A stretch of 64,000 nucleotides of DNA from Candidatus Levyibacteriota bacterium (GTDB taxonomy: Bacteria; Patescibacteriota; Microgenomatia; Levybacterales; GWA1-39-11). The notes beneath the pieces were generated by a model. It did not search any database. It saw only the letters and a program-made list of their open reading frames with translations, and had not been told where the DNA came from. The translations under genes and the position numbers were made by a program. The stretch spans positions 2,394 to 66,393 of the forward strand of contig DAIQMY010000002.1 of assembly GCA_036788695.1 (NCBI GenBank), given 5' to 3'. Below are positions 1 through 64,000 of the stretch, in pieces; the first letter of the stretch is position 1; each line of letters starts with the position of its first letter.

Positions 1-363
1 ACCACATGGAGTTTTCTTTTCGACTCGTATGGGAGAAAAACCTATGGATACATGCCATTTTATTGGGGATATCCTCAGAATGGTCAGTTTGGTGAAAATG
101 TGGTCTACAGTAAAGACTTTAAGGGATCGCAGGGTCTGATATTTTTAATTCATGAACCAAGTGACGGAATTCCTGACTTTTATAAAAACGGTATTATAAA
201 GTTTGAAAACACCAGGTCTAAAGTTATTAAGACAAAAAAATTTGGTGAATTTAACGTAGAAAAGAGAGTTATCACAGCGGATAAGCCATTTCTAAAAGAG
301 GAAATAGATGAAAGTATTAAAAATAATGACTTACGGGATGTTAAATTAGAAGGATTAGAATAA
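1..363 (+). CDS. Hypothetical protein, 5'-truncated (C-terminal fragment; the frame is open back to the window start)
   Basis: ORF 52..363 has no in-frame stop upstream back to nt 1. It encodes a hydrophilic Lys/Glu-rich tail, and I recognise no motif. Confidence 0.35.
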   Translation, partial: TTWSFLFDSYGRKTYGYMPFYWGYPQNGQFGENVVYSKDFKGSQGLIFLIHEPSDGIPDFYKNGIIKFENTRSKVIKTKKFGEFNVEKRVITADKPFLKEEIDESIKNNDLRDVKLEGLE

Positions 364-424
364 AGCACAACTTAAATCAGAACTTTTTGCTGATGATAGA
401 TTACTCGAATCTTTATTTTCTTCC

Positions 425-433
425 TGATATAAT
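425..433 (+). promoter_or_regulatory. Extended -10 element TGaTATAAT placed 7 nt before the ATG at 440, which would give a leaderless or near-leaderless transcript
   Basis: TG at 425-426 and TATAAT at 428-433. No SD fits between the -10 and the start codon at 440. Confidence 0.35.
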
Positions 434-439
434 ATTTAT

Positions 440-1186
440 ATGAAGATATCTGTTGTGATTCCCTCATACAATGAGATGGCAAACCTTCAAAAAGGAACAC
501 TTGAGAAGGTAGAGCGGTATATGGAGAGACGTAAGTTTCACTATGAAGTATTGGTGGTGGATGATGGATCGACAGACGGAAGCTTAGAGTTTGTAAAGGA
601 ATTTACCAATGAAAATCGTCAATTCAAATTAATTGAAAATTCGCATACAGGAAAAGCAGGAGCAGTTACCGCAGGAATGTTGAGAGCATCAGGAGACTTG
701 ATACTTTTTACTGATATGGATCAGGCAACTCCTATAACAGAACTTGAAAAGCTTATCCCATTTACAGAAAAGGGGTATGATATAGTAATAGGTTCCAGAA
801 GCACAACCAGAAGAGGCGCTCCGTTTACAAGAAAAATAATGAGTCAGGGAATGATTACCTTGAGATCACTTTTAGTAGGATTACCACAAATCCATGATAC
901 TCAGTGTGGGTTTAAGCTTTTCAAAAAAAAGCCGAGCGATAAGGTTTTTGAAAAAATAAAGAAAATCCATAAAGGATTTAAGTCAATTCATGGCTCGTCA
1001 GTTACGGCAGGGTTTGATGTTGAATTGTTATATATTGCGGAAAAATTTGGCTATAAAATAAAAGAAGTGCCAGTAGACTGGTTATACGTTGAGACCAGGC
1101 GGGTAAACCCAATATTTGATTCCATAGATGGGCTTATGGATTTAATAAGAATTAGACAAAACATCTTCAAGCGTGTGTATGATTAA
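440..1186 (+). CDS. GT2 polyprenyl-phosphate sugar synthase, DPM1/GtrB/CsbB-like
   Basis: N-terminus 'ISVVIPSYNE...VLVVDDGSTDGS...LFTDMDQATP'. The Rossmann GT-A fold carries a DxD motif ('TDMD'). The 248-aa length fits a soluble DPM1-like synthase. Confidence 0.85.
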   Translation: MKISVVIPSYNEMANLQKGTLEKVERYMERRKFHYEVLVVDDGSTDGSLEFVKEFTNENRQFKLIENSHTGKAGAVTAGMLRASGDLILFTDMDQATPITELEKLIPFTEKGYDIVIGSRSTTRRGAPFTRKIMSQGMITLRSLLVGLPQIHDTQCGFKLFKKKPSDKVFEKIKKIHKGFKSIHGSSVTAGFDVELLYIAEKFGYKIKEVPVDWLYVETRRVNPIFDSIDGLMDLIRIRQNIFKRVYD

Positions 1187-2348
1187 AAAAATTACAATCT
1201 TTCTTTGGATTTTTGCATGTATTTCACTATTTCTTTACTCATTTGTGCAAGTTGATTTGGGTCTTACCTTAAATCGTGCATCATTTGTCCAAACAATTCA
1301 AAAGTCATTTCAATATATTGGGTATTTCAATAGGCCATTGTCTACGTATTTATTCACATCCGTAATAGTCTTTTTATGTGCGACTTATTGTTTTACTTTA
1401 TATGGAGTTTACAGAAAATGGCTATCCGGTAAAATAATTTGGACAATCGTGGTTTGTGCAAGCATCATACTTCTATTTTCCTATAATGCTTTTTCATATG
1501 ACTTATTCAACTATATATTTGACGCAAAAATAATAACTCAATATGGGCAAAGTCCATATGAGCATAAAGCACTTGATTATCCTTCTGATCCCATGCTTGG
1601 CTTCATGCATTGGACCCATAGAACTTATCCGTATGGTCCGTTATGGCTTGTATTCACGACACCTTTATCATTTTTGGGTGGTGGATATTTTTTGCCAACA
1701 TTTTATTTATTTAAACTCCTCATGGTTGGAGGATATCTTCTCTGTTCAGTCATGATTTATAAGATCGCAAATAAAACTAAATTAGTAAACCCCATTTTTG
1801 CGTTATCCTTTTTTGCCTTAAACCCATTTGTTATAGTTGAATCACTTGTTTCAGCTCACAATGATATTGTAATGATGGGACTTGTTATGGTGAGTACTTA
1901 CCTTTTAATAAGTAAACATGCGGTTAAAGGTTTTCTATTTTTTGTTCTTTCAGTTCTTGTTAAATTTGCGACAATTTTGCTTATACCGTTATTTTTATGG
2001 TACCCAATTTCAAAACAGAAAAACAAAGATTTTATTTTTTTCCTAGGCTCTGTTGCTCTTATGATGGTCGGAGTATATCTTGCATCATCCAGAACTACAT
2101 TTCAGCCGTGGTATTTTCTTCTTGTGCTTCCTTTTGCGTCAATCATATCAAATAGATATTTTGTTTTTATTCCTGTGGTAATCTTTTCATTTCTCATATT
2201 ATTTCAATACGTTCCGTATTTTTATACAGGGAATTATGATCCTCCAGTGCCGGTTATCATGAATCAAATGCTTGGGTGGAGTATAGGTTTATCTATTGGT
2301 GCAACTCTTATATTCCGATTTTTTAAGAAATTTAAAAAAGTAATATGA
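1179..2348 (+). CDS. Polytopic GT-C-fold glycosyltransferase, GT87/DUF2029-like (paralog of 45513..46616)
   Basis: About 10 predicted TM helices. An early loop 'YDLFNYIFDA' is a D-x-x-NY motif, and 'AHNDIVMMGLV' is shared with its paralog ('GHNDVVMMFFV'). The likely start is ATG 1179, because the ATGATTAA overlaps the upstream stop. The ORF track gives GTG 1173. Confidence 0.55.
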   Translation: MIKKITIFLWIFACISLFLYSFVQVDLGLTLNRASFVQTIQKSFQYIGYFNRPLSTYLFTSVIVFLCATYCFTLYGVYRKWLSGKIIWTIVVCASIILLFSYNAFSYDLFNYIFDAKIITQYGQSPYEHKALDYPSDPMLGFMHWTHRTYPYGPLWLVFTTPLSFLGGGYFLPTFYLFKLLMVGGYLLCSVMIYKIANKTKLVNPIFALSFFALNPFVIVESLVSAHNDIVMMGLVMVSTYLLISKHAVKGFLFFVLSVLVKFATILLIPLFLWYPISKQKNKDFIFFLGSVALMMVGVYLASSRTTFQPWYFLLVLPFASIISNRYFVFIPVVIFSFLILFQYVPYFYTGNYDPPVPVIMNQMLGWSIGLSIGATLIFRFFKKFKKVI

Positions 2349-3472
2349 GAAATTTAAGAAACTTTTTTTTTCTATTACTTGTAATTATTTTTTTTGGAAA
2401 TCTGTTTTTCCGGGTTTCTTCATATCAAAAAGAATACACAACTCACTTTAACGCTGAATACTGGAGGGATAGATATTATGCTTCCCAGTGGGTGGTATCA
2501 AATTCTAAAAATCCAATTGGAGATGATGGGCTCTATGCGTATGTGGGGTGGGAGTATATTCACGGTGCAAATCCAACATTACTAAATGCTGAAATACCGC
2601 CCTTGGGGAAGTATATTATAGGAGCAGGGGAAGTAGTATTTGGAAACCAAAATATTCTTATTTTGATAATTGGAGTTTTGTGTCTTCTCGTTTTTTATCT
2701 GGTTAATGTGCGTCTCTTTAAAGATAAGCTGATCGCCTTTATTCCTGTGGTAATTTTTTCTTTTGATCCGATTTTTTATACGCAATTAAGAGCACCATAC
2801 CTTGATACAATATATTTGCTTTTTTTACTTTTAACTATCCTTTTTACTTTACACAAAAAATATTTTTTTGCAGCTTTCTTTTTGGGATGCTTTGCTTCCG
2901 TAAAGTTTCCCGCAGCATCAATTTTTTTGGTGGCACCTATGATGTTATGGGTTGCTATTTGGGATAGAAAGAATATGAAGAGATTTCTTGCGAGCTTAAT
3001 TTTGTGGCCAACAACGTTTATTCTATTTTATTTTCAATTTTTCCTACTGGGCGGAACACCTTATGCATTCTTAGGCGTTCAGAAATGGATAATCTCTTTT
3101 TATAGCATGGGCGCAAAGGCATCATATGGAATTGTTTATCCCATGATTTTATTTAACTCATGGAGTACCTGGTTTTCAGGAGTACAAAAAGTTTCCGAGT
3201 GGACACTCATCTGGCCGGTCAGTTTTATAGGTTCAGTATTTTCTGCAATTCCATTGCTGCGGATCGTATATGCGCATGTTTTCTTACATAAGAAAAAAGA
3301 AGTAGTGCCAGAAGACTATACTATGACACTTATTTTGTTTTGGGTGTTGTCTTATATGGTATTCTTGACAGTAACTCCAGTTTTCCCGCGATATCTGTTG
3401 CTTTTGCTTCCATTTATGTATAATCTAACAGTATGGTTTTTGGTAAAATACGTCTTTCGACAATCCTCATAA
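2345..3472 (+). CDS. Short PMT/GT39-like membrane glycosyltransferase (about 375 aa) with an 'HPPLGKY' motif; paralog of 19790..20929
   Basis: 'NAEIPPLGKYIIGAG' resembles the HPPLGK loop of protein O-mannosyltransferases. The protein is polytopic and overlaps the upstream stop in ATGA fashion. Confidence 0.5.
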   Translation: MRNLRNFFFLLLVIIFFGNLFFRVSSYQKEYTTHFNAEYWRDRYYASQWVVSNSKNPIGDDGLYAYVGWEYIHGANPTLLNAEIPPLGKYIIGAGEVVFGNQNILILIIGVLCLLVFYLVNVRLFKDKLIAFIPVVIFSFDPIFYTQLRAPYLDTIYLLFLLLTILFTLHKKYFFAAFFLGCFASVKFPAASIFLVAPMMLWVAIWDRKNMKRFLASLILWPTTFILFYFQFFLLGGTPYAFLGVQKWIISFYSMGAKASYGIVYPMILFNSWSTWFSGVQKVSEWTLIWPVSFIGSVFSAIPLLRIVYAHVFLHKKKEVVPEDYTMTLILFWVLSYMVFLTVTPVFPRYLLLLLPFMYNLTVWFLVKYVFRQSS

Positions 3473-4980
3473 TAATTCTTGTTGTTTCCCTCTACTTTGC
3501 GACACGCTTAATAAATATAATGGGTCTTCCGCTCTTCACAGACGAAGCAATCTATGTTAGATGGTCGCAAATAGCTCATCAAGACGCAGCATGGAGATTT
3601 ATTTCCTTAACTGATGGAAAACAGCCATTGTTTATTTGGATTGCAATGAATATCATGCGCAGGGTTACAGATCCTCTACTTGCGGCGAGACTTGTTTCTG
3701 TTTTTGCAGGCTTTGCGACTCTTATTGGTATAACTCTTTTAACGCTTGAGATTTTTAAGAAGAAAAGGAATGGGGGAATAATAAATCAAATATTTGGTCA
3801 TTTGCTTGAGAATAAGCGTGTGGGACTTATTGTGGCTATACTCTATGTTCTGTATCCCTTTGCTCTTGTGTATGACCGGATGGCACTTTATGACTCATTG
3901 GTTGCGTGCGTAATGGTGTGGGCGTTATTTATTGAGGTGCTCCTTGTTAGATATGTACGGCTTGATTTGGCCCTGATATTGGGAGTAGTTATGGGGAGTG
4001 CAGTTTTGACAAAAACGTCAGGTTTCTTTTCTTTGTATCTTCTTCCTTTCTCGCTTCTCATTTTTGATTTTAAAAAAACAGGTTGGAGAAAAAAAATAGT
4101 AGAGTGGATGATTTATGCAATAATCGCAGGTGCAGTTGCGTACCTTATATATATGGTGCTTCGTCTTTCCCCCTTTTTCTATATAGTTGACGAAAAAAAT
4201 GCATTATTTGTATACCCCTTTAAGGAATGGATTAAACATCCTTTTACATATGCTCTTGGGAACTTTAAGGGGCTTACTGATTGGTTATTAGCATACATTT
4301 CACTTCCCATCTTATTTCTTTTTTTCTTGTCTTTCTTTTTGGGAAAGAAATACTTTATGGAAAAATTACTTCTGCTTGCATGGTTTGCAATTCCATTTAT
4401 AGCACTAGGTGTTTTTGGCAAGCTAGTTTATCCTAGATTTATTTTATTCATGACAATGCCAATACTTGTTTTGTCTGCATATTCTATAAATTTTTTGTTT
4501 GAAAAAATAAAAAATAAATTATTCTTTTTTGCATTTTTTACAGCAGTAGTATCATTTTTTGCTTACTCAGATTATTTTATTATTACTGACTTGTCCCGTG
4601 CACCTATTGCAAGTCCAGATCTTGGACAATATATTAATTCGTGGCCAGCCGGAGGAGGAGTTAAAGAGATGGTATCTTTTTTTGATCAAGAATCCAAGAA
4701 AGGGAAAATCTATGTTGCGACTCAGGGAACGTTTGGAAGTCTGCCAACCTACGCGCTTGAAATTTATCTGAATGAAAACAAAAATATTGAAAAGAGGGGA
4801 ATCTACCCGCTTCCCTCAGATTTACCAAGAGATCTGAAGGAGAAAGCATCAAAAATGAATGTATATTTTGTTTTTAATGATTCGGAAGATGCGCCGCCTT
4901 TGTGGCCGTTGACGCTTGTTGCAAAATATCAAAAAGGAATTGGTGATAGACACATGAGTATTTATAAAGTAAATCCGTGA
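3433..4980 (+). CDS. ArnT/GT83-like (PMT_2 superfamily) GT-C glycosyltransferase
   Basis: The loop 'LPLFTDEAIYVRWSQ' after TM1 is a DE-A-xY acid motif, as in ArnT/PMT. It is a 515-aa polytopic protein. Confidence 0.55.
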   Translation: MVFGKIRLSTILIIILVVSLYFATRLINIMGLPLFTDEAIYVRWSQIAHQDAAWRFISLTDGKQPLFIWIAMNIMRRVTDPLLAARLVSVFAGFATLIGITLLTLEIFKKKRNGGIINQIFGHLLENKRVGLIVAILYVLYPFALVYDRMALYDSLVACVMVWALFIEVLLVRYVRLDLALILGVVMGSAVLTKTSGFFSLYLLPFSLLIFDFKKTGWRKKIVEWMIYAIIAGAVAYLIYMVLRLSPFFYIVDEKNALFVYPFKEWIKHPFTYALGNFKGLTDWLLAYISLPILFLFFLSFFLGKKYFMEKLLLLAWFAIPFIALGVFGKLVYPRFILFMTMPILVLSAYSINFLFEKIKNKLFFFAFFTAVVSFFAYSDYFIITDLSRAPIASPDLGQYINSWPAGGGVKEMVSFFDQESKKGKIYVATQGTFGSLPTYALEIYLNENKNIEKRGIYPLPSDLPRDLKEKASKMNVYFVFNDSEDAPPLWPLTLVAKYQKGIGDRHMSIYKVNP

Positions 4981-7325
4981 GTAAGACTATTAAGAAATTA
5001 TTTATTCCGTGTATTTTGGTCATTATACCTCTGCTGTTTTTTTATAAAACAGTTGTATTTCAAAAAGTACCCTTTCCAGGAGATTTATTAGTTGGGAATT
5101 ATGAGCCCTATAAGTCAAACCCTAGTATAGGTGTAGCTCCGCATAAAGGACAAGGGGCAGATGTTGTGCGGGAACTCTATCCATGGAAGTTTTATACAAT
5201 TGATAGTTTAAAAAGTGGATTCTTTCCTCTCTGGAATCCTTATACTTTCTCAGGTAATCCTCACTTTGCCAATCTTCAATCAGGGGTATTATATCCGGTA
5301 AACATTCTATTTTTTATTCTTCCATATGTTCCTGCATGGACAATTTATATTATCCTACAGTTTGTGTTTCTAATGTTTTTCACATATTTATTTTTAAGAC
5401 AGATTAATCTATCAAAGGTAGCAAGTCTATTTGGATCAATTGCCTTTTCCTTTTCAGGGTTTATCACAGTTTGGGCCTGGTACGGAAATCTTGGTCATGC
5501 GTTGGCATTTCTTCCGCTCGTTTTTTATCTTATTGAAAAGATTTATAAACAACCCAAATGGTATTTATTCCCTTTTTTAATATGCGCATTAGTGTTTTCT
5601 ATCTTTGCAGGATACATACAGTATGTTATGTATATATATCTACTTTCATTTGCATATATATTTACACGATCCATTACGCAAAAGAAAAAAAGCTTAAAGC
5701 TTTTACTACTACTTATTTCCTGCTTTGTGATGGCAGGGCTACTTGGTGCAGTGCAACTTTTCCCGGTATTTGAGTTAGTAAATAACTCACTTCGCTCAAC
5801 ATATTCCTATCAGGTGTTACTTGAGAGGTTAATGCCTCCAGAGAGTATGATTACGTTGCTTGTACCTGATTTTTTTGGAAATCCCGCAACCATGAATTAT
5901 TTTCTTCGTGGTGGATCAAGTCTTGAGCGGGCAAGTTCTATTGGGGTTTGGCCACTTTTTTTTGTAGTGGTTGCGCTGTTTAGTAAAAAAACATTTTTTA
6001 GAAATTACTTTGCAATATCAGCACTGGTGATTTATATATCCGTTTTATCAATTCTTCCCATAGCATATTTTCACAGCATTGGGATCCCTTTTTTATCAAC
6101 AGGAATTCCAACACGGGCATTGTCTATTTTCTGTTTTTGTATGGCAGTTTTAAGTGCAATAGGTATGAATTCTTTTGTGAGGAATGAAGTGAGTAAAAAA
6201 ACGGTCGTTAAAATACTTATAGTTTTTATGAGTGTATTTGTTGGATTGTGGACTGTAACGTTTGTAAATCAGGACCCACATATGCTTATCTCAAGGAGAA
6301 ATTTAATTATTCCCACCCTCATTTTTACGATAGGAGCTTTCACACTCATGCTAAAGTTTAAAAAAAATAAACTTGCAGCATTCATTATCTTATTAACACT
6401 TGCAGAACTATTTTATTACTTTCAAAAATTTAATTCGTTTGTCCCCGTATCATATGTATATCCCTCATCGCAAATAACTGAAAAACTAAGATCTATACAA
6501 GGTATAGATAGGTTTTGGGGATATGGAAGTGCAAATATTGACTCAAATTTTCAATTGATTGAAAAAAACTATACAACTGCTGGGTATGATGCAATTTTTA
6601 GTAAAAGATATGGTGAATTTACCGCCGCCTCACATAACGGGAAAATCCCTCTGGAGGTACCGCGTTCTGTAGCAGATATTGTGGGAGGGTATGGGGTAAA
6701 TGACTTAAAGCAAAATCCTTATAGGCAGCGTGCACTAGATATAGCAGGGGTAAAATATGTCCTAAACAAAAAGGAAGATAAGGGGTTGGATAGCGCATTT
6801 GATACAAGAACGTATGATTTGATTTGGGAGGATGGCGGGTGGCAGATATACCTTAATAAAAACGTAGTGCCTAGGGTTATGCTAGTTGGTGACTATAAAA
6901 TAATAAAAAATAAAGAGGAGATAATAAAAAATCTGTATAATTTAAGGCTAAATCCTAGAGAGACTATTACCCTCGAAGAAAAATTACCGGGAAAAAGTAT
7001 AAAAACAGATGTAAGTGCAAAAGTTAGCGTAGAGAAATATAGTCCTAATAATATAATATTAAAAACCGAATCCAAAGAAGATCAAATAGTATATATTTCT
7101 GATAATTATTTTCCGGGTTGGCATGCAATTGTTGACGGAGTAGAGAAAAAGATATATCGGGCTAACTATACATTTAGAGCCATACCGGTTGAAGCAGGAA
7201 GGCATACAGTTTACTTATACTATTTCCCTGAATCATTAAAACTTGGTCTTATTGTAAGTATTTTTTCGTTTCTGTGTTTGATATTAATATGTCTCTTTGT
7301 TACGATAACTAAACAAAAACGGTAG
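4977..7325 (+). CDS. YfhO-family GT-C glycosyltransferase (paralog E1 of 3)
   Basis: N-terminus 'FPGDLLVGNYEPYKSN...WNPYTFSGNPHFANLQSGVLYP'. The 782 aa comprise a polytopic core, a C-terminal 'YFPGWHAIVDG...GRHTVYLYYFP' module and a final TM helix. The GTG start overlaps the upstream TGA as GTGA. Confidence 0.7.
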   Translation: MSKTIKKLFIPCILVIIPLLFFYKTVVFQKVPFPGDLLVGNYEPYKSNPSIGVAPHKGQGADVVRELYPWKFYTIDSLKSGFFPLWNPYTFSGNPHFANLQSGVLYPVNILFFILPYVPAWTIYIILQFVFLMFFTYLFLRQINLSKVASLFGSIAFSFSGFITVWAWYGNLGHALAFLPLVFYLIEKIYKQPKWYLFPFLICALVFSIFAGYIQYVMYIYLLSFAYIFTRSITQKKKSLKLLLLLISCFVMAGLLGAVQLFPVFELVNNSLRSTYSYQVLLERLMPPESMITLLVPDFFGNPATMNYFLRGGSSLERASSIGVWPLFFVVVALFSKKTFFRNYFAISALVIYISVLSILPIAYFHSIGIPFLSTGIPTRALSIFCFCMAVLSAIGMNSFVRNEVSKKTVVKILIVFMSVFVGLWTVTFVNQDPHMLISRRNLIIPTLIFTIGAFTLMLKFKKNKLAAFIILLTLAELFYYFQKFNSFVPVSYVYPSSQITEKLRSIQGIDRFWGYGSANIDSNFQLIEKNYTTAGYDAIFSKRYGEFTAASHNGKIPLEVPRSVADIVGGYGVNDLKQNPYRQRALDIAGVKYVLNKKEDKGLDSAFDTRTYDLIWEDGGWQIYLNKNVVPRVMLVGDYKIIKNKEEIIKNLYNLRLNPRETITLEEKLPGKSIKTDVSAKVSVEKYSPNNIILKTESKEDQIVYISDNYFPGWHAIVDGVEKKIYRANYTFRAIPVEAGRHTVYLYYFPESLKLGLIVSIFSFLCLILICLFVTITKQKR

Positions 7326-7335
7326 AAAAGAAAAA

Positions 7336-9012
7336 ATGAAAATATTAAAAAAGAATTGGATTACATTAACTATTCTTATAGGAATATTTCTATGTGCACT
7401 TTTAGTAAGGTTAATAAATCTTTCAGAATTTCCAGTTGGGTTCCAGATCGACGAAGCATCATTGGGATATAACTCATATTCTCTCTTTATGACGGGAAGA
7501 TCTGAAAGCGGAGATCTGCTACCGTTATATGTTAATACTTTTGGTGACTATAATCCTATTGGCTATGACTATCTTGCAATTCCCTCAATCGCAATTTTTG
7601 GTTTAACTGAATTTGCCACAAGGCTTCCAGCCGCAATTTTTGGTTCAATTTCTATTTTTTCAATGTATTATTTAGCGTACGTTTTATTTAAAAATAAAAA
7701 AATAAGTCTGTTATCTGCTTTTTTAATAGCATTGTCCCCATGGCATATTGGATTATCTAGGGGTAGCGCAGAGACATTGGTGGCGTTATTTTTTGTTATA
7801 ACTGGTTTTGCTTTTATTCTGTCTTTTTTTAATAGATATAAAAAAAGTAATTTGATAATAGGAGTATTTCTTTTAGTAATAAGTTTTCTTATATATCCAG
7901 CACCCAGAATTTTTGTTCCAGTACTGTTTGTTGCTGTAGCAGTTTACTACTTTAAGTCATGGTATCTGAAGAAAAAATATGTATTTACTTTAAGTCTAGG
8001 TTTTTTAATTCTAATTATTTCATTATCTTTCCTCATATTTACAATTCCCGGTGGAACCGCGCGCTTTAAACAAACAAGTATATTTAATTTCCCAGAGACA
8101 AGGTTACTTCTTGAAGAGCAAATTCGTGAGGATGGAGTGAATGGAACAAATAACCTGTTTACGAGAGCCTACCACAATAAAATTATTAATTTCTCACTTA
8201 CATTTGTCTCAAACTATATGGAATATTTTAATGGTTCATACCTCTTTATTAAGGGTGGTCAGCCTCTCCTATTTTCGATTCCAAGCGTAGGGCTTGTATA
8301 TCTTATAGAGCTGCCGTTTCTGATAATAGGTATCTATGTACTCATTAAATCAAAGGAGAAAAATAGTAAGATACCATTAATATGGTTGATTATTGCGCCA
8401 ATTGTTGCTGCCGCAACGGTAGACGACACCCCAAACATAAGAAGATCTTTGTTGATGGTTCCTGCAATAGAAATAATAGTATCAGTAGGGATAATATCTT
8501 TTTTTAATTATCTAAAGAATCATGGTCATACATTTAATGCAACAAAGATTAAATATATTATTACGTGTTTTTTAATAGTGTGTTTTATTGGGAATGTAAT
8601 GTATTTTTTCCATCAATATTTTATTCATGCTAAGCACCATAGAACGTGGTATAGAAATAATGGATTTTCTGAAATGATGGAAATAGTAAATGAGAAGTAT
8701 GAAGACTTTGATAAGATAGTTGCGACAAAGTCTGGTGGGGGCTATCCGCTATTCCTGTTTTTTAGTAAATACAATCCAAGAGTCTACCAAATGGAAGGTT
8801 CACCAAAGGATGTGGACTATAAGGGGTTTGGTAAATATATTTTTGTTCCTAGTGAATACCCATCAATTGACGCGAGTACAAATATGAAAACTGAAACAAG
8901 TACTTTATATATAGACCGGGGTACTTGTAGTCGGCCATCTTTAGAATCGGGAAGAAAATATAAAGAAATATATAGGGAGGATGGGTCACTAGGTTTTAGA
9001 GTTGTATATTGA
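7336..9012 (+). CDS. PMT_2/GT39-like phospholipid-carrier-dependent GT-C glycosyltransferase (paralog F1 of 6)
   Basis: 'FQIDEASLGYNSYSLFMTGRSESGDLLPLY' is the family motif D-E-A-x-x-G-Y-N-(A/S)-Y-S, shared by all six F paralogs. Confidence 0.7.
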   Translation: MKILKKNWITLTILIGIFLCALLVRLINLSEFPVGFQIDEASLGYNSYSLFMTGRSESGDLLPLYVNTFGDYNPIGYDYLAIPSIAIFGLTEFATRLPAAIFGSISIFSMYYLAYVLFKNKKISLLSAFLIALSPWHIGLSRGSAETLVALFFVITGFAFILSFFNRYKKSNLIIGVFLLVISFLIYPAPRIFVPVLFVAVAVYYFKSWYLKKKYVFTLSLGFLILIISLSFLIFTIPGGTARFKQTSIFNFPETRLLLEEQIREDGVNGTNNLFTRAYHNKIINFSLTFVSNYMEYFNGSYLFIKGGQPLLFSIPSVGLVYLIELPFLIIGIYVLIKSKEKNSKIPLIWLIIAPIVAAATVDDTPNIRRSLLMVPAIEIIVSVGIISFFNYLKNHGHTFNATKIKYIITCFLIVCFIGNVMYFFHQYFIHAKHHRTWYRNNGFSEMMEIVNEKYEDFDKIVATKSGGGYPLFLFFSKYNPRVYQMEGSPKDVDYKGFGKYIFVPSEYPSIDASTNMKTETSTLYIDRGTCSRPSLESGRKYKEIYREDGSLGFRVVY

Positions 9013-9023
9013 GGTATTTGCAT

Positions 9024-10718
9024 ATGCATACATTTATAGAAAAAAAAAGATATATTTTGCTTACTGTAATTTTTATTATTGGGCTATTTCTTCGTTTTTT
9101 TCTTCTTGGAACTAACCCTCCAAGTTTAAATTGGGATGAAGCATCAACGGGATACAACGCTTTTTCAATCTTAAAAACTGGAAAAGATGAATATGGAAAC
9201 TTTATGCCATTATCCATAAGGTCATTTGATGATTACAAGCCACCGCTTTATACGTATTTAGATGTGCCTTTTGTGGGGATATTTGGATTAACAGACTTTG
9301 CAGTAAGACTTCCCTCCGCGATACTAGGTACACTCACAATACTTGTGATTTATTTTCTTGTCCTGGAATTGTTTCCAAAGATACGAAAGACGCAGGAAGC
9401 GTTTTCTGAAAGTAATTTTCAGCAAGAAATAGCTCTTCTATCCGCATTCTTTTTTGCTGTTAGTCCATGGAGTTTGCAATTTTCTCGCTCCGCGTATGAA
9501 GGGAATATTGGATTATTTTTCTTACTCTCGGGTGTTTTATTTTTTCTTAAATCTGAAAAGAAACATATATATTTACTTTTTTCATCTATCTTATTTATTT
9601 GCGCCCTATATTCATATCATAGTTTTAGATTAGTAGTTCCATTATTAATTTTAGTAATGTCTACTCTTTTTTATCCTTATTTACTGAAAGCAAAAAAAAT
9701 GGCCATTGTCGCGTTTATGATTCTTGTATTATTTGCAATCCCTATTTATTCAAGCTTTGTAACAGCAGGAAGTGGAACTGGGAGCAGGCTCTCAATGGTT
9801 ACCATTTTTGGTGCATCTGAAAATTTAGACGCGTCAATTCGGGAGCTAGAGTATGACAGAAGTTACGGAGATTTTATTGGTGAGACATTTCACAATAGAC
9901 GCGTGGTACATTTTTTAGCTGCTGTAAAAGGGTACCTGGATCATTATAATCCTGATTTTTTATACCTGAATGGTGATGGGGGTAGGCAGCATCATGCGGT
10001 CAAATTCGGAATGATGTATCTTTTTGATTTGCCATTAATTATGGTGGGCGCAGTCATGCTTACTCGGAGAATTACACGACAGAAAATTTTATTTTTTACG
10101 ATCTTAGTGCTTGCTCCCTTGCCTTCTGCTATTACTACAGGAACTCCTCATCCGGTTCGTGCAATTGCAATGTTACCCGAACTATTAATACTTGCAAGTG
10201 TGGGAGCCGTATTTCTCATTTCGGAAATATCAAGAATAAAATACAGGGTATTAGGTCTAAAATTGAAATACGTGATATTCTCACTTCTGCTATTCGTATT
10301 TTCAGTTAATGGATTATATTATTTGCATCAATATTATATTCATACACCTATTGAGTATGGGGACTTCTGGCAATATGGATATAAAGAAGCGCTTGCAATT
10401 GCCGTAAAAAACGAAAAAAATTACGACAACATAGTATTTACCTATAAATACGATCAGCCATATATATATTATCTTTATTACAACAAAATAGACCCTAATT
10501 GGTACCATAGCAATTGGAATTTTACAAAAAATGGAGAAATGCCAAGGTTTGAGCGCAGAATAGGAAAATATATATTTAAAAATATTAATTTAGGTGAAGA
10601 AAGAAAAATAAAAAATTCGTTACTTTTTGGAACTCCAGATGAAATACCAGAAAATGAGTCATTCAAGGAAATTAAATTTCTAAATGGTGATACCGCATTC
10701 AGAATAACAAAAACATGA
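9024..10718 (+). CDS. PMT_2/GT39-like GT-C glycosyltransferase (F2)
   Basis: 'LNWDEASTGYNAFSILKTGKDEYGNFMPL'. ATG 9024 is preceded by GAGG at 9012-9015. The ORF track gives TTG 9009. Confidence 0.7.
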   Translation: MHTFIEKKRYILLTVIFIIGLFLRFFLLGTNPPSLNWDEASTGYNAFSILKTGKDEYGNFMPLSIRSFDDYKPPLYTYLDVPFVGIFGLTDFAVRLPSAILGTLTILVIYFLVLELFPKIRKTQEAFSESNFQQEIALLSAFFFAVSPWSLQFSRSAYEGNIGLFFLLSGVLFFLKSEKKHIYLLFSSILFICALYSYHSFRLVVPLLILVMSTLFYPYLLKAKKMAIVAFMILVLFAIPIYSSFVTAGSGTGSRLSMVTIFGASENLDASIRELEYDRSYGDFIGETFHNRRVVHFLAAVKGYLDHYNPDFLYLNGDGGRQHHAVKFGMMYLFDLPLIMVGAVMLTRRITRQKILFFTILVLAPLPSAITTGTPHPVRAIAMLPELLILASVGAVFLISEISRIKYRVLGLKLKYVIFSLLLFVFSVNGLYYLHQYYIHTPIEYGDFWQYGYKEALAIAVKNEKNYDNIVFTYKYDQPYIYYLYYNKIDPNWYHSNWNFTKNGEMPRFERRIGKYIFKNINLGEERKIKNSLLFGTPDEIPENESFKEIKFLNGDTAFRITKT

Positions 10719-12346
10719 AAAAATTTATTGCTCGGCACTCAACTCTTTTTTTTCTCATCGGAGGATTTTTTATTTGTCTCTCTATTACTCTCCCATATTT
10801 TCATAACGGATATTTCCCGACACATGACGGTGAGTGGGCGGTGGTACGAGCAAGCGAGATGTTCAGGGAGATACGAGACTATCAATTTCCTCCCAGATAT
10901 AGTGGTGTTTTGAATTCAGGTTATGGATATCCGCTTTTTAACTTTGCGTATCCATTCCCGTATTATATTACAACCATTATACACGCAGCTCATTTTGGAT
11001 TTGTAGATAGTGTAAAAATAATTTTTGTATCAAGCGTATTTATCTCTTTTATTGGAATGTTTTTTTTGTCTCGCGTATTTTGGAAAAGTTCACTAGCAGG
11101 CTTTTTAAGCGGAATTTTCTATATCCTGCTTCCTTATCATCTAGTTGACCTCTATGTGAGAGGCTCAATAGGTGAGTCAATTGCATTTGCTCTCTATCCC
11201 CTTATTTTACTCAGTTGTCTGGGGATTTTATATAAGAAATATATGAACGTGTCTTATTTTTCGCTCAGTATTTTGTCAGGAGCATTAATATTGAATCATA
11301 ATATTTCTGCGGTATATTTTGGATTAATATTCGCGTTTTACCTGATAGCACTTTTTTTGGCAAAGCGGTACAAAGAGGCAGTAACAACTTTTACTGGGTT
11401 TGCATGGGGTGTTCTTATATCAGCATTTTTCTTTGTTCCAGCACTATTAGAAAAGAAGTATATTAAGCTTTCAAAAATTCCAATTGCTGATAGAAATTTA
11501 TACTTTGTTACCTTGCAAAAGCTGTTAGTTCCAACATGGGGATACGGAGCCCCAATTGATGCAAACCCATTTACATACCAGATAGGTATCCCACAGCTTG
11601 TAGGTTTCTTTTCATCAATTTTTATCGTAAAAAAATTGAGAGCTGTTGAACAATTTATTATATATTCATTTATTTTTTTAACTGTTGTTCTTTCTTTCAT
11701 GATGTTTTCATTTACGTCCTTTATGTGGAGATTGCCTCTTCTTTCAGATATTAATTATCCTTGGACACTGCTTTTGCCGATAGGTTTTCTTGTATCTTTT
11801 TTATCGGGATCGCTTATTTATGTGAAATATAAAAAAATTATAGTTCCAACTTTACTATTGGCAGTAATATTTTTATATGGTTTTTACGCAAGACCTAGTG
11901 GATACATAAATAAAGGGGATTTGTATTACCTTACAAACCATGCAACAACAACCTCATCAAACGAGCTGATGCCATTATGGGTGAAAGATGAACCTGTGAA
12001 TATGTTTAAACAAAAAATTGAGGGGAAGGGTGAAGTTTCCTCATTAACATATAACTCCAAACGAATTGAATTTCTATTTACCTCAGACATATCGCAGAGA
12101 ATAGTTGTAAATCAGATTTATTATCCAGGATGGAGTGCAACAGTTAATGACCGTAGGGTAAAAATTTACTATAATAATAAAAACGGCTTAATCAATTTTG
12201 AAGTGCCTAAAGGTAAAAGCAAAGTCAGGCTGTCTTTTTCAGAAATACCCTTACGACGCGCCATGAATATTACATCTCTTGCGGCATTTGTTCTCTTATT
12301 TTTAGTATTTGCCATTGTAGAATTAAGGAAGCGCATTAAAAAATAA
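10715..12346 (+). CDS. GT-C-type membrane protein, PTPS-related (PF10131-like) family (paralog G1 of 4)
   Basis: 'FPTHDGEWAVVRASE...FPPRYSGVLNSGYGYPLFNF...DLYVRGSIGES'. The C-terminal module 'YYPGWSATVNDRRV' plus a final TM helix matches the YfhO paralogs. Confidence 0.55.
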   Translation: MKKFIARHSTLFFLIGGFFICLSITLPYFHNGYFPTHDGEWAVVRASEMFREIRDYQFPPRYSGVLNSGYGYPLFNFAYPFPYYITTIIHAAHFGFVDSVKIIFVSSVFISFIGMFFLSRVFWKSSLAGFLSGIFYILLPYHLVDLYVRGSIGESIAFALYPLILLSCLGILYKKYMNVSYFSLSILSGALILNHNISAVYFGLIFAFYLIALFLAKRYKEAVTTFTGFAWGVLISAFFFVPALLEKKYIKLSKIPIADRNLYFVTLQKLLVPTWGYGAPIDANPFTYQIGIPQLVGFFSSIFIVKKLRAVEQFIIYSFIFLTVVLSFMMFSFTSFMWRLPLLSDINYPWTLLLPIGFLVSFLSGSLIYVKYKKIIVPTLLLAVIFLYGFYARPSGYINKGDLYYLTNHATTTSSNELMPLWVKDEPVNMFKQKIEGKGEVSSLTYNSKRIEFLFTSDISQRIVVNQIYYPGWSATVNDRRVKIYYNNKNGLINFEVPKGKSKVRLSFSEIPLRRAMNITSLAAFVLLFLVFAIVELRKRIKK

Positions 12347-12354
12347 AAAACTAT

Positions 12355-14100
12355 ATGGGAAAATATAAAAAAGTATTCTTGAAGTTATTGCCATTTTTAC
12401 TCGTCACTGGGTTATGTATCTTTTCACTTTTTCCGCTCTTTCATCCTGGTTTTTTTACCATGCATGACGATGAGCAAATTGCAAGATTATATGATTTATC
12501 TCAGGCTCTTCATGGAGGAGAGTTTCCGCCTAGAATTTCGCCAAACTTAGGTTTTGGTTACGGATATCCATTTTTTAATTTTTACCCATCATTTGCATAT
12601 TATGTGGGTGAACTTTTTGTTCTTTTCGGATTTTCACTCATTACATCTACCAAGCTTATGATTGCTACATCCTTTGTTTTATCTGCAGTATTTATATACC
12701 TTTTCGTAAAGGAATTGTTTGGAAAAACTGCAGGTGTTGTGTCTGGCGTTTCCTATACCTATGCCTCATATCACGCAGTAGATGTATATGTTAGAGGTGC
12801 ATTTGCTGAGTCGTTTTCATTTGTATTTATTCCTCTCTTGTTTTACGCAAGTTATAGATTAGCTGTCACATTGAAATATAAATATATCCTCATAGGAGCA
12901 TTGGCAGTTGCGGGATTGGTACTAAGTCACAACTTAGTAGCATTCATGAGCTTTCCCTTTATTGCTATTTGGCTTTTGTATCTTTTGCTTATTTCCAGGC
13001 AAAAGAGGGATTTTGTGTTATTTTCAGCTCTGTTATTCTTACTAGGACTTGGACTGTCTTCATACTTTTGGTTGCCATCATATTTTGAGAGAAATAATAC
13101 GTTAGTAAATATACTCACTTCAGAGCTTGCAAACTATAATCTACACTTTGTTTGCACATATCAATTATGGGATTCTATGTGGGGGTACGGTGGTTCTATT
13201 CCTAGTTGTTTTGACGGTATTTCATTTGAGATTGGGAAGCTTGTTCTTATACTGTCAATTGCCTCAGCAGCACTTTCTATACTTGGAATATTTTTCGCAA
13301 GACGGAGGAAAAATGGAGACATGAGTCAAATGTTATATATTCTTATATTTTTCTTTATGCTGTGTCTTAGTATATTTCTCATGGTGAAGTTCTCACGCCC
13401 CATATGGGATTTAATAGTTCCCCTGTGGTATGTGCAATTTCCATGGCGCTTTTTATTGTTTGCATCATTCTTTACATCTGTTTTAGCTGGAAGCATAGTG
13501 TTCTTTATTAAGAATAAAAGAATACAGATAGGTGTTGCTGCGGGTATTATTATTTTGCTAATCGCGGTTAATTTCTCTAAATTTGCTCCTGAACGTTTTT
13601 TTAACGCTGATGACCGTGATTATACGAATTTTGAAAAGATAAGATGGGAAACTAGTAGTCTTGCATATGAATATGTACCAAAGGGAGTTAAAACAAAAAA
13701 ATCAGATATTGGCACAACGCTTGTTGATATTAATAAAAACGAAATTTCCACTCGTTCAGCAGAGATAAAAAGCGGTGAAATTTTGTTTAAAGAAATTGTG
13801 AACAAGACATATTATAAACAGTTTGATGTGAATGTGTTAACAAATGGTGTCTTGCAGATAAATACCTATTCTTTTCCGGGCTGGAAGGTATTTGTAAACG
13901 GAAAAGAAGTTGTATATCGTGATAATAACAAACTTAAGCTGATTCAAATAGATCTTTCAAAGGGTGAGTATAGAGTTGAAGCTCGGTTTGTGAATACGCC
14001 AATTAGAACTATTGGAAATTCTATATCGGGAATTAGTATAATAGTACTAATTGGCTGTGGGATATTCATCACTTACAGAAAAAGATATGGCAAAACTTAA
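12355..14100 (+). CDS. GT-C-type membrane protein, PTPS-related family (G2)
   Basis: 'FTMHDDEQIARL...FPPRISPNLGFGYGYPFFNFY...DVYVRGAFAES' and C-terminal 'FPGWKVFVNGKEV'. Confidence 0.55.
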   Translation: MGKYKKVFLKLLPFLLVTGLCIFSLFPLFHPGFFTMHDDEQIARLYDLSQALHGGEFPPRISPNLGFGYGYPFFNFYPSFAYYVGELFVLFGFSLITSTKLMIATSFVLSAVFIYLFVKELFGKTAGVVSGVSYTYASYHAVDVYVRGAFAESFSFVFIPLLFYASYRLAVTLKYKYILIGALAVAGLVLSHNLVAFMSFPFIAIWLLYLLLISRQKRDFVLFSALLFLLGLGLSSYFWLPSYFERNNTLVNILTSELANYNLHFVCTYQLWDSMWGYGGSIPSCFDGISFEIGKLVLILSIASAALSILGIFFARRRKNGDMSQMLYILIFFFMLCLSIFLMVKFSRPIWDLIVPLWYVQFPWRFLLFASFFTSVLAGSIVFFIKNKRIQIGVAAGIIILLIAVNFSKFAPERFFNADDRDYTNFEKIRWETSSLAYEYVPKGVKTKKSDIGTTLVDINKNEISTRSAEIKSGEILFKEIVNKTYYKQFDVNVLTNGVLQINTYSFPGWKVFVNGKEVVYRDNNKLKLIQIDLSKGEYRVEARFVNTPIRTIGNSISGISIIVLIGCGIFITYRKRYGKT

Positions 14101-14797
14101 AGAACTATCAATTTTCTTTCCATTTTGGAATGAAGAAAAAAATATTGAAAGGGTCGTAAAAAGCGCGATTCCTGTAGCTGAGAAGTATGCTCAAAAATGG
14201 GAGATCATTATGGTTGATGATGGATCTGGGGATCATACGCGTGATCTAGCTGAGAAATTAGCTAAGACTCATAAAAATTTACGGGTTGTGAGTCATACCC
14301 CAAACATTGGATATGGATCGGCTTTAAAAGAGGGATTTTTAAATGCAAAATATGGAGTTACGGTATTTACTGACGGGGATGCACAGTTTGATTTTTCTGA
14401 AATATATAAATTTATTGATTTGATTCAGGACGCAGACATTGTGATAGGTTATAGAAAAAAAAGAAGGGATAGTTATGGGCGGCACATATTAATGCATCTC
14501 TTAAAGATCTGGGATTACCTATTTTTTAGGTTCTATTACAGAGATATAGATTGTGGATTTAAGATGTTTAAGAAAGAGGCATTGGAGAAGATAATGCCAT
14601 TACGTTCTGATGGCGCAATGATAACTACTGAAATTTTAGCAAAGGCAAAGAAGAAAAAATTAATAATAAAAGAGGTTGAAGTGGAGCACTATCCAAGAAA
14701 ATACGGAACACAGACTGGTGCAAATGTAAGTGTTGTTGTGCGAGCCATACTTGAGAGTTTTATATTGTGGTGGGATATTAAAAATTCCAGATTTTAA
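14087..14797 (+). CDS. GT2 polyprenyl-phosphate sugar synthase, DPM1/GtrB-like (second of 4)
   Basis: 'EIIMVDDGSGDHT...VFTDGDAQFD...IVIGYRKKRRD'. The probable ATG start at 14087 overlaps the upstream gene by 14 nt. The ORF track gives TTG 14051. Confidence 0.8.
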   Translation: MAKLKELSIFFPFWNEEKNIERVVKSAIPVAEKYAQKWEIIMVDDGSGDHTRDLAEKLAKTHKNLRVVSHTPNIGYGSALKEGFLNAKYGVTVFTDGDAQFDFSEIYKFIDLIQDADIVIGYRKKRRDSYGRHILMHLLKIWDYLFFRFYYRDIDCGFKMFKKEALEKIMPLRSDGAMITTEILAKAKKKKLIIKEVEVEHYPRKYGTQTGANVSVVVRAILESFILWWDIKNSRF

Positions 14798-14829
14798 TAT
14801 TCAGTTTGCTAGTAAAGTTCTACCTTATC

Positions 14830-16311
14830 ATGCAAGAATCAGATGAATCAGGAGTTATACAATTTGAAATTATTGCGAAAAAATCTGTCAAAGGGATTTT
14901 TGCGTTAACCTCACGTACCTTTTTAATTCAAATTCTATCAATCGTCACAAGCATAATTCTTAGTATTTATTTATCTCCCGCGACTTTCGGGGTATTTTTT
15001 GTTGTTTCTGCCATAGTAGTATTTTTAAAGTATTTTCAAGACATAGGACTTGCCGCAAGTTTAATCCAGAAGAAGAAAGATCCGACAGTTATTGAACTAA
15101 GGTCTACATTTTTTATACAACAATTATTAGTCTTAGGAGTTACTATTCCGGCTATTATATTTGCAAAACAAATTGCACATTTTTATAAATTAGATTTTGA
15201 TGGGCTTATATTGCTTTATGCATTGCTTTTTTCCTTTATAGCGTCTTCTCTAAAAACAATTCCTACAATACTACTTGAAAGAAAGTTAGAATTTAATAAG
15301 CTAGTTCTCCCGGAAATAGTTGAGAATATTGCATACAACGTGTGCTTGATAGTTCTTGCAGTTTTAGGACTAGGCATTAAGAGTTTCACAGTTGCAGTAT
15401 TAGCAAGGAGCATATTGGGGTTAATTGTAATTTATTGGATACAGCCATGGCCGATAGGTATTGCCTTAAATAAAAAGTCTATAAAACAATTACTTACATT
15501 TGGAATACCATTTCAAGCTAATTCATTTCTTGCATTATTTAAAGATAATTTATTTGATTTATATTTGGCAAAAGTGCTTACCGCAACTCAACTAGGGTAT
15601 GTAGGTTTTTCTCAAAAATGGGCGTATATGCCTCTCAGACTATTTATGGACAATATAATAAAAGTTACCTTCCCATCTTTTAGCAGATTGCAGCATGATA
15701 AGCATGCGTTAGGAAGAGCAATTGAGAAGACGCTTTTTCTGACCTCTACAGTTATGATTCCTACAGTCGTAATAATTGTACTATTCTCTCCCTATTTAGT
15801 TGCTTTTTTCCCTGAATATAACAAGTGGGAGCCAGCAATTCTTTCTCTTACCTTTTTTTCTCTCAGTACGGTAATGTCATCCTTATCTACCCCGCTTACC
15901 AATATTTTAAACGCAATTGGAAAGGTGAAAATTACATTATATTTTATGATCTTTTGGACCATTTTAACCTGGGTAATAAGTCCTTTGTTCATAGTATTAT
16001 ATGGGTATAATGGGGTAGCCCTTGCATCATTTATTATTTCTTTGTCTTCAGTTCTTGTTTTCTTTATCGCCCGAAGCTTTGTATCTTTTAAAATCATAAA
16101 ACCCCTTTTCCCGTCATTTGCTGCAGGAATTGCAATGTTTGTGTTTACCCTGTTTACGCAGAATATCATATTAAATGTTCCCTTACTTATTTTAGGGGTA
16201 TTTCTCTCATCGCTCTTTTACGTTTCAGTGCTTTATCTTCTTGCTAAAAACGAAATACACAAGACAATAACTTTTGTTAGGGTGAGTGTAAAAAAGGAGG
16301 AACAGAAATGA
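14830..16311 (+). CDS. Wzx-type oligosaccharide/polysaccharide flippase (MOP/MATE-like superfamily)
   Basis: It has about 12-14 TM helices with the 'polysaccharide biosynthesis protein' topology and an N-terminal amphipathic region. The start is ambiguous, either 14806 or ATG 14830. Confidence 0.65.
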   Translation: MQESDESGVIQFEIIAKKSVKGIFALTSRTFLIQILSIVTSIILSIYLSPATFGVFFVVSAIVVFLKYFQDIGLAASLIQKKKDPTVIELRSTFFIQQLLVLGVTIPAIIFAKQIAHFYKLDFDGLILLYALLFSFIASSLKTIPTILLERKLEFNKLVLPEIVENIAYNVCLIVLAVLGLGIKSFTVAVLARSILGLIVIYWIQPWPIGIALNKKSIKQLLTFGIPFQANSFLALFKDNLFDLYLAKVLTATQLGYVGFSQKWAYMPLRLFMDNIIKVTFPSFSRLQHDKHALGRAIEKTLFLTSTVMIPTVVIIVLFSPYLVAFFPEYNKWEPAILSLTFFSLSTVMSSLSTPLTNILNAIGKVKITLYFMIFWTILTWVISPLFIVLYGYNGVALASFIISLSSVLVFFIARSFVSFKIIKPLFPSFAAGIAMFVFTLFTQNIILNVPLLILGVFLSSLFYVSVLYLLAKNEIHKTITFVRVSVKKEEQK

Positions 16312-17219
16312 TTAGTGTAGTAATTTCTGCCTATAACGAAGAGAAAAATATAGCAGCCTGCATAGAATCAGTTGAAAATTTAGCAGATGAAATAATTGTT
16401 GTAGATAACATGTCAACTGATGCAACAGCACTGATAGCTAAAAAAAGTGGAGCGAAGGTATACAGTCAAGAAAATAATCCTAAAAAAATTGATTTACAAA
16501 AAAATTACGGATTTGAGAAGGCGACTGAGGAGTGGATATTGTCACTTGACGCTGACGAACGTGTAACTCAGAAGCTTTCACAGGAAATAAAAAATGTACT
16601 TCAGCATGAGGATAATACAAATGCATATTTAATTCCCCGTAAGAATATTATTTTTGGTAAATGGATCAGAAATTCTATCTGGTGGCCGGATTATCAGTTG
16701 AGATTGTTTAAGAAGGGGAAAGGAAAATTTTTAAAAGCTTCTGTTCATAAGCAGCTTGAGGTTAAGGGTGAAACGAAATATATGAATGAACCCATAACTC
16801 ATTACAATTATGATAGCATATCCCAATATGTTTCCAGAATGAATAACATATACACTGAAATAGAGGCAGATACGTTTATGTCAGAGGGTAAAAAGTTGCA
16901 TTGGACAGAAGCAATAAGAATGCCCGCCTCAGATTTTATGAAGACATACTTTTTTCAAAAAGGATATAGAGATGGACTCCATGGACTCATTCTCTCAAGT
17001 CTCCAAGCATTTTATATGTTTCTTGTATTTGCAAAAATATGGGAGAGGCAAGGGTTTTATGAGAGAGATTCTAGGGATGTCTTAGAGGGTGTAGGACGGG
17101 AGCTGCATGTTTTGAGTAAGGACGCTACCTTTTGGATGCTAAAGGCAATGCAGGAAAATACGAGAAATCCATTTAAGAAAGCGATTTATATATGTGCAAG
17201 AAAATTGAATAAGATTTAA
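16308..17219 (+). CDS. Soluble GT2 glycosyltransferase (paralog I1 of 3; WaaE/KdtX-like LPS-core type)
   Basis: 'MISVVISAYNEEKNIAACIESVENLADEIIVVDNMSTDAT...LSLDADE' carries the DxD motif. There is an ATGA overlap. Confidence 0.8.
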   Translation: MISVVISAYNEEKNIAACIESVENLADEIIVVDNMSTDATALIAKKSGAKVYSQENNPKKIDLQKNYGFEKATEEWILSLDADERVTQKLSQEIKNVLQHEDNTNAYLIPRKNIIFGKWIRNSIWWPDYQLRLFKKGKGKFLKASVHKQLEVKGETKYMNEPITHYNYDSISQYVSRMNNIYTEIEADTFMSEGKKLHWTEAIRMPASDFMKTYFFQKGYRDGLHGLILSSLQAFYMFLVFAKIWERQGFYERDSRDVLEGVGRELHVLSKDATFWMLKAMQENTRNPFKKAIYICARKLNKI

Positions 17220-17220
17220 T

Positions 17221-18138
17221 ATGAAGAAAATATTTGTTATAGTGCTTAATTTTAACGGATGCAATAACACTATAGAATGCGTTAAAACATTACAGAATGT
17301 ACGATCTCCACAGGGATATGAGATTATCCCCTTGATTGTGGATAATGCGTCTGTTGACGCTTCAGTTGTGACATTTAAATCGCTGTTTAAAGATATCACT
17401 CTCATAGAGAATAAAAAGAACTTGGGTTACGCTGGTGGAAATAATACTGGTATAGAGTATGCACTTGCTCATGATGCATCGCATATTGTAGTTTTAAATA
17501 ATGATACGCTTCTTGTAAGATCCTCAATTTTTGAGCTGTTTAATTCGCTCAAAAAATACAATGCAGATGTGGCTTGCCCCAAAATATATTTTGAAAAAGG
17601 GTATGAGTATCACAAAGAGAGATACCAGAAGAGCGAGCTTGGAAAAGTCTTTTGGTTTGCTGGTGCGGAAATGGATTTTGCAAACATCATAGGTCATCAC
17701 AGGGGCGTTGATGAGGTTGACTCCGGGCAATATGACAAAATGACTGATATAGATTTCATAACTGGGGCATGCTTTATTGGCACAAGAGATGTTTTTAAAA
17801 AAGTTGGCATGTTTGATGAAAGGTATTTTTTATACTATGAAGATGCAGACTTGAGTATGCGAATCAGAAATGCAGGATTTAAAATTGTTTTTGCTTCAGA
17901 TTCAGTCGTATATCACAAAAATGCGGGATCCACGGGAGGTTCAGGCTCAAACTTACAAGACTATTATATCACGAGAAACAGATTGCTTTTTGGGATGTGC
18001 TATGCATCTTTGCGAACAAAGTTTGCATTAGCAAGAGAAAGTATAAGAATCTTAGTAAGCGGTAGAAAATGGCAGAAAAGGGGAGTAGTTGATTACTATG
18101 TACATAGACTTGGTCGTGGGACATATCCTCTTCCATAA
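17221..18138 (+). CDS. GT2 glycosyltransferase, WbbL/rhamnosyltransferase-like (J1)
   Basis: 'IFVIVLNFNGCNNTIECV...VDNASVDAS...LGYAGGNNTG...YEDADLSMR'. Confidence 0.8.
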   Translation: MKKIFVIVLNFNGCNNTIECVKTLQNVRSPQGYEIIPLIVDNASVDASVVTFKSLFKDITLIENKKNLGYAGGNNTGIEYALAHDASHIVVLNNDTLLVRSSIFELFNSLKKYNADVACPKIYFEKGYEYHKERYQKSELGKVFWFAGAEMDFANIIGHHRGVDEVDSGQYDKMTDIDFITGACFIGTRDVFKKVGMFDERYFLYYEDADLSMRIRNAGFKIVFASDSVVYHKNAGSTGGSGSNLQDYYITRNRLLFGMCYASLRTKFALARESIRILVSGRKWQKRGVVDYYVHRLGRGTYPLP

Positions 18139-18140
18139 GC

Positions 18141-19793
18141 ATGAATATTCTTTACAAATATATAGGACTTATAGTAGTTATTAGTATAGGGTTATTGCCA
18201 GTTTTACCATTATTTCACGAAGGGTTACCAATTACGCATGACGGTCAAGACCATGTTGCACGGATTGCAAATTTTTATTTGAGTCTATCCGAGGGAAACA
18301 TTATTCCTCGATGGGCAGCAAATCTCAATTGGGGGTATGGGCACCCTATATTAATGTTTTTATATCCCTTACCTTCATATTCAGCATCTTTTTTTCATTT
18401 TCTTGGTTTTTCATTCGTTGACTCAGTAAAGATAATTTTTGGGTTAAGCTACATACTTAGTGGAATTACGATGTATTTATTTGTGAGGAATGTGTTCTCT
18501 GAAAAGGCTGGAATTTTGTCTGCAGTGCTTTATATGTATGCTCCCTACAGGTTTGTTGATTTTTATGTTCGAGGAGCAATAGGTGAACATGTTGCATTTA
18601 TTTTTGCCCCACTCATTTTATATTGTGTTTATAAATTAGCAAAAACTAGTTCTCCTCTATTTTTATTACTCGGTGGACTATCAATAACAGGTTTACTTTT
18701 GTCCCATAATGCTCTGGCATTAATGTTTTTGCCAATAATTGTTTTTTACATGTTATTTCTTGTGGCAGTAAGCAAGCAGAGAGTTAGACTTTTTATTTTC
18801 TACTCACTTTCTCTTCTTATAGCTTTTGGTCTATCCTCATTCTTTTTAATCCCTGCTTTTTTTGAAGGCAAATACACATTAAGAGATATTGTGACAAGTA
18901 ACGGAGAGTATAAAACTGGATTTGTTAACTTTATTCAATTCGTAATTCCTTCATGGAGCTATGGGGGGAGTACGTTTTTATCCAAACAAATAGGGTTGGT
19001 TCAAATAAGCGCGATTGTGGTTGCGTCAGTGATTTTTTTTAAAGCACATAAAAAGAAAAATATTGCTTTATACATTCTTTTCTCAGTTTCTCTTTTGATA
19101 TCCCTTTTTCTCATGACTCCGTATGCAGATTTTCTTTGGGAGAGAATAACGATCCTTCAAAAATTTCAATTTCCTTGGAGGTTACTGTCTGTAGTAGTTC
19201 TTGCATCTGCCGTTCTTCCGGCTTTTGCATTTCCTTATAAGAAAAAAAGCACGAAAGCAATGTTTTATCTCATTCTGATGTGTACGTGCTCTATTATAGT
19301 ATATTACCCATACTATCAAGCTCGTGAGTACTTAATTAAGGATCAGAGATTTTATTCACAGATATATAAAAGTACGACAGATACTGGTGAGAGTAGCCCT
19401 ATATGGTCAGTACGGTTTATGGAAAAGGAAGCAAAAAAAAGCGCAGAGATTATTGAGGGTTCAGGGAACATAACTCAGGATAAATGGAAAACTACACAAC
19501 ATGAATATACTATTCTGTCTGAGACGAACAGTGTACGAATTAGAGAAAACACGTTGTATTTCCCGAATTGGGAAGTTTATGTAGATGGTAAAAAAACGAA
19601 CATAGAATTTCAAGATAGGCTAAACAGAGGACTTATTACCTATAGGGTGCCACAGGGCAAACACAAAATAAGTATTCAGTTTAATGATACGAAGCTAAGA
19701 ACTGTAGCAAACATTATGACCTTCTTAACAGTTGGAGTTATTCTTCTTGCAATAATTGTTTTCAGAATTTGGAGGCATATAAAGAGATCATGA
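18141..19793 (+). CDS. GT-C-type membrane protein, PTPS-related family (G3)
   Basis: 'LPITHDGQDHVARIANF...IPRWAANLNWGYGHPILMF...DFYVRGAIGEH' and C-terminal 'YFPNWEVYVDGKKT'. Confidence 0.55.
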   Translation: MNILYKYIGLIVVISIGLLPVLPLFHEGLPITHDGQDHVARIANFYLSLSEGNIIPRWAANLNWGYGHPILMFLYPLPSYSASFFHFLGFSFVDSVKIIFGLSYILSGITMYLFVRNVFSEKAGILSAVLYMYAPYRFVDFYVRGAIGEHVAFIFAPLILYCVYKLAKTSSPLFLLLGGLSITGLLLSHNALALMFLPIIVFYMLFLVAVSKQRVRLFIFYSLSLLIAFGLSSFFLIPAFFEGKYTLRDIVTSNGEYKTGFVNFIQFVIPSWSYGGSTFLSKQIGLVQISAIVVASVIFFKAHKKKNIALYILFSVSLLISLFLMTPYADFLWERITILQKFQFPWRLLSVVVLASAVLPAFAFPYKKKSTKAMFYLILMCTCSIIVYYPYYQAREYLIKDQRFYSQIYKSTTDTGESSPIWSVRFMEKEAKKSAEIIEGSGNITQDKWKTTQHEYTILSETNSVRIRENTLYFPNWEVYVDGKKTNIEFQDRLNRGLITYRVPQGKHKISIQFNDTKLRTVANIMTFLTVGVILLAIIVFRIWRHIKRS

Positions 19794-20929
19794 AGAGAAT
19801 TATTTTTTATGTAATTCTTTTGTTTCTAGTATTGTATAGACCAGTTTCTTATATTGCATCACACCAGGACTTATATTTCTCAAGAACTTACGATACAAGA
19901 TATGAATCACTGAAGAAATTGTATTATTCTTCGCAGTATGTGGTTCGGAAGAATCCTGTAATTATACCTGATGAAACTACGGAAGCATTTGCGGCTGGAG
20001 CTTTTCTTCGCGGAATGAATCCTATACATATCATTCATGATCATCCGCCTCTTGGAAAATATATACTTTCCGTATCCATTCTTTTATTTAATAACGAAAA
20101 CACAATAATAATTTTTTCCTTCACAGCTTCTCTTATTGGCATATATTTAATAATGAAGTCTATAACACGTAACAATCTGTATTCGCTTGTTCCGGTTGCA
20201 ATTTTCGTAAATGAACCATTAATGTTTACGAAGCTTGTGTACACCCCGATACCAGAAATTATTCAATTGCCTTTTATACTGTTTACGGTCTATTTTTTTC
20301 TGCAAATGATAAAAGATCGAAAGAGGGTGTACGTATGGGCAGCCTTGACATCTGTTTTCTTAGGATGTGTTATTAGTACCAGATTTTTTGCATTAGGGGC
20401 AGTTCTTCTTTTTTCACAAGTACTGTTTTTAGTTTATAAAAAAAATTACAGAACGCTTCTGAGTTACCTTTTTATGCTACCTCTTTCATGTGTTGTTTTA
20501 CTTGTTTCGTATTCCAAGACGATTGAAGAAAGTAGTTCTTTGGTAAAACCTTTTGCTGTTCAAAAATATATACTTTCCTATCATTCATCAAAGTTTATTA
20601 AAGCATTTACGGTATGGGATTTATTGTTCTTCAACAGATGGCACACGTGGTGGGGTGAGCAAAAAATTACGACAGATGTAAACTGGATTATTCTTTGGCC
20701 AATTTCATCAATACTATCCTTTTCAATTATTGTTTTATCAACTCTCAAAAAAATAAAAATTTTACCCCAGGAAGAGGTAATTCTTCTTTGGGTTTTTCTC
20801 TATCTTTGTATGTTATCAGTTGGATATACTTCAGTAAGATATTTTCTGCCGCTCATCCCATTTTTATATGTTCTTGCTTTGTCTTTATTATATAGGTTAC
20901 AAATAGTAAGGAGAATATTTTCTGTATGA
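19790..20929 (+). CDS. Short PMT/GT39-like membrane glycosyltransferase with 'HPPLGKY' (paralog C2)
   Basis: 'IIHDHPPLGKYILSVS'. The ATG at 19790 overlaps the upstream TGA as ATGA. The ORF track gives TTG 19769. Confidence 0.5.
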   Translation: MKRIIFYVILLFLVLYRPVSYIASHQDLYFSRTYDTRYESLKKLYYSSQYVVRKNPVIIPDETTEAFAAGAFLRGMNPIHIIHDHPPLGKYILSVSILLFNNENTIIIFSFTASLIGIYLIMKSITRNNLYSLVPVAIFVNEPLMFTKLVYTPIPEIIQLPFILFTVYFFLQMIKDRKRVYVWAALTSVFLGCVISTRFFALGAVLLFSQVLFLVYKKNYRTLLSYLFMLPLSCVVLLVSYSKTIEESSSLVKPFAVQKYILSYHSSKFIKAFTVWDLLFFNRWHTWWGEQKITTDVNWIILWPISSILSFSIIVLSTLKKIKILPQEEVILLWVFLYLCMLSVGYTSVRYFLPLIPFLYVLALSLLYRLQIVRRIFSV

Positions 20930-23241
20930 TAAAAAAAATCTTACCAATCGGTATAATTATTGCAGTGTGGGCTATATTCTCTATACCTTTCTTCATGTAT
21001 GGTAGGGTACCGTTTCCATCTGATTACCAGGTAGCTAATTTTTCGCCATGGAGCGCATATCCGGAGTTTTATGGACCAGTTAAAAATGAATCAATGCCTG
21101 ATGTTATTGGACAAATTTATCCTTGGAAGATGTTTACAATTGAAACAATTAAGACTGGCACTATTCCATTTTGGAATCCGTACAGTTTTTCCGGAACGCC
21201 TCATCTTGCAAATTATCAATCGGCGGTCTTATCACCATTTAATCTAGGATTTTTCCTGTTTCCTTTTGTTGATTGGTGGAGTTTTCTTATAATTCTTCAG
21301 CCCTTGTTAGCCGGAATCTTTACATACATGTTTTTAAGGTCTCTTAAGGTTGCATCTCCAGGCAGTTTAATTTCTTCACTTTCCTTTATGTTCTGTGGAT
21401 TTATTACATCATGGATGGCTTATGGAACATTAGGATACGCAATACTTTTTTTGCCACTGGCACTTTATGCAATAGAGAAGTATAAAGACACAAAAAGTTC
21501 TCGATATTTAGTTCTTTTATGTCTAACTATCCCACTATCATTTTTTAGCGGACATTTTCAAACAAGTATTTATTTTTTAATTTTTACTTTTGCATATATG
21601 GTTTTTATAACTTACTTGAAGAAAGATTTAAGACTTTTCTTGAACCTATCCTTGTCTCTATTTTTTGGTTTTTTATTAGTGCTTCCTCAACTACTTCCCT
21701 CTATGGAGCTTTACTCACAGACTATAAGGAGTACTATTAATCAAAAAACAGAAGCTATACCCTGGGGGTATTTACCTACTATTATCGCTCCAGATTATTT
21801 TGGGAATCCTGTGACGCGGAATGCATGGTTTGGACATTACGCAGAGTGGAATGGATATATTGGTTTAATACCAATATTCTTTGCTTTTTACGCATTTTCT
21901 TTATTCCGAAAGTCAACGGTTTTCTTTTTCATGGGTGCCTTGGGCATTGCATTTTTATTCGCTTATGACACGCCAGTGCTTGACGCGCTCGTTTTGCTAA
22001 AAGTTCCTGTCCTCTCAACGAGTGCTGCATCCCGAGTTATTGTTTTATTTTCGTTCTCTGCGTCTGTTCTTGCAGGGTTTGGATTAAATAGACTAATTGA
22101 TGATTTAGGAAAAAAACATGTAGGAAAATCAATTCTTTTTCTAGGAATTTTTGCGTTTCTATTTTTGATTCTATGGGTAATAGCCATACAAGGCATGTTT
22201 GCTCCAGACCAATTTAAGACGGTTGCTTTTTCAAATTTAAAATTTCCTAGCATTTTATTTTTAAGCTTTGTAGTGGGGCTACTTACTCTAATTTTTACAA
22301 GAAAAAAAAGAATAGTAACAGTAATTATATGCTTTTTTGTTTTTTTGGTAGCACTTGAGATGTTACGATTTACGACAAAATGGATGCCATTTTCCCAAAA
22401 AGATCGAGTCTATCCATCAGCGCCTGTTACAAAATTCTACCCAAAAATTGAAGGTTATAATCGGGTATTTGGAAATTTTGGGGCAGAGGGGTCATTGTAT
22501 TATCATCTTCCTACCATAGAGGGATACGACCCTGTGTATATAAGAAGGTATGGACAGTTGATTGGATCATTACAGGATGGGAAGCTTTCAGAATCGTATA
22601 GATCTGTTGTTGAAATGCCTCTTGCAGGAAAGTACACCCTGCTGGGAGCGAATCTGTTGGGAATAAAATATTTTATACATAAAATTTCTGATGGGCAGAA
22701 CGTATGGGAATTTCCGTTTTGGAAGTATAATACGCAATCAATTAAGCTTATATACAAAGATCCATATTACGAGGTGCTTGAGAATACAAATGCTTTCCCT
22801 CGTGTATTTTTTGTTGAAAATATTGTTGTGAAAAAGGACGCACAAGAACTTCTCTCAGAGATGTTTAAAAAAAACACCAATCTTAGAAAGACTGCGATAG
22901 TAGAGGATGAGTTGAAGGAAATTAAAGCAGGAGTAGCTGACCGTGCACAAATTCAAATGTACGCGCCCAACAAAGTAAAAATACGCACAGAAGGTAAGAA
23001 GACATCACTATTAGTGCTAACAGACCCCTATTATCCTGGGTGGGAGGCATTTATTGATGGACGGAAAACGAAAATATATAGAGTCGACTTTGCGCTTAGG
23101 GGTATAGTTGTTCCGTCAGGAGTACACCATGTCGAGTTTGTATATGTTCCTTACAGTTTCTGGGTAGGTGTATGTGGTGCGGGTTTAGGTATAATAGGTA
23201 TTCTGGGGTTAGTTATTTTGAATAATAAAAAAGAAAAATGA
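20926..23241 (+). CDS. YfhO-family GT-C glycosyltransferase (E2)
   Basis: 'WNPYSFSGTPHLANYQSAVLSP' and the C-terminal 'YYPGWEAFIDGRKT...GVHHVEFVYVP' module plus TM. An SD 'AAGGAG' sits 10 nt upstream, and there is an ATGA overlap. Confidence 0.7.
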   Translation: MIKKILPIGIIIAVWAIFSIPFFMYGRVPFPSDYQVANFSPWSAYPEFYGPVKNESMPDVIGQIYPWKMFTIETIKTGTIPFWNPYSFSGTPHLANYQSAVLSPFNLGFFLFPFVDWWSFLIILQPLLAGIFTYMFLRSLKVASPGSLISSLSFMFCGFITSWMAYGTLGYAILFLPLALYAIEKYKDTKSSRYLVLLCLTIPLSFFSGHFQTSIYFLIFTFAYMVFITYLKKDLRLFLNLSLSLFFGFLLVLPQLLPSMELYSQTIRSTINQKTEAIPWGYLPTIIAPDYFGNPVTRNAWFGHYAEWNGYIGLIPIFFAFYAFSLFRKSTVFFFMGALGIAFLFAYDTPVLDALVLLKVPVLSTSAASRVIVLFSFSASVLAGFGLNRLIDDLGKKHVGKSILFLGIFAFLFLILWVIAIQGMFAPDQFKTVAFSNLKFPSILFLSFVVGLLTLIFTRKKRIVTVIICFFVFLVALEMLRFTTKWMPFSQKDRVYPSAPVTKFYPKIEGYNRVFGNFGAEGSLYYHLPTIEGYDPVYIRRYGQLIGSLQDGKLSESYRSVVEMPLAGKYTLLGANLLGIKYFIHKISDGQNVWEFPFWKYNTQSIKLIYKDPYYEVLENTNAFPRVFFVENIVVKKDAQELLSEMFKKNTNLRKTAIVEDELKEIKAGVADRAQIQMYAPNKVKIRTEGKKTSLLVLTDPYYPGWEAFIDGRKTKIYRVDFALRGIVVPSGVHHVEFVYVPYSFWVGVCGAGLGIIGILGLVILNNKKEK

Positions 23242-23984
23242 TATCTGTAATTATTATCTCATACAATGAAGAAGATGTATTGGAAGAAGCGCTGAAGAGT
23301 ATTCATGGCTTTGCTGACGAGATTATCCTTGTAGATTCAGGTTCAAAAGACAAAACATTAGATATAGCAAAAAAGTATCAAGCACGTGTTGTTTCTCATA
23401 CTTTTAAAAACTTTTCAGACCAAAGAAATTTTGGTTTTGAGCATTCAAAGGGGAATTGGATATTTTACTTGGATTCTGATGAAAGAATTACTGACGCATT
23501 CAAAAACGAGGTTTTGCAGGTAATATCCTCATATAGTGAGTCACAGGATATAGCAGGGTATTATATTAAAAGAAAGACATTTTATTTTGGGAAGGACTGG
23601 GGATTAACAGATTCAGTTCAGCGTTTGTTTTATAGGAAAAAATTTATAAAATGGTTTGGCGATGTTCATGAAACACCAAGGGTAAAAGGAGATTTTGGGA
23701 TAATAAATACTCCCATAATCCACAAGACACACAGAAATCTATCTCAAATGGTTGAGAAAACAAATAAGTGGTCTGAGTATGAGGCACATCTTCGATTTAC
23801 TTCAAATCATCCCTATATTTCATGGTGGCGTTTCCCAAGGGTTATGATACCGGAATTCTTTAGGGCATATATAAGTAACAAGGGATATAAAAATGGAACA
23901 ATGGGGCTTATTGAGTCAATATATCAAGCGTTTTCCATATTTATAACATACGCTAAAGTATGGGAACAGCAGGTGAAGAAATGA
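23238..23984 (+). CDS. Soluble GT2 glycosyltransferase (I2)
   Basis: 'MISVIIISYNEEDVLEEALKSIHGFADEIILVDSGSKDKT...LDSDE'. Confidence 0.8.
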   Translation: MISVIIISYNEEDVLEEALKSIHGFADEIILVDSGSKDKTLDIAKKYQARVVSHTFKNFSDQRNFGFEHSKGNWIFYLDSDERITDAFKNEVLQVISSYSESQDIAGYYIKRKTFYFGKDWGLTDSVQRLFYRKKFIKWFGDVHETPRVKGDFGIINTPIIHKTHRNLSQMVEKTNKWSEYEAHLRFTSNHPYISWWRFPRVMIPEFFRAYISNKGYKNGTMGLIESIYQAFSIFITYAKVWEQQVKK

Positions 23985-23988
23985 GGTG

Positions 23989-24216
23989 TTATTTACCTAT
24001 CCAACTTTTCATTTCTTTTAAGGTTAACTTTTTTCTTGAAAAGAAAAAGAGATAAATGATTTCGAGTAGTCCAAACGTTGATACGACAAGCATTGCAATA
24101 AACCAGTTGCGTTGTTCTTGACGGGATGCTCGCCAGAGACCAAATCCTTTCCAGATTATAGACCAAATGAGAAGAATAAATACTAAAAATGGATTTTCAA
24201 ACGGGATCTGTGGCAT
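23989..24216 (-). CDS. Small two-TM membrane protein, hypothetical
   Basis: This 75-aa ORF is the only one in the lone 316-bp gap of the + strand array. It has two hydrophobic helices separated by 'WRASRQEQRNW'. I have no family assignment. Confidence 0.3.
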   Translation of the reverse strand: MPQIPFENPFLVFILLIWSIIWKGFGLWRASRQEQRNWFIAMLVVSTFGLLEIIYLFFFSRKKLTLKEMKSWIGK

Positions 24217-24264
24217 AGGTATATTGTAAATGTAGCACAGTTTATAAGAACTTTCAAGTTTATA

Positions 24265-24294
24265 TTGAAAGGGGAAAATTAAAAAAGGTAAAAT
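24265..24294 (+). promoter_or_regulatory. Sigma70-like promoter TTGAAA-18 nt-TAAAAT ending 6 nt before the ATG at 24301, which would place the TSS at or next to the start codon
   Basis: -35 TTGAAA at 24265-24270 and -10 TAAAAT at 24289-24294. There is no room for an SD. Confidence 0.35.
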
Positions 24295-24300
24295 GGATAT

Positions 24301-25374
24301 ATGAAAATAGGAATTTACGATCCTTATCTTGATGACATAGGGGGCGGCGAAAAATATATGCTTTCAATTGCAGAAGCCTTATCTATGGGAAATGATGTAA
24401 GTGTGTTTTGGAATAACAAGGAAGATTTTGAAAATGTTAAAAAAAGATTCTCTCTCAGGCTTTCAAATGTCAGGATAGAAAAAAACATTTTTGGGAAAAA
24501 CGTGTCTTTTTGGGAAAGGTATAAAATATCAAGGGAATATGATGTACTTATTGTTCTTTCAGACGGAAGTATTCCTCTGGTATCTTCTCGTCTACTTATT
24601 CATTTGCAAAGACCAGTTCCTCACATTAGACTATCGATACTTTCAAGAATTAAAAAAGCACGTGTTAAAACTTTTTTTTGCAACTCTTATTACACAAAAT
24701 CATTTATTGATAAATCATTTAAAATTAACTCCAAGGTGATCTATCCTCCAATTACAATATCAGCAAGAAAATTAAAAAAAGAAAATATTATCTTACACGT
24801 TGGAAGATTTCGTATTATGGACAAAGAGCATGAAGTAAGGGATTTTAAAAAGCAATATATGTTGCTTCAAGTATTTAAGCAGTTAGTGGATCAAGGTCTT
24901 ACTGGATGGACTCTTTATATGGTTGTTTCTGTGCGAAAAGAAGATCTTGATATATTTCATGAAATAGTACAAAACTACAAAAAATACCCAATTGAGTTTA
25001 AAATAAATAAGGGAAGCTACGATTTATGGAATTACTACTCACTGGCAAAAATATATTGGCACGCTTCAGGTTATGGGGAAGATTTAGTAAAAAATCCAGA
25101 GTATGCTGAACATTTTGGAATATCTACTGTGGAAGCTATGGGTGCAGGGGTAGTCCCTGTTGTAATTAGTGCTGGTGGACAAAAGGAGATAGTAGAGGAT
25201 GGCGTGAATGGTTTTACCTGGTCATCTGAAGAAGAATTTAAGGAGAAGACAATGAATCTTATTAAGTCAAAAAATTTACTCGATCAAATGTCTGCAAAGG
25301 CAATCATAAGATCTAAGGACTTCACATATGATTCCTTTGCAAAGAAAATCATAGAAATGGTTGGCAGAAAATGA
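24301..25374 (+). CDS. GT4 (GT-B fold) glycosyltransferase (K1)
   Basis: The C-terminal 'EHFGISTVEAMGAGVVPVV...EIVEDGVNGF' is the classic GT4 E-x7-E region. Confidence 0.8.
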   Translation: MKIGIYDPYLDDIGGGEKYMLSIAEALSMGNDVSVFWNNKEDFENVKKRFSLRLSNVRIEKNIFGKNVSFWERYKISREYDVLIVLSDGSIPLVSSRLLIHLQRPVPHIRLSILSRIKKARVKTFFCNSYYTKSFIDKSFKINSKVIYPPITISARKLKKENIILHVGRFRIMDKEHEVRDFKKQYMLLQVFKQLVDQGLTGWTLYMVVSVRKEDLDIFHEIVQNYKKYPIEFKINKGSYDLWNYYSLAKIYWHASGYGEDLVKNPEYAEHFGISTVEAMGAGVVPVVISAGGQKEIVEDGVNGFTWSSEEEFKEKTMNLIKSKNLLDQMSAKAIIRSKDFTYDSFAKKIIEMVGRK

Positions 25375-27599
25375 AGAAATATAAATTCCTTTTACCATTT
25401 TTATTTATTTTTTCTACTGTAATAATTTTCTTTTATCCACTCTTTGCATATGGAAAACTTCCCATACCTGCTGACACGATAGTAGGTTTATATTACCCAT
25501 TTCGGGATATTTACTCACAAACAAATCCGAATGGACTACCGTATAAAAACTTTTTAGTAACTGATCCGGTACGTCAGCAGTATCCATGGAAGAATTTATC
25601 TGTTTCACTTCAGAAGAAATTTCAACCTCCTTTATGGAATCCATACGAGATGGCGGGAACACCCTTGCTTGCAAACTTTCAGAGCAGTGTTTATTACCCA
25701 TTCAATTTTCTTTTGTATCTTTCTCCATTCTCAGTTTCATGGTCAATATTTATTTTAATTCAGCCTCTTTTAGCTGGAGTATTTCTCTATTTGTATTTAC
25801 GCAGCTTAAAACTTGATATGAGCGCGTCTCTACTTGGTGCACTAATTTTTGCATACAGTGGGTTTTGTATGGCGTGGCTTGAGTGGGGCGTTATAGTGCA
25901 TACTGCTTTGTGGTTACCTCTCATACTTTTGGCAATAGATAAGGGGTTTATAAAAAAGGATATGAGATGGAAGGCTGTCTTTATCCTTTCTTTGTGTGCC
26001 AGTTTTTTTGCCGGGCACCTGCAGACATTTTTTTATATTTTTCTGTTCACTGTATTTTATTTTATTGCAAGATTGTTTACGCAAAAAAGAAAAAAAATAA
26101 TTGTTTTTTCATTTCTATTTGATCTATTGGTTGTGGGCGTTATTACCTGTATTCAGTGGATGCCTACACTGCAGTTTATTCTTCTTTCAAACAGATCGCA
26201 TGACCAGTCATTCTTGCAGCCGGGATGGTTTATTCCCTACCAAAACTTAGTTCAATTTGTTGCGCCTGATTTTTTTGGAAACCCAGCAACATTAAATTAT
26301 TTTGGAGTTTGGAACTACGGTGAATTTGTGGGGTATATAGGAATCGCGTCATGCATCCTAGCCTTATACGCTCTATTCTATAGGCATGATAAGAAGACGT
26401 GGTTTTTTTTGTCAGGTATAATTATCTCATTCATTTTTGCACTTCCCAACTTTATTTCTCAGCTCCCTTTCTTTTTACATATACCCTTTCTCTCAACAGC
26501 TCAGCCTACAAGGCTACTATTTGTAATAGATCTATGTCTTTCTGTCCTTGCAGCTTTAGGCTTGGATTTGTTACTAAAAAAAAGAAAAAAGATATGGGTT
26601 CCCGTAATAGTAATAGGAATTGTTTTGGTTTTTCTTTGGGGGGTTACATTGCAAGGAAAGGAAATATATGCAAACGCAGAAGACATTTTAGTTTCAAAAA
26701 ATAATCTTAAATTGCCCACTCTCTTATTTTTTATATCAGCAGGCATACTTTTAGGTTACGAGTATATAAAAAATAAAAAGATTCGTACAGTACTAATTGT
26801 ATTTCTTTTTCTGATCGTAGTGTTTGACTTATTCAGGTTTGGGTGGAAATTTACACCTTTTACAGACAAAAAATACTTATACCCTGAAACAAGTGTAATC
26901 ACTTATCTTCAAAATCAAAAAGGAATTTTTAGGATTGCTGTAGCAGATAATAGAATTTTACCCCCAAATTTTTCAGTAGTCTACAAACTTTCCTCAATTG
27001 AAGGATATGATCCATTATATCTTTTAAATTACGCCACTTTTATTGCTTCAAACGAGAGAGAAGACCATACTATAACTCCTCCATTTGGTTTTAACCGAAT
27101 CATAACTCCAAGAAATCTTAATTCACAAGCAATAGATTTTTTAAACGTTAAATTCATTCTTTCATTAACTGAAAATAACGATCCTAAATTTAAAAAAGTA
27201 TATCAAAAAGGAGAAACAAGAATTTATGAGAATAGAAATGTAATGAGCCGCGCATTTTTTATAGAAGAACTGGTAACTCTTAGAACACAAGAAGAGATTG
27301 CTAAAAAAATACACCTAGTTGACTTAAGAAAAGTAGCAATTGCAAAGGCTACCGTAAGTTATACGCAGAAGTACAAGGCAGGCAAAGCACAAATTTTGTT
27401 TTATTCGCCAAACAAGGTAATAATAAAAACGAGTAATACGGAAAAAGGCTTTTTAGTTCTATCAGATGTTTACTATCCAAGTTTCCATGCTACAATTGAT
27501 TCGGTTGCGGTAGATATTAGAGAAGTAAATTTAGCATTTAGAGGGGTTGTTGTTCCCGCAGGAGAGCATATAGTAGAGTTTAATGCTCGCATGTTTTAA
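25371..27599 (+). CDS. YfhO-family GT-C glycosyltransferase (E3)
   Basis: 'WNPYEMAGTPLLANFQSSVYYP' and C-terminal 'YYPSFHATIDSVAV...GEHIVEF'. There is an ATGA overlap. Confidence 0.7.
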   Translation: MKKYKFLLPFLFIFSTVIIFFYPLFAYGKLPIPADTIVGLYYPFRDIYSQTNPNGLPYKNFLVTDPVRQQYPWKNLSVSLQKKFQPPLWNPYEMAGTPLLANFQSSVYYPFNFLLYLSPFSVSWSIFILIQPLLAGVFLYLYLRSLKLDMSASLLGALIFAYSGFCMAWLEWGVIVHTALWLPLILLAIDKGFIKKDMRWKAVFILSLCASFFAGHLQTFFYIFLFTVFYFIARLFTQKRKKIIVFSFLFDLLVVGVITCIQWMPTLQFILLSNRSHDQSFLQPGWFIPYQNLVQFVAPDFFGNPATLNYFGVWNYGEFVGYIGIASCILALYALFYRHDKKTWFFLSGIIISFIFALPNFISQLPFFLHIPFLSTAQPTRLLFVIDLCLSVLAALGLDLLLKKRKKIWVPVIVIGIVLVFLWGVTLQGKEIYANAEDILVSKNNLKLPTLLFFISAGILLGYEYIKNKKIRTVLIVFLFLIVVFDLFRFGWKFTPFTDKKYLYPETSVITYLQNQKGIFRIAVADNRILPPNFSVVYKLSSIEGYDPLYLLNYATFIASNEREDHTITPPFGFNRIITPRNLNSQAIDFLNVKFILSLTENNDPKFKKVYQKGETRIYENRNVMSRAFFIEELVTLRTQEEIAKKIHLVDLRKVAIAKATVSYTQKYKAGKAQILFYSPNKVIIKTSNTEKGFLVLSDVYYPSFHATIDSVAVDIREVNLAFRGVVVPAGEHIVEFNARMF

Positions 27600-27606
27600 A
27601 AAAAGT

Positions 27607-28551
27607 ATGAAGCAAAAAATTGAAGTAATCATTCCAAACTATAACGGTTTTGAATTAATAGAAAAAAATATTCCCAAAGTTCTTCATGTGTTAGCAGCGT
27701 ATCCTAATATAGAAGTTACAATTGTGGATGATGGATCAAGGATTGAAGAACAAGAATTATTATCTGAATATATTAAAAGCATTAATAAAAAAAACAAAAT
27801 ACAAGTAAAGCTTATGTTGTTCCAAAAAAATCTAGGCTTTTCATCAAATGTAAATAGGGCGGCGCTTGAATCTACCTCTGATATACTTGTTTTACTCAAT
27901 ACGGACGTGTATCCTCGTAAAGACTTTTTAGACGCTGTTCTGCCGCATTTTAAAGACGAATTACTATTTGGAGTAGGTTGTATGGACGAGAGTATAGAGG
28001 ATAAAACTATTTTGAGGGGAAGAGGGATTGGGGAATGGAAGAGCGGATTTATTCTTCATAGAAAAGGTGAGGTTGATAGGACTGATACGTTTTGGGTTTC
28101 TGGTGGAAGTAGCGCATTCCGAACTGATTTGTTTAAGTTGCTTGGTGGATTTGATCCGTTATACAACCCTTTTTACTGGGAAGACATAGATTTGTCTTAC
28201 AGAGCGCAGAAGGCAGGATATAAGATTCTTTTTGAGCCTAAGAGTGTAGTAGTGCATGTGCACAAAAAAGGGTCTATAAAAAAACATTATAAGGATGACA
28301 CAATAAGGTCCTATGCAATGAGGAATCAATTTACTATAGTTTGGAAGAATGTCACTGACAAAGATCTAATTTTTTCTCATCTGTTATTTTTACCGCTTCA
28401 TCTTGCTCGAGCAATACTAAAACGGGACAAGATTTTTCTGAAGGGATTTTTTCTTGCTATTCTGAGGCTTCCTGATATAATGAAGCATCGAAAAATTCAA
28501 AAAAAACAGTTTATCTTAAAAGATAAAGATATTTTGCATCTACAAATATGA
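27607..28551 (+). CDS. GT2 glycosyltransferase, WbbL-like (J2)
   Basis: 'IEVIIPNYNGFELIEKNIPKVL...TIVDDGSRIEE...YWEDIDLSYR'. The start is either 27583 or ATG 27607. Confidence 0.75.
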   Translation: MKQKIEVIIPNYNGFELIEKNIPKVLHVLAAYPNIEVTIVDDGSRIEEQELLSEYIKSINKKNKIQVKLMLFQKNLGFSSNVNRAALESTSDILVLLNTDVYPRKDFLDAVLPHFKDELLFGVGCMDESIEDKTILRGRGIGEWKSGFILHRKGEVDRTDTFWVSGGSSAFRTDLFKLLGGFDPLYNPFYWEDIDLSYRAQKAGYKILFEPKSVVVHVHKKGSIKKHYKDDTIRSYAMRNQFTIVWKNVTDKDLIFSHLLFLPLHLARAILKRDKIFLKGFFLAILRLPDIMKHRKIQKKQFILKDKDILHLQI

Positions 28552-29261
28552 AACTAACAGTTATTATTCCTGCATATAATGAAGAAAAAACTATTTCTGA
28601 AATACTTCGCCGAGTAGAAGAAGTATCATTGGGAGAGGTAGAAAAAGAAATAGTTGTAGTAGATGATGGTTCGCGTGATCAAACACCTGTCTTGGTTTCA
28701 GAATTTGTAAAAAAACACGCAAATGCGCGAATGATTGTGCACAAAAAAAATAGAGGAAAGGGTGCGGCTGTTATTAATGGAATAAGGAATGCGACAGGAG
28801 ATATTCTTATCATTCAAGATGCTGATTTGGAATACAATCCCCAGGATATTCCAAGGCTCATAAGTCCGATTGTAAAAAAGAAATTTAGGGTAGTTTATGG
28901 TACGAGGCTTAGAAATGCTCCTGTACTATTTGGTAAAAACAAAACACCGCTTATTGTTCATTATTTCGGAAATAAGATATTAAGCCTTATCACCTCACTT
29001 CTTTACGGGGCACGTATTTCTGATATGGAGACGTGCTATAAAGCATTTGACAAAAATGTACTGCAGGGAGTACGGCTAAGATCAAGGTCGTTTAATTTTG
29101 AGCCAGAGATAACAGCAAAAATTTTAAAAAAAAGAATTAAGATATATGAGATTGATATTAAAACAAAACCAAGAGGCTGGAATGAGGGTAAAAAGCTTCA
29201 TACAGTAAGAGATGGGAGTATTGCACTTTGGACACTTCTAAAATATAGGTTTGTTAACTAG
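28548..29261 (+). CDS. GT2 polyprenyl-phosphate sugar synthase, DPM1/GtrB-like (third of 4)
   Basis: 'LTVIIPAYNEEKTI...IVVVDDGSRDQT...IIQDADLEYNP...VYGTRL'. There is an ATGA overlap. Confidence 0.85.
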   Translation: MKLTVIIPAYNEEKTISEILRRVEEVSLGEVEKEIVVVDDGSRDQTPVLVSEFVKKHANARMIVHKKNRGKGAAVINGIRNATGDILIIQDADLEYNPQDIPRLISPIVKKKFRVVYGTRLRNAPVLFGKNKTPLIVHYFGNKILSLITSLLYGARISDMETCYKAFDKNVLQGVRLRSRSFNFEPEITAKILKKRIKIYEIDIKTKPRGWNEGKKLHTVRDGSIALWTLLKYRFVN

Positions 29262-29304
29262 TACGTTTTTTTTGGTACAATAATATAGGTAGTTATTTAT
29301 CAAT

Positions 29305-31314
29305 ATGTTTTTATCTCCTTTGGATTTTCCTTTTTGGTTGTATGCGTTTTACTTTATTATCGTTATTTTTGTTTCATTTTCAATTCCTGGGTTAGTTTTA
29401 CTTGGGAGATTAAAACTGGGGAAATTTCAAACATTTGTTTTGGGCACAATGCTAGGGCTAGCGCTATGGATTTGGCAAGGATTTATTTTTGGGTACTTAG
29501 GGCTACGTTTTATGACTTATGTATACATTTTTCTATTTGTACTGATTTGGATATACAGGATAACGAAGAAAAGGAAAATAAAGAATATTAATCTACGCGG
29601 GATAGTATTTGATAAATGGATCTTGGCGATTCTTCTATTGGGAATATGTGTTCAAGTTTCAGCAGTTTGGTTTACAGGAATTTTAATGTCAGGGAGTGCA
29701 TACTTCTGTTGTGGGAATATATCTGATAGTCTTTACCATATTGCTCTCACGAATGAAATTATAAAAACTATTCCTCCCTATGAACCAGGAATGAATGGAG
29801 TAGTTGTTCACAATTATCACTATCTTTCAAGCCTTGTAGTAGCAGAATTAGTAAGAGTCTACAAGCTTCCTCTTGTCGCAGCGGATTATCAGTTTATGAC
29901 TGTGTTCGTGTCTTTATTTTTGGGCTTGACCGCAATAGCTTTTAGTAAAAGTCTTAATTTATCAAGAAGTTTTCTTCTTTGGCTTTTATTTTTTCTATAT
30001 TTTGGTGGTGATTTTATATATCTTTTTTTGCTTATGTTAGGAAAGGGTTTGTCTTTTAGTATGGGTTCACTTGAGGATGGTTCAATTTTTCTTGTTAATC
30101 TGCCTCGCGCCTATGCAGTTACGGTATTATTCTCAATTCTTACCATGCTTGTTTTATGGATCAAAAAAAGAAGAATATTTGAAGGTATTTTGATTGGGCT
30201 TATGATAAGTGTACTTATTGGATTGAAAGTATATATAGGTTTATTCGCTCTTACAGGTATTGTTTTTTTGACAATTTATTATTTGTTAAGAAAGAAATGG
30301 GAGATTTTTCCTATCTTTATAGTGAGCGTATTCGGGTCACTTATGTTTTATTTCCCTGTCAATAGTGGAGCAGGCGGGATGTATTATACAGGTTTTTGGT
30401 TATTTGAAAATTTCATCTCGCAACCTCAATTTGGACTTATTAGAATGGAACTTGCGCGCACAGTATATCAACAACACAACAATGTTTTAAGATTAATTCA
30501 GTATGAAGGAATGTACATTCTTATTTATATTTTTTGTATTTTTGGAAGTAAAATTTTTGCATTTTTTCAAACAAAAAAATCATTATCACAAATTCCTTTG
30601 CCAATACATATATTTTTAATTTCAGGGCTTGTCGTCTCAGGCATATTAGGGTTTTTCTATCAACAAAATTCAGGAGGATCTAACTCATTCAATTTTATTG
30701 TAAACGTATTTATCATAAGTTCTATATATGCAGCACTTGCTGTTTCTTTTTGGCTCAGTAAGCTAACAAAACCAATAGTAATTGTATTTGCTATCGGTTT
30801 CATATTGATTATTATTCCAAGAGTGATAAATCAAGTTTATGCAAATATTATGTGGGTTAGAGCGCAGAAGGGGTTTTCTATTCCAGAGAGCCAGTTATAT
30901 CTTCTTTCCGTTCTTAACAAGATAAATAATAAAAATTCATTAGTTTTAGTACATTCTGATTTTTCAGAACAGGAACAAACAACTCCTTTGACAAGTTTTA
31001 TTTCGGATCGTCCTATGTATTTATCTGGTGAAGGAATATTGATCAGTCACAATATACCCATTGCGAGGCGTGCAAGTTTAAAAAATGCAATATTCAAGAG
31101 TGCTAACGACTTAAAAGTGGGAAAGATCATAAAGAATGAAAATATTAAATTTATTCTTTTGCCAGAAGATGCGGATTTTGTATCTACTGGAAGTGCAGAG
31201 TACTTGGAGGTTACAATAGAAAATGAATATGGTAGATTAGTTCAAGTTTCGGAGAGTAAATTAAATACATTTCTTGATAGAATGAGTAAGGAGAAGATAA
31301 ATGAAAAACTTTAA
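29305..31314 (+). CDS. Large polytopic membrane protein (669 aa) with a C-terminal soluble domain; unassigned, possibly a GT-C/polymerase/ligase-like enzyme
   Basis: About 14 hydrophobic segments followed by a roughly 150-aa hydrophilic C-terminus. No catalytic motif recognised. Confidence 0.45.
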   Translation: MFLSPLDFPFWLYAFYFIIVIFVSFSIPGLVLLGRLKLGKFQTFVLGTMLGLALWIWQGFIFGYLGLRFMTYVYIFLFVLIWIYRITKKRKIKNINLRGIVFDKWILAILLLGICVQVSAVWFTGILMSGSAYFCCGNISDSLYHIALTNEIIKTIPPYEPGMNGVVVHNYHYLSSLVVAELVRVYKLPLVAADYQFMTVFVSLFLGLTAIAFSKSLNLSRSFLLWLLFFLYFGGDFIYLFLLMLGKGLSFSMGSLEDGSIFLVNLPRAYAVTVLFSILTMLVLWIKKRRIFEGILIGLMISVLIGLKVYIGLFALTGIVFLTIYYLLRKKWEIFPIFIVSVFGSLMFYFPVNSGAGGMYYTGFWLFENFISQPQFGLIRMELARTVYQQHNNVLRLIQYEGMYILIYIFCIFGSKIFAFFQTKKSLSQIPLPIHIFLISGLVVSGILGFFYQQNSGGSNSFNFIVNVFIISSIYAALAVSFWLSKLTKPIVIVFAIGFILIIIPRVINQVYANIMWVRAQKGFSIPESQLYLLSVLNKINNKNSLVLVHSDFSEQEQTTPLTSFISDRPMYLSGEGILISHNIPIARRASLKNAIFKSANDLKVGKIIKNENIKFILLPEDADFVSTGSAEYLEVTIENEYGRLVQVSESKLNTFLDRMSKEKINEKL

Positions 31315-33016
31315 AAACATTTTTTTACTCGCTTTTATAGTGCTACTTGCGCTTTTTTTACGTATATATCTTCTAGGCATAGTCCCACCTGGGCTCACCA
31401 ATGATGAGGCTGATATCGGTTATGATGCATACGCTATTCTTATAACCGGGAGTGATCAGTGGGGGAATTTCCTCCCAACAACTTCCTTTATGGGGTTTGG
31501 AGACTACCGTTTACCACTATATACTTATTTGGTAGTTCCTTTTGTTAAAATATTTAACTTAAATTCTTTTTCTGTAAGATTTCCCTCTGCGCTTTTTGGT
31601 TGTGTTTCAGTTATTCTCATATATTTGTTAACTAAAAAGATTTTATTAAAATCACATATAAATAAAGAGGCATCCGGGCTTTTTGCCGCATTTTTATTTG
31701 CTGTCTCCCCTTGGTGCATTGGTTTATCTAGGATAGGTATAGAGTCGAATGTCGCTATTGCATTTATGCTCTTATCTTTACTTTTACTTTTCTACGGATT
31801 TTATAGGCAAAAATTACTTTACTTATCTGCAATATTTTTTGCGCTTACCATATATACATATACATCCTATTCTCTTTTTACCCCTATGGTTATCGTGGTA
31901 AGTGTTCTTTTCTTCAAAAAGGAATATATAAAAATAAAAAAAACTGCCATTTTATCTCTTCTATTGTTTGCAGTACTTGTGATGCCTTTGTTTATTTTTA
32001 AGTCTACAGCTGGGGTACGAGCCTCACAGATAAGTTTTATAAACAGCCAAGACAATATAGGACTACTTACTAATTTGAATGAAAGAAGAGGAAGCTGTGT
32101 AGAAAAATTTCCTCAGATTGTCTGCAAAGTAACGGAAAATAAACAGGCGCTCTTTATCAATACATTTGTCAGAAATTACCTAAATCATTTTTCAGCAAAT
32201 TTTCTATATATTAATGGGACAACAACCCAATACTCAATACTTCCTCAAAGAGGACTTTTCTATGTGATCGATCTGATATTTTTATTATGCGGGGTCATAT
32301 ATTTATTGAGATATAGAAACAAGAACGTTTTTTTTATTGCTATATTATTATTACTTTCACCTATTCCTGATGCGTTGACGGGAGATGGTCATTATTCAAG
32401 GGCATCTGAAATGATTCCCTTTCTCTTAATCTTAGAGGGAGTTGGCGTTGTTTATCTATGGGGTCTTTTGCGTTTTTCTCAAAGTACAGTTAGGTTTATT
32501 GCAAGGGCACTTATAATCTTACTTGTATTTTATTCATCAATATCATTCTTGGCTTCTTACTTTTCATATTTTCCCAAGCATTATTCTTTATATTCTCAAT
32601 TTGGGTATGAAGAATGGGCAAAAATAGTAAAACAGAAGGAAAGTCAGTACGACATAATATATCTCTCGAAGTACGGAAATGACACAAAACAGTATATATA
32701 TTATCTATTTTACACAAAATACCCACCTAGAAAGTTTCAGGAGAAAAAAGATATTGCATACTCGTTTGCAGATGGTGGCTGGATATCAATTGATAAAATG
32801 AATAACATTATTTTTGTTGACAGAATACCATCTGAGAAATCATTAACTGCTATTCAAGATAAGAAAGTGCTGTTAGTTACTCACCCTTCAGAGTTGCCCG
32901 CAGACTTTCAAATAAAAAATAGGCAGGTTGTAAGAGACAAAAAAGGAGACGAAGTATTTGTTTTTGTCGACATGAAATCTTTGCTTGAGTATTATAGTTC
33001 TCAAGCAAAACAATAA
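31301..33016 (+). CDS. PMT_2/GT39-like GT-C glycosyltransferase (F3)
   Basis: 'LTNDEADIGYDAYAILITGSDQWGNFLP'. Confidence 0.7.
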   Translation: MKNFKNIFLLAFIVLLALFLRIYLLGIVPPGLTNDEADIGYDAYAILITGSDQWGNFLPTTSFMGFGDYRLPLYTYLVVPFVKIFNLNSFSVRFPSALFGCVSVILIYLLTKKILLKSHINKEASGLFAAFLFAVSPWCIGLSRIGIESNVAIAFMLLSLLLLFYGFYRQKLLYLSAIFFALTIYTYTSYSLFTPMVIVVSVLFFKKEYIKIKKTAILSLLLFAVLVMPLFIFKSTAGVRASQISFINSQDNIGLLTNLNERRGSCVEKFPQIVCKVTENKQALFINTFVRNYLNHFSANFLYINGTTTQYSILPQRGLFYVIDLIFLLCGVIYLLRYRNKNVFFIAILLLLSPIPDALTGDGHYSRASEMIPFLLILEGVGVVYLWGLLRFSQSTVRFIARALIILLVFYSSISFLASYFSYFPKHYSLYSQFGYEEWAKIVKQKESQYDIIYLSKYGNDTKQYIYYLFYTKYPPRKFQEKKDIAYSFADGGWISIDKMNNIIFVDRIPSEKSLTAIQDKKVLLVTHPSELPADFQIKNRQVVRDKKGDEVFVFVDMKSLLEYYSSQAKQ

Positions 33017-33026
33017 AGCTTTTTGC

Positions 33027-34637
33027 ATGAAAAAATTACATACTAACTTTATTTTATTAGTTATTATTCTATTAGGTATTCTACTACGGGTTGTATTTTT
33101 ATCATCTTCCCCTCCCAGTCTTAATATAGATGAGGCAGCACTTGGATACAATGCATATTCATTACTTAAAACCGGCGCAGATGAGCATGGCAGATTTTTA
33201 CCTTTAGCCCTAGAGTCATTTGGTGATTGGAAACTTCCCATATACTCTTATGTTGCAGTTATTCCAATTGCTGTGCTTAGCCTTTCTGAATTTTCTGTGA
33301 GATTTCCAAGTATCATTTCAGGGATTGTAGGCATAGTACTGATTTATTTTCTTGCCCGTAGGTTTTTTAAGCAAAAGAGCATTGCGCTTTTTAGCGCATT
33401 CTTTTTGGCTGTCTCTCCTTGGAGCATCTACTTTTCAAGAGCTGCTTATGAGGTAAATCTTGCAACTACATTTTTTCTGGGTGGGTTATTACTCTTTTTA
33501 TATGCAATAGGCAGTAAAAGAAAGCGCTTTCTGCTCCCAATATCAGCTTTATTTTTTGGATTGACACTATTTACGTATCACGCATTCATTATTTTTACGC
33601 CACTGTTTTGTATATTCCTTGCACTCTATTACAGGAGAACGCTTTCTGGAAGATGGTATTTTGCAAGTATTACTCTGTTTGTTCTTTTTTGTCTTTTAGC
33701 AGCGTATGTAAACATTGCATCAAGCAGTAAAAAATTCACTACCACAACTGTTTTCACGAGTAAAAATGTGCTGCATGAAAGAGTGAATAATTTAAGGGGG
33801 GATGAGTCAGCTGAGCATCCATTTCTCAAAAAGCTTCACAATCGATATCTGGGAATTCCGTACCAAATTGGACAAAACTATTTACTTTCTTTTTCACCCT
33901 CATTTTTGTTTGATCGGGGTGGCGAGAAGTTGGTTCATAATCTCAACGGCTTTGGGAATCTGTACTTATTTGATGTATTACTGTTGGTGGTAGGGTTTAT
34001 AGGCATGTGTCATATGCGAGAACGTTCTGGGACATTTCTTTTTATATGGTTGATTCTTGCGCCCATTCCAAATGCTTTGACGCTAGATTCTCCGAACTCG
34101 ACAAGACTATTTATATTATTGCCTGTGCTCATTTTTTTGGAAGCGTATGGGGCTTATGTGATTTTGACGGCTTTTGGAAAGGGGATAAAGAGACTTATTT
34201 TGGTTTTATGTATTTTACTGTATATTCTTAATTTTATTTTTTTCCTAGATTCATATTTTGTGCATTTTGCGGTGCAACGTGCTAAGTTTTGGCACTATGG
34301 CTTTAAGGAGGTTGTCGAGATTTCAAATAAGCATCCTGACTCTAACATAATAATGCAGGGATTATACGACTTCCCTTACATATATATTCTCTTCTATAAT
34401 AAATATGACCCAAAACTTTTCAGGGAGGGCGTAGTTTACTATCCAACAAATAATGAAGGGTTTAAGTATGTTAAAAGTTTTGGAAGATATACGTTTGTTC
34501 ATGCGTTATCTGAAATAGAAGAACAAGATGGAGTTTTGTATTTTGACAATCAAAATTTCCATTATTTTGATAAAATTATAGAGCTTCCCAATGGTGACCC
34601 GATTTACAGATACTATTTTAAATATGATAAACATTAA
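33027..34637 (+). CDS. PMT_2/GT39-like GT-C glycosyltransferase (F4)
   Basis: 'LNIDEAALGYNAYSLLKTGADEHGRFLP'. The ATG at 33027 lies 10 nt after the upstream stop. The ORF track gives 32985. Confidence 0.7.
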   Translation: MKKLHTNFILLVIILLGILLRVVFLSSSPPSLNIDEAALGYNAYSLLKTGADEHGRFLPLALESFGDWKLPIYSYVAVIPIAVLSLSEFSVRFPSIISGIVGIVLIYFLARRFFKQKSIALFSAFFLAVSPWSIYFSRAAYEVNLATTFFLGGLLLFLYAIGSKRKRFLLPISALFFGLTLFTYHAFIIFTPLFCIFLALYYRRTLSGRWYFASITLFVLFCLLAAYVNIASSSKKFTTTTVFTSKNVLHERVNNLRGDESAEHPFLKKLHNRYLGIPYQIGQNYLLSFSPSFLFDRGGEKLVHNLNGFGNLYLFDVLLLVVGFIGMCHMRERSGTFLFIWLILAPIPNALTLDSPNSTRLFILLPVLIFLEAYGAYVILTAFGKGIKRLILVLCILLYILNFIFFLDSYFVHFAVQRAKFWHYGFKEVVEISNKHPDSNIIMQGLYDFPYIYILFYNKYDPKLFREGVVYYPTNNEGFKYVKSFGRYTFVHALSEIEEQDGVLYFDNQNFHYFDKIIELPNGDPIYRYYFKYDKH

Positions 34638-36264
34638 AAAAGAGATAATAATTTTATGTGTTATTTTTATCATTGCTCTTTTTGTAAGGTTCTATGATCT
34701 GGCAGGTAATCCGCCTTCCTTAACATGGGATGAGGTTTCTTGGGGGTACAATGCATACACGTTGGGTCAAGTTGGAAGAGATGAGTTTGGCGTTTTTCTT
34801 CCCGTTACATTTCTTGAATCTTTTGGTGATTTTAAACCGCCAGTATATGCGTATCTTTCTATATTGCCGATAAAAATTTTAGGTATAAATGAGTTTTCTA
34901 CGCGTTTTGTTTCAGCACTGTTTGGGTCAATATCAATATTAATAGTATATTTGTTGACGATACAAATATTCTACCAGTCAAAGAAAAAAAAATTATTGGG
35001 ACTTACTGCTGCTGCACTTTTGGCAATATCCCCATGGCATATACTTTTGTCGCGAGCAGCTTTTGAAGCAAATGTTGCGTCATTTTTTATAATGTTTGGG
35101 GTATTTTTATATCTATACTCCACAAGAAGTGGCATTAAATTCTGGTTTTTGCTTATCTCTTGTTTGTCATTTGTTACCGCACTCTATACATTTAATACTT
35201 CACGTGTATTCCTTCCTATTTTTGTACCTCTCTTATTTGCTTTCCGTTATAAAACACTACTTTCAAATTACAAGGCTGTCGTAGTAGCAGTTCTTCCGGC
35301 AATTTTATTGTGTATTCCGCTTTTTATGTTTCTTATAACCCCACAGGCTAAGTTGCGATATGAAGAGGTAAATATTTTTTCAGATATTAAAGTTATTGAA
35401 CGCACAAATCAGGAAATATTAAATGATAATAATTCTAGTTTTTCTAAAATAATCCATAATAGAAGGCTAGCGTATGGAGTAGAGTATGTTAAGCATTATT
35501 TAGATAATTTTGATCCTGGTTTCTTATTTATAACAGGGGATGGAAATCCAAAATTTTCCATACAAGACGTTGGACAATTATACATATGGGAATTGCCATT
35601 TTTAATTCTGGGAATAGGTATGCTTGTAAGAAAACGTGAGGGGTGTTGGTACATCTTGCCCTTATGGATTCTAATTGGGATTATCCCTGCCGCAACTGCG
35701 CGAGAGACACCACATGCATTGCGTATAGAAACAACCCTTCCCGCATTCCAAATTCTAACAGCTTATGGACTACTATTGTCTTATCGTTATATTTTTGAAC
35801 GTTTAAAAAACAAGAAGGTACTGTTTTTACTGCTAGGGGTCTTTGGCATTATTTGCATATCAGTATTTACATACTTTATGCATACATACTTTGTTCATTA
35901 CCCAAAAACATATGCTGGCGAATGGCAATATGGGTATAAGGAAGCTATTAATTTTTCTGAGTCACAAAAGAGTAAATATAAAAAAATATATATTACCGAA
36001 GATTTAGGAAGACCTTATATATATGTTTTGTTTTATGGTAAGTATGACCCAAATACTCTTAAATCAGCAGAAATAACTCGTGAAGCTCTTGGCTTTGTTC
36101 ATGTTAATAGATTCGGTAAGTATAATTTTGCAAAAGAACTGCCATACGGTGAAGACAAGGTATTGTATATTAGTTCACCGCACAAAGTTCCAAATGGAGC
36201 ACACAGACTTAAAAATTTTAAACTTCCTAATGGAGCAACGGTGTTGGTAGCTTATGAAAAATAA
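34624..36264 (+). CDS. PMT_2/GT39-like GT-C glycosyltransferase (F5)
   Basis: 'LTWDEVSWGYNAYTLGQVGRDEFGVFLP'. The probable start is ATG 34624. The ORF track gives 34591. Confidence 0.7.
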   Translation: MINIKKEIIILCVIFIIALFVRFYDLAGNPPSLTWDEVSWGYNAYTLGQVGRDEFGVFLPVTFLESFGDFKPPVYAYLSILPIKILGINEFSTRFVSALFGSISILIVYLLTIQIFYQSKKKKLLGLTAAALLAISPWHILLSRAAFEANVASFFIMFGVFLYLYSTRSGIKFWFLLISCLSFVTALYTFNTSRVFLPIFVPLLFAFRYKTLLSNYKAVVVAVLPAILLCIPLFMFLITPQAKLRYEEVNIFSDIKVIERTNQEILNDNNSSFSKIIHNRRLAYGVEYVKHYLDNFDPGFLFITGDGNPKFSIQDVGQLYIWELPFLILGIGMLVRKREGCWYILPLWILIGIIPAATARETPHALRIETTLPAFQILTAYGLLLSYRYIFERLKNKKVLFLLLGVFGIICISVFTYFMHTYFVHYPKTYAGEWQYGYKEAINFSESQKSKYKKIYITEDLGRPYIYVLFYGKYDPNTLKSAEITREALGFVHVNRFGKYNFAKELPYGEDKVLYISSPHKVPNGAHRLKNFKLPNGATVLVAYEK

Positions 36265-37945
36265 ATTTATACTATCAAAATTTTACGTTCGCATAATTCT
36301 TATCCTAATTATAGGAGTTGCAATTTTTCTAAGGGTTTATGCTCTCGGAAAGGTTCCGTCTTCTCCAGATTGGGACGAAGTAGCACTTGGATACAATGCC
36401 TACTCAATACTTGAAACTGGAAGAGACGAGTATGGTAAATTTATCCCTGTTGTTCTTCAATCATTTGATGACTACAAGCCAGCTCTGTATGCATACTTCA
36501 TAATCCCTTTTCTTAAAATATTCGGTCTGTCTATTGTTTCTGTTCGGCTACCTGCAATTATTTTTGGGGTGATAAGTATTATCACAATATTTTTTATTAT
36601 GAGGGAATTATTTAAGCAGTCTATAAGAATAGAAAAATTTACTATTCCACGTGATTATGTAGCGCTACTCACAACTCTTTTTGTTGCTTTCTCGCCATGG
36701 CATATTCAGTTTTCGCGCGTTGCATTTGAGGCAGGTGTAGGATTGTCTATAAATTTAATAGCAATACTATTTTTTCTTAAGGGTTTGAGGAATAAATATT
36801 TTTTTGCTCTTTCTTTTGTGGTTGGAGCAATAAGTATATACGTTTATCAAAGCGAAAAAGTATATGTACCATTATTGTTTATCGTACTTTTTATTGTGTT
36901 TTGGAAAAGTATTCAAAAAATTTCAAAAAAATGGATATGTCTGTCTTTTGCCTTGGCGTTACTTGTCGCAGCCCCAATGATATTTTATATACTGACAAAC
37001 CCTAACGCGCTATCGCGCGCAAAGGGTGTAAGTGTATTTACTGATACGACAAAGCTATTGGCTTCAAACACAGATAAAATGAAAAGAAACGTAGAGAATG
37101 GAGATATTTTAGGACAGATTATTGATAATAGACGAATTGACTATGTGAAGGCATTTGCATCAGGGTATCTTTCTCACTTTCAGCCAAATTGGCTTTTCTA
37201 TCAGGGTGATGTAGCAAGGCACCACGCTCCGTTCATGGGGAATTTATATCTGTTTACCCTGCCGTTTATCCTAATAGGAATATATGTGTTAATTTTTTCA
37301 GACACAGAGAGAAAAACAAAATATTTTATCATTCTGTATGGCATAATTGCTCCAATACCTGCCTCTATTACAATTGATGTTCCTCATGCAGTGAGGACAA
37401 TAAACTTTATTCCGGTATTTGATGTGTTTGCATCACTTGGAGTCTTATTTTTTGTATATTTCTGCATGAGCAAAAAAATATACATAAGACTTCCGTTAAT
37501 TGCTATATTTTTAGCAATTGTCTTTTTGAATGTGTCTTACTATTTAAATCAGTATTTTGTCCAACAAAATTTTTATAATTCTGAGTATTGGCAATATGGA
37601 TGGGAAGATGCGGTTTTATATACAAAGGATGAGGCTAAAAGCTTTGATCAGGTAGTAGTTACCAATGAATCGCCACTCGATCAATCCTATATGTTCTTTT
37701 TGTTTTATACAAAATACGACCCCCATAAGTACTTGAGTTCAGGCGGAACTAAAGGTGGAAGTTTTGACATGCAGCATACAGCTTTTGATAAATATACGTT
37801 TAGACCAATTAACTGGGATGAGGATAAGTTGCTAAAAAATACGCTATTTATTGGTCGACCGGAGGACTTACCCGTTAATTTTGCAAAAACTGTGTACTAT
37901 GAAAACGGAGAACCCGCTATAATAGTATCAAGAACACATGAATAA
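36254..37945 (+). CDS. PMT_2/GT39-like GT-C glycosyltransferase (F6)
   Basis: 'PDWDEVALGYNAYSILETGRDEYGKFIP'. It overlaps the upstream gene by 11 nt. Confidence 0.7.
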   Translation: MKNKFILSKFYVRIILILIIGVAIFLRVYALGKVPSSPDWDEVALGYNAYSILETGRDEYGKFIPVVLQSFDDYKPALYAYFIIPFLKIFGLSIVSVRLPAIIFGVISIITIFFIMRELFKQSIRIEKFTIPRDYVALLTTLFVAFSPWHIQFSRVAFEAGVGLSINLIAILFFLKGLRNKYFFALSFVVGAISIYVYQSEKVYVPLLFIVLFIVFWKSIQKISKKWICLSFALALLVAAPMIFYILTNPNALSRAKGVSVFTDTTKLLASNTDKMKRNVENGDILGQIIDNRRIDYVKAFASGYLSHFQPNWLFYQGDVARHHAPFMGNLYLFTLPFILIGIYVLIFSDTERKTKYFIILYGIIAPIPASITIDVPHAVRTINFIPVFDVFASLGVLFFVYFCMSKKIYIRLPLIAIFLAIVFLNVSYYLNQYFVQQNFYNSEYWQYGWEDAVLYTKDEAKSFDQVVVTNESPLDQSYMFFLFYTKYDPHKYLSSGGTKGGSFDMQHTAFDKYTFRPINWDEDKLLKNTLFIGRPEDLPVNFAKTVYYENGEPAIIVSRTHE

Positions 37946-39437
37946 TATAAAGAAATATATTAAAAAAAATAAACTACAGCTGGCGATTTTATGTGTAATT
38001 ATTATATGCGCTCTATACTTACGTATGGGTGGAGTGCTTACAAAATCTTTCGCTTATACATATGATGTTGGTCGCGATCTTATTCAGGTTCAAAAAATAG
38101 TAGGAGAGCACAAGATACCCCTTATAGGTCAAACCACTGGTTTAGGCGGATTATACTATGGACCCTGGTGGTACTATATTCTTACTCCTCCATTTGTAAT
38201 TTCTCAGGGTAACCCTCAAGGGATTGTGTTTTTCATGGTGCTAACTGGAATTGCGACTATTATTTGTGGATATATATATGGAAGAAAGGTTTCAGGTAAG
38301 TGGCTTGGAATAATAATAGCTGCAATCTTAGGTCTATCGAGTGCTATGGTTGGGCTATCAAGTCAGATATGGAATCCAAATATTGCACCCCTTGTATTGC
38401 TGATTCTTTTTCTTGTTCTTCCTCTCACAAGACAAGAAAAAAATAGTATTTTTAAAAAAATATGGATAGGTATATTATTGGGATTGTTGTTGGATGCTGA
38501 GATAGTATTTGGAGTTTTGATAATTGCGTCAGTTATCATATTTCTTTTATTAATAGAGAAAAAAAGATTTTTTACTTTTCCGTCAATGGGTCTTGTCATA
38601 GGCCTTTTTGTGATGGTATTGCCGCGTATTGTATTTGAGCTAAGACATGATTTTATTATGACAAAATCGCTTTTAATAAAACACAGTGGCGATCAGAGGA
38701 TATTTGAACCATTTCAATTCTTTGAGGTGGTACCTGATAGATATATTACTTTTTTAAATCAATTTTCTGACACATTTGGCGTGAATAACACTATGAGTGT
38801 TTTAATACTAATAGTTTGTTTTCTCACGTTGTTTTTACTCAGAAAAACTATCCAAAAAAAGGAAAAAGGAGTAATTGTATTGTGTGTGGTTACTATCACA
38901 ACATTTTTTCTTGGAAGTGCAGTTTTTGCACGAGCAGTCTGGGGACACTATTTGGTAGCGTTACCGGTAGTGTATATTATTTTTGTATCGCTCTCATTTT
39001 ACATACTTGCAAGAAAGCACATGATTATAGGTATTTGTATAATAATATTGCTTTGTCTTTCTTCAGTGAGGTTACCTGGAATAATTGACAGTATAAAAAA
39101 TCCGTATTGGGAAGGAAATGCAGCTGTTTATAGAAATCAAGAAGCTGTCATTGACTTTATATATAAAGATGCGAATAATAGACCATTTAATTATATTGCA
39201 TATACTCCAGTAGTACATGATTTTACCTATCAATATTTATTCTCATGGTATGGAATGAAAACCTATGGATATACTCCACGTCAAAAAAGAGCGGATCTAT
39301 TCTATGTTATTATTGAACCTGATTTTGGGAATGAATATCGGATTACTGATTGGCTTAAAATTCGAGAAAAAGATGGGAAAATTTTAGATGAAAAGGTTAT
39401 AAAGGGCGGAATTAAGGTGCAGATGCGAAATCACTAG
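37938..39437 (+). CDS. Polytopic membrane protein, unassigned GT-C-like family M (M1 of 3)
   Basis: 'YDVGRDLIQVQKIVGEHKIPLIGQTTGLGGLYYGPWWYY'. It shares D-x-G-(R/L)-(D/F)...G-P-x-WYY with 39434..41029 and 41757..43238. Confidence 0.45.
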   Translation: MNNIKKYIKKNKLQLAILCVIIICALYLRMGGVLTKSFAYTYDVGRDLIQVQKIVGEHKIPLIGQTTGLGGLYYGPWWYYILTPPFVISQGNPQGIVFFMVLTGIATIICGYIYGRKVSGKWLGIIIAAILGLSSAMVGLSSQIWNPNIAPLVLLILFLVLPLTRQEKNSIFKKIWIGILLGLLLDAEIVFGVLIIASVIIFLLLIEKKRFFTFPSMGLVIGLFVMVLPRIVFELRHDFIMTKSLLIKHSGDQRIFEPFQFFEVVPDRYITFLNQFSDTFGVNNTMSVLILIVCFLTLFLLRKTIQKKEKGVIVLCVVTITTFFLGSAVFARAVWGHYLVALPVVYIIFVSLSFYILARKHMIIGICIIILLCLSSVRLPGIIDSIKNPYWEGNAAVYRNQEAVIDFIYKDANNRPFNYIAYTPVVHDFTYQYLFSWYGMKTYGYTPRQKRADLFYVIIEPDFGNEYRITDWLKIREKDGKILDEKVIKGGIKVQMRNH

Positions 39438-41029
39438 AATATTTTCAGTCGTTCAAGTATAAAGGTATCCAGTGAGAATGATGACGTTAATTTTTGATTT
39501 TTTGTCCATCGCGTAATAAGATCATCATATACGTCCTGAGGATTCACTCTTGTCCAGTTATCTTTGTTTAGTTGTCCTCTATGTTTTCCAAGATCAACAA
39601 TAGTATGACCAAAAAAAGTTCCAACTACCACTTTTTTATCAATAGATGCAGATGTATTTCCGATTATACCAATTGGGTAACCCTCAGTCTTTGCTTTTCC
39701 AGAAGCATGTAAATAGAGTGATAGCGCATAGGTGTCCCCAGAGGTTTTCCACTTGTAGTCATAAAGCGCAAATTTTTTATTTGGGTATTTTTGCATCAGG
39801 AGTATGGATGCAGATTTGACCTCATCATTTAAAAGATTTGTTCCAAAGATAAATTGTCTGGCGTTTACAAGATCAAAAAAAAGTATAAATGAAAAGACTA
39901 CAAAAAAGAAAAATGTTGCAATATGCCTATGCTCACGGCTACGAAAAATTTTATTCGTTGTATATGAAATAAAGATAGATAGCTGTAAGAGTGTCCATCC
40001 AGTTATTAAGAAAATAAATGGTGCAGTGTATATAAGATACCCCTCAAACCGTTCTCCACGGTAGTATCGAATTATTATGAGAAAAATTCCCAAGATAATA
40101 CCTGTTAAAAATATTTCCAATGGAATTTTTTTTGTTATTGTCCTATATATAAATGTTATTCCTGAAAGCGCCATTAGAATAATCGCTATTGGCTTATTTC
40201 CTCCAACCACATTTGACCAGTAATCAGGAAGCGAATAATAGAGATAAATCTTCCAACTATTTGCAACATAGATTCTGTATTGACCAATAAGCATGTAATC
40301 TAATAGATTTCTTAGGTTTGCGAAATCCTGGTGTGAGTCCCAATAGAGAAGCGGTAGTGTGGGAATAATAAAACCCAGTACTCCGAAGCCGAAAGCAAGC
40401 AATTTATGATAGAGAGACGTTTTAGGAATTAGAAGAAGGGCTGCTAAAAATAAAAGGAGATTAAGTGCTTGATAATGCATTGAGATAGCAATCCCAACGC
40501 TTAAACCCATAAGAAAAGCGTACCTAATCCGCTTTTTTTGTATATAGAGGATAAAAAAGAGAAGAAGAAGGGTGCAGGATACTCCGACAAATCCGTGTTG
40601 ACTTAAGAAAGTTGATCGAGCAATAAATTGAGGGGAAAAAGCAACAAGGAAACCTAAAACAATTGACATTTTTTTTCCTCCTACCAAATATCCTATATAC
40701 GTCATTGCCATAACTACTAATATTCCAATCATGCATGTTATTATCCACGGTGCCTCGAAGGTGAAAGGAGCAAGGAGGTAAGTGCTCATGTTATACCAAT
40801 AAAAAAGTGGACCAAAGACAAAAGGTCCTGCAGATGAGAATGAAGCAAAAAGGGGAAGTTCACCACGATCCAATGCTACAAGTGCAATCATTGCGTCTCT
40901 TCCGCTATCACCGCCAGTTCCTATTCTTTCTTGAAAGTTATAGGTGCGGAAAATAATTGCGAATATAAGGATTATAAGAATTCCCAGGAAATATCCATGA
41001 GTTGATAGAAATTTTTTTACTCCTTCCAT
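39434..41029 (-). CDS. Polytopic membrane protein, family M paralog (M2), on the opposite strand
   Basis: 'GGDSGRDAMIALVALDRGELPLFASFSSAGPFVFGPLFYWY'. It is convergent with M1, and the two stop codons overlap in CTAG at 39434-39437. Confidence 0.45.
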   Translation of the reverse strand: MEGVKKFLSTHGYFLGILIILIFAIIFRTYNFQERIGTGGDSGRDAMIALVALDRGELPLFASFSSAGPFVFGPLFYWYNMSTYLLAPFTFEAPWIITCMIGILVVMAMTYIGYLVGGKKMSIVLGFLVAFSPQFIARSTFLSQHGFVGVSCTLLLLFFILYIQKKRIRYAFLMGLSVGIAISMHYQALNLLLFLAALLLIPKTSLYHKLLAFGFGVLGFIIPTLPLLYWDSHQDFANLRNLLDYMLIGQYRIYVANSWKIYLYYSLPDYWSNVVGGNKPIAIILMALSGITFIYRTITKKIPLEIFLTGIILGIFLIIIRYYRGERFEGYLIYTAPFIFLITGWTLLQLSIFISYTTNKIFRSREHRHIATFFFFVVFSFILFFDLVNARQFIFGTNLLNDEVKSASILLMQKYPNKKFALYDYKWKTSGDTYALSLYLHASGKAKTEGYPIGIIGNTSASIDKKVVVGTFFGHTIVDLGKHRGQLNKDNWTRVNPQDVYDDLITRWTKNQKLTSSFSLDTFILERLKIF

Positions 41030-41089
41030 GTCTTATTATTATCACAGGTATATGCAGTAGTAAACTATTACTTTTGTTTGTCTCAGTTT

Positions 41090-41098
41090 TGTTATAAT
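41090..41098 (+). promoter_or_regulatory. Extended -10 promoter TGtTATAAT in the 93-bp divergent intergenic region, with SD GAGGAG at 41111-41116 before the ATG at 41123
   Basis: A perfect TGnTATAAT consensus. The GAGGAG sits 6 nt upstream of the start codon. Confidence 0.45.
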
Positions 41099-41122
41099 GT
41101 TTGCAGTAGTTGAGGAGAATTT

Positions 41123-41764
41123 ATGACCCATAAAAAAAATCATTCACATATAATAGAACAAGTTCCGTTGGATTATTATCAAAAAGGAGTAAAAAATAAT
41201 GCGTTACAGCGAGCTTGGCATACAAGAAAACTCGATGTCGTTATTTCTTCGGTAAAAAAATACCCCAAAACAATTTTAGACGTTGGATGTGCTTCTGGAT
41301 GGTTTTTGTCTCGGGTTCATAAACAATTTCCAAAGGCAAAATGTGTAGGTGTGGATATATATAAGGATGCGGTTTTGTATGGTAAGAAAAAATACCCACG
41401 TATTACTTTTCGCGTATCAGACGCACATACGCTCCCATTCAAGGCAAATACATTTGATCTTATTATATGCACGGAAGTATTAGAGCATGTTGACGACCCA
41501 CAATTGGCACTAAAAGAGATAAGAAGAGTCCTCAAGACAGATGGTCAAGCCATTATTGAACTTGATTCTGGCAGCGTTCTGTTCTCAGTTGTTTGGTTTC
41601 TCTGGGGATTAAGTCAGGGTAGAGTGTGGAATCATTCACACGTACATTCGTTTAATGTTCAAAAGCTTGAACGAATGCTGAAAAAATGTGGGTTTACAAT
41701 TGAAAGTAAAAAGCGGTTTAATTTAGGTATGGCGATGGTTTTTTCTGCCAGGAAACATGATTAA
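41123..41764 (+). CDS. Class I SAM-dependent methyltransferase (Methyltransf_11-like)
   Basis: 'ILDVGCASGWF' is the glycine-rich SAM motif I, followed by 'FDLIICTEVLEHVDDP'. Confidence 0.8.
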   Translation: MTHKKNHSHIIEQVPLDYYQKGVKNNALQRAWHTRKLDVVISSVKKYPKTILDVGCASGWFLSRVHKQFPKAKCVGVDIYKDAVLYGKKKYPRITFRVSDAHTLPFKANTFDLIICTEVLEHVDDPQLALKEIRRVLKTDGQAIIELDSGSVLFSVVWFLWGLSQGRVWNHSHVHSFNVQKLERMLKKCGFTIESKKRFNLGMAMVFSARKHD

Positions 41765-43238
41765 GTTTGTAAAAACACATTCCTTTTTACTATCTCTCAC
41801 TTTGATAACTATTTTCGGTTCTTTACCTCGCATAATTGAACTTCTATCTGGTAATTACTTATTTGGATTTGATCAGGGTCTATTTTATGAAGCAGTGTAT
41901 AAAATTGTAGTATTACATCAGCCGACACTTATAGGAGCTGAGGTAGGTGGAATAGGTGGTTTTTTTCAAGGTCCAGGATGGTATTATCTTTTGTCTCTAG
42001 TATTCATAGCGTTTAACGGAGATCCATATGGTGCAATGGTTCTCATGTTTGCTTTAGGAGTTTTATCTATAGTTCTTGCGGGCATATTGTTCTATAAGCA
42101 AAATGGCACTTTTTTTGCCTTAATCTTCGCATTTTTAATTGCTGCTTCTCCAGGAATTGTTTCTCAGTCCCGGTTTTTTTGGCCACCATTCGTTATTACT
42201 CCACTTACCGTTTTGTTTTTATTTGCCATGCAAAAAACTTATTCACAAAAAAAATATTACTTGCCTCTAGCTTTTTTGCTCATAGGAGTTATGACGCATT
42301 TTGAGATAGCTACAGGAGGGTCATTATTGCTTGCAACAATTGCTACTTTATTTTTTATTCGGCCAAAAGACGTAATATCAGTTAAGATAATCGGAATATC
42401 TTTAGCTGCGTTTTTTATAACACAACTTCCAATCGTTTTGTTTGACTTGCGACATGAGTTTATCGGAGCAAAAGGATTATTGAAATTTCTAACCTCAGGT
42501 TCATCAACTCATGCTTCGTATTCTTTTTCAAATCATCTAGATATGTATAAGGATGTGTTATTAATTGTAACGGGTAATTGGCTGGTTGCGCTACTGTGTT
42601 TAGCTCTTATTATCTATAGCCTTATGAGGATTTTAAGAAAAAAAACACAGATCAAAAATAAAAAATTTATTCTGTTTTTGATAGTATGCCCAGCTGTTCT
42701 TTTTGTATTATTTTTGCCGTTAAAAGCGACACTTTGGTCATGGTGGTTTCTTGAACTACCCGTGTTTTTATGTTTTCTTCTAGCACGTTCATTTGTTTAT
42801 GCGTTTAAAATAAAAAAAGTAAAATTTTTTGCTTTTTTAGTTTTGTTGTTACTATGTTTTTCATCGTTATATCAAACATACTATTGGTATAAAAACGATC
42901 TTGCCGATTATGGCGGAACGGCAAAAATAAAAGGAAAGATAGACGCGATAGATTATATTTTCGCAGACGCTGATGGAAAAAAGTTTGGGCTATTGGTTTT
43001 TAGTCCTCCCGTGTATACATACCCATACGACTATCTTTTAAAATGGTATGCCGCAAAAAAATATAATTTTTCACCAAAACAAGAAATAACAGACGAATTT
43101 TATTTATTAATAGAGCCAGATCCGGCAAAGCCATGGTCGTATAGGGGATGGATTGAAACAGTTATTAAGAGGGGTAAGGCAGTTAAAACAATAACTCTTC
43201 CTAGTGGATTTATCATTCAAAAACGAATGCTAGAGTAG
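41757..43238 (+). CDS. Polytopic membrane protein, family M paralog (M3)
   Basis: 'GFDQGLFYEAVYKIV...GGIGGFFQGPGWYY'. It overlaps the methyltransferase by 8 nt. Confidence 0.45.
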   Translation: MIKFVKTHSFLLSLTLITIFGSLPRIIELLSGNYLFGFDQGLFYEAVYKIVVLHQPTLIGAEVGGIGGFFQGPGWYYLLSLVFIAFNGDPYGAMVLMFALGVLSIVLAGILFYKQNGTFFALIFAFLIAASPGIVSQSRFFWPPFVITPLTVLFLFAMQKTYSQKKYYLPLAFLLIGVMTHFEIATGGSLLLATIATLFFIRPKDVISVKIIGISLAAFFITQLPIVLFDLRHEFIGAKGLLKFLTSGSSTHASYSFSNHLDMYKDVLLIVTGNWLVALLCLALIIYSLMRILRKKTQIKNKKFILFLIVCPAVLFVLFLPLKATLWSWWFLELPVFLCFLLARSFVYAFKIKKVKFFAFLVLLLLCFSSLYQTYYWYKNDLADYGGTAKIKGKIDAIDYIFADADGKKFGLLVFSPPVYTYPYDYLLKWYAAKKYNFSPKQEITDEFYLLIEPDPAKPWSYRGWIETVIKRGKAVKTITLPSGFIIQKRMLE

Positions 43239-43254
43239 GGTATAATAGTTTTAT

Positions 43255-44028
43255 ATGAAAAAGATATCTATTGCGCTTGCTACATATAACGAGAAGGATA
43301 ATATTTCAAAATGTCTTAAGTCAGTTCAAGGTTGGGCAGATGAAATAATAGTAGTTGATGGTACATCAAGTGACGGAACTTCCGACATTGCAGAGTCATA
43401 TGGAGCAAAAGTAATTACAAAACCAAATAATAAAAATTTCCACATAAATAAGCAGATAGCAATAGATGAATGCAGCGCGCAATGGATATTGCAACTTGAT
43501 GCTGATGAGGTGGTAAGTGTGGGATTGAGGCGTGAAATTGATAGACTCGTAATATCTAATTCGGCGCTGAATGGCTATTGGATTCCTAGAAAAAACTGGT
43601 TTCTTGGAAGATTTTTGACGAAAGGTGGACAGTACCCCGACTATACGCTTCGTTTATATAGAAACGGCAAAGGAAAGTTGCCACAAAAGGATGTGCATGA
43701 GCAAGCGATTGTTGAGGGCGAGGTCGGATTCTTAAAAGAGGACCTACTCCACTATCCATACAAGGACTTTAAGGCATACATGAAAAAATGGCAACGGTAT
43801 AATATCTTTGCTGCAGACATTTTGAGAAAAGAACTAAAAAATAAATCTACTATTGAGCACATAAAGGTATTTTTTCTTGAACTCTTACTCAAGCCATTAT
43901 GGTGGTTTGTGTGGACGTACGGTAGGCATAAGGGGTTTGTTGATGGATGGCAAGGATTTATTTTTTCCCTCTTTTCTTCATTAAGATTTCCTGTATCATA
44001 TATAGAGTATTTACGTTTTAAGGTGTAG
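43255..44028 (+). CDS. Soluble GT2 glycosyltransferase (I3)
   Basis: 'ISIALATYNEKDNISKCLKSVQGWADEIIVVDGTSSDGT...LDADE'. Confidence 0.8.
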   Translation: MKKISIALATYNEKDNISKCLKSVQGWADEIIVVDGTSSDGTSDIAESYGAKVITKPNNKNFHINKQIAIDECSAQWILQLDADEVVSVGLRREIDRLVISNSALNGYWIPRKNWFLGRFLTKGGQYPDYTLRLYRNGKGKLPQKDVHEQAIVEGEVGFLKEDLLHYPYKDFKAYMKKWQRYNIFAADILRKELKNKSTIEHIKVFFLELLLKPLWWFVWTYGRHKGFVDGWQGFIFSLFSSLRFPVSYIEYLRFKV

Positions 44029-44035
44029 TAAATTT

Positions 44036-45010
44036 ATGAAAATAGTAGTAGCTGGAGGTGGAGGATACATTGGGAGCTTTATGGTAAAAGCTCTTTGTGA
44101 TCGTGGGGATTCAGTATTTGTGATCGATAATTTCTTGAAGGGGTATCCCGAGGCAGTTGACAAGCATGCGAAAATCATTGAGGGAAACTTAATGGATGAA
44201 GCATTTGTATCAGAGGCAATAAAAAGCATAGGAGAGATTGACGTTGTATTAAATTTCGCGGGCTTAATTGAAGTTGGGCAGTCAGTAAAAGAACCTGGTC
44301 TTTATTTCAATACAAATATTCAAATAGCATTGAATTTACTTGAGAGTATAAAAAATACAAAGACTAAATTTATATTTTCATCAACAGCTGCTGTATATGG
44401 TACTCCTGAAACTGTACCAATCCCTGAAAATCATACAAAAAACCCCACAAATCCATACGGTGAGAGTAAACTCATGATTGAAAAGATTTTATATTGGTAT
44501 AACAAGACATATGGACTATCCTTTACCGCATTACGATATTTTAACGCTTCAGGTGCAGCGCTAGATGGCAGTATGGGCGAGAGGCATAATCCGGAAACGC
44601 ATATTATTCCAGTAGCAATAAACGCGCTTTTAAAAAAAACTCCTTTTCATCTGTATGGTGAGGATTACAAAACAAAAGACGGAACCTGTTTACGAGACTA
44701 TATTCATGTTTTAGATTTAATTCAGGCTCATCTGCTTTCCATTGATACCATCAACGATACGTCTTCTCGGACATATAATGTCGGAGTCGGGAAGGGTTAT
44801 ACAAACCGTGAAATTATTAATACAATTGAGAAGATAAGTGGTGAAAAACTGGAAGTTATTGTCTCGGATCGCAGACCTGGAGACCCAGATGAATTAATAG
44901 CAGACCCGTCAAAAATAATGAGTGAATTGGGGTTTGAGCCAAAATATTCAGATTTAGAAACAATAATAAAATCTGCTTATGCCTGGCATGTTAATCTGCA
45001 GGGTAAATGA
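44036..45010 (+). CDS. galE: UDP-glucose 4-epimerase
   Basis: 'MKIVVAGGGGYIGSF', 'YGESKLMIE' (YxxxK) and 'DGTCLRDYIHVLDL' are all GalE hallmarks. Confidence 0.85.
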   Translation: MKIVVAGGGGYIGSFMVKALCDRGDSVFVIDNFLKGYPEAVDKHAKIIEGNLMDEAFVSEAIKSIGEIDVVLNFAGLIEVGQSVKEPGLYFNTNIQIALNLLESIKNTKTKFIFSSTAAVYGTPETVPIPENHTKNPTNPYGESKLMIEKILYWYNKTYGLSFTALRYFNASGAALDGSMGERHNPETHIIPVAINALLKKTPFHLYGEDYKTKDGTCLRDYIHVLDLIQAHLLSIDTINDTSSRTYNVGVGKGYTNREIINTIEKISGEKLEVIVSDRRPGDPDELIADPSKIMSELGFEPKYSDLETIIKSAYAWHVNLQGK

Positions 45011-45516
45011 AAATAAGGTTATTTCTCGTATTACTTTTTCTTATTCTGTCCCAAAAAAATTCCTTCGCAACCTCATCTTACGTACTTCCTTATCCCGGAC
45101 ATATGCCAGGAAATAAATTATATATCTTAGATCAGGCAGTTGATACAGTACAAAATCTTTTTTCGTTTGGAAATATATCGCAATTTAAATACAGGCTCTC
45201 ACTGTCAGATAGATATTTAGTTGAAGCAAAAACCCTTTTTGAGTATAAGCAGTATAAGTTAGCAATGAATGCGCTTTTAAAATCAGATGAAAATTTTGTG
45301 AAAGTATATCCTTTTTTGAAAAAAGCTCAAAAACAGGGTGTTAACATATCAGAGAAAGAGAAATTGTTTCAAGAGGCATCAGCTAAGCACAGAGAAACGT
45401 TACTTGAGCTTATCCCAAAAGTACCAAGCGAATTTTTTTGGGAAGATGAGAATTCAAAACCGTTAAAACTTAAGATACACAAAAAAATAAAAAACTCAAT
45501 AAAACTCCACTCATGA
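45007..45516 (+). CDS. Small secreted/anchored protein with a 'YVLPYPGHMPGNKLY' motif (DUF5667-like, CPR-typical)
   Basis: An N-terminal signal/anchor 'RLFLVLLFLILS' is followed by an 'LPYPG' motif and a Lys-rich helical tail. Confidence 0.35.
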   Translation: MKIRLFLVLLFLILSQKNSFATSSYVLPYPGHMPGNKLYILDQAVDTVQNLFSFGNISQFKYRLSLSDRYLVEAKTLFEYKQYKLAMNALLKSDENFVKVYPFLKKAQKQGVNISEKEKLFQEASAKHRETLLELIPKVPSEFFWEDENSKPLKLKIHKKIKNSIKLHS

Positions 45517-46616
45517 AATATATATATATCCTATATTCAATATGTATAATTTCTATAACACTTTTTAGCTATTTGTTTATTGATCCCAACTTATCTTATT
45601 TAGGAAACCTCTTTACAGGCTTTTCTTTTACAAATCGAGCAATTACGTCTGTAGTTTTTACCTTTTTTATAACGGTACTTTTTGTCTTTTACCTATTTTT
45701 TCAAAGAACGAAAAAGATTGACTTAAAATCTCTTAGAAATTTAGTTTTAATTTCAGCTGCATGTTTGATATTTTCATATCCAACAGTTACATCGTATGAC
45801 ATCTTCAACTATATGAGTACGGCTCGGGTTGCATATTTCTACCACGAGAATCCTTACATAGTTATGCCAAATGAATTTATAGGCGATGAGATGTTAACTT
45901 ACACAAGAGCAGCAAATAAAACTGCACTATACGGACCTGTATGGATAATGCTAACATCTGTTCCTTATACAATTGGGTTTTCAAACTTTTTAGCAACCCT
46001 TTTATTCTTTAAGCTTTTTGTTGGTGTTTTCTACCTAGGGTTAGTCTTTCTTATCTTTCATTTATCAAATAAGAGCATACAAAAGACATTATTTTTTGCG
46101 CTTAACCCTCTTGTACTACTAGAGACTTTTGTCGCGGGGCACAATGATGTTGTAATGATGTTTTTTGTACTTGCTTCCTTCTATTTTTTATCAAAAAAAA
46201 AGATGTCATTTTCTATTTTATTTCTTTTTCTCTCAATAAGTATTAAATTTGCAACTATATTCTTAATTCCTGTATATGTTCTGGCGATTCTGAAAATAGT
46301 CAAGAAAGAAAAGGTAGATTTTCAGAAATTATGGATTTATTCACTTTTATCAATGACTATAATATTCTTATTATCTCCTTTAAGAGAGGAATTATACCCA
46401 TGGTATGCAATATGGCTTATTCCCTTTGTGTCTCTTACGGAAGGTCACAAAATTTTAAAGAGGGTTGTAATTGCTGTCTGTTTCGGTTTACTCTTGTCTT
46501 ACGTTCCATATATGTATACGGGAGAATATTCATTTAGCACATATACCGTGAAGCATCTACTCATTGTTATGCCTGTTGCTGCAGTCTTATTATTTGGGTT
46601 AATTTTTAAGAAATGA
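45513..46616 (+). CDS. Polytopic GT-C glycosyltransferase, GT87/DUF2029-like (paralog B2)
   Basis: 'YDIFNYMSTA' and 'GHNDVVMMFF' are shared with 1179..2348. Confidence 0.55.
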   Translation: MKYIYILYSICIISITLFSYLFIDPNLSYLGNLFTGFSFTNRAITSVVFTFFITVLFVFYLFFQRTKKIDLKSLRNLVLISAACLIFSYPTVTSYDIFNYMSTARVAYFYHENPYIVMPNEFIGDEMLTYTRAANKTALYGPVWIMLTSVPYTIGFSNFLATLLFFKLFVGVFYLGLVFLIFHLSNKSIQKTLFFALNPLVLLETFVAGHNDVVMMFFVLASFYFLSKKKMSFSILFLFLSISIKFATIFLIPVYVLAILKIVKKEKVDFQKLWIYSLLSMTIIFLLSPLREELYPWYAIWLIPFVSLTEGHKILKRVVIAVCFGLLLSYVPYMYTGEYSFSTYTVKHLLIVMPVAAVLLFGLIFKK

Positions 46617-48250
46617 AAAAAATATATAAAGGTCTATTTCTTCAATCAGGTTTATTATTTTCTGTTCTGATTGGATTTTTTTCTATATTTTCATTATTTC
46701 AGGTTGGATTGCCGCCAACGCATGATGGTGAATACCATGTGATAAGATTTTACGAATTTGATAAAACCTTACGGGATGGGAATTGGTATCCAATGTGGGC
46801 AACAGATTTAAATTTTATGTATGGCTCCCCTCTGTTCAACTACGTGTATCCACTTCCCAATTATTTTGCTTCACTATTTCATTTTTTTGGATTAAGTTTT
46901 ATTGACTCTTTTAAAGGAAATTTAATTCTTGCGACAATCACAGGGTCGATATCATCCTTTTTATATATGAAAAAAAGGTATGGGGTATGGAGTGGTGTTA
47001 TGACTTCTGTTTTTTACACCTATGCACCATATCATTTTCTGGACATTTACGTAAGAGGTTCTGTGGGTGAAGTTTGGGCATTGGCGTTTTTCCCATTTGC
47101 ATTAATTGCGATAGACAGTATACAAAAAAAACCTACTTTAAAGCACATATTTTTGGGCGCAATAGCATACGCATGTATTATATTTTCGCATAATATACTG
47201 GCTGTGATGTTTACGTTTTTTGCATTTTTTTATTGCCTGCTCGCGCTCTATAACCAAAAAAATATACGACTTGTCGCTTTTTCATTCTTATGCTCATTTG
47301 TAATAGCACTCTTCATATCTTGCATTTTCATACTTCCTGCACTTTTTGAACAAAGGTATGTTGTGGGTTTACAGATTTTTCAGACAACAAAGAACTTTGC
47401 TGACCTCTATCAGTTATTGATTCCTTCATGGGGTTCGGGATTTTCAGGAGGAAGCATGTCTTCACAGATGTCTTTTCAAATAGGTGCTGCAAATATCCTA
47501 GTTTTTACAATTATTTTGTTCAGCTTTATATTTCGAAAAATAAGAAAGGCTAAATTATTTATTTTCTTTTTTATGATTTGGTTTCTTTTATCTTGTTTTT
47601 TAATTACTCCGTACTCGGCTTTTCTATGGGAAAACATTTCATTTATGGATAATTTTCAATTTCCTTGGCGCGTTCTCAGCATAGGTATATTATGTGGTGC
47701 TATTCTTGCGGGGTGTATCCCTCTTATATTCAGGCTAAAATTTTTATATATTGCACTTATTATAGTCTGTATTGGATTTTCGTATTCTTATGCTCGTCCA
47801 CCTTATTTTCTATTAAGAGCTGATCATGATCTTTATACTAAACCAAATTTTTTATATGGCACAAATAGTATAGGAAATTCATTTCAAACTAAATGGTTGC
47901 CTCAGCAAGAAAAAATATCTTTATCAAAGGCAAATGTACCAGTAATTATAGTTTTTGAAAACTCAACAAAAAGGAAGTACAAAGTAAATTTAAAAAAAGA
48001 ACGGGATATTGTATTTAATATTTCGTATTTTCCAGGTTGGTCTGCGCAGATTGATGGTAAAAATATATACACAAAACAGAGCAAGGGTAAAATTACAATT
48101 ACAGTACCAGAAGGAGAACATGAAATATATCTTGCTCTTTTGGATACAAATGTAAGAAGAGCAGCAAAATTGATAAGTATTGTTACTGTCTGCATGATAT
48201 TCATCTTTTTTATGTCTTCTGTGATACAATATTTACGTAAGAAAAAATGA
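46613..48250 (+). CDS. GT-C-type membrane protein, PTPS-related family (G4)
   Basis: 'LPPTHDGEYHVIRF...YPMWATDLNFMYGSPLFNY...DIYVRGSVGE' and C-terminal 'YFPGWSAQIDGKNI'. Confidence 0.55.
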   Translation: MKKIYKGLFLQSGLLFSVLIGFFSIFSLFQVGLPPTHDGEYHVIRFYEFDKTLRDGNWYPMWATDLNFMYGSPLFNYVYPLPNYFASLFHFFGLSFIDSFKGNLILATITGSISSFLYMKKRYGVWSGVMTSVFYTYAPYHFLDIYVRGSVGEVWALAFFPFALIAIDSIQKKPTLKHIFLGAIAYACIIFSHNILAVMFTFFAFFYCLLALYNQKNIRLVAFSFLCSFVIALFISCIFILPALFEQRYVVGLQIFQTTKNFADLYQLLIPSWGSGFSGGSMSSQMSFQIGAANILVFTIILFSFIFRKIRKAKLFIFFFMIWFLLSCFLITPYSAFLWENISFMDNFQFPWRVLSIGILCGAILAGCIPLIFRLKFLYIALIIVCIGFSYSYARPPYFLLRADHDLYTKPNFLYGTNSIGNSFQTKWLPQQEKISLSKANVPVIIVFENSTKRKYKVNLKKERDIVFNISYFPGWSAQIDGKNIYTKQSKGKITITVPEGEHEIYLALLDTNVRRAAKLISIVTVCMIFIFFMSSVIQYLRKKK

Positions 48251-48259
48251 TAAGAATTT

Positions 48260-49321
48260 ATGAGAATTGCTATTGATAATTCCCCGATAACATCCTCGCA
48301 TAAGCTTGCAGATAAGATCAGAGGAACAGGTTTTTATATAAAAAACCTAATTGATGCATTAGAAAAATATCATCCTGAGAACGAATACATTTTTTTTCAG
48401 CAAGGAGAGGTTCCACCTCATGCTGATATCTATCACTACCCATACTTTGAACCATTTTTTTTCTCACTTCCTTCAAGAAAATACGGCAAGTCGATTGTTA
48501 CAGTCCACGACGTTATCCCACTTGTTATGCCTAAATTATTCCCTGTCGGAGTACGAGGAAAGATAAAATTTCTTATTCAAAAGAGAAGACTTTTAAAAAT
48601 GGATGGTATTATTACTGATTCGCAAGCGTCAAAGAACGATATTATTAGGATATGCGGTATAAAAAGCGAAAAAATAACTAGTATTCCACTGGCCCAATCA
48701 GAAGTATACAAAAAAATAAAAATACATATCTCAGAAAGAAAAAAGATTTTAAATAAGTATCATATTCCCGATAATTTTGTATTATATGTTGGAGACGCGA
48801 CTCCCAATAAGAATTTAAAAAGACTTATTAACGCCGTTCTTAGTCTAAAAATTCCTTTGGTTATGGTGGGCGGTGCGCTTGTAAGAAGTAAAGTTGCGGC
48901 TCATCCTTGGAATAAAGATCTTTTATATGTTCAAAAAATGGCTGAAATGTATAATAATATTTACCTATTAGGCTATGTCTCAGATGCTGATTTGTCCCTT
49001 TTATATAATATGTGTAAAGTTTTTGCTTTCCCCTCATTATATGAAGGTTTTGGCTTGCCAGTATTGGAAGCTGCAAGCTCGGGTGCGCCAATTGTAACCT
49101 CTCACGAAGGAAGCCTGATTGAGGTTATTGGTGATAGCGCGAGAATCGTAGATCCGTATAGCGAAGAAAGTATTGCGGCGGCTTTAGGTGAAATATTTAA
49201 TAGTAAAACCCAACAAGTAAAATTTGGAAAAACTGCACATGAAAAATCTAAGAAATATGATTGGAAAAAAACGGCTGATGCCACAACTGAAGTATATGAA
49301 AAAATTTATACAAAGGAATAA
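48260..49321 (+). CDS. GT4 glycosyltransferase (K2)
   Basis: 'YEGFGLPVLEAASSGAPIVTSHEGSLIEV'. Confidence 0.8.
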   Translation: MRIAIDNSPITSSHKLADKIRGTGFYIKNLIDALEKYHPENEYIFFQQGEVPPHADIYHYPYFEPFFFSLPSRKYGKSIVTVHDVIPLVMPKLFPVGVRGKIKFLIQKRRLLKMDGIITDSQASKNDIIRICGIKSEKITSIPLAQSEVYKKIKIHISERKKILNKYHIPDNFVLYVGDATPNKNLKRLINAVLSLKIPLVMVGGALVRSKVAAHPWNKDLLYVQKMAEMYNNIYLLGYVSDADLSLLYNMCKVFAFPSLYEGFGLPVLEAASSGAPIVTSHEGSLIEVIGDSARIVDPYSEESIAAALGEIFNSKTQQVKFGKTAHEKSKKYDWKKTADATTEVYEKIYTKE

Positions 49322-50402
49322 AGATATTCTAACTGTACTTTTAATATTATTTTTTTGGAGAATATATTTTATTGTTACTCAATCAAATACGTATAGAATA
49401 GTGGAGCGTGAGGGTTATTTGGGTTTTCTTAAGATAGCAAATTTTGATGGTAAATTTTATTTAAATATTGCTCAGTATGGCTATCAGGGACTAGACCAAG
49501 CTTTTTTCCCCTTTTTCCCATTAGCAATACGGACTTTAATTTTTATAGGGCTTGAGCCAATAAGCGCTGCAATAATCATAGTTTCTTTATCACTATTTTT
49601 ACTTTTATATTTTCTAGCAAAACTTGTTCAGATTGATTATCCTGGTAGCACATACATTTGGGTCCTTTTGTTTTTTTTATCATTTCCAACATCATTTTTT
49701 TTAGGAAGTATTTATACGGAAAGTTTATTCCTATTTCTCACGATTTTATCCTTTTACTGTGTACGAAAGAAGCACATATTTCTAGGGGGGATAATCGGAG
49801 GATTTGCTGCAGGCACAAGAATAGTAGGAATATTTTTATTTCCTGCATTAGTATATGAGGTATATGAACAACAAAAAAAGCAAAAGAAAAAAAACATAAA
49901 AGCATATCTTCCGCTTCTGTTCATTCCTTTTGGTCTGTTTTCTTACATGGGCTACCTTTGGTATAAGTACTCAGACGCGTTGCTTTTTGTTCACCAACAG
50001 CCATTATTTGGAGCAGGAAGAAGTGGTGGGGAGATAATACTACTCCCACAGGTAATATATAGATACTTTAAAATATTTATTTCAGTTCCCTACCACGAAT
50101 TGCTCTTCACAATTTCTTTAATGGAATTTTTAACGCTTTTCATGGGAATGCTTATTTTATTTTTAGGGTATAAAAGTAATATACGAAAGAGCTACCTACT
50201 ATTTTCATTTTGCGTATTACTTTTTCCCACACTATCTGGTACTCTTTCTTCTTTGCCTCGTTATGTATTATGTGCTTTTGCTATTTTTATTTATTTAGGT
50301 TTGCTGAAAAATAAAATTATTAAAATAGTGCTTATAATTTCCGGGTTAATCATTGAAAGCATTTTTGCTATTTTGTTTTTCCAGGGTTATTTCATTGCGT
50401 AA
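49296..50402 (+). CDS. PIG-V/Gpi18-like (GT76, Mannosyl_trans2) polytopic mannosyltransferase homolog
   Basis: 'GFLKIANFDGKFYLNIAQYGYQG...AFFPFFPLAI' resembles the WD..HYL.IA..GY...AFFPL signature of GPI mannosyltransferase II. The probable ATG start at 49296 overlaps the upstream gene by 26 nt. The ORF track gives 49224. Confidence 0.5.
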   Translation: MKKFIQRNKDILTVLLILFFWRIYFIVTQSNTYRIVEREGYLGFLKIANFDGKFYLNIAQYGYQGLDQAFFPFFPLAIRTLIFIGLEPISAAIIIVSLSLFLLLYFLAKLVQIDYPGSTYIWVLLFFLSFPTSFFLGSIYTESLFLFLTILSFYCVRKKHIFLGGIIGGFAAGTRIVGIFLFPALVYEVYEQQKKQKKKNIKAYLPLLFIPFGLFSYMGYLWYKYSDALLFVHQQPLFGAGRSGGEIILLPQVIYRYFKIFISVPYHELLFTISLMEFLTLFMGMLILFLGYKSNIRKSYLLFSFCVLLFPTLSGTLSSLPRYVLCAFAIFIYLGLLKNKIIKIVLIISGLIIESIFAILFFQGYFIA

Positions 50403-50407
50403 TTATA

Positions 50408-51667
50408 ATGAGGAAACATATAAAAAAAGTAATATCGCACCCACTCATATCAGGGAGTACGATAATATTTATAGGTTCATTTGGTGGAAATATATTAAAT
50501 TATCTCTTTAATCTTTCCGCGGGTAGACTGCTATCCATAAACGATTATAGAATACTTATTTCTCTTACTGCTCTTATAACACTTCTAATGCTTTTTCAAT
50601 CTGCATGGACAAATGTATTCACGAAGTTAGCCGCAAAATATGCCCATCAGGGCATAAGCTCTCAAGGATATCTAATTCGTTCTGGGGTAAAGTTAACATT
50701 TAGTGTAGGTGCTGTATATTTGGCAGTATTAATCTTACTCATTCAGCCTATATCTTTATATTTGCACATAGATAATACGCTTGTGGTGTTGACCATGCTT
50801 TGCTCTGTATTTTTCGCAATCGCGGGATCATTACCTTCAGGAATATTGCAAGGAAACCTGAAATTTATATGGGCATCTCTGTCAAATATTGCAGGCGCTT
50901 TGGGAAAGTTAATTATAGGAGTTATTCTTATTATATTCGGATGGGGACTATTTGGTGCAGCCCTAGCAGTGTTGTTTGCATTTATTATTCCATATATTTT
51001 TTCAATGACTTATGTATTAAAAAAATATAATTTGGAAAATTCGAAAGATAAAACGCATGTTGATTTTTTTGCAGAATTTAAAAAAATTTCTGGGGCATTT
51101 TTTATCGCTTCAATAGCTATTACTGTTCTTCAGGGAACTGACGTAATTTTTGCAAGTCATTATCTGAGTGATATTGAGGCAGGTCAATATGCTGCACTAT
51201 CCCTTATGGGAAAAGCCATTTTTTATATCACCTCTCCGATATATTTTGTATTTTTCCCATTGATTGCTCACAAAAAAGAAAAAAATGAAAATACATCCGG
51301 AACTATTCTTTTAGCGTCGACTATCATCTTTCTGTGCTCTGGGTTTCTCACGTTCATATACTTTGCATTTCCCTCGCTTGTTTTAAAAATTTTTTTCCCG
51401 GACCCTGTATACCAACCATTAACTGCATATTTAGGATTTTATTCAATATACATCATGATATTTTCCTTTTGCTTTTTATTGTATAACTTCTTTTTATCTG
51501 CAGGAAAGATAGGGGTATATAAAATTAATTTGGCTATCGCTATTTTATATATTTTTTCCCTTTTTGTATATCACAGAACAATTTGGGATTTTATAATTGT
51601 ACTTACTTTTTCTTCATTTTTACTTTTGATATTACTTCTTGTATACTACAAGCATTATGAACATTAA
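50408..51667 (+). CDS. Wzx/MOP-family flippase-like polysaccharide biosynthesis membrane protein (second)
   Basis: A 419-aa protein with about 12 TM helices and the 'polysaccharide biosynthesis protein' topology. Confidence 0.55.
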   Translation: MRKHIKKVISHPLISGSTIIFIGSFGGNILNYLFNLSAGRLLSINDYRILISLTALITLLMLFQSAWTNVFTKLAAKYAHQGISSQGYLIRSGVKLTFSVGAVYLAVLILLIQPISLYLHIDNTLVVLTMLCSVFFAIAGSLPSGILQGNLKFIWASLSNIAGALGKLIIGVILIIFGWGLFGAALAVLFAFIIPYIFSMTYVLKKYNLENSKDKTHVDFFAEFKKISGAFFIASIAITVLQGTDVIFASHYLSDIEAGQYAALSLMGKAIFYITSPIYFVFFPLIAHKKEKNENTSGTILLASTIIFLCSGFLTFIYFAFPSLVLKIFFPDPVYQPLTAYLGFYSIYIMIFSFCFLLYNFFLSAGKIGVYKINLAIAILYIFSLFVYHRTIWDFIIVLTFSSFLLLILLLVYYKHYEH

Positions 51668-52403
51668 ATTCCTTTCTTTAGTCGTACCAACATATCACCA
51701 GGAGAAAAGTATTGTGAAAAATATTACTTCTCTTGAAAATTCACTACAAGCAACCGGGATACCGTATGAAATAGTAGTGGTTATAGATGGGATAGTGGAC
51801 AATACTCAAAAGAAGTTAAACAAGATAGAAAGTAAACATGTAAAAATTTTTTCATATCAGGAAAATCAGGGCAAAGGGTATGCGGTAAGGTATGGAATGC
51901 TGCAGGCAAAAGGGGATGTTATAGGATTTATTGATGGTGGATTTGACCTAGACCCAACGGGGATACTTATGTTGTTGAATCATATGGTTTGGTATAACGC
52001 TGACATTATTGTAGGGAGTAAACTGCATCCAGTCTCAAAAGTTAAATATCCTTTTTATAGAAAAGTACTTTCTTGGGGATATAGAACAATTACCCATATT
52101 CTTTTTGGCTTCAAAGTGAGGGATACACAGGTTGGACTTAAGCTATTTAAAAAAAGAGTAGTACAAGATGTTTTCCCTAGATTAGTTGTGAAGAAATTTG
52201 CATTTGATGTAGAGGTTTTAGCTGTATCATACAGAATGGGCTACAAAAGAATTTATGAGGCTCCGGTAAAACTTAATTTTAGAAATACAAGCACGATAAA
52301 AACGAGCACATTTTGGGGAATAATATCTCATATGCTTTGGGATACACTAGGCGTGTATTATAGGTTAAAGATATTACGATACTACGATAAGGTAAAACAA
52401 TAA
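51657..52403 (+). CDS. GT2 polyprenyl-phosphate sugar synthase, DPM1/GtrB-like (fourth)
   Basis: 'LSLVVPTYHQEKSI...EIVVVIDGIVDNT...IGFIDGGFDLDP...IIVGSKLH'. The ATG at 51657 overlaps the upstream gene by 11 nt. Confidence 0.7.
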   Translation: MNIKFLSLVVPTYHQEKSIVKNITSLENSLQATGIPYEIVVVIDGIVDNTQKKLNKIESKHVKIFSYQENQGKGYAVRYGMLQAKGDVIGFIDGGFDLDPTGILMLLNHMVWYNADIIVGSKLHPVSKVKYPFYRKVLSWGYRTITHILFGFKVRDTQVGLKLFKKRVVQDVFPRLVVKKFAFDVEVLAVSYRMGYKRIYEAPVKLNFRNTSTIKTSTFWGIISHMLWDTLGVYYRLKILRYYDKVKQ

Positions 52404-53524
52404 TGCACGTATTAATATTTAATTGGAGAGATATAAAAAATCCACAATCAGGTGGAGCTGAGATTTTAACCCATGAAATATCTAAATATCTTGTACGAAA
52501 AAATCATGAAGTAACAGTATTCACCTCTGAATTTCCAGGTAGCAAGAAGCAAGAAACAATAGATGGTGTAAAGATTGTAAGAGCAGGTCATCCTGATTTA
52601 AGACATGGGTTTTCATCCGTGCATTATAATGCTTATAAATATTATAAAAAAAAGAAATTTGGACATATAGATGTTGTGATAGATGAGGTTCATGGAGTTC
52701 CATTTTTTACACCACTATATATAAAAGAAAAAAAAGCAGCACTTATTTGTGAGTACGCAGGTGATCTTTGGAAATATGCAGTCCCCTTCCCATTTAGTAT
52801 TCTTGGTCAATTGTTTGAACATCTCTACCCATTTTTATATAAAAAAGACAAGATTATCACTATATCTAAATCTTCTAAGCACGAATTAGGAAAGTTATTT
52901 TCGGAAAAAATGATCAGCGTGGTATATCCTGGATGTTTATCACCTGTGATTAAAAACATACCTCAAAAATTATTCCCTTTAACGTTTGTATTTATTGCGC
53001 GGCTTGCGAAAACCAAAGGCATAGAGGATGCAATTGAAATGATGAGAATTTTAAGAAAGTCAGAAGGCAATGCTAAGTTATATGTTATAGGAAGAGGAGA
53101 TAAGGACTATGTAGACAAGCTAAAAAAAGATATTCAAAAAAAAGGGTTAGGTTCGGCAATTCACTTTTGTGGTTTTGTAAGTGATAAAGAAAAATATGAA
53201 ATAATAGATAAGTCTCATATATTAATTGCCCCATCCAGAAAAGAGGGGTGGGGTTTAACGGTACATGAGGTTGGAGCAAGAGGAGTTCCGACAGTAGGCT
53301 ACAATGTTCTAGGCTTAAATGAGGTTATAATAAAAAATGTAAATGGGGAGATCTGTCGTGTAAATACCCCTTACGAACTAGCTAAATTATCCCTATCTCT
53401 CTATAGGGATAAGTCACGATACAAAATGTTACAGAAGGGTGCGCTATCTGAACGAAAGAAGTTTACCTGGGAGAAGACAGGAGAAACATTTTTAAGACAA
53501 ATAAGCGAAAATGAAAAAGAATAA
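52403..53524 (+). CDS. GT4 glycosyltransferase (K3)
   Basis: 'KEGWGLTVHEVGARGVPTVGYNVLGLNEVI'. Confidence 0.8.
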   Translation: MHVLIFNWRDIKNPQSGGAEILTHEISKYLVRKNHEVTVFTSEFPGSKKQETIDGVKIVRAGHPDLRHGFSSVHYNAYKYYKKKKFGHIDVVIDEVHGVPFFTPLYIKEKKAALICEYAGDLWKYAVPFPFSILGQLFEHLYPFLYKKDKIITISKSSKHELGKLFSEKMISVVYPGCLSPVIKNIPQKLFPLTFVFIARLAKTKGIEDAIEMMRILRKSEGNAKLYVIGRGDKDYVDKLKKDIQKKGLGSAIHFCGFVSDKEKYEIIDKSHILIAPSRKEGWGLTVHEVGARGVPTVGYNVLGLNEVIIKNVNGEICRVNTPYELAKLSLSLYRDKSRYKMLQKGALSERKKFTWEKTGETFLRQISENEKE

Positions 53525-54836
53525 AAATAAACTATTTTTAATTTTGTGTGTAAGTATAATCATAGTAGGATTTTTGCTGAGGTTTCATAATTATAATGTA
53601 TGGCCAAGGTTAGGTGCTACTTTTGACGAGTATGCATGGACGTGGCAGGGAATGAATTTAATACAGCAAGGTGTTCCGATATCATGGTCTCCACATCCAC
53701 AGTACGCAAATTCACAATCAATAGTATATCAGCAAACTCATTTTCGAATTGTTAGGCCGTTTTTGGAGCACCCTCCTCTTTTTGGTATTGTTGCAGGGGG
53801 ATTTGCGATCTTAAACGGAGCAACGGATATGTATAGCCTTCACCTATCGCAAATTCGTCCCTTGGCGCTTATATTAGGAATGCTAAGTCTTGCGCTTATA
53901 ATTGCGTTAAGCACTGAATTATATGGCAAAAAAATAGGTATATTTGTGGGTATTTTATATGCAACAATACCTACAATTGTAATAGGATCAAGAATTGTAC
54001 AGAATGAAAATTTTTTTATCCCAGTATGGTTATTCGCATTGTTTTTGACTGCAAGGTACATACGTACTAAAAGGAAATGGCTTAGAAATTTAGTTATTTT
54101 ACTCTGTGCTTTATTAGTTTTAGCAAAGATTCCGTGGGTAGCCGCTGGATTGTCAATAATTGCGATCTTCTTGTATTACAAAAATTATAAAGATGCAGTC
54201 TTTGTACTAAGCGGGATACTTACTGCATTTATTTTTTTTGCTTTATATGGACTATTTTTTGACTGGAATTTATTTGTGAATCTTTGGAAGCTTCAAGCTG
54301 CGCGATATGACATAACATTTACCAGTATATATGCATTATTTCAAAAACCATTTCTTATAGACAGGTATTATACTGATGGTTGGATATATTTTGGATGGTT
54401 TGCTGCAATTCTTTTATTCTCAAAAGATGTAAAGAAGTATATTTTTGTAGTTGCTCCAATAGTGTCATATTTCCTGATTTTTTTAGCGGGCATACCTGAT
54501 GAGGCGGGACATGGGTGGTATAGGTATCCGTTTTATCCCTTCCTTATTATTTCAATTGCCTTATTTATAAAAGATTACTATGCAAAAAATTTCCTTTTAA
54601 CCTTTATTTTTTTGGTTTTAATCGGAACGAGTTTATTTGGAAATACGTGGGGGCAAGTATTTGGTTATTCAGTTATTGTTTTTAGAGTTATTATTGTCTC
54701 GTGGGCATTTGTTCTGATGTCATATCTTCCTCTATTTAAAAATACAGATAAATTTGGTAAAGTAGTCTCTTATTCATGGTTTTACATATTTATCTTAATG
54801 AATATATGGTCAGTTCTAATCTACAATGAGCAATAA
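53511..54836 (+). CDS. GT-C PMT/ArnT-like membrane glycosyltransferase (DE-motif type)
   Basis: 'WPRLGATFDEYAWTWQGMNLIQQGVPISWSPH' after TM1. It is a 441-aa polytopic protein. Confidence 0.5.
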   Translation: MKKNKNKLFLILCVSIIIVGFLLRFHNYNVWPRLGATFDEYAWTWQGMNLIQQGVPISWSPHPQYANSQSIVYQQTHFRIVRPFLEHPPLFGIVAGGFAILNGATDMYSLHLSQIRPLALILGMLSLALIIALSTELYGKKIGIFVGILYATIPTIVIGSRIVQNENFFIPVWLFALFLTARYIRTKRKWLRNLVILLCALLVLAKIPWVAAGLSIIAIFLYYKNYKDAVFVLSGILTAFIFFALYGLFFDWNLFVNLWKLQAARYDITFTSIYALFQKPFLIDRYYTDGWIYFGWFAAILLFSKDVKKYIFVVAPIVSYFLIFLAGIPDEAGHGWYRYPFYPFLIISIALFIKDYYAKNFLLTFIFLVLIGTSLFGNTWGQVFGYSVIVFRVIIVSWAFVLMSYLPLFKNTDKFGKVVSYSWFYIFILMNIWSVLIYNEQ

Positions 54837-55968
54837 ATTTCCGCGAAATCTATCAAAAAAGAGTAAAAGACTTATTCAAGACAACTATATATATTCTTCA
54901 GTATTGTTTTGTACAGCAGATCCAACAAAAGATGCTGGTGGAATAGCTAAATATTTTGTTGCTCGTTCAAAGATATGTATGACGTTTTACTTTCCTCTTG
55001 GTTACATGTCAAAGCCAACATATTTTAGAAAATATAAGATGGGAGTCCTAGAGTCTGAAAAAATATTCCATTCTTATACAGGGAGAAACACATTTATAAA
55101 AAATATTCAGAATTACTTATTTTTCATTTACTGTTTGTTATTTTTTGTTCCAAGAAAAACTTTTATACTTACGAATGCTCCTATATATTGTTTCGGGTAC
55201 TTCATTTTTGCATTCATAAAATTGCATAAATATATATTATGGCTAGGTGATTATTATCCTCAAAAAAGCATTTTTATTTATTTACACAACATCTTTATAG
55301 ATTATCTAAATAAAAATCTCCAATATGTTTTATACATAAGTCCACCGCTGAGTAGGCTTTACGAGTCTAAAAGAAGAAATAAAAAATATACAAAAGTTAT
55401 ACAACTCGGCATGGAGAATGAAAAAATTACGTATAAAAAAAATAAATCTAAAATAAAACTTGGATTTATCGGGATATTACGAAACCAACAAGGGATAGAA
55501 CTAGCATTTTCGTATTTAGCCTTACATAAAAATATTTCACTTGATATAGTTGGTGGTGGATATTGGCTAGCTTACTATAAGAAATTAGCGCGTAAATTGA
55601 ATATTAACAGTAGAGTTACTTTTTACGGAAGCGTTGATGATGTATCTACTATTTTTCAAAAATGGGATATTGGAATAGCATTATATGAGGATACCGTTGA
55701 TAACCTCTCAAGGTATTGTGAGCCGACAAAATTGAAAAAGTATCTGTCATATGGTCTTCCGGTCATAACTACACGTGCAACATATTTTAGTAGAGAGATA
55801 GAAGAAAGTGGTGTTGGAGTTGTAATAGATGAAAATACTTATTCACTAGGTGTCGCAATTAAAAATATTATTTTAAATTATGATACGTACCAACATAAAA
55901 TTGGTAAATTACTTAAGAAATATGAATATGTTTCATGGTATGACAAAAAATTTGCATTTATGAGATAA
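54826..55968 (+). CDS. GT4-like glycosyltransferase (K4)
   Basis: The C-terminal 'KLKKYLSYGLPVITTRATYFSREIEESGVGVVID' fits GT-B, but the N-terminal half is atypical. Confidence 0.55.
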   Translation: MSNKFPRNLSKKSKRLIQDNYIYSSVLFCTADPTKDAGGIAKYFVARSKICMTFYFPLGYMSKPTYFRKYKMGVLESEKIFHSYTGRNTFIKNIQNYLFFIYCLLFFVPRKTFILTNAPIYCFGYFIFAFIKLHKYILWLGDYYPQKSIFIYLHNIFIDYLNKNLQYVLYISPPLSRLYESKRRNKKYTKVIQLGMENEKITYKKNKSKIKLGFIGILRNQQGIELAFSYLALHKNISLDIVGGGYWLAYYKKLARKLNINSRVTFYGSVDDVSTIFQKWDIGIALYEDTVDNLSRYCEPTKLKKYLSYGLPVITTRATYFSREIEESGVGVVIDENTYSLGVAIKNIILNYDTYQHKIGKLLKKYEYVSWYDKKFAFMR

Positions 55969-56070
55969 CATTCTTCCACGTATTTGATACAATTGTGCTC
56001 GGGAGTGATCATTCTAGTTAAAACTCCTCTGCATTCTAGCTGTTAGTTTAGTATACTGCCCTTAAGAGGT

Positions 56071-57090
56071 ATGAAAAAAATAATTTATCCGTCAGTTTCT
56101 ATTGTAATCGCAACATTTAATTCTTCGAGAACACTTGAGCTATGTCTAAAGAAGGTGAATGAGCAAGATTACTCTAAGAAGGATATTGAAATAATTACGG
56201 CAGACGGCGGATCAACTGATAATACAAGATCTATAGCAAAGAAATTTGGTGCAAGAATAATTAAGGTTGACCCAAAAAAGCAAAATGCGGAATACAACAA
56301 AGCAATTGGGCTTGCGAATTCGCAAAATGACATAGTATTATTTCTAGATCACGATAATATCATCCCGCATCCGAACTGGCTTAAGAATCTTATTTTACCA
56401 CTAGTAATTGATCGAAAGCTTGTAGGTTCTGAGCCTGCACGATTTCATTATGATCCCTCAATGACAGTACTGGATCGTTATATAGCATTAATTGGCGGTT
56501 CTGATCCAGTTGTCTATTATTTAGGTAAAGATTCGCACTTAAGTTATGCCGCAAAAACATATAATTTATTAGGCAAGGCTAAAGATATGGGATCTTACTA
56601 TAAGGTTATATATTCAAAAAAAGGAATACCAGCATTGGGAGGAAATGGTGCCGCACTAGTTAGAAAAAAACTTTTAAAATATACAAAGTGTGATCCCGAA
56701 AATTTTACACATACAGATGTGGTGGCTGATTTGATCCGATCTGGTAATAATAATTATGCTATTGTTAAAGACACGATAATACATCTAACGAACGATAAGT
56801 TTTTCCACTTTCTTAAACGAAGAAAATATTTTATAGAAAAATATCAACCTGAGAATGAGTATAAAAGACGATATTATATTTATGATCCTCATTTTGACAA
56901 AAAAAAATTATTGTTATATATTCTATTTTCTCTAACATTCATTGTTCCAACATGGGATGCGTTGAAAGGTTTTTATAAGGTTCATGATTTTGCGTGGTTT
57001 TTACACCCTATCATGTGTTTTGTATTCTTAATGTTGTATGCCCCTCCAGCTTTTAAGGGTGGGGTGAGGCAGGTAATTTTTGGAAAATAA
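56071..57090 (+). CDS. GT2 glycosyltransferase
   Basis: 'VSIVIATFNSSRTLELCLKKV...IITADGGSTDNT...LFLDHDN'. It is preceded by a 102-bp intergenic region with a TATACT -10-like element and an AGAGG SD. Confidence 0.75.
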   Translation: MKKIIYPSVSIVIATFNSSRTLELCLKKVNEQDYSKKDIEIITADGGSTDNTRSIAKKFGARIIKVDPKKQNAEYNKAIGLANSQNDIVLFLDHDNIIPHPNWLKNLILPLVIDRKLVGSEPARFHYDPSMTVLDRYIALIGGSDPVVYYLGKDSHLSYAAKTYNLLGKAKDMGSYYKVIYSKKGIPALGGNGAALVRKKLLKYTKCDPENFTHTDVVADLIRSGNNNYAIVKDTIIHLTNDKFFHFLKRRKYFIEKYQPENEYKRRYYIYDPHFDKKKLLLYILFSLTFIVPTWDALKGFYKVHDFAWFLHPIMCFVFLMLYAPPAFKGGVRQVIFGK

Positions 57091-57092
57091 TC

Positions 57093-58037
57093 ATGAAAAA
57101 GCGCAATTTTTGGAATAAAAAAAAGGTTTTAATTACTGGTTCCGGAGGATTTGTAGGAACCCATTTAAAAGAAAAGTTGAGGAAGCTAGGAGCTGATGTA
57201 TATGGTGTATCAAGATCCTCTAGTGACAAGCATGATTACAAAGAGAATATTACTAATCTGTCTGCGGTTGAGGGAATCATCAAAAAGAATCGTATTCAAA
57301 TCTGCTATCATTTAGCAGCTGAGGCATTAGTAGAATCAGGTCAAAGTGATCCATATAACACTTTTAAAAATAATATTACTGGTGCGTTAAATGTTCTTGA
57401 ATGCTCAAGAAAATATAATCTTGAAAAAATTATAATCGCATCCACGTCACATGTATACGGAGATCATAAACCACCATATCTTGAAAGATTTTCTCCTAGG
57501 CCGTCAAGACCATACGAAACTTCAAAAACATGTATTGATTTAATTGCACAGAGCTATGCAAATACATTTTCTCTTCCTGTTATAATACCGCGTTTTGTAA
57601 ACACATATGGTCCTGGAGATACTAATTTTAATCGTCTTATACCTAAGACAATCAAAAGCATTTTAGAAAATAAACCCCCGCTTATGTGGGGTGGAAAAGC
57701 AAGACGAGACTATTTATATATTGATGATGTTATTTCAGCGTATACATTGTTGGGAGAGACAAAAATGGAAAAATTTGGGAAAAACAGAATATATAATTTT
57801 GGAAGTAATAATATATATTCTGTCCAAGAGATAATTGAAATTTTGATTAAGATGTCAGGAAAAGACTTGGAAATTGTGAGAAAAAAAGATGAAAGGGATT
57901 TTGAGATAAAAATTCAGTTCTCTTCTTTTAAAAAAGCAAATAGAATATTGGGTTGGAGTCCAAAATTTTCTATAGACCGGGGCCTATTGCTTACAATTCC
58001 ATGGTACAAGAAAAACCTTAATAAGATCATAAAATAA
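57093..58037 (+). CDS. NDP-hexose 4,6-dehydratase-like SDR, closest to the CDP-glucose 4,6-dehydratase (RfbG/DdhB) family
   Basis: The N-terminus 'RNFWNKKKVLITGSGGFVG' resembles DdhB 'NSFWQGKRVFVTGHTGFKG'. It also carries 'HLAAEALVESGQSDPYNTFKNNITGALNVLE' and the catalytic 'YETSK'. Confidence 0.55.
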   Translation: MKKRNFWNKKKVLITGSGGFVGTHLKEKLRKLGADVYGVSRSSSDKHDYKENITNLSAVEGIIKKNRIQICYHLAAEALVESGQSDPYNTFKNNITGALNVLECSRKYNLEKIIIASTSHVYGDHKPPYLERFSPRPSRPYETSKTCIDLIAQSYANTFSLPVIIPRFVNTYGPGDTNFNRLIPKTIKSILENKPPLMWGGKARRDYLYIDDVISAYTLLGETKMEKFGKNRIYNFGSNNIYSVQEIIEILIKMSGKDLEIVRKKDERDFEIKIQFSSFKKANRILGWSPKFSIDRGLLLTIPWYKKNLNKIIK

Positions 58038-58059
58038 ATTCTTTAAAGTATAATCAAAA

Positions 58060-58707
58060 ATGAATAATCAAAAAAAAATAGATAGAGGCATAGTTATTAT
58101 TGGAGGTTCTTCCGGTGCGTTGATAGCTGAAGAAATTTTTGAGAGTCAATACGAAAGAATCTTTTTTCTTGAAACGTACTCAAAATCAGTTGTGAAAAGT
58201 AGAATTATTGCAGATACGATTACGAAAGGATTAGACTATTTAAAGAAAAGAGATGTAGAGTATTTTATCGCGACGGGTGATAATAAAAAACGCCAAGAAA
58301 ATTTTCAATTAATTTACAAGCATATTAAGAAGTACCCGGTTAATTGTATTCATGAAAGTGCATATGTCTCAAAAAGCAGCAGTATAGGTTATGGCAATCT
58401 CATTTGTCCTAAAAGCGTAATTCATACAAACGCGTCGATTGGAAATAATACAATTATAAACACCGCTTCCGTTATTGAGCACGATGTTATTGTTTCTGAC
58501 TATGCTCAAATATCTCCAAATGCGACACTCGCAGGAAGGGTAGTTGTGGGAAGGGGTGCATTTCTAGGAGTTGGGAGTGTCGTTATCCCAGATATTAAGA
58601 TAGGAGAATGGGGAGTAATTGCTGCAGGAGCTGCAGTTATAAGCAGCACAAAGAGGAACGCATTATATGCAGGTGTTCCTGCGGTTTATAAAAAAGATTT
58701 AAAATGA
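58060..58707 (+). CDS. Sugar N-acetyltransferase, NeuD/PglD family (left-handed beta-helix)
   Basis: N-terminal Rossmann-like 'IVIIGGSSGALIAEEI' followed by hexapeptide repeats 'IGNNTIINTASVIEHDVIVSDYAQISPNATLAGRVVVGRGAFLGVGSVV'. Confidence 0.75.
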   Translation: MNNQKKIDRGIVIIGGSSGALIAEEIFESQYERIFFLETYSKSVVKSRIIADTITKGLDYLKKRDVEYFIATGDNKKRQENFQLIYKHIKKYPVNCIHESAYVSKSSSIGYGNLICPKSVIHTNASIGNNTIINTASVIEHDVIVSDYAQISPNATLAGRVVVGRGAFLGVGSVVIPDIKIGEWGVIAAGAAVISSTKRNALYAGVPAVYKKDLK

Positions 58708-59843
58708 AAATTCCAATATTTAAACTTGAGTTTGAAAAAGAATTTATTTCAAAATACCTGAGGGGATGTGAGGAGATTTTAACTTCAAACAGACCACTTG
58801 GTGAAGACAAGTATGTTTCTGAATTTGAGCAGAAATTTGCAAAGCTTGTAGGGGCTAAATATGCCTTGGCTACAACAAACGGGACAAGTGCCCTAGAGCT
58901 TGCCTTAAGATGCGTAGATGTAAAGGGCAAGACGGTAATTATTCCTACGAACACGTTTAGCGCTACATCTATCGCGGTATCAAATGCGGGCGGATCATTT
59001 TCTCTTCTTGATATTGAAGAAAATTATTTTTCTTTTTTGCCTGCAGTTTTAGAAAAAGAAATTCTTCGTTTAAAAAAGAAAAAAGAAAAAATTGGAGCAG
59101 TAATTGTTGTTCATATTGGTGGGATTATTACAACAAATATTGCAGGGATAGTATCTGTATGTAGAAAACACAAAGTCCCTCTTATTGAGGATGCGGCACA
59201 TGCACATCTATCACAATATAAAAATTTTAAAGCAGGAACAATAGGTGTTTTTGGCTGCTTTAGTTTTTTCCCAACAAAAGTTATGACAACGGGAGAAGGA
59301 GGAATGATTACGACTAATAGTAAAAAAATGTTTTCACATGCAAAGTCTCTTAAAAATTTTGGCAGAGACAGTAATAACATAGACCTCATAATAAATGAGA
59401 AAGGTGATAATTTTAAAATGAATGAGGTAACTGCACTTTTGGGTTCACTAGAGTGTGATAGGGTATTTAAAAGGGTAGAAAAAAGAAATATGTTAACGGA
59501 TATGTATGTAAACCTTTTGAGAGGATCTTCTTATATTCCTGTTTTGCAAGATGCTGGTCTTTCTTCACAATACAAAATGATACTAAAAACAAAAATAAAA
59601 CAAGAGAAGCTTAAGCCGTTTTGTAAAGCAAATGGAATTTCACTTACTGGTGAAGTTTATAAAATACCTATACATCAGCAGCCTATATACAAAAAATTAT
59701 TCAAACACCAAAAATTTCCAAATTCAGATAGAATTTCTCAGTATCACATATGTCCACCATTGTATCCTGAGCTTACTGTTGCAGAGGTAAAGTATATCTG
59801 CAAAACGTTAATACGTGCAGAAAAAGCGTTTTTAAAAAAATGA
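58704..59843 (+). CDS. DegT/DnrJ/EryC1/StrS-family PLP-dependent sugar aminotransferase
   Basis: 'ALATTNGTSALELAL' and 'FSFFPTKVMTTGEGGMITTN' with the PLP-binding Lys. There is an ATGA overlap. Confidence 0.85.
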   Translation: MKIPIFKLEFEKEFISKYLRGCEEILTSNRPLGEDKYVSEFEQKFAKLVGAKYALATTNGTSALELALRCVDVKGKTVIIPTNTFSATSIAVSNAGGSFSLLDIEENYFSFLPAVLEKEILRLKKKKEKIGAVIVVHIGGIITTNIAGIVSVCRKHKVPLIEDAAHAHLSQYKNFKAGTIGVFGCFSFFPTKVMTTGEGGMITTNSKKMFSHAKSLKNFGRDSNNIDLIINEKGDNFKMNEVTALLGSLECDRVFKRVEKRNMLTDMYVNLLRGSSYIPVLQDAGLSSQYKMILKTKIKQEKLKPFCKANGISLTGEVYKIPIHQQPIYKKLFKHQKFPNSDRISQYHICPPLYPELTVAEVKYICKTLIRAEKAFLKK

Positions 59844-60865
59844 AAAACAAAATAGTAAAATTAGAAAAAGTAGGTAAGATTAAAATCTATGAAGAAGATA
59901 TGCCTTCTCTTAAAGAAGGTGAGGTGTTGGTGGAGATTAAAGCCGTAGGAATTTGTGGTTCTGACATGCATTATTTTTTGCACGGTGGTTTAGGAAGCTT
60001 TAAGCAAAAAATGCCTATGGAAATGGGACATGAAGCAGCGGGAATAGTTATTGATTCATTTGATAAGAATATATTTAAGAAAGGAGATCGTGTTGCAATT
60101 GAACCAGGAAAACCATGTCTTGTCTGCGAATGGTGCTTAAAGGGGAAACACAATTTGTGCAAAAACGGAACATTCATGGGAGCAAATGCTAAAGGAGCAC
60201 TTGCGACATATGTGATTGTTCATCAAATTCAACTAGAAAAAATGCCTAAGAGTATGTCATTCGAAGTTGGTGCTCTTATGGAGCCGTTAGGAGTAGGTCT
60301 CCACGCAGTAAATTTGGTAAATCCTAAAAGTACAAAAAATGCAGCAATTATAGGTGCTGGTCCAATTGGTCTTTCAGTACTTTTTATCTTAAAGAAAATG
60401 GGATTTTCTCAGATATATATGGTAGATAAATTGCCATATCGTGTAAAATTTGCAAAGAAAATGGGAGCAACTAAAACGTTTCTTTTTAAAGAAGCTTTGC
60501 AAAAAATAAAAAATATAACAAATGGAGATGGAACAACATACGTATTTGATACAGGCGGAGCGCAAGATTCAGTAAATTTATGTGTTGACATAGTTAAAAC
60601 ATCAGGAACAATTGCACTTGTAGGCATTCCAGATGTTGATTTTATAAATTACAATCCACACAAGTTACGAACAAAGGAAGTAACTATCAAAAATATAAGA
60701 AGGTCAAATCAAACACTAGGGGACTGTGTAAAAATGTTCTCAAATGATAAAAACTTAGAAAAACTGATAACACATACGTTTAGATTTGAAAAAGCACAAA
60801 ACGCATTTAATTTAGTGAGCAAGTACAAGGGGAAAGTTATAAAATGTGTCGTTGTTAGAGGATAG
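59840..60865 (+). CDS. Zn-dependent medium-chain dehydrogenase (threonine/sorbitol dehydrogenase-like)
   Basis: 'AVGICGSDMHYF', 'GHEAAGIV' and the 'CLVCEWCLKGKHNLC' structural-Zn Cys cluster, plus the Rossmann 'IIGAGPIGL'. Confidence 0.8.
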   Translation: MKNKIVKLEKVGKIKIYEEDMPSLKEGEVLVEIKAVGICGSDMHYFLHGGLGSFKQKMPMEMGHEAAGIVIDSFDKNIFKKGDRVAIEPGKPCLVCEWCLKGKHNLCKNGTFMGANAKGALATYVIVHQIQLEKMPKSMSFEVGALMEPLGVGLHAVNLVNPKSTKNAAIIGAGPIGLSVLFILKKMGFSQIYMVDKLPYRVKFAKKMGATKTFLFKEALQKIKNITNGDGTTYVFDTGGAQDSVNLCVDIVKTSGTIALVGIPDVDFINYNPHKLRTKEVTIKNIRRSNQTLGDCVKMFSNDKNLEKLITHTFRFEKAQNAFNLVSKYKGKVIKCVVVRG

Positions 60866-60886
60866 TAGGGATACTAGATCTTTGTA

Positions 60887-61897
60887 TTGAAGAAATATCC
60901 TAATACTGCTAATATTACTTCTATGAAAAAGTCAGTTGCAAAAAAAGCATTAGTTCTTGGAGCGGGTGGATTTATTGGATCTCATTTGGTTCATTTATTA
61001 AAGAAGAAAGGATACTTTGTTCGAGGTGTTGATTTGAAGTACCCAGAGTTTAGCAAAACAGTTGCTGATGATTTTGTGGTAGGCGACTTGCGAGACATAA
61101 ACTTTATGAGGAAAGTATTTGGTAAGTTTGATGAGGTATATCAGTTGGCTGCAGATATGGGGGGTGCAGGATACATATTTACTGGAAAGAATGATGCTGC
61201 AATAATGCGTAATTCTGCACAGATAAATTTAAATGCCCTTGAGTTAATGGTTGAAACCAAAGCAAAAAAGATTTTCTATTCATCTTCTGCATGTATTTAT
61301 CCTGAATACAACCAAAAAAGCCCTATTGATCCAAAAACCTCTGAAGATTCAGCTTATCCCGCTGCCCCAGATAGTGAATACGGATGGGAGAAACTATTTA
61401 GTGAAAGGATGTTTCTTGCGTATCACAGAAATTATGGTATTAAAGTTAGAATTGCAAGATTCCACAATATATTTGGCCCTGAAGGGGTATGGAGAGGTGG
61501 TAAGGAAAAGTCCCCAGCTGCAATTTGCAGGAAAGTAGCAGAAACTCCAAATGGGGGTACGATCGAAATATGGGGAGACGGAAAACAAACGCGATCTTTT
61601 CTTTACATAGACGAGTGTTTAAAGGGGATTCGTCGGCTGATGGATAGTAATTTTGTAGGACCGGTAAATATAGGTTCTGAGGAGATGATTTCCATAAATG
61701 ATCTTGCTCTGATGGTTATGGGGATTGCAGGGAAGAAGTTGAAGATGAAACATATAAAAGGCCCCCTGGGCGTAAGAGGTCGAAAGTCAGACAATGAATT
61801 AATCCGCAAAAAGTTAAGATGGGAACCTTCTATGCCTCTAAAGGATGGGATAGTTAAAACATATGCATGGATTTCAACACAAGTAAATAAAAAATAG
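60887..61897 (+). CDS. gme: GDP-mannose 3,5-epimerase (GME) homolog
   Basis: Blocks match plant GME closely by eye: 'LAADMGGAGYI', 'SSSACIYPEY', 'SAYPAAPDSEYGWEKL', 'RIARFHNIFGPEGVWRGGKEKSPAAICRK', 'IWGDGKQTRSFLYIDEC', 'PVNIGSEEMISIN' and 'GVRGRKSDNELIRKKLRWEP'. The start may be ATG 60923. Confidence 0.85.
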   Translation: MKKYPNTANITSMKKSVAKKALVLGAGGFIGSHLVHLLKKKGYFVRGVDLKYPEFSKTVADDFVVGDLRDINFMRKVFGKFDEVYQLAADMGGAGYIFTGKNDAAIMRNSAQINLNALELMVETKAKKIFYSSSACIYPEYNQKSPIDPKTSEDSAYPAAPDSEYGWEKLFSERMFLAYHRNYGIKVRIARFHNIFGPEGVWRGGKEKSPAAICRKVAETPNGGTIEIWGDGKQTRSFLYIDECLKGIRRLMDSNFVGPVNIGSEEMISINDLALMVMGIAGKKLKMKHIKGPLGVRGRKSDNELIRKKLRWEPSMPLKDGIVKTYAWISTQVNKK

Positions 61898-62829
61898 TGA
61901 TTAAAGCAATTGTTACCACAACTATAAACCCTCCCAGTGAAGCTCTTAAACTTTTTTCCGAAAAAAAAGATTGGAGTTTAATTATCATAGGAGACAAAAT
62001 TACCCCACACAATCTTTTTAGGAATTTTGAAAAAAAATGCAAGAATGTGCGATATTTATCTCCTGAAGATCAAGATAAAAAATATCCAAAACTGAGTAAG
62101 GCAATTGGATGGAGGAAGATACAGAGAAGAAACATTGGGTATTTAGAGGCGTATGAGATGAAGGCAGATGTTATTGCGACAGTAGATGACGATAATATTC
62201 CTTTGTTGGATTGGGGTAAAAATCTTTTTTTAGATAAAGAAGTTTTAGTAAATTATTACAAGACACGTCTGAGTTCATTTGATCCGGTTGGAGTAACTAA
62301 TTATCCGAACCTATGGCATAGAGGCTACCCCCTCCAGTTAATAACAAAAAGGGACTATTCAAATAAAATAAAAAAACATATAAAAGCAGCTATTCAGGCA
62401 GATTTCTGGAATGGTGATCCAGATATTGATGCTGTTTGCAGGTTAACTTTTGCACCTGATTGTCTGTTTCAGAATAAATATTTCCCTATATCTTCCAACA
62501 AAATTTCACCCTTTAACTCTCAAAACACATTTCTCACTAGGGAGGTTTTAAAGCACTATTTTCTGTACCCAGATATTGGAAGAATGGATGATATTTGGGC
62601 ATCTTTTTATGTTCAGTCATTAGGTTTTAAAATAGTGTATGGTAAGCCAAGTGTTACGCAGTTAAGAAACATTCACGATCTTACAAAGGATATGAGAGCC
62701 GAGTATATTGGGTATGAAAAGAATCAAGAGCTGGTAGAAGCGTTATCAAAAAACCCTGATGCGATATATGACTATCTTCCAAAGAGTGCAATAAATGCGT
62801 TTAAAATCTATTTACGGTATTTTAAGTGA
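61897..62829 (+). CDS. Putative GT-A-like glycosyltransferase with a DDD motif (RGP/GT75- or DUF288-like); uncertain
   Basis: 'IVTTTINPPSE' and 'VIATVDDDNIPLLDW' resemble the 'IFTIDDDCFV' of reversibly glycosylated polypeptide / UDP-arabinopyranose mutase and DUF288 proteins. The GTG start overlaps the GME stop by 1 nt. Confidence 0.35.
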   Translation: MIKAIVTTTINPPSEALKLFSEKKDWSLIIIGDKITPHNLFRNFEKKCKNVRYLSPEDQDKKYPKLSKAIGWRKIQRRNIGYLEAYEMKADVIATVDDDNIPLLDWGKNLFLDKEVLVNYYKTRLSSFDPVGVTNYPNLWHRGYPLQLITKRDYSNKIKKHIKAAIQADFWNGDPDIDAVCRLTFAPDCLFQNKYFPISSNKISPFNSQNTFLTREVLKHYFLYPDIGRMDDIWASFYVQSLGFKIVYGKPSVTQLRNIHDLTKDMRAEYIGYEKNQELVEALSKNPDAIYDYLPKSAINAFKIYLRYFK

Positions 62830-62835
62830 AAACTC

Positions 62836-63546
62836 ATGAGGAAACAGAAAATTCTAGAAATAGGGTGTGGTCAGGGATTTAATACTTATATATTATCAAA
62901 AAATAAACTAAACACGGTGACTGGAATTGATTTGTCAACTGTGGATATTAAAATAGCAAGACAAAGATATCCGGGGATAGATTTTAAAAAGATGAATGCT
63001 GAAAGACTTGTATTTAAAAGAGATGCATTTGACGTTGTGATAGCGCTGCAAATTCTTGAGCATGTAGACAATTTAGATAAAGTCTTAGATGAAATTGTGC
63101 GTGTATTGAAATTTAAAGGTAGATTGGTGGCTAGTATTCCCTTTTATACATCAGAGAAGTGGCTTCTTCGCGTGAGGCCAACTTACTTTAAAGAAATTCA
63201 TCATGTCAGAATTTTTAAAAAAAATGAGCTAGAGAGAATTTGTCAATATAAAGGGTTAGCTCTAGTCAAAAAGAAAAGAGTAGGATTTTTACAGCACATA
63301 GAATTATACCTGTTGTTTAAGCGAAAAATTAACTCAAACAATCAGACAAGTATTGGAAGTTGGAGAGATACATTCTGGACTAAGACAGTTCACGCGATAA
63401 TGCTTTTTTTTGATCCTATTTGCTTGCAGACCCCACTGAAGTATTTTCCATTATGGATTATAGCAATTCCATTCGGGTTTATGATAAATTTTGCAGGCAA
63501 TATATTTTTTCCTAAGTCACTTGATTATGAATTCATTAAAAAATAA
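62836..63546 (+). CDS. Class I SAM-dependent methyltransferase
   Basis: 'ILEIGCGQGFNTYIL' (motif I) and 'FDVVIALQILEHVDN'. Confidence 0.7.
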   Translation: MRKQKILEIGCGQGFNTYILSKNKLNTVTGIDLSTVDIKIARQRYPGIDFKKMNAERLVFKRDAFDVVIALQILEHVDNLDKVLDEIVRVLKFKGRLVASIPFYTSEKWLLRVRPTYFKEIHHVRIFKKNELERICQYKGLALVKKKRVGFLQHIELYLLFKRKINSNNQTSIGSWRDTFWTKTVHAIMLFFDPICLQTPLKYFPLWIIAIPFGFMINFAGNIFFPKSLDYEFIKK

Positions 63547-64000
63547 GAACAGAGTATCCGTTGTGATTGTAAATTGGAATGGAAGGAAATGGCTTAAGAA
63601 ATGTCTTAGTTCGCTTTCAAATCAGTCATATAAAAATGTGGAGATTTTAATTGTTGATAACGCCTCTTCTGATGATTCTGTAGGCTATATGAGAAAGTAT
63701 TTTCCAGATGTAAAAATTATACAAAATAAAGCAAATCTGGGTTACCCAAAAGCAGTAAATATTGGGATAAGAAAAAGTAGCGGTGAGTATTTATTATTAA
63801 TTAATAACGATGCATGGGTAGATAAAAAATTTATTGAGAATTTATTTAATTTTTATAATAGCAATTCTTATTCAGTTATTTCTCCTATCTCAAGAAGATA
63901 TAACGGGAAAGCAGCAGGTAATATGTTACCAAGTATTGATCCCACAGGGACGCCTGCATATTTTTTCCCAATAACAAAAAGAAATAAATTATTTTTCTTA
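63527..64000 (+). CDS. GT2 glycosyltransferase, 3'-truncated at the window end
   Basis: It is not in the ORF track because it has no stop in the window. The ATG at 63527 reads 'MNSLKNKNRVSVVIVNWNGRKWLKKCLSSLSNQSYKNVEILIVDNASSDDS...LLLINNDAW'. It overlaps the upstream gene by 20 nt. Confidence 0.7.
   Translation, partial: MNSLKNKNRVSVVIVNWNGRKWLKKCLSSLSNQSYKNVEILIVDNASSDDSVGYMRKYFPDVKIIQNKANLGYPKAVNIGIRKSSGEYLLLINNDAWVDKKFIENLFNFYNSNSYSVISPISRRYNGKAAGNMLPSIDPTGTPAYFFPITKRNKLFFL

Follow-up and report, generated by a model that had tools for sequence, protein, structure and literature searches.

What kind of product would a bacterium make with a single locus dominated by membrane glycosyltransferases of the GT-C type? 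This question is raised by a DNA stretch of 64,000 nucleotides (hereafter, the window), and we consider it quite likely that this stretch represents the central part of a conserved envelope-glycan assembly super-operon of more than 75 kb in Candidatus Levybacteria, operating by the mechanism proposed below. A protein 100% identical to one encoded in the window was deposited as Candidatus Levybacteria, and the relatives of the window proteins are from Levyibacteriota and Microgenomates. Judging by these matches, the host is an uncultured Candidatus Levybacteria (Microgenomates, CPR/Patescibacteria), as the CPR lineage suggested in the first-pass annotation had anticipated. We found no published description of such an array in the literature. 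The kinds of components are all known; the novelty lies in their density, in their conservation across a lineage with a reduced genome, and in a GT-C family that is unclassified and putatively OST-like.

The window contains 53 genes, 51 on the + strand and two on the − strand, and re-annotation gave the same count as claimed earlier. This number is composed of 50 ORFs no shorter than 150 aa (an ORF scan of the window places 49 on the + strand), the ends of two genes cut by the window borders and one small ORF:
1–363, +: 3' end of the upstream GT-C-like gene (whole gene 537 aa, 11 TM, weak PMT_2, kin to families M and F)
23989–24216, −: small ORF, 75 aa, two TM, in the only large intergenic gap
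63527–64000, +: 5' part of the downstream GT2 gene (full gene 325 aa)

Gene packing is operon-like: most adjacent genes overlap or lie no more than 10 bp apart, and only three gaps reach 93 bp or more. The best promoter-like site (24265–24294) is directly upstream of the GT4 gene at 24301. The locus runs past both window ends, exceeding 75 kb and including at least 26 GT-C-like genes. Its first gene is the 537-aa GT-C-like one ending at 363, and a divergent rhodanese gene further upstream forms the left border. On the right, at least 10 kb more of the locus lie beyond 64000, carrying genes for a GT2, an FdtA-hexapeptide fusion, DegT, another GT2, a methyltransferase, a 763-aa GT-C-like protein and more.

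Because the contig comes from a metagenome, where assemblers may be misled by repeated paralogues, one might suspect a chimeric, collapsed or expanded contig that strings paralogues together. However, the paralogues share just 24–36% identity (all-vs-all BLASTP), which is too divergent for misassembly, and GC is uniform across the window (0.32–0.36). Moreover, contigs of independent samples that are 99.98–100% identical to the window span it entirely, the same gene neighbourhoods recur in 5–13 independent assemblies, and a genome with 82.6% nucleotide identity has the same gene order. The contig is thus sound, and the artefact reading is effectively refuted. In ERZ794922, the (AT)5 tract at 10460–10469 within gene 9009 is (AT)4, giving a frameshift there. 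The locus is syntenic among related Levybacteria, collinear orthologues having 78–96% amino acid identity in L007 and 53–78% in L008. Similar GT-C arrays occur in other Microgenomates as well (L010, L012 and L013), with seven family-F genes in tandem in L012 (Ca. Microgenomatus).

A hydropathy scan revealed 26 polytopic proteins with at least six TM segments: two of Wzx type and 24 GT-C candidates, in agreement with the approximately 24 proposed previously. These 24 genes, designated below by their first coordinate, cover 38,895 bp, or 60.8% of the window:
1173–2348, +: family B, MptA/MptB-like (GT87-like) polyprenol-P-mannose-type transferase (GT87 24.6 bits; MptB 40.3, cutoff 40; crt_membr; PF26314)
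2345–3472, +: family C, 375 aa, GDDG motif (AF2 pLDDT 92; hhalign 83–93% to F/M/B)
3433–4980, +: GT39/ArnT-like singleton, TDE motif (~55%-identical homologues with PMT_2/PMT, named GT39/ArnT family)
4977–7325, +: family E, YfhO (PF09586 122 bits)
7336–9012, +: family F, PMT_2, DE motif (PF13231 29.8 bits, BLASTP group)
9009–10718, +: family F, PMT_2/PMT (Pfam)
10715–12346, +: family G, PTPS_related (PF10131 44.3 bits)
12355–14100, +: family G (PF10131 24.3 bits, sub-threshold; BLAST 1e-79 to 18141)
18141–19793, +: family G, YfhO/PTPS_related/PMT_2 (Pfam)
19769–20929, +: family C paralogue, PDET motif (BLAST 3.6e-34 to 2345)
20926–23241, +: family E, YfhO (PF09586 102 bits)
25371–27599, +: family E, YfhO (PF09586 66 bits)
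29305–31314, +: unclassified GT-C singleton (multi-TM core, 13 hydropathy peaks, C-terminal globular domain)
31301–33016, +: family F (PMT_2 40 bits)
32985–34637, +: family F (PMT_2 50 bits)
34591–36264, +: family F (PMT 36 bits, PMT_2 30 bits)
36254–37945, +: family F (PMT_2 37 bits)
37938–39437, +: family M (PMT_2 23.7 bits, sub-threshold; hhalign M to F 94%)
39434–41029, −: family M, weakly Agl23-like, the sole large gene on this strand (PMT_2 23.6 bits, TIGR03663 38.6 bits)
41757–43238, +: family M (BLAST 7e-47 to 37938)
45513–46616, +: family B, MptA/B-like (crt_membr, PF26314)
46613–48250, +: family G, YfhO C-terminal part/PTPS_related (Pfam)
49224–50402, +: PIG-V-like GT-C singleton, NFDGKFYLNIAQYGY motif (PF04188 in 18 of 39 homologues, PMT_2 in five); true start probably codon 19 or 25
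53511–54836, +: GT-C singleton, PMT_2, FDE motif (PMT_2 36 bits)

All-vs-all BLASTP reproduced the families proposed earlier, with six members in F, four in G, three each in E/YfhO and M, two each in B and C, and four singletons. The low identity of the paralogues indicates that the duplications are old. The claim of at least eight families holds for sequence clusters, of which there are nine at E<1e-5 because families E and G link, but not at the Pfam level, where about five groups remain. As had been noted for the first loop, every family has a conserved acidic residue just after TM1, in the form of DE in family F, 3433 and 53511; HD in G; P-x-D in E; D-x-x-R-D in M; Y-D-x-F-N-Y in B; GDDG/PDET in C; FDG in 49224; and D141 in 29305.

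Are these proteins glycosyltransferases rather than transporters? For 15 of the 24, a curated Pfam/NCBIfam threshold is reached or a precomputed Pfam match exists (PMT_2/PMT, YfhO, PTPS_related, MptA/B-GT87), 13 proteins meeting or exceeding Pfam curated cut-offs. Several further assignments come from sub-threshold or transitive support: four candidates have sub-threshold profile matches or strong paralogy to matching members, and two (3433 and 49224) have homologues with PMT_2 or PIG-V domains, through which alone their earlier labels "ArnT-like" and "PIG-V-like" stand. The last three are supported by two AlphaFold models (pLDDT 90–92, covering two of the 24 candidates), for which every top PDB match is a GT-C enzyme; the best Foldseek matches of the 2345 model are ArnT/Pmt4/STT3/PglB/ALG9. 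Protein 29305, previously listed as an unknown member, keeps its place among the GT-C proteins and turns out, in its predicted structure, to have a GT-C fold of OST-like architecture (OST/ALG12/AftA-like); its family has so far been seen in Patescibacteria-type metagenome contigs. In addition, hhalign joins C, M, F, B and 53511 at 83–94% and G with E at 98.7%, against less than 1% for the Wzx controls. Profiles, hhalign, homologue domains and fold searches therefore all support GT-C-type proteins, not transporters. GT-C-fold proteins elsewhere include polymerases, ligases and non-catalytic members, and PIG-U is among the fold matches found here, so a sugar-adding role need not hold for every paralogue.

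The GT-C genes are interleaved with genes for soluble glycosyltransferases:
440–1186, +: GT2, DPM1/ArnC/PgfS-like #1, 248 aa (Pfam, NCBIfam, BLAST group with 28548), polyprenyl-phosphate sugar synthase-like
14051–14797, +: GT2, DPM1/ArnC/AglJ-like #2 (Pfam, NCBIfam)
16308–17219, +: GT2, 303 aa (Pfam)
17221–18138, +: GT2, rhamnosyltransferase-like (Pfam, NCBIfam)
23238–23984, +: GT2, 248 aa (Pfam)
24301–25374, +: GT4, Glycos_transf_1 (Pfam)
27583–28551, +: GT2, 322 aa (Pfam)
28548–29261, +: GT2, DPM1-like #3 (PDB 5mlz E 7e-20, ArnC, GtrB; AglJ 118 bits)
43255–44028, +: GT2, 257 aa (Pfam)
48260–49321, +: GT4 (Pfam)
51639–52403, +: GT2, DPM1-like #4 (Pfam, NCBIfam)
52403–53524, +: GT4 (Pfam)
54826–55968, +: GT4 (Pfam)
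56071–57090, +: GT2 with two C-terminal TM segments (generic, not specifically DPM1-like)

The four donor synthases claimed earlier are indeed DPM1/ArnC/GtrB-like by profile and PDB matches. These proteins of ~240 aa resemble Dol-P-Man synthase, ArnC and GtrB, and match AglJ, ArnC, PgfS, Dol-P-hexose transferase and PpgS over nearly full length; 28548 is closest to Dol-P-Man synthase/AglJ/ArnC (P. furiosus Dol-P-Man synthase, E 7e-20). A hydropathy scan showed them to be without the C-terminal TM helices of PfDPMS/GtrB/ArnC. Besides them, we counted six GT2 and four GT4 proteins; a truncated GT2 and a doubtful ORF may be added, so that the soluble glycosyltransferases number 10–12 and not the "about 13" given before. 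The two Wzx flippases were confirmed by MOP/Wzx profile matches, and the remaining genes mostly concern sugar modification:
14806–16311, +: Wzx/MOP flippase (Polysacc_synt_3 158 bits; MOP flippase/TuaB/O-glycosylation flippase models)
41123–41764, +: SAM-dependent methyltransferase (Pfam)
44036–45010, +: UDP-glucose 4-epimerase GalE (TIGR01179 364 bits, cutoff 262)
45007–45516, +: DUF5667 protein, 169 aa (Pfam)
50408–51667, +: Wzx-like flippase, Polysacc_synt (PF01943 51 bits)
57093–58037, +: NDP-hexose 4,6-dehydratase-like SDR (profile matches)
58060–58707, +: NeuD/PglB/VioB-family sugar N-acetyltransferase (TIGR03570 166.5 bits, cutoff 160.8)
58704–59843, +: DegT/PseC/LegC-like sugar 4-aminotransferase (profile matches)
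59840–60865, +: Zn-dependent alcohol/sugar dehydrogenase (profile matches)
60887–61897, +: SDR epimerase/reductase, GDP-fucose-synthase-like (profile matches)
61897–62829, +: soluble protein without assigned function (weak STELLO-like match, E 0.014)
62836–63546, +: SAM-dependent methyltransferase (Pfam)

Conventional Wzx/Wzy capsule or O-antigen-like clusters typically carry Wzx and GT2/GT4 genes and genes for modifying NDP-sugars, as does the window with its two Wzx proteins. If the locus were of this kind, a large share of its polytopic proteins should be polymerases of the Wzy type, ligases or transporters. The position of 49224 between a GT4 and a Wzx gene, the usual polymerase place, and its weak match to a "cell surface glycopolymer formation" family fit this idea. 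Nevertheless, we regard it as very improbable: no polytopic protein of the window matched the Wzy_C, O-antigen ligase or EpsG profiles (best, EpsG at E 2.7), the profile and fold matches are ArnT, PMT, YfhO, OST, ALG and Aft enzymes, and 24 proteins far exceed the one or two polymerases or ligases that a cluster needs. Pfam searches of the window also found no Wzy polymerase, chain-length regulator, LCP ligase or priming phosphoglycosyltransferase (PF00953/PF02397). A small GtrA/GtcA-type flippase is absent from the window as well, the tight gene packing leaving no space for one.

Taken together, the locus most likely serves to build or decorate an envelope glycan step by step on the extracytoplasmic side, using polyprenyl-phosphate sugars and joined to a Wzx-dependent oligosaccharide branch. 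Cytoplasmic GalE, 4,6-dehydratase, 4-aminotransferase, N-acetyltransferase and methyltransferases would provide unusual NDP-sugars, with the FdtA/DegT set downstream, and the four DPM1/ArnC/GtrB-like GT2 enzymes would load polyprenyl phosphate with single sugars. Ordinary GT2/GT4 enzymes would assemble one or two lipid-linked oligosaccharides for export by the two Wzx flippases. Outside the membrane, ~25 GT-C enzymes of ~9 sequence families would each form one specific linkage, adding a lipid-linked sugar or sugar block to an elongating polymer, a lipoglycan or a surface protein. We infer the polyprenyl-phosphate donors, the extracytoplasmic action and the one linkage per enzyme from what is known of these families, and on the same grounds it is reasonable to suppose that an elaborate glycan is made sugar by sugar beyond the membrane. 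The locus, in which about half of the genes code for membrane enzymes predicted to add sugars on the outer side of the membrane, is thus likely to produce a highly elaborate glycan at the cell surface.

It is also conceivable, if rather unlikely, that the GT-C paralogues are mainly PMT/ArnT/OST/DPY19-type enzymes, each serving its own surface proteins (of the S-layer, pilins or adhesins) instead of working jointly on a single polymer, which would make the locus a toolkit for protein glycosylation. In favour of this, PMT_2/PMT profiles match the majority of families, and Wzx 14806 weakly matches an O-glycosylation flippase model. However, the PMT_2 profile is broad and also covers enzymes modifying lipid A and polysaccharides, 29305 lacks the WWDYG motif, and no obvious acceptor protein was found in the window apart from the small DUF5667 protein. 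Furthermore, teichoic acids and lipoglycans are the targets of YfhO and MptA/B relatives (PMC5836110; NCBIfam names).

How does the envelope-glycan locus of Levybacteria compare with known systems? With the ArnT/ArnC system for lipid A aminoarabinose it shares PMT_2/GT39-83-like proteins, including 3433 with its homologues named ArnT family, and the small GT2 proteins have ArnC as one of their best matches. Yet the likeness is just at the superfamily level, ArnT 5ezm (E 0.004) being the sole PDB match of the family F profile, and other arn genes (e.g., ArnA and ArnD) were not identified in the window. CPR bacteria are expected to lack lipid A.

The eukaryotic ER-lumen set (ALG3/9/12/6/8/10, OST, PMT, DPY19 and PIG-M/V) likewise relies on DPM1-type Dol-P-sugar synthases to supply a GT-C series; ALG12, STT3, ALG9, PMT, PIG-M and DPY19 are top structural matches, and 49224 is a PIG-V-like member. 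Unlike this set, the Levybacteria locus is bacterial, single and operon-like, its proteins are not orthologues of the eukaryotic ones, and WWDYG, missing from 29305, is the motif that defines OST.

In the arabinogalactan/LM/LAM pathway of Corynebacterineae, many GT-C enzymes (PimE, MptA, MptB, MptC, AftA-D, EmbA-C) extend a glycan step by step on the outer side of the membrane with sugars taken from polyprenyl phosphate, with Ppm1/DPA donors. The Levybacteria locus likewise brings together many different GT-C proteins, for which a similar stepwise role is proposed, its family B matches MptA/MptB models, and AftA, AftB, AftD and PimE are among the fold matches. Sequence similarity is, however, marginal, the phylum is different, and the Levybacteria locus gives no sign of arabinose or mannose chemistry. 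Moreover, the mycobacterial pathway genes are scattered over several loci in a genome ~4 times larger.

Finally, multi-component transmembrane glycosylation systems of Firmicutes, composed of a CsbB/GtrB-type GT2, a GtcA/GtrA flippase and YfhO or another GT-C, decorate LTA/WTA and cell-wall polysaccharide (PMC5836110, PMC8035078). As in these systems, GT2 genes for polyprenyl-P-sugar synthase-like proteins lie adjacent to GT-C genes in Levybacteria, three of which encode bona fide YfhO and four YfhO/PTPS_related relatives. In contrast, the Levybacteria window has no GtrA/GtcA flippase, and its DPM1-like GT2 proteins are without TM helices. By analogy, the CsbB/GtcA/YfhO systems may be seen as a mechanistic precedent for the Levybacteria array; however, each of them has a single GT-C, with a handful in a genome, whereas a single Levybacteria locus brings together at least 26 GT-C genes and four donor synthases.

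The window is a tightly packed and almost strictly co-directional gene array. Of its 53 genes, 50 are ORFs 150 aa or longer (49 on the + strand) and two run off the window: one on the left, of which only the 3' end is included (1-363), and a GT2 gene on the right, represented by its 5' part (63527-64000). The last is a 75-aa minus-strand ORF (23989-24216). Counting the ORFs, the end genes and the small ORF together, only two of the 53 lie on the minus strand, which agrees with the first-pass annotation, where 51 of 53 genes had been placed on one strand. Most adjacent gene pairs overlap or are no more than 10 bp apart, and gaps of 93 bp or more occur just three times (316, 93 and 102 bp). GC content is 0.32-0.36 throughout and no tRNA gene was found in the window. 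According to a hydropathy scan, 26 proteins have at least six TM segments; two of them are Wzx/MOP flippases, and the other 24 are GT-C candidates, covering 38,895 bp, or 60.8% of the window. An all-vs-all BLAST returned exactly the paralogue groups proposed earlier (genes are named by their start coordinates):

Family F, six genes: 7336, 9009, 31301, 32985, 34591, 36254
Family G, four genes: 10715, 12355, 18141, 46613
Family E (YfhO), three genes: 4977, 20926, 25371
Family M, three genes: 37938, 39434, 41757
Family B, two genes: 1173, 45513
Family C, two genes: 2345, 19769
Singletons, four genes: 3433, 29305, 49224, 53511

Identity inside these groups is only 24-36%, which indicates old duplications rather than a recent amplification. 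As for transcription, a promoter/terminator scan of the 23-42.5 kb region was uninformative, promoter-like sites being rarer than in shuffled sequences; the best sigma-70-like site (24265-24294) is located directly upstream of the next + strand gene. The sole large intergenic gap (316 bp) is occupied by the 75-aa minus-strand ORF, which encodes two TM segments. Together, this gap with its ORF and the sigma-70-like site may represent a transcription-unit boundary. The glycosyltransferase genes also enclose one for a 169-aa DUF5667 protein (45007-45516), whose translation is coupled to that of GalE and of a family-B GT-C; that it might be an accessory protein or an acceptor is pure speculation.

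Several lines of evidence place the 24 membrane proteins in the GT-C superfamily. All of them are polytopic, with 6-13 hydropathy peaks, and families F, G, E, M, B and C possess a family-invariant D/E 15-45 residues past TM1, with matching motifs in the singletons; the loop carrying this residue would be extracytoplasmic. Pfam cut-offs were reached or passed by 13 of the 24. The three family-E proteins match PF09586 (YfhO) over its full length with 122 (4977), 102 (20926) and 66 bits (25371), the gathering score being 28.5; 18141 and 46613 also match YfhO. PTPS_related is at or above its cut-off in 10715, as is PMT_2/PMT in the six family-F proteins and in 53511. The family-B protein 1173 scored 40.3 bits against the MptB model (cut-off 40) and 71 bits against crt_membr (cut-off 439), and its paralogue 45513 yielded only crt_membr (37 bits) in the NCBIfam scan; both have a precomputed PF26314 MptA_B_family domain. 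Slightly under the Pfam cut-off were 12355, 37938 and 39434. Paralogy connects 12355 (1e-79) and 41757 (7e-47) to scoring members, and 39434 to 41757 (1e-8).

Direct Pfam and NCBIfam scans at permissive thresholds gave nothing useful for 2345, 3433, 19769, 29305 and 49224, and for these we turn to homologues, profiles and structures. More than 2,500 homologues were found for 3433, and those about 55% identical to it carry PMT_2/PMT and are named as GT39/ArnT family. The large family of 49224, with 9,057 representatives when E up to 1e-3 is allowed, has an invariant F-D-G-x-x-Y motif directly after TM1; PIG-V (PF04188) was found in 18 and PMT_2 in five of the 39 homologues sampled. For family C, a weak PMT match appeared in only two of 39 homologues, and hhalign comparisons with families F, M and B gave 83-93% probability (Wzx controls, <1%). 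Both AF2 models are helical bundles with a predicted GT-C fold. In the case of 2345 (pLDDT 92.3), the best PDB matches were ArnT (TM 0.57), Pmt4 (TM 0.63), STT3, PglB, ALG9/12, PIG-M, PimE and AftB, all GT-C enzymes. PDB profile searches returned no match for 29305, family C, 49224, YfhO or family B, and a single marginal ArnT match for family F. We also considered that most of these proteins might be transporters or belong to other non-GT families. Except for the two Wzx proteins, no transporter family was matched, and matches to antiporter, cytochrome and DUF4131 models were far under their cut-offs; profiles, hhalign, fold search and acidic motifs all speak against such a reading. By analogy with characterised GT-C enzymes, the 24 proteins would use polyprenyl-phosphate-linked sugar donors.

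The singleton 29305 deserves separate comment. Its family has no Pfam assignment, and its invariant residues are CC135-136, D141, NYHY170-173 and R184; homologues with names come from Patescibacteria or Gottesmanbacteria, and PF20176 is present in one homologue. The predicted fold combines a 13-TM GT-C core with an AglB-like C-terminal periplasmic domain, an architecture shared with STT3/AglB/PglB. No WWD/WW motif was found anywhere in the protein, nor any conserved equivalent among 37 homologues, and there was no STT3 Pfam match. Thus, we do not file 29305 as an OST, a true OST being ruled out by the missing WWDYG; judging from the modelled structure, it is rather a candidate for a new GT-C family.

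Apart from the membrane enzymes, the window encodes soluble-type glycosyltransferases (ten GT2 and four GT4) and a set of genes for sugar export and modification. Four GT2s of about 240 aa (440, 14051, 28548 and 51639) form one BLAST group similar to DPM1/GtrB/ArnC. They match AglJ, ArnC, PgfS, Dol-P-hexose transferase and PpgS near full length, under the equivalog cut-offs, and a PDB search with 28548 gave the P. furiosus Dol-P-Man synthase 5mlz as the best match (E 7e-20, residues 1-209), followed by ArnC and GtrB. The four DPM1-like donor synthases recognised in the first-pass annotation are therefore retained as putative ones. The hydropathy scan detected in none of them the C-terminal TM anchor present in GtrB, ArnC and PfDPMS. 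As TM-less DPM1-type proteins exist (human DPM1 and the catalytic domain of mycobacterial Ppm1), this does not exclude the activity. Another GT2, 56071, has two C-terminal TM segments, yet matches generic GT2 only, and a role as a GtrB-like donor synthase is not supported. The two flippases, also called earlier and recovered here with Pfam and MOP models, and the accompanying genes in the window are as follows:

14806, Wzx/MOP flippase (Polysacc_synt_3, 158 bits)
50408, Wzx/MOP flippase (Polysacc_synt, 51 bits)
Sugar-nucleotide gene, GalE (above equivalog cut-off)
Sugar-nucleotide gene, 4,6-dehydratase-like SDR
Sugar-nucleotide gene, NeuD/PglB/VioB-family N-acetyltransferase (above cut-off)
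Sugar-nucleotide gene, PseC/LegC-like 4-aminotransferase
Sugar-nucleotide genes, Zn-dehydrogenase and a further SDR
Methyltransferases, two genes

The sugar-nucleotide genes suggest an N-acetylated 4-amino-4,6-dideoxyhexose. Past the window end follows an FdtA-hexapeptide/DegT set of the type that characterises 3-acetamido-3,6-dideoxyhexoses.

A chimeric assembly might also produce such a dense array, but uniform GC, divergent paralogues, matching independent assemblies and a collinear relative rule it out. Identity of 99.98-100% to the window was found in ENA ERZ794922 NODE_1 (491 kb), in ERZ27240680 and in a number of Logan assemblies, and the same neighbourhood occurs on 5-13 contigs per probe gene. 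The CPR/Patescibacteria-like lineage initially proposed is borne out by a database entry from Candidatus Levybacteria bacterium whose protein sequence is the same as that of 2345. The nearest other genome (contig L007, 82.6% nucleotide identity) is collinear across the first 20.7 kb. A Levyibacteriota MAG keeps the gene order at 53-78% aa identity, with one additional M-family gene. Contig L010 has 10 GT-C genes out of 15, L013 has seven, and a Ca. Microgenomatus contig carries seven family-F genes in tandem, with GT2, GT4, a PIG-V-like gene and Wzx after them. Such evidence indicates a genuine and ancient array that typifies the lineage and is not strain-specific. Contigs L007, L009, L010, L011 and L013 come from binchicken co-assemblies and bear the title 'uncultured Gammaproteobacteria bacterium', yet are clearly Levybacteria/Microgenomates-like; the taxon is probably mislabelled. 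The sole difference in 11.2 kb between the window and ERZ794922 NODE_1 is an (AT)5 tract (10460-10469, inside 9009-10718), which is (AT)4 in the latter and splits the family-F gene into ORFs of 490 and 59 aa. Slipped-strand phase variation, a pseudogene in that strain or an error of assembly might explain the difference.

The locus extends beyond the window on both sides. On the left, it starts one gene upstream, with a gene for a 537-aa GT-C-like protein that is preceded by a divergent rhodanese gene. Directly upstream of the latter, ERZ27240680 carries a large serine recombinase (Resolvase/Recombinase/Zn_ribbon_recom; contig L016, 2829-4433), and ERZ794922 has GIY-YIG and aldo-keto reductase genes at the matching position; thus, the left flank differs between strains. 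On the right, the locus reaches at least 10 kb past the window end. About 7 kb past it lies a gene for a 763-aa protein (contig L018, 16935-19226) with no Pfam match. Its predicted layout begins with 10 N-terminal TM segments, with GGDD after TM1, and continues through a large region outside the membrane to a TM anchor at the C-terminus. This YfhO/AftD-like architecture probably makes it another GT-C; a 338-aa membrane protein follows. With these upstream and downstream proteins, the locus comprises at least 26 GT-C-like genes over more than 75 kb.

Every part of this locus is a member of a known superfamily, its logic is known, and no new mechanism is revealed. What is new is the extreme density, with GT-C candidates making up about half of the genes and 61% of the sequence, the co-directional super-operon organisation, the conservation of the array throughout a CPR lineage whose genomes are reduced and one unclassified OST-like GT-C family. 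It is important to note that GT-C paralogues are also numerous in Actinomycetota, Chloroflexota and other phyla, which tempers any claim of uniqueness. In the literature, we came across no account of GT-C arrays in CPR; the nearest are brief mentions of multiple Dol-P-Man-synthase-like genes in Peregrinibacteria (PMC4736985) and of PIM-type genes in a saccharibacterium (PMC6031116). The largest contigs of the organism are about 0.5-0.6 Mb, and the 64-kb window alone makes up 13% of the 491-kb contig; a small genome devotes more than 75 kb to predicted extracytoplasmic glycosylation enzymes. To our knowledge, next to nothing has been established on what the cell envelope of CPR/Patescibacteria consists of. 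These bacteria live attached to other cells, which probably gives the surface a central place in their biology. Being kept across Levybacteria and echoed in other Microgenomates, the array argues for strong selection on surface glycan complexity in these bacteria. The locus also supplies targets for heterologous biochemistry (four predicted donor synthases and about nine GT-C families), a candidate new GT-C family of OST-like architecture for structural work and a marker set from which the capacity of uncultured bacteria for envelope glycosylation can be read.

The reading with the best support joins multi-component transmembrane glycosylation to a Wzx-dependent branch, both of them known logics. 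In the first, a GT2 would make a polyprenyl-P-sugar, the sugar would be flipped and a GT-C enzyme would transfer it outside the membrane, as ArnC/ArnT, Ppm1 with MptA/B/PimE/Emb/Aft and DPM1 with the ALG/PMT/PIG enzymes do. For CsbB/GtcA/YfhO, this scheme is established (PMC5836110, PMC8035078). Four donor synthases against some 25 GT-C enzymes imply that most of the GT-Cs would differ in acceptor or linkage, not in donor. The second branch would export oligosaccharides built in the cytoplasm; speculatively, 29305, with its OST-like architecture, and 49224, which adjoins a Wzx, are candidates for en-bloc transfer or ligation of Wzx products. A wall polysaccharide, a lipoglycan or proteins may serve as the acceptor; the rival reading, in which the locus would mainly serve protein glycosylation, seems to us rather improbable.

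It is tempting, if still doubtful, to go further and suppose that the Microgenomates/Levybacteria envelope glycan, or heavy surface-protein glycosylation, is made almost wholly extracytoplasmically by a super-operon of more than 25 GT-Cs, with 29305 representing an unrecognised GT-C family. Were this true, the locus would be a bacterial counterpart of ER-lumen or mycobacterial pathways in a genome of likely about 1 Mb, as contig sizes suggest, and the 29305 family, OST-like in architecture without WWDYG, may transfer a Wzx-exported oligosaccharide en bloc. From a three-component transmembrane glycosylation system, the window differs in that no GtrA/GtcA-family flippase (PF04138) was found there; the sole unassigned space is the 316-bp gap with the two-TM ORF. 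From the Wzx/Wzy-dependent pathway, it differs in that a priming/initiating phosphoglycosyltransferase, Wzy and a Wzz/chain-length regulator were not found within it and could lie elsewhere in the genome (LCP was not found in the window either); what the window does share with this pathway is Wzx itself, encoded by both 14806 and 50408.

Follow-up and report, generated by a model that had tools for sequence, protein, structure and literature searches.

A homologous C-terminal β-sandwich module in short and long YfhO-like GT-C glycosyltransferases of a Candidatus Levyibacteriota bacterium

Exactly seven ORFs in the window (i.e. the whole 64 000-nucleotide stretch of DNA analysed here, from Candidatus Levyibacteriota bacterium contig DAIQMY010000002.1) encode proteins that end in a shared C-terminal module of approximately 75–90 amino acids, built around [YF][YF]PGW-x-A-x-[VI][DN]G...P-x-G-x-H. 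Four are short-form ORFs labelled PF10131 (G proteins) and three are ORFs labelled PF09586 YfhO (Y proteins). Both the cores and the modules of the two groups are homologous, they follow each other in the same order, the module fold is common to both groups and its distribution is wide. Judged from sequence, the module appears to be the inherited C-terminus of one large, catalogued superfamily, the YfhO-like GT-C proteins, and the Pfam YfhO model already covers it. The explanation that we favour, with a probability of about two-thirds, is that the seven proteins are paralogs of this superfamily, in which an ancestral module was inherited together with the core and has a mainly structural role.

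The preliminary description of this region had proposed a C-terminal module common to the four G and three Y proteins, and this was confirmed by reciprocal searches. An HMM built from the three Y modules matched all four G C-termini (E 1.5e-8 to 5.5e-4) and one built from the four G modules matched all three Y C-termini (E 2e-8 to 1.3e-3); the best next match among the other ORFs of the 50 scanned reached only E 0.2. A six-frame HMM scan of the entire window returned exactly seven module copies (Table 1; next match i-E 1.5), and hhalign aligned the G and Y C-terminal regions with 98.8% probability (E 6.7e-17) over 97 columns that take in the helix. Pairwise identities between modules are low (20–28%). 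The motif, searched as [YF][YFS]P[GNS][WF], is located at amino acids 469, 505, 473 and 472 of G ORFs 10715, 12355, 18141 and 46613, and at amino acids 711, 702 and 701 of Y ORFs 4977, 20926 and 25371 respectively. The similarity between the G and Y modules is homology, not composition. The module is not, as had been suggested, common to the whole system, being absent from all of the approximately 10 other window ORFs with GT-C-type Pfam matches (some of these below threshold).

Table 1. Genes, module copies and terminal transmembrane (TM) segments in the window.
Feature	Position	Strand	Evidence
YfhO-family GT-C gene, 782 aa (ORF 4977)	4977..7325	+	Pfam YfhO 122.4 bits; NCBIfam PgfM2 and PgfM1 C-terminal matches
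Module copy, ORF 4977	6975..7238	+	Six-frame HMM 101.9 bits; Pfam YfhO positions 746-835, E 3.6e-16
Terminal TM segment, ORF 4977, aa 759-777	7251..7307	+	Hydropathy scan
G-type GT-C gene, 543 aa (ORF 10715)	10715..12346	+	PF10131 44.3 bits, model positions 5-298 only
Module copy (β-sandwich), ORF 10715	11987..12253	+	Six-frame HMM 106 bits; AF2 7 strands aa 440-508, block pLDDT 88-98
Terminal TM helix, ORF 10715, aa 512-542	12248..12340	+	AF2 helix residues 118-148 of excised model; hydropathy peak aa 513-537
G-type GT-C gene, 581 aa (ORF 12355)	12355..14100	+	PF10131 24.3 bits (below cut-off); weak PMT_2 match
Module copy, ORF 12355	13732..14001	+	Six-frame HMM 87.9 bits; Pfam YfhO positions 760-825, E 0.0064
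Terminal TM segment, ORF 12355, aa 556-574	14020..14076	+	Hydropathy scan
G-type GT-C gene, 550 aa (ORF 18141)	18141..19793	+	Pfam YfhO 45.9 bits, core positions 78-397; PF10131 35.2 bits
Module copy, ORF 18141	19422..19694	+	Six-frame HMM 97.1 bits; Pfam YfhO positions 756-829, 29.0 bits
Terminal TM segment, ORF 18141, aa 525-543	19713..19769	+	Hydropathy scan
YfhO-family GT-C gene, 771 aa (ORF 20926)	20926..23241	+	Pfam YfhO 101.9 bits
Module copy, ORF 20926	22903..23160	+	Six-frame HMM 105.6 bits; AF2 strands aa 673-740, block pLDDT ~86-97
Terminal TM helix, ORF 20926, aa 743-770	23152..23235	+	AF2 helix residues 263-290 of excised model; hydropathy peak aa 747-765
YfhO-family GT-C gene, 742 aa, module without terminal TM anchor (ORF 25371)	25371..27599	+	Pfam YfhO 66.1 bits
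Module copy, ORF 25371, up to stop codon	27345..27596	+	Six-frame HMM 93.0 bits; Pfam YfhO positions 748-821, E 3.3e-5
G-type GT-C gene, 545 aa (ORF 46613)	46613..48250	+	Pfam YfhO 31.8 bits, PF10131 18.4 bits
Module copy, ORF 46613	47903..48151	+	Six-frame HMM 91.5 bits
Terminal TM segment, ORF 46613, aa 520-538	48170..48226	+	Hydropathy scan

Each of the Y ORFs exceeds the Pfam gathering cut-off for YfhO (PF09586, 28.5 bits), and the C-termini of all seven proteins match the last ~90–120 positions of this model (positions ~711–835; e.g. 739–825 with 35.5 bits for the excised C-terminus of ORF 10715). G ORF 18141 also exceeds the YfhO cut-off through its core and 46613 does so through the module only (amino acids 449–508 against model positions 761–822), with 12355 falling below it. 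The S. mutans PgfM1 and PgfM2 models likewise match the module-bearing C-terminus, and records from Levybacteria and Patescibacteria list homologs of ORF 20926 as 'YfhO family protein'. PF10131 ('PTPS_related'; cut-off 26.4 bits), a family of unknown function that belongs to GT-C clan CL0111 (PMC7801869), scores above its cut-off in two of the four G ORFs (10715 and 18141) and below it in 12355 and 46613; a G-core HMM built in this analysis matches 12355 with E 1.9e-113. The G cores match only positions 1–311 of this 621-position model: positions ~312–621 are unmatched by any G protein, and none of the excised C-termini matches at E ≤ 10, so that this search gave no sign of the module in the C-terminal half of PF10131. 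Given that the G C-termini match YfhO instead, the G proteins are better described as short YfhO-like enzymes.

By hydropathy these ORFs contain approximately 9–13 hydrophobic segments (at least eight TM helices are required of a GT-C protein), and the putative catalytic acidic residue of GT-C loop 1 is present in both groups (H37-D38 invariant in 54 G sequences, D59 invariant in 53 Y sequences). In ORF 10715 a short YfhO-like core is joined by a linker, which contains the ATTTSSNELMPLWV motif, to the module and its TM anchor; ORF 4977 comprises a core, an α/β ectodomain of ~175 amino acids, the module and a TM anchor. In 4977 and 20926 the core extends to approximately amino acid 460–480 and is followed by an extracytoplasmic region of ~265–300 amino acids and the last TM helix, so that, as in B. 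subtilis YfhO (PMC5836110), a large extracytoplasmic region lies between the last two TM helices. Unlike the YfhO family, the G proteins have a shorter core and lack the α/β ectodomain (Pfam YfhO positions ~400–710, absent from all four), and in ORF 25371 the last TM helix is missing. Genes resembling GT2 polyprenyl-phosphate-sugar synthases lie immediately downstream of Y ORFs (23238–23984, 27583–28551 and 28548–29261), with PgfS-, ArnC- and AglJ-like matches that are all below equivalog cut-offs; the Y ORFs thereby share the genetic pairing of YfhO-family proteins with a GT-A synthase of the CsbB, GtrB or PgfS type. A MOP flippase gene is also found in the neighbourhood.

AlphaFold2 (AF2) models of the excised C-termini of one G (10715) and one Y (20926) protein both revealed a β-sandwich preceding the terminal helix. 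In the G model strands cover residues 46–52, 56–63, 67–74, 79–83, 86–88, 98–103 and 106–114, with a helix at 118–148; in the Y model they cover 193–200, 203–210, 214–221, 226–230, 233–235, (238–240), 244–249 and 252–260, with a helix at 263–290. The strands correspond one to one at the hhalign offset of +147 (module pLDDT ~86–98), and the folded module thus has 7–8 strands in ~75 amino acids, or ~105 including the helix. The β-sandwich anticipated in the preliminary description is therefore discrete, homologous and placed before the TM anchor, as hhalign and both models agree, rather than a set of unrelated folds alike only in composition. Across 33 diverse modules only the P and W of YYPGW, which form the connection between strands 3 and 4, and the G of P-x-G-x-H, in a hairpin turn, are conserved at 90% or more.

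A function as a carbohydrate- or acceptor-binding (CBM-like) domain, with either the glycan or the protein acceptor as its target, would be compatible with vertical descent; we consider such a role unlikely. An extracytoplasmic β-sandwich joined to a glycosyltransferase could bind glycan beside the GT-C active site, a review speculates about an extracellular carbohydrate-binding domain in S. aureus YfhO (PMC8035078), and the Y ectodomain weakly matches mycobacterial AftD, which carries CBMs (see below). The best Foldseek neighbours of the G module are accessory C-terminal β-sandwiches of glycoside hydrolases (70–110 columns, rmsd 3.2–4.6 Å, probability 0.96–1.0), namely those of 2rdy (a putative glycoside hydrolase; 2rdy_A, E 1.4e-2), GH29 fucosidases, GH30 and GH127/GH146 HypBA1, at E values of only 0.014–0.1 and identities of 7–22%. 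Accessory β-sandwich domains of glycoside hydrolases are generally seen as structural, not sugar-binding. We regard this likeness as generic sandwich topology, without evidence of common function or ancestry. Against a binding role, neither the G nor the Y C-terminal model had a Foldseek match in the PDB at E ≤ 1e-3, no listed match was described as a CBM, no Pfam CBM family matched even at E ≤ 10, and the conservation is confined to turn and core residues, with no aromatic/polar constellation that would mark a conserved binding surface. PDB sequence searches with full Y and full G proteins, a seven-sequence module profile, a Y ectodomain profile and a 33-sequence module-plus-TM profile gave nothing significant, the best match being a PEGA-like stretch, 'PG..V.(L/V)DG...G...L.PG.Y', in 9k1u_D (E 0.23). 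Furthermore, the module is kept across enzymes with unrelated acceptors: YfhO of B. subtilis and S. aureus acts in GlcNAc transfer to LTA and that of Listeria on WTA (PMC5836110, PMC8035078), and S. pyogenes PgtC2 and S. mutans PgfM1/PgfM2 act in protein O-glycosylation of Ser/Thr-rich regions (PMC12041528). The evidence thus leans against a part for the module in acceptor specificity (PMC12041528, PMC5836110). The host here, a CPR bacterium, differs from those of the characterised YfhO proteins.

A broader reading, which seems to us improbable, is that the sandwich and re-entry helix are an ancient required element of a large GT-C branch (YfhO, PTPS-related and possibly AftD), forming an acceptor-side wall or a lateral gate for the polyprenyl-phosphate-linked donor. 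AftD (PDB 6W98) combines a GT-C core with soluble domains, including a 'structural beta-sandwich', and re-enters the membrane via TM12; the order of soluble domains followed by a single TM helix is the same here. For the Y ectodomain model it was the top Foldseek match (E 6.4e-3 to 2.4e-2, 18–21% identity, 83–105 columns), a match that is not significant at E ≤ 1e-3 and that names chain 6w98_A rather than an AftD domain. AftD was absent from the top 50 Foldseek matches of the G model, and no sequence similarity between it and the Y or module profiles was detected even at E ≤ 10. Were this reading true, ~40 000 uncharacterised clusters would share one mechanistic module that is absent from solved structures.

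A hydrophobic helix had been described after each module, which holds for six of the seven window proteins and fails for 25371 by hydropathy scan and by the protein end itself: this protein finishes at ...EFNARMF, four residues past the last strand, with no C-terminal hydrophobic segment, and the following gene begins 17 nt upstream of its stop codon. P0278, a 34%-identical homolog of 25371, has the same anchor-less end, and this TM-less subfamily shows that some members can do without the anchor. In 120 of 120 G homologs, 120 of 120 Y homologs and 141 of 150 representatives the module is followed by a TM helix, and at least 70% of these helices keep a small/polar residue (Ser).

The N-terminal motifs from which two different GT-C families had been proposed do occur (HDG and YVRG among the G proteins, WNPY.FSG.P..AN.QS among the Y proteins); the cores that carry them are nonetheless homologous. 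G and Y TM cores align over ~270–300 columns with 99.3% probability (E 2e-20; 97.6% and E 3e-12 with window-only alignments), and the Y-core HMM matches G ORFs 18141 (E 4.6e-11) and 46613 (E 1.7e-6). The two cores are far closer to each other than either is to the neighbouring PMT_2-type GT-Cs, which match the G core at only E 1e-6 over 140 columns and the Y core not significantly. Core and module run collinearly in G and Y and have diverged to much the same extent (16% and 18% identity respectively), and their presence in the window is perfectly correlated. At E ≤ 1e-3 the module occurs in 39 593 clusters (at 50% identity); a word-indexed protein search with a 90-amino-acid module profile retrieved only five fragments, uninformative on architecture. 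Among the best 150 of the ~39 600 clusters the module follows the core wherever a core is recognised, tandem fusion proteins included; rare transfers to other scaffolds may exist beyond these 150. In MAFFT and hmmalign alignments 325 of 326 modules had a closest relative that shares their core type, in a sample biased towards homologs of two queries and the top 150 profile matches. A recent swap of modules between the two groups inside this genome was rejected, each window module being nearest to its own core type.

The movement of a mobile periplasmic β-sandwich and TM cassette between two unrelated GT-C scaffolds, as first put forward, is very unlikely in the light of these data. The module is a self-contained fold, and in Pfam terms the G proteins look chimeric (PF10131 at the N-terminus, PF09586 at the C-terminus), both points in favour of shuffling; however, the cores are homologous sister groups, core and module have diverged equally, module order and position never vary in those best 150 clusters, modules group by core type and each family has a junction signature of its own (ETPLR for G and P-x-SF-x-x-G for Y). 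Homologous cores, the inclusion of the module in the YfhO model, its constant position C-terminal to the core and the core-type agreement all argue for vertical descent. Finally, a chance or compositional likeness of the C-termini, to which the low GC content of the genome (34%) and the low module identities might point, is virtually out of the question given the confinement of reciprocal HMM matches to seven of 50 ORFs, the hhalign E value, the identical secondary-structure registers and the presence of the same motif in high-GC relatives.

In the favoured explanation, common descent with a mainly structural module, the seven ORFs would encode GT-C glycosyltransferases that depend on polyprenyl-phosphate sugars and are paralogs within one YfhO-like superfamily, with a long form (Pfam YfhO, ~740–780 amino acids) and a short form (~545–580 amino acids) that would carry the PF10131 label only through its N-terminal core. 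The module would be the ancestral C-terminal element of the superfamily, an extracytoplasmic sandwich passed down vertically with the core, and the helix following it in most members would return the chain to the membrane. The long form differs by the extra α/β ectodomain, and probably has a few more TM helices, judging from a hydrophobic core ~85 residues longer. We infer that the main role of the module is structural, in line with the conservation of P, W and G alone and with the chemically different acceptors of characterised YfhO-family enzymes: a pedestal or clamp, seated over its own TM helix at the outer face of the membrane, that may keep the extracytoplasmic part of the enzyme positioned over the first-loop active site and might also line one side of the acceptor path, rather than a specificity-determining glycan-binding module. 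How helix and module would pack against the core is extrapolated from models that cover the excised C-termini.

The module belongs to the normal make-up of a known family, and no new mechanism or kind of system is revealed by it. Its recognition does correct an annotation-level illusion: CPR proteins named '6-pyruvoyl-tetrahydropterin synthase-related' are short YfhO-like GT-Cs that bear the same sandwich and anchor as the long form. It also delimits a very widespread domain, present in the ~39 600 clusters and without a solved structure, with clean boundaries for truncation, swap and binding work in tractable YfhO enzymes.

The four short GT-C proteins labelled PTPS_related in Pfam (PF10131; hereafter G) and the three long YfhO-like ones (Y) share a C-terminal module of about 75 amino acids, as the preliminary description had proposed. 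All seven display [YF][YFS]P[GNS][WF]-x-[AV]-x-[VI]-[DN]-[GDS] and then P-x-G-x-H/K-x-[VI]; the first motif lies some 70–80 residues from the protein end, or about 40 in the anchor-less 25371. With the three Y modules as the only input, a profile recovered every one of the four G C-termini (E 1.5e-8 to 5.5e-4), and a profile of the four G modules alone recovered the three Y C-termini in turn (E 2e-8 to 1.3e-3). Among the 50 ORFs scanned in this way, the best of the others reached E 0.2, and a six-frame scan of the window found exactly seven copies (next match, i-E 1.5). When the C-terminal regions were compared profile against profile, with 54 G-type and 53 Y-type sequences, the probability was 98.8% (E 6.7e-17, 97 columns); aa 437–535 of G paired with aa 670–766 of Y, the hydrophobic helix included.

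Module-bearing GT-C ORFs of the window
Type	Coordinates	Strand	Remarks
G	10715-12346	+	module-bearing
G	12355-14100	+	module-bearing
G	18141-19793	+	module-bearing
G	46613-48250	+	module-bearing
Y	4977-7325	+	module-bearing
Y	20926-23241	+	module-bearing
Y	25371-27599	+	module-bearing, without anchor; protein end at 27596

AlphaFold2 models of two excised C-termini (from alignments of 30 and 22 sequences) placed seven strands and a 31-residue helix in the G piece (10715, aa 395–543; mean pLDDT 83, module 88–98), and a mixed alpha/beta domain of about 180 amino acids followed by eight strands and a 28-residue helix in the Y piece (20926, aa 481–771; mean pLDDT 82.5). The strands of the two models coincide one for one at an offset of +147, taken from the sequence-based hhalign alignment, so that a purely compositional likeness between unrelated folds can be dismissed; the G and Y modules are one and the same domain. 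The hydrophobic helix said to follow every module is present in six of the ORFs and absent from 25371, which ends in EFNARMF, four residues past the last module strand; a GT2 gene starting at 27583 overlaps this ORF by 17 nt. The database homologue P0278 (741 aa, 34% identical to 25371) likewise stops right after the last strand. An anchor-less YfhO subfamily seems to be conserved, and the anchor is dispensable in at least this one (25371 and P0278). A helix follows the last module in 120 of 120 G homologues, 120 of 120 Y homologues and 141 of 150 representatives; 70% or more of the terminal helices share a Ser, a hint of helix–helix packing. The module–helix junction is family-specific (F-x-E-T-P-x-R in G versus Y-x-P-x-S-F-x-x-G in Y).

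The two kinds of protein had been taken for different GT-C families, a view that their TM cores contradict in the sense that shuffling would require. These aligned with 99.3% probability (E 2e-20, 271 columns) in profile–profile comparison, and a plain Y-core HMM matched G proteins directly (18141, E 4.6e-11; 46613, E 1.7e-6). With window sequences only, the cores matched at 97.6% (E 3e-12, 297 columns), the module gave a second, collinear match (95%, E 3.8e-8) and Y had no significant match to the PMT_2-type GT-Cs of the window; G matched the latter only at E 1.3e-6 over 140 columns. By core homology together with this weaker PMT_2 likeness, G and Y are sister groups, and their divergence is about equal in core (16% identity) and module (18%). 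The Y ORFs score 122, 102 and 66 bits against Pfam YfhO (PF09586). The G ORFs match PF10131 only over model positions 1–311 of 621, two of the four above threshold, and 18141 scores better on the YfhO core (45.9 bits) than on PF10131. All seven excised C-termini match the same stretch of the YfhO model (positions ~711–835; 35.5, 29.0 and 28.6 bits for 10715, 18141 and 46613 respectively), and none matches the C-terminal half of PF10131.

Only Y has an alpha/beta ectodomain of about 175 amino acids (aa ~481–655), and its hydrophobic core is about 85 residues longer than that of G. The ectodomain of 20926 (aa 481–660) contains an invariant G533-Y534-D535 and a conserved R541-Y542-G543 (EGYD..Y..RYGEF). 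G has instead a linker of about 40 amino acids. It carries a motif specific to the G family that hardly varies, YYLTN-x-ATTTSSNE(L/Y)(M/T)P(L/I)WV, placed after the final TM helix of the core and ahead of the module (window 11924-11983, aa 404–423 of 10715; equivalent positions of 12355, 18141 and 46613). Because this region has low pLDDT in the excised 10715 model, it probably packs against the core, and it is a better candidate than the beta-sandwich for a substrate-contacting element.

The window (64 kb, 34% GC) is nearly one unbroken same-strand glycosylation island of a CPR (Levybacteria-like) genome, nearly all ORFs of at least 150 aa encoding glycosylation functions and many overlapping start to stop. 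The sole such ORF on the minus strand (39434-41029) encodes a weak PMT_2-type membrane protein inverted inside a co-directional cluster. Candidatus Levybacteria/Levyibacteriota and other Patescibacteria supply the nearest database matches to the ORFs under study (95–96% identical, on contigs of ~590 kb) as well as many of the remoter ones; since related contigs are only ~0.6 Mb, the island may represent a large fraction of the genome. Besides seven YfhO-like ORFs it contains nine matching PMT_2/PMT and one matching GT87 (three of these ten below threshold), about 10 GT2 genes, GT1/GT4 genes, sugar-nucleotide enzymes and two flippase-type genes (14806, 50408). GT2 genes at 440, 14051, 28548 and 51639 resemble the polyprenyl-phosphate sugar synthases PgfS, ArnC and AglJ, and additional ones lie directly 3' of 20926 and of 25371. 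This gene set is similar to the multi-component scheme published for transmembrane glycosylation, with a GT-A synthase, a flippase and a GT-C (PMC8035078), except that the published flippase is GtrA-type and that at 14806 MOP-type, and the neighbouring genes lend support to a GT-C function of the G and Y ORFs. Six polytopic ORFs had no Pfam match (2345, 3433, 19769, 29305, 45513 and 49224), and a 169 aa ORF with a signal peptide-like N-terminus (45007-45516; DUF5667, 32.5 bits) lies among GT-C genes. Other polytopic paralogues (2345-3472 and 19769-20929; 1173-2348 and 45513-46616; 37938-39437, 39434-41029 and 41757-43238) have alike C-terminal ends within sets (e.g. PRYLLLLLPF/RYFLPLIPF and PWYFLLVLPF/PWYAIWLIPF); Pfam matches are absent or weak in most, and none carries the module.

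A YfhO extracellular carbohydrate-binding domain has been a matter of published speculation (PMC8035078), which may still hold. In Foldseek searches of the PDB the excised G and Y models had no match at E ≤ 1e-3, the best neighbours of the G module being accessory C-terminal beta-sandwiches of glycoside hydrolases (E 0.014–0.1, 70–110 columns, rmsd 3–5 Å). Across 33 diverse modules (31 of them database-derived, with < 40% identity among these), conservation of 90% or more is confined to three positions: Pro and Trp in YYPGW, which make up the link into strand 4, and Gly in the P-x-G-x-H hairpin. No grouping of conserved charged or aromatic residues that would point to a sugar site was visible. 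Characterized YfhO-family acceptors comprise lipoteichoic acid, wall teichoic acid and Ser/Thr-rich disordered protein segments (PMC5836110, PMC8035078, PMC12041528), and the module is kept despite these differences. Any acceptor-binding role is, on the present evidence, unlikely to be specific. We infer that the module does not determine acceptor specificity and is mainly a structural pedestal, which would tie the extracytoplasmic part to the membrane via its own helix and may form a generic wall of the acceptor path. The only PDB neighbour with any signal for the Y ectodomain model was the mycobacterial GT-C AftD (E 6.4e-3, 18–21% identity, aligned region not reported), in which a 'structural beta-sandwich' closes the soluble part before a single-helix membrane re-entry (bioRxiv 10.1101/2019.12.22.885152); sequence searches found no similarity to AftD, and we treat this likeness as a lead only.

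Searched exhaustively with a profile of the seven modules, the protein clusters (representatives at 50% identity) yielded 39,593 matches at E ≤ 1e-3 and 5,559 at E ≤ 1e-10. In the best 150 of the 39,593 the order is core–(ectodomain)–module wherever a core is recognizable, and most proteins of 940–3,330 aa repeat this unit in tandem, with up to four modules. Such long proteins (P0246, P0247, P0248, P0275 and others, up to 3,329 aa, with 2–4 units of G or Y type) may be genuine fusions or may result from read-through in gene calling; true fusions would be multi-catalytic GT-C polyproteins. In 325 of 326 cases a module and its nearest relative sit on cores of one type, and this holds for the deeply diverged window paralogues 12355, 18141 and 46613, and within the window the module correlates perfectly with core type, being absent from the other ~10 ORFs with GT-C-type Pfam matches. 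Domain shuffling, as previously suggested, is not required given homologous cores, same-core neighbours and constant order; the data fit vertical co-inheritance from an ancestor already possessing core, module and anchor. The C-terminal ends of the NCBIfam models PgfM1 and PgfM2 (Streptococcus mutans) match the Y modules, and experiments implicate PgfM1 in the O-glycosylation of proteins (PMC12041528). Together with the Pfam YfhO matches, this indicates that the module is already covered by a curated family model and occurs in at least one enzyme that has been studied. What is new is confined to the boundaries of the domain and to the recognition that CPR proteins labelled PF10131 are short enzymes of the YfhO-like kind. 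From these comparisons the module is best read as the ancestral, unshuffled C-terminal end of a single YfhO-like superfamily, one for which a Pfam model exists.

Follow-up and report, generated by a model that had tools for sequence, protein, structure and literature searches.

What do six related genes, arranged as a tandem pair and a four-fold tandem array, do for their host? They lie in a 64,000-nt stretch (the window) from Candidatus Levyibacteriota bacterium (GCA_036788695.1 DAIQMY010000002.1:2394-66393), a host that we name as an uncultured Candidatus Levybacteria (CPR) bacterium from the organism and family names of its relatives. We suggest that the six genes probably form a Microgenomates-specific clade of PMT_2-type GT-C enzymes, which would move single polyprenyl-P-linked sugars to extracellular acceptors with diverged specificities.

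As the earlier note on this DNA had described, all six are full-length ORFs on the plus strand. The pair consists of A1, a PMT_2-type GT-C (7336-9012; 558 aa), and A2 (9024-10718; 564 aa from ATG 9024, the ORF opening with TTG 9009). The array is led by A3 (31301-33016; 571 aa) and continues with A4 (33027-34637; 536 aa from ATG 33027, the start that gene callers choose, the ORF opening with TTG 32985), A5 (34624-36264; 546 aa from ATG 34624, with an alternative ATG at 34591) and A6 (36254-37945; 563 aa). Disabling frameshifts were looked for, and in the window none of the six paralogs contains an internal stop or frameshift. The proposal that the 3′-ends overlap the next gene by 8-14 nt applies to four junctions: the gene at 29305 overlaps the start of A3 (31301) by 14 nt, A4 overlaps A5 by 14 nt if ATG 34624 is taken, A5 overlaps A6 by 11 nt, and the A6 stop overlaps the gene at 37938 by 8 nt. 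It does not extend to A1 and A2 (7336/9024), which are 11 nt apart, nor to A3 and A4 (33016/33027), which are separated by a 10-nt gap with the ATG and would overlap by 32 nt only with TTG 32985.

The similarity of the six proteins is far beyond chance, with pairwise full-length identities of 29-36% and E values of 7e-59 to 2e-117 in an all-against-all BLASTP, and a search of the window with a profile of their family (family A) matched these six ORFs and no other. With scores of 29.8, 26.9, 40.1, 49.7, 29.7 and 36.9 bits, A1 to A6 all pass the whole-protein gathering score of PMT_2 (PF13231, GT-C clan; 26.1 bits), a domain matched by 30 of 30 family-A members. An AlphaFold model of A6 (pLDDT 89.4, pTM 0.90) agrees with the PMT_2-like assignment made earlier, and predicts a canonical GT-C fold of the GT-C_A type (OST/ArnT/PMT). 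The modeled helices comprise residues 9-28, 40-55 (JM1), 77-90 (JM2) and 94-119, followed by a TM3 (133-145/148-155) that is broken at the invariant P148, a long loop (249-334) after TM7 and a soluble alpha/beta domain (450-563) at the C-terminus; the GT-C features shared by this model have been listed previously (bioRxiv 10.1101/2019.12.22.885152). In Foldseek, ranks 1-28 (E <= 0.04) are GT-C enzymes throughout, the closest solved structures being STT3 (1.3e-8), ArnT (8e-8), PglB (7e-7) and Pmt4 (2e-5), with Pmt1-Pmt2, EmbA-EmbB, EmbC2, ALG9 and ALG3 among the other matches, at 11-15% identity to any solved GT-C.

Alternatively, family A could consist of genuine protein O-glycosyltransferases (GT39-like), with every paralog modifying Ser/Thr of a different set of secreted or surface proteins, comparable to the division of substrates among PMT1/2/4 and TMTC1-4 in eukaryotes. 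Family-A proteins carry the NCBI name "glycosyltransferase family 39 protein", and Pmt4 and Pmt1-Pmt2 are among the structural matches of A6. The GT39 PMTs (Pmt1/2/4, actinobacterial Pmt and Cbes_1864) share with family A a loop-1 D-E that is followed by [HK]-P-P-L, the family-A form D-E...D-[YF]-K-P-P-L resembling the D-E...H-P-P-L of PMTs (S. coelicolor D113/H159/P160-161; PMC8698208). They also form paralog families with divided substrates that assemble as hetero- or homodimers, and one of them, the 556-aa bacterial GT39 Cbes_1864, is needed for glycosylation of secreted cellulases (PMC6151902). However, PF02366 (PMT; cut-off 22.7 bits) is above its cut-off only in A5 (35.7 bits over 225 residues), falls short in A2 (20.3 bits), was not detected by the Pfam scan in A1, A3, A4 and A6, and matches only 6 of 30 family-A members at E<=10. 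At that threshold neither PMT_4TMC nor MIR is among the matches of the 30 members, which have a different soluble C-terminal domain instead, and the gene context is of polysaccharide type (Wzx, GT4, YfhO, GT87/MptA-like and amino-sugar genes). Because the PMT_4TMC domain is missing and the characterized Gram-positive PMT_2-type GT-Cs mostly glycosylate wall polymers rather than proteins (PMC8035078), we find the "GT39" label that had been given to these genes too specific, and we regard a role as protein O-glycosyltransferases as unlikely.

A loop signature with two D-E pairs had been read in all six proteins, and a MAFFT alignment upholds its first part, D-E-x-x-x-G-Y, and the later G...G...P as invariant. 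The second D-E is kept in only four of the six, being S-E in A1 (7336-9012) and D-Q in A3 (31301-33016), and two other positions vary, with F at the "(N/D)-(A/S)-Y" position of A2 (9009-10718) and T at the "(S/A)" position of A5 (34591-36264). Residues D41, E42, D73, R98, P148, W149, S154, R155, E159, N292 and R381 are invariant among the six, and D41-E42 (nt 36374-36379 in A6) in 30 of 30 family-A members. The model puts the first D-E in the loop joining TM1 to TM2, where the first juxtamembrane helix begins, which is the region of ArnT D55/E56 and Pmt1 D77/E78. Family A and ArnT share the D-E-x13-G spacing, with a conserved G 15 residues after the D-E. Location, spacing and the global mode of hhalign, which pairs the ArnT D-E with D41/E42, would fit the equivalence to the ArnT catalytic loop that had been proposed, whereas the relaxed local mode of the same sequence-only and ambiguous comparison pairs it with the second D-E.

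The lysine of the family-A D-Y-K-P-P motif (K75 in A6, nt 36476-36478) aligns by HMMER to ArnT SEQRES K88, which is K85 in native numbering. Four of the six paralogs (A2, A4, A5 and A6) have K at the equivalent position, whereas A3 has R and A1 has N; the N is kept in the A1 ortholog, and R or P is found across the A3 clade. As the K85 equivalent is N, R or P in these proteins, donor binding may differ in A1 and the A3-clade copies. Function in ArnT and Pmt depends on D55, K85 and the D-E motif (PMC8698208, PMC7801869). The role of the D-E as catalytic base is disputed, because the D113N variant of S. coelicolor Pmt retains activity (PMC8698208). The suggestion that the D-E is a catalytic base and all six enzymes are active stands in part: the invariant candidate active-site residues and the purifying selection described below are in its favor, the dispute over the base and the lack of conservation of the second D-E are not.

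In other Levybacteria, A2 to A6 are each matched by separate orthologs at 50-65% identity (52-65% for A2 across Levybacteria), and each group forms its own clade in a neighbor-joining tree calculated without bootstrap support; orthologs of A3 are found in the related loci L003 and L004 and not in L002. As the paralogs themselves are only ~30% identical, the duplications are ancient, in line with the ancient tandem duplication suggested from the window. Compared with a relative of 80-87% identity (L007 for A1), dN/dS was 0.099 for A1, 0.089 for A2, 0.112 for A3, 0.067 for A4, 0.084 for A5 and 0.056 for A6, values that are approximate since dS is ~0.9-1.6 and thus near saturation. These ratios point to strong purifying selection, by which all six paralogs are maintained.

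We find arrays of at least two family-A copies in 78 of 80 related Microgenomates species-representative genomes, with array sizes of 2-6. An A5-like gene lies beside an A6-like gene in 74 of the 80, while A1-, A2-, A3- and A4-like genes are each present in only 9-18 of the 80 loci. A5-A6 is the conserved core, and A1-A4 are lineage-variable additions; the array reads A4-A5-A6 in L002, A3-A5-A6 in L003, and A3-A4-A5-A6 in both L004 and the window. This variation could indicate that the copies do not perform sequential steps and are instead alternative, partly interchangeable decorators, which diversify the surface glycan between strains for evasion of phages or of host interaction, as the serotype-converting Gtr or Csd systems do. 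A 2-bp slip in A2 would fit as well, the (AT)5 tract at 10460-10469 being (AT)4, with a resulting frameshift, when this contig is read from the ENA assembly, which samples the same population; however, this difference may be an assembly error. Given also that A5-A6 is nearly universal and that every copy is under strong purifying selection, we are doubtful of this reading for the family as a whole and rate its chances as low, but it can be compatible with our main explanation as far as the variable members are concerned.

The genes around the arrays bear on the PMT_2-type clade that we propose. A count of six understates the number of such enzymes, as about 22 GT-C-like genes lie in the window, about 16 of them beyond the six paralogs and including the gene just upstream of the array. 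This gene (29305-31314, plus strand; 669 aa) encodes a polytopic protein that has no Pfam or NCBIfam match and no WWDYG motif, and is predicted by its AlphaFold model (pLDDT 88.7) to be a further GT-C-fold protein. Its Foldseek matches are STT3 (8e-8), DPY19 (4.5e-7), AglB (2.9e-6), PglB (1.8e-5) and AftA (1.8e-4), and for the C-terminal domain there is a match to the globular domain of AglB-S2 (3vu0). Before it lies a soluble GT2 (28548-29261, plus strand; 237 aa; Glycos_transf_2 2.6e-34), a candidate polyprenyl-phosphate-hexose synthase with paralogs at 440, 14051 and 51639. Its best NCBIfam similarities are to AglJ (3.6e-34), ArnC (3e-21) and dolichyl-phosphate hexose transferase (8.5e-20), these three along the full length, followed by PpgS (2.7e-17), all far below cut-off. 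L002, L003 and L004 have a similar gene immediately before the array, and such a gene is present in 40 of the 80 related loci.

Downstream of A6 are three family-D GT-C-like paralogs: 37938-39437 (plus strand; 499 aa; PMT_2 23.7 bits, below cut-off; N-terminus colinear with family A at an hhalign probability of 65%), 39434-41029 (531 aa; PMT_2 23.6 bits, below cut-off), which is the sole large minus-strand ORF, and 41757-43238 (plus strand; 493 aa; 10 predicted TM segments), which matches the first at 7e-47 and the second at 1e-8 in BLASTP. A YfhO-type GT-C (4977-7325, plus strand; 782 aa) lies directly upstream of A1 and has paralogs at 20926-23241 and 25371-27599 (YfhO 2.7e-35, 4.4e-29 and 2.8e-18 for the three; pairwise E 1e-102 to 1e-118). 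Directly downstream of A2 are two PTPS_related/YfhO-like GT-C paralogs (family B; 10715-14100, plus strand, matching both PTPS_related and YfhO), with more copies at 18141-19793 and 46613-48250 (pairwise E 1e-48 to 1e-82). A single PMT_2 GT-C at 53511-54836 (plus strand; 441 aa; PMT_2 36.4 bits) has a loop 1 with F-D-E ... E-H-P-P-L and an hhalign probability of 75% to family A. The window also contains two Wzx/MOP-type flippase candidates, neither adjoining the array (14806-16311, plus strand, Polysacc_synt_3 4.5e-46; 50408-51667, Polysacc_synt 2.2e-13), no GtrA-type flippase, and genes for GT87/MptA_B-like proteins, GT4, amino-sugar enzymes, a DegT aminotransferase and dehydratases.

From the paralogy, integrity, selection, fold, motif position and synteny computed here, we infer the donor type, acceptor, specialization and pairing as follows. 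Each paralog would be a polytopic membrane enzyme with a cytoplasmic N-terminus, and with its active site and its ~115-residue C-terminal domain on the outer side of the membrane. The soluble GT2 enzymes (28548-29261 and its three paralogs) would load a sugar onto polyprenyl phosphate, although the donor type is a guess since the GT2 similarities are all so far below the NCBIfam cut-offs. The lipid-P-sugar would then be flipped across the membrane, for which the Wzx-type flippases are candidates, and each paralog would pass a single sugar to an acceptor outside. In this reaction the acceptor may be positioned or activated by the Asp that is invariant in the D-E of loop 1, and the D-Y-K-P-P lysine may hold the donor phosphate. 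Retention under purifying selection would imply non-redundant acceptor or linkage specificities, and A5 and A6 may work together as a pair. As the acceptor, the most likely candidates are a glycopolymer of the surface or wall and the glycan on a surface glycoprotein, either of which the surrounding island would build. Transfer of a whole lipid-PP-glycan en bloc to protein by an oligosaccharyltransferase-like family A, with W-Q-Y-G (446-449; nt 37589-37600 in A6) as a diverged WWDYG acceptor-binding motif, is very improbable: STT3 (14% identity) and PglB (15%) are top Foldseek matches over ~550 columns, F/Y-W-Q-Y-G-Y/F-K-E directly follows the last TM helix in 28 of 30 members and precomputed Pfam gives STT3 for a few, but the motif has Q for D and so does not match WWDYG, it is absent in A1, no STT3 domain was matched at E<=10 in our scan of the 30 members and no OST by phmmer of A6 residues 400-563 against PDB, ArnT (0.52-0.53) does as well as STT3 (0.49) by TM-score, and monophosphate donors are suggested by the K85-like lysine and by the neighboring GT2, which resembles polyprenyl-P-sugar synthases.

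Transfer of single sugars by PMT_2-type enzymes has precedents. For Gram-positive wall polymers, a scheme of GT-A, flippase and PMT_2/YfhO GT-C is established, including variants with a soluble GT-A and Wzx (PMC8035078). In these three-component systems (CsbB/GtcA/YfhO, GtlA/GtlB, GacI-J-K-L, CsdA-F, GtsA-C) a GT-A/GT2 makes the polyprenyl-P-sugar, GtrA or Wzx flips it and the GT-C transfers it outside. Candidates for each of the three components are encoded in the window, with GT-Cs of both PMT_2 and YfhO type, but where a single GT-C goes with a single GT-A in those systems, which may use GtrA, a single island here combines about 22 GT-C-like genes and about 10 GT2 genes, and family A stands in conserved tandem arrays. 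Mycobacterial embC-embA-embB together with Aft/Mpt/PimE are likewise tandem GT-C paralogs with diverged acceptor specificity, the Emb proteins forming homo- or heterodimers, and extend a whole glycan (arabinogalactan, LM/LAM) outside the membrane from polyprenyl-P-sugars; GT87/MptA_B-like proteins are a further likeness. Emb proteins are, however, ~1,100 aa long with carbohydrate-binding modules and the Arabinose_trans Pfam domain, whereas family A is ~560 aa and of PMT_2 type, its CPR host has a small genome, and the analysis turned up no genes of an arabinose or decaprenyl-phosphate-arabinose pathway.

ArnT (GT83) with ArnC resembles family A in the modeled fold, in a D-E that would open JM1 and its spacing, in the lysine that aligns to K85 in four of the six and in the ArnC-like GT2 neighbors. 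HMM and hhalign comparisons, however, show weak similarity (E 0.004-0.08; 59% probability in hhalign), the C-terminal domains are not alike, and for the Ara4N pathway (ArnA/B/D) no ArnA- or ArnD-like matches were seen in the window. ArnT has lipid A as its acceptor, and neither lipid A nor LPS would be expected in a monoderm CPR bacterium. A sequential "assembly line" of the paralogs would be plausible. By analogy, its true counterpart would be the ER-lumenal ALG3/9/12/6/8/10 series, several GT-Cs that work one after another on a single lipid-linked glycan with Dol-P-Man or Dol-P-Glc, although these belong to GT22, GT57, GT58 and GT59 and are encoded by dispersed eukaryotic genes.

In conclusion, the six paralogs are a minor part of a surface-glycosylation island of at least 75 kb with more than 20 GT-C-type enzymes. 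The kind of enzyme is already known; it is the density of these genes and their conserved tandem layout that are unusual.

The six PMT_2-type paralogs (family A) are all encoded on the + strand, as a separate pair, A1 (7336-9012) and A2 (9009/9024-10718), and a four-fold array, A3 (31301-33016), A4 (32985/33027-34637), A5 (34591/34624-36264) and A6 (36254-37945). The window has a G+C content of 34%, and among the 50 ORFs with a length of 150 aa or more, 49 lie on the + strand. An all-against-all BLASTP of the window's ORFs joins the six by full-length matches (29-36% identity, E 7e-59 to 2e-117), and a family HMM run against the same ORFs matched these six only, which confirms the paralog family that the earlier note had proposed. 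The loop signature described there holds in its first part, as D-E-x-x-x-G-Y followed by T/V-G, G and P is invariant in the alignment of all six, whereas the second D-E occurs in four of the six copies, with S-E in A1 and D-Q in A3. In A6 numbering the invariant positions are D41, E42, G46, Y47, G56, G61, P65, D73, R98 and P148, and further W149, S154, R155, E159, N292, Y305, G318, Y332 and R381. Overlaps of 8-14 nt with the next gene had been claimed throughout; they are found at junctions of 14, 14, 11 and 8 nt but not before A4, where the start picked by gene callers (ATG at 33027) leaves a gap of 10 nt. None of the six copies carries a frameshift within the window. The A6 protein has an exact match on the ENA contig ERZ794922 NODE_1 (491,443 bp), and NCBI lists it as 'glycosyltransferase family 39 protein [Candidatus Levybacteria bacterium]'; the source is accordingly an uncultured Microgenomates bacterium (CPR/Patescibacteria).

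Both A6 and A2 have numerous orthologs that share 50-65% identity with them, as against about 30% between paralogs. In a neighbour-joining tree A2, A3, A4, A5 and A6 each cluster with syntenic genes of other Levybacteria loci, and A1 clusters with its ortholog in one such locus (L007) only. The order of the array is A4-A5-A6 in L002, A3-A5-A6 in L003 and A3-A4-A5-A6 in L004, three further related loci. A scan with one genome per GTDB species gave 80 loci (L008-L087), which include Levy-, Roizman-, Gottesman-, Woese-, Curtiss- and Shapirobacteria. In 78 of them, two or more family-A genes lie within 8 kb of the matched gene; there are two copies per locus in 21 loci, three in 39, four in 17, five in 6 and six in 1. 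An A5-like gene adjoins an A6-like gene in 74 of the 80, while A1- to A4-like genes are each found in 9-18. The tandem array is thus conserved in Microgenomates, where A5-A6 is the constant core and the other copies vary, and given the ortholog clades and the spread of the arrays, the description of an ancient tandem duplication is right. In these 74 loci the neighbouring A5-like and A6-like ORFs typically overlap or abut, an arrangement that points to co-translation and perhaps to a heteromeric enzyme of the Pmt1-Pmt2 or EmbA-EmbB kind. In 1.84 billion representative proteins, the family-A profile found 6,368 clusters (50% identity) at E<=1e-30. We point out that many MAG records with such a Microgenomates-type locus bear the title 'uncultured Gammaproteobacteria bacterium' (SRP*/binchicken isolates) and one bears the title 'Deltaproteobacteria'; all informatively named records among the 80 loci are Levy-, Roizman-, Gottesman-, Woese-, Curtiss-, Shapirobacteria or Patescibacteria, and the proteobacterial titles appear to be placeholders or labelling errors.

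Each of the six proteins scores above the gathering score of Pfam PMT_2, so this part of the 'PMT_2/GT39-like' assignment stands. The GT39 part is too narrow, as PMT (PF02366) exceeds its gathering score in A5 only and, when 30 members of the family were scanned against Pfam at E<=10, PMT_2 matched all 30 and PMT 6 of 30, with no match to PMT_4TMC; STT3, the catalytic subunit of oligosaccharyltransferases (OST, GT66), had no match in the same scan. The sole NCBIfam similarity of family A is to an archaeal Agl23 model, below threshold, and phmmer found nothing in the PDB for A5. An AlphaFold2 model of A6, built from a 30-sequence alignment (pLDDT 89.4, pTM 0.90), places TM1 at residues 9-28, two juxtamembrane helices at 40-55 and 77-90 before TM2, an interruption of TM3 at the invariant P148, a long loop (249-334) after TM7, and an alpha/beta domain at the C-terminus (450-563). 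The same elements are common to solved GT-C enzymes (bioRxiv AftD paper, 10.1101/2019.12.22.885152). In a Foldseek search of the PDB with this model, all significant matches were GT-C enzymes, namely STT3 (1.3e-8), ArnT (8e-8), PglB (7e-7) and Pmt4 (2e-5), followed by ALG9, Emb, AftD and AftB, with TM-scores of about 0.5 and identities of 11-15%. Judged by these model elements and structural matches, family A is a bona fide GT-C family of the predicted OST/ArnT/PMT structural type, far from every solved member. We assign it to Pfam PMT_2 and the GT-C fold, and claim membership neither of GT39 sensu stricto nor of GT83 or GT66.

The D-E loop had been taken to hold the catalytic base. In solved enzymes the equivalent active-site residues lie in the TM1-TM2 loop, as D55/E56 in ArnT (GT83), D77/E78 in Pmt1 and D281/D282 in EmbB (PMC7801869), and D55, K85 and K203 of ArnT correspond to D113, H159 and K302 of the Streptomyces coelicolor Pmt (PMC8698208). 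Direct comparison with ArnT gave little: the family HMM produced spurious, non-significant TM alignments with E. coli ArnT, a loop-1 HMM scored ArnT no better than 2,000 shuffles, and hhalign against a single ArnT sequence gave a probability of 0.7%. Against a Cupriavidus metallidurans ArnT sequence rebuilt in part from a HMMER alignment (SEQRES D58/E59 and K88 being native D55/E56 and K85), hhalign aligned residues 68-331 with E 9.5e-5 and 59% probability, the D-E region being ambiguous: in global mode D41/E42 fall on the ArnT D-E, and in relaxed local mode the second, non-invariant D-E does. In both ArnT and family A the D-E is followed by exactly 13 residues and a conserved, helix-ending G. 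The family-A profile aligns the lysine of D-Y-K-P-P (K75 in A6) to ArnT K85, at 34 residues from the D-E instead of 30, with a 4-residue insertion after the G. From predicted secondary structure and motif spacing, we judge that the first D-E probably occupies the position of the ArnT/PMT motif. 'Catalytic base' is too strong a label, because the D113N variant of the S. coelicolor Pmt is active (PMC8698208). The residue equivalent to K85 is K in A6, A2, A5 and A4, R in A3 and N in A1, and this N is kept in the A1 ortholog.

Contig SRR12487045_130, from another sample (loci L004 and L007), holds orthologs of all six paralogs at 80-87% amino-acid identity. By the Nei-Gojobori method dN/dS is 0.099 for A1, 0.089 for A2, 0.112 for A3, 0.067 for A4, 0.084 for A5 and 0.056 for A6, ratios that are approximate at a dS of about 0.9-1.6 and are in line with those of neighbouring genes. 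The low dN/dS, the invariant residues and the conserved N of A1 argue that all six are maintained and presumably active, as the earlier note had claimed. Pseudogenes, a recent duplication and an assembly artefact were considered and rejected on the 30% identity, the intact ORFs, the low dN/dS and the ortholog clades. In A2 (9024-10718) there is an (AT)5 tract at 10460-10469, which the L007 ortholog (84% identical) shares; in the ENA version of this contig (L088) the tract is (AT)4, and the loss of 2 bp breaks A2 up into ORFs of 490 and 59 aa. The difference has two candidate explanations, an error of assembly or slipped-strand heterogeneity within a glycosyltransferase gene.

The count of six holds for family A, but the window contains about 22 GT-C-like genes, which occupy about 38 of 64 kb (about 59%). 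The others are three YfhO proteins, each about 770 aa long (4977, 20926 and 25371), four PTPS_related/YfhO-like proteins (10715, 12355, 18141 and 46613), three weak-PMT_2 paralogs (37938, 39434 on the - strand, and 41757), a 441-aa PMT_2 protein (53511), two GT87/MptA_B-like proteins (1173 and 45513), a 515-aa protein with T-D-E-A (3433), and two proteins (2345 and 19769; about 380 aa) in whose loop 1 D-D or D-E precedes (I/H)-P-P-L-G-K. About ten GT2 and four GT4 genes, two Wzx-like flippases and genes of amino-sugar and deoxy-sugar pathways are also present. Window positions 1-364 are the 3'-end of a further PMT_2 gene (537 aa), the first gene of the island on the source contig, and 5' of it lie unrelated genes on the other strand. 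To the right of the window, at least 10 kb more is given to glycosylation genes, among them three GT2 genes, DegT, methyltransferases, an FdtA/hexapeptide protein and an unknown of 763 aa, which brings the island to at least 75 kb of the 491-kb contig.

Directly before the array, a 669-aa 'hypothetical protein' with about 14 TM helices (29305-31314, +), whose stop codon overlaps the start of A3, has no Pfam or NCBIfam match. Its AlphaFold model (pLDDT 88.7) matched STT3 (8e-8), then DPY19, AglB, PglB and AftA in Foldseek, and we predict with confidence that it is a GT-C glycosyltransferase. An invariant C-C-G-x-x-S-D stands in the loop preceding core TM2. The protein occurs in 15 of the 80 related loci, and its relatives, about 150 in number, are all Patescibacteria-like. 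The likeness of its C-terminal domain to the AglB-S2 globular domain raised the possibility of an OST; WWDYG is absent, and we file it as a GT-C-fold protein only.

Several smaller features of the window deserve mention. The paralogs at 2345-3472 and 19769-20929 (+; 375-386 aa, 8 TM) had no match in a Pfam scan, although the L007 ortholog of the latter matches PMT_2; with G-D-D or P-D-E and then (I/H)-P-P-L-G-K-Y, a PMT-like motif, in loop 1, they are candidates for unusually small GT-C enzymes. The only large minus-strand ORF (39434-41029) is a weak-PMT_2 gene between two + strand paralogs; its inversion is conserved in L002 and L004, and its L003 counterpart is on the + strand. The only sizeable intergenic gap contains a 75-aa, two-TM ORF (23989-24216, -), at a place where relatives carry a 78-aa DUF5652 gene, and a promoter-like site (24265-24294) lies 5' of the next + strand gene. 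The promoter and terminator scan was uninformative, with fewer promoter-like sites than in shuffles and terminator-like sites inside genes. A 169-aa DUF5667 protein (45007-45516, +), present in 25 of the 80 related loci, is conserved beside the GT87/MptA_B-like gene of the window, L002 and L004; at 72% amino-acid identity and dN 0.166 its sequence changes more quickly than those of adjacent genes.

Four paralogous soluble GT2 proteins (440, 14051, 28548 and 51639) show their best similarities to glycosyltransferases that act on polyprenyl or dolichyl phosphate, among them AglJ, ArnC, Dol-P-hexose transferase, PpgS and PgfS, full-length and far below equivalog cut-offs. The one at 28548-29261 stands just 5' of the array in the window, L002, L003 and L004, and has a homolog in 40 of the 80 related loci. 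In the scheme established for monoderms, the C55-P-sugar produced by a GT-A enzyme is moved by a flippase of the GtrA or Wzx type, and a GT-C enzyme of the PMT_2 or YfhO type then attaches the sugar, outside the cell, to wall polysaccharides or teichoic acids (PMC8035078). By analogy with this scheme, and in view of the similarity and synteny of the GT2 genes, single-sugar transfer appears most likely: the putative GT2 synthases would make polyprenyl-P-sugars, from which each family-A paralog would probably move one sugar onto an extracytoplasmic acceptor, the paralogs differing in acceptor or linkage. Among known systems, the nearest in function would be the multi-component glycosylation systems of Gram-positive bacteria and, in mycobacteria, the embCAB, Aft and Mpt enzymes; embCAB, too, is a tandem array of GT-C paralogs, and its products act as dimers.

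A real, if unlikely, alternative is that family A glycosylates proteins at oxygen, as a 556-aa bacterial GT39 is required in cellulase glycosylation (PMC6151902). We consider it rather improbable that the paralogs provide strain-variable decoration with no sequential line, a reading compatible with single-sugar transfer. En bloc transfer, as by an OST, is suggested by a near-invariant F/Y-W-Q-Y-G-Y/F-K-E directly after the last TM helix (A6 residues 445-452, 37586-37609, and counterparts in A2-A5; absent from A1), which resembles the OST WWDYG in sequence and position, but we hold it to be very improbable because there is no STT3 match among the 30 family members and no PDB match for the C-terminal region; nor did profiles support homology of W-Q-Y-G to WWDYG. 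Beyond single-sugar transfer by family A, we speculate that in Microgenomates (Levy-, Roizman-, Gottesman-, Woesebacteria and others) the main surface glycan might be made almost wholly outside the membrane by a line of GT-C enzymes, more than 20 of them encoded in the genome, with a few polyprenyl-P-sugar synthases as suppliers, like the ER-lumenal ALG series or mycobacterial arabinan assembly, and that the almost always adjacent, probably translationally coupled A5 and A6 might form an obligate heterodimer like Pmt1-Pmt2 or EmbA-EmbB; taken jointly, these proposals are doubtful.

CPR/Patescibacteria have tiny genomes and depend on cell contact, and their surface chemistry is almost unknown. 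We found no paper on GT-C, YfhO or ArnT-type enzymes in Patescibacteria, one Microgenomates genome paper offering a remark on '29 glycosyl transferases' only, and no characterised member among the about 6,400 public family-A clusters (50% identity). In conclusion, the finding is real and its first reading broadly sensible; these are new members of an already annotated kind of enzyme, and the result is a refinement in which no new mechanism is discovered. Three points stand out: GT-C genes are densely packed in a reduced genome, the A5-A6 pair is conserved, and we found neither a characterised member nor literature on the subject in Patescibacteria. If the specificities of the paralogs are distinct, they would be a ready-made series in which to study how GT-C enzymes select their acceptors, could supply glycoengineering with extracytoplasmic glycosyltransferases, and would give access to the surface glycans through which host attachment or phage recognition probably takes place. 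If the line of more than 20 GT-C enzymes is true, extracytoplasmic glycosylation would be among the largest single investments of a cell with a genome of about 1 Mb.
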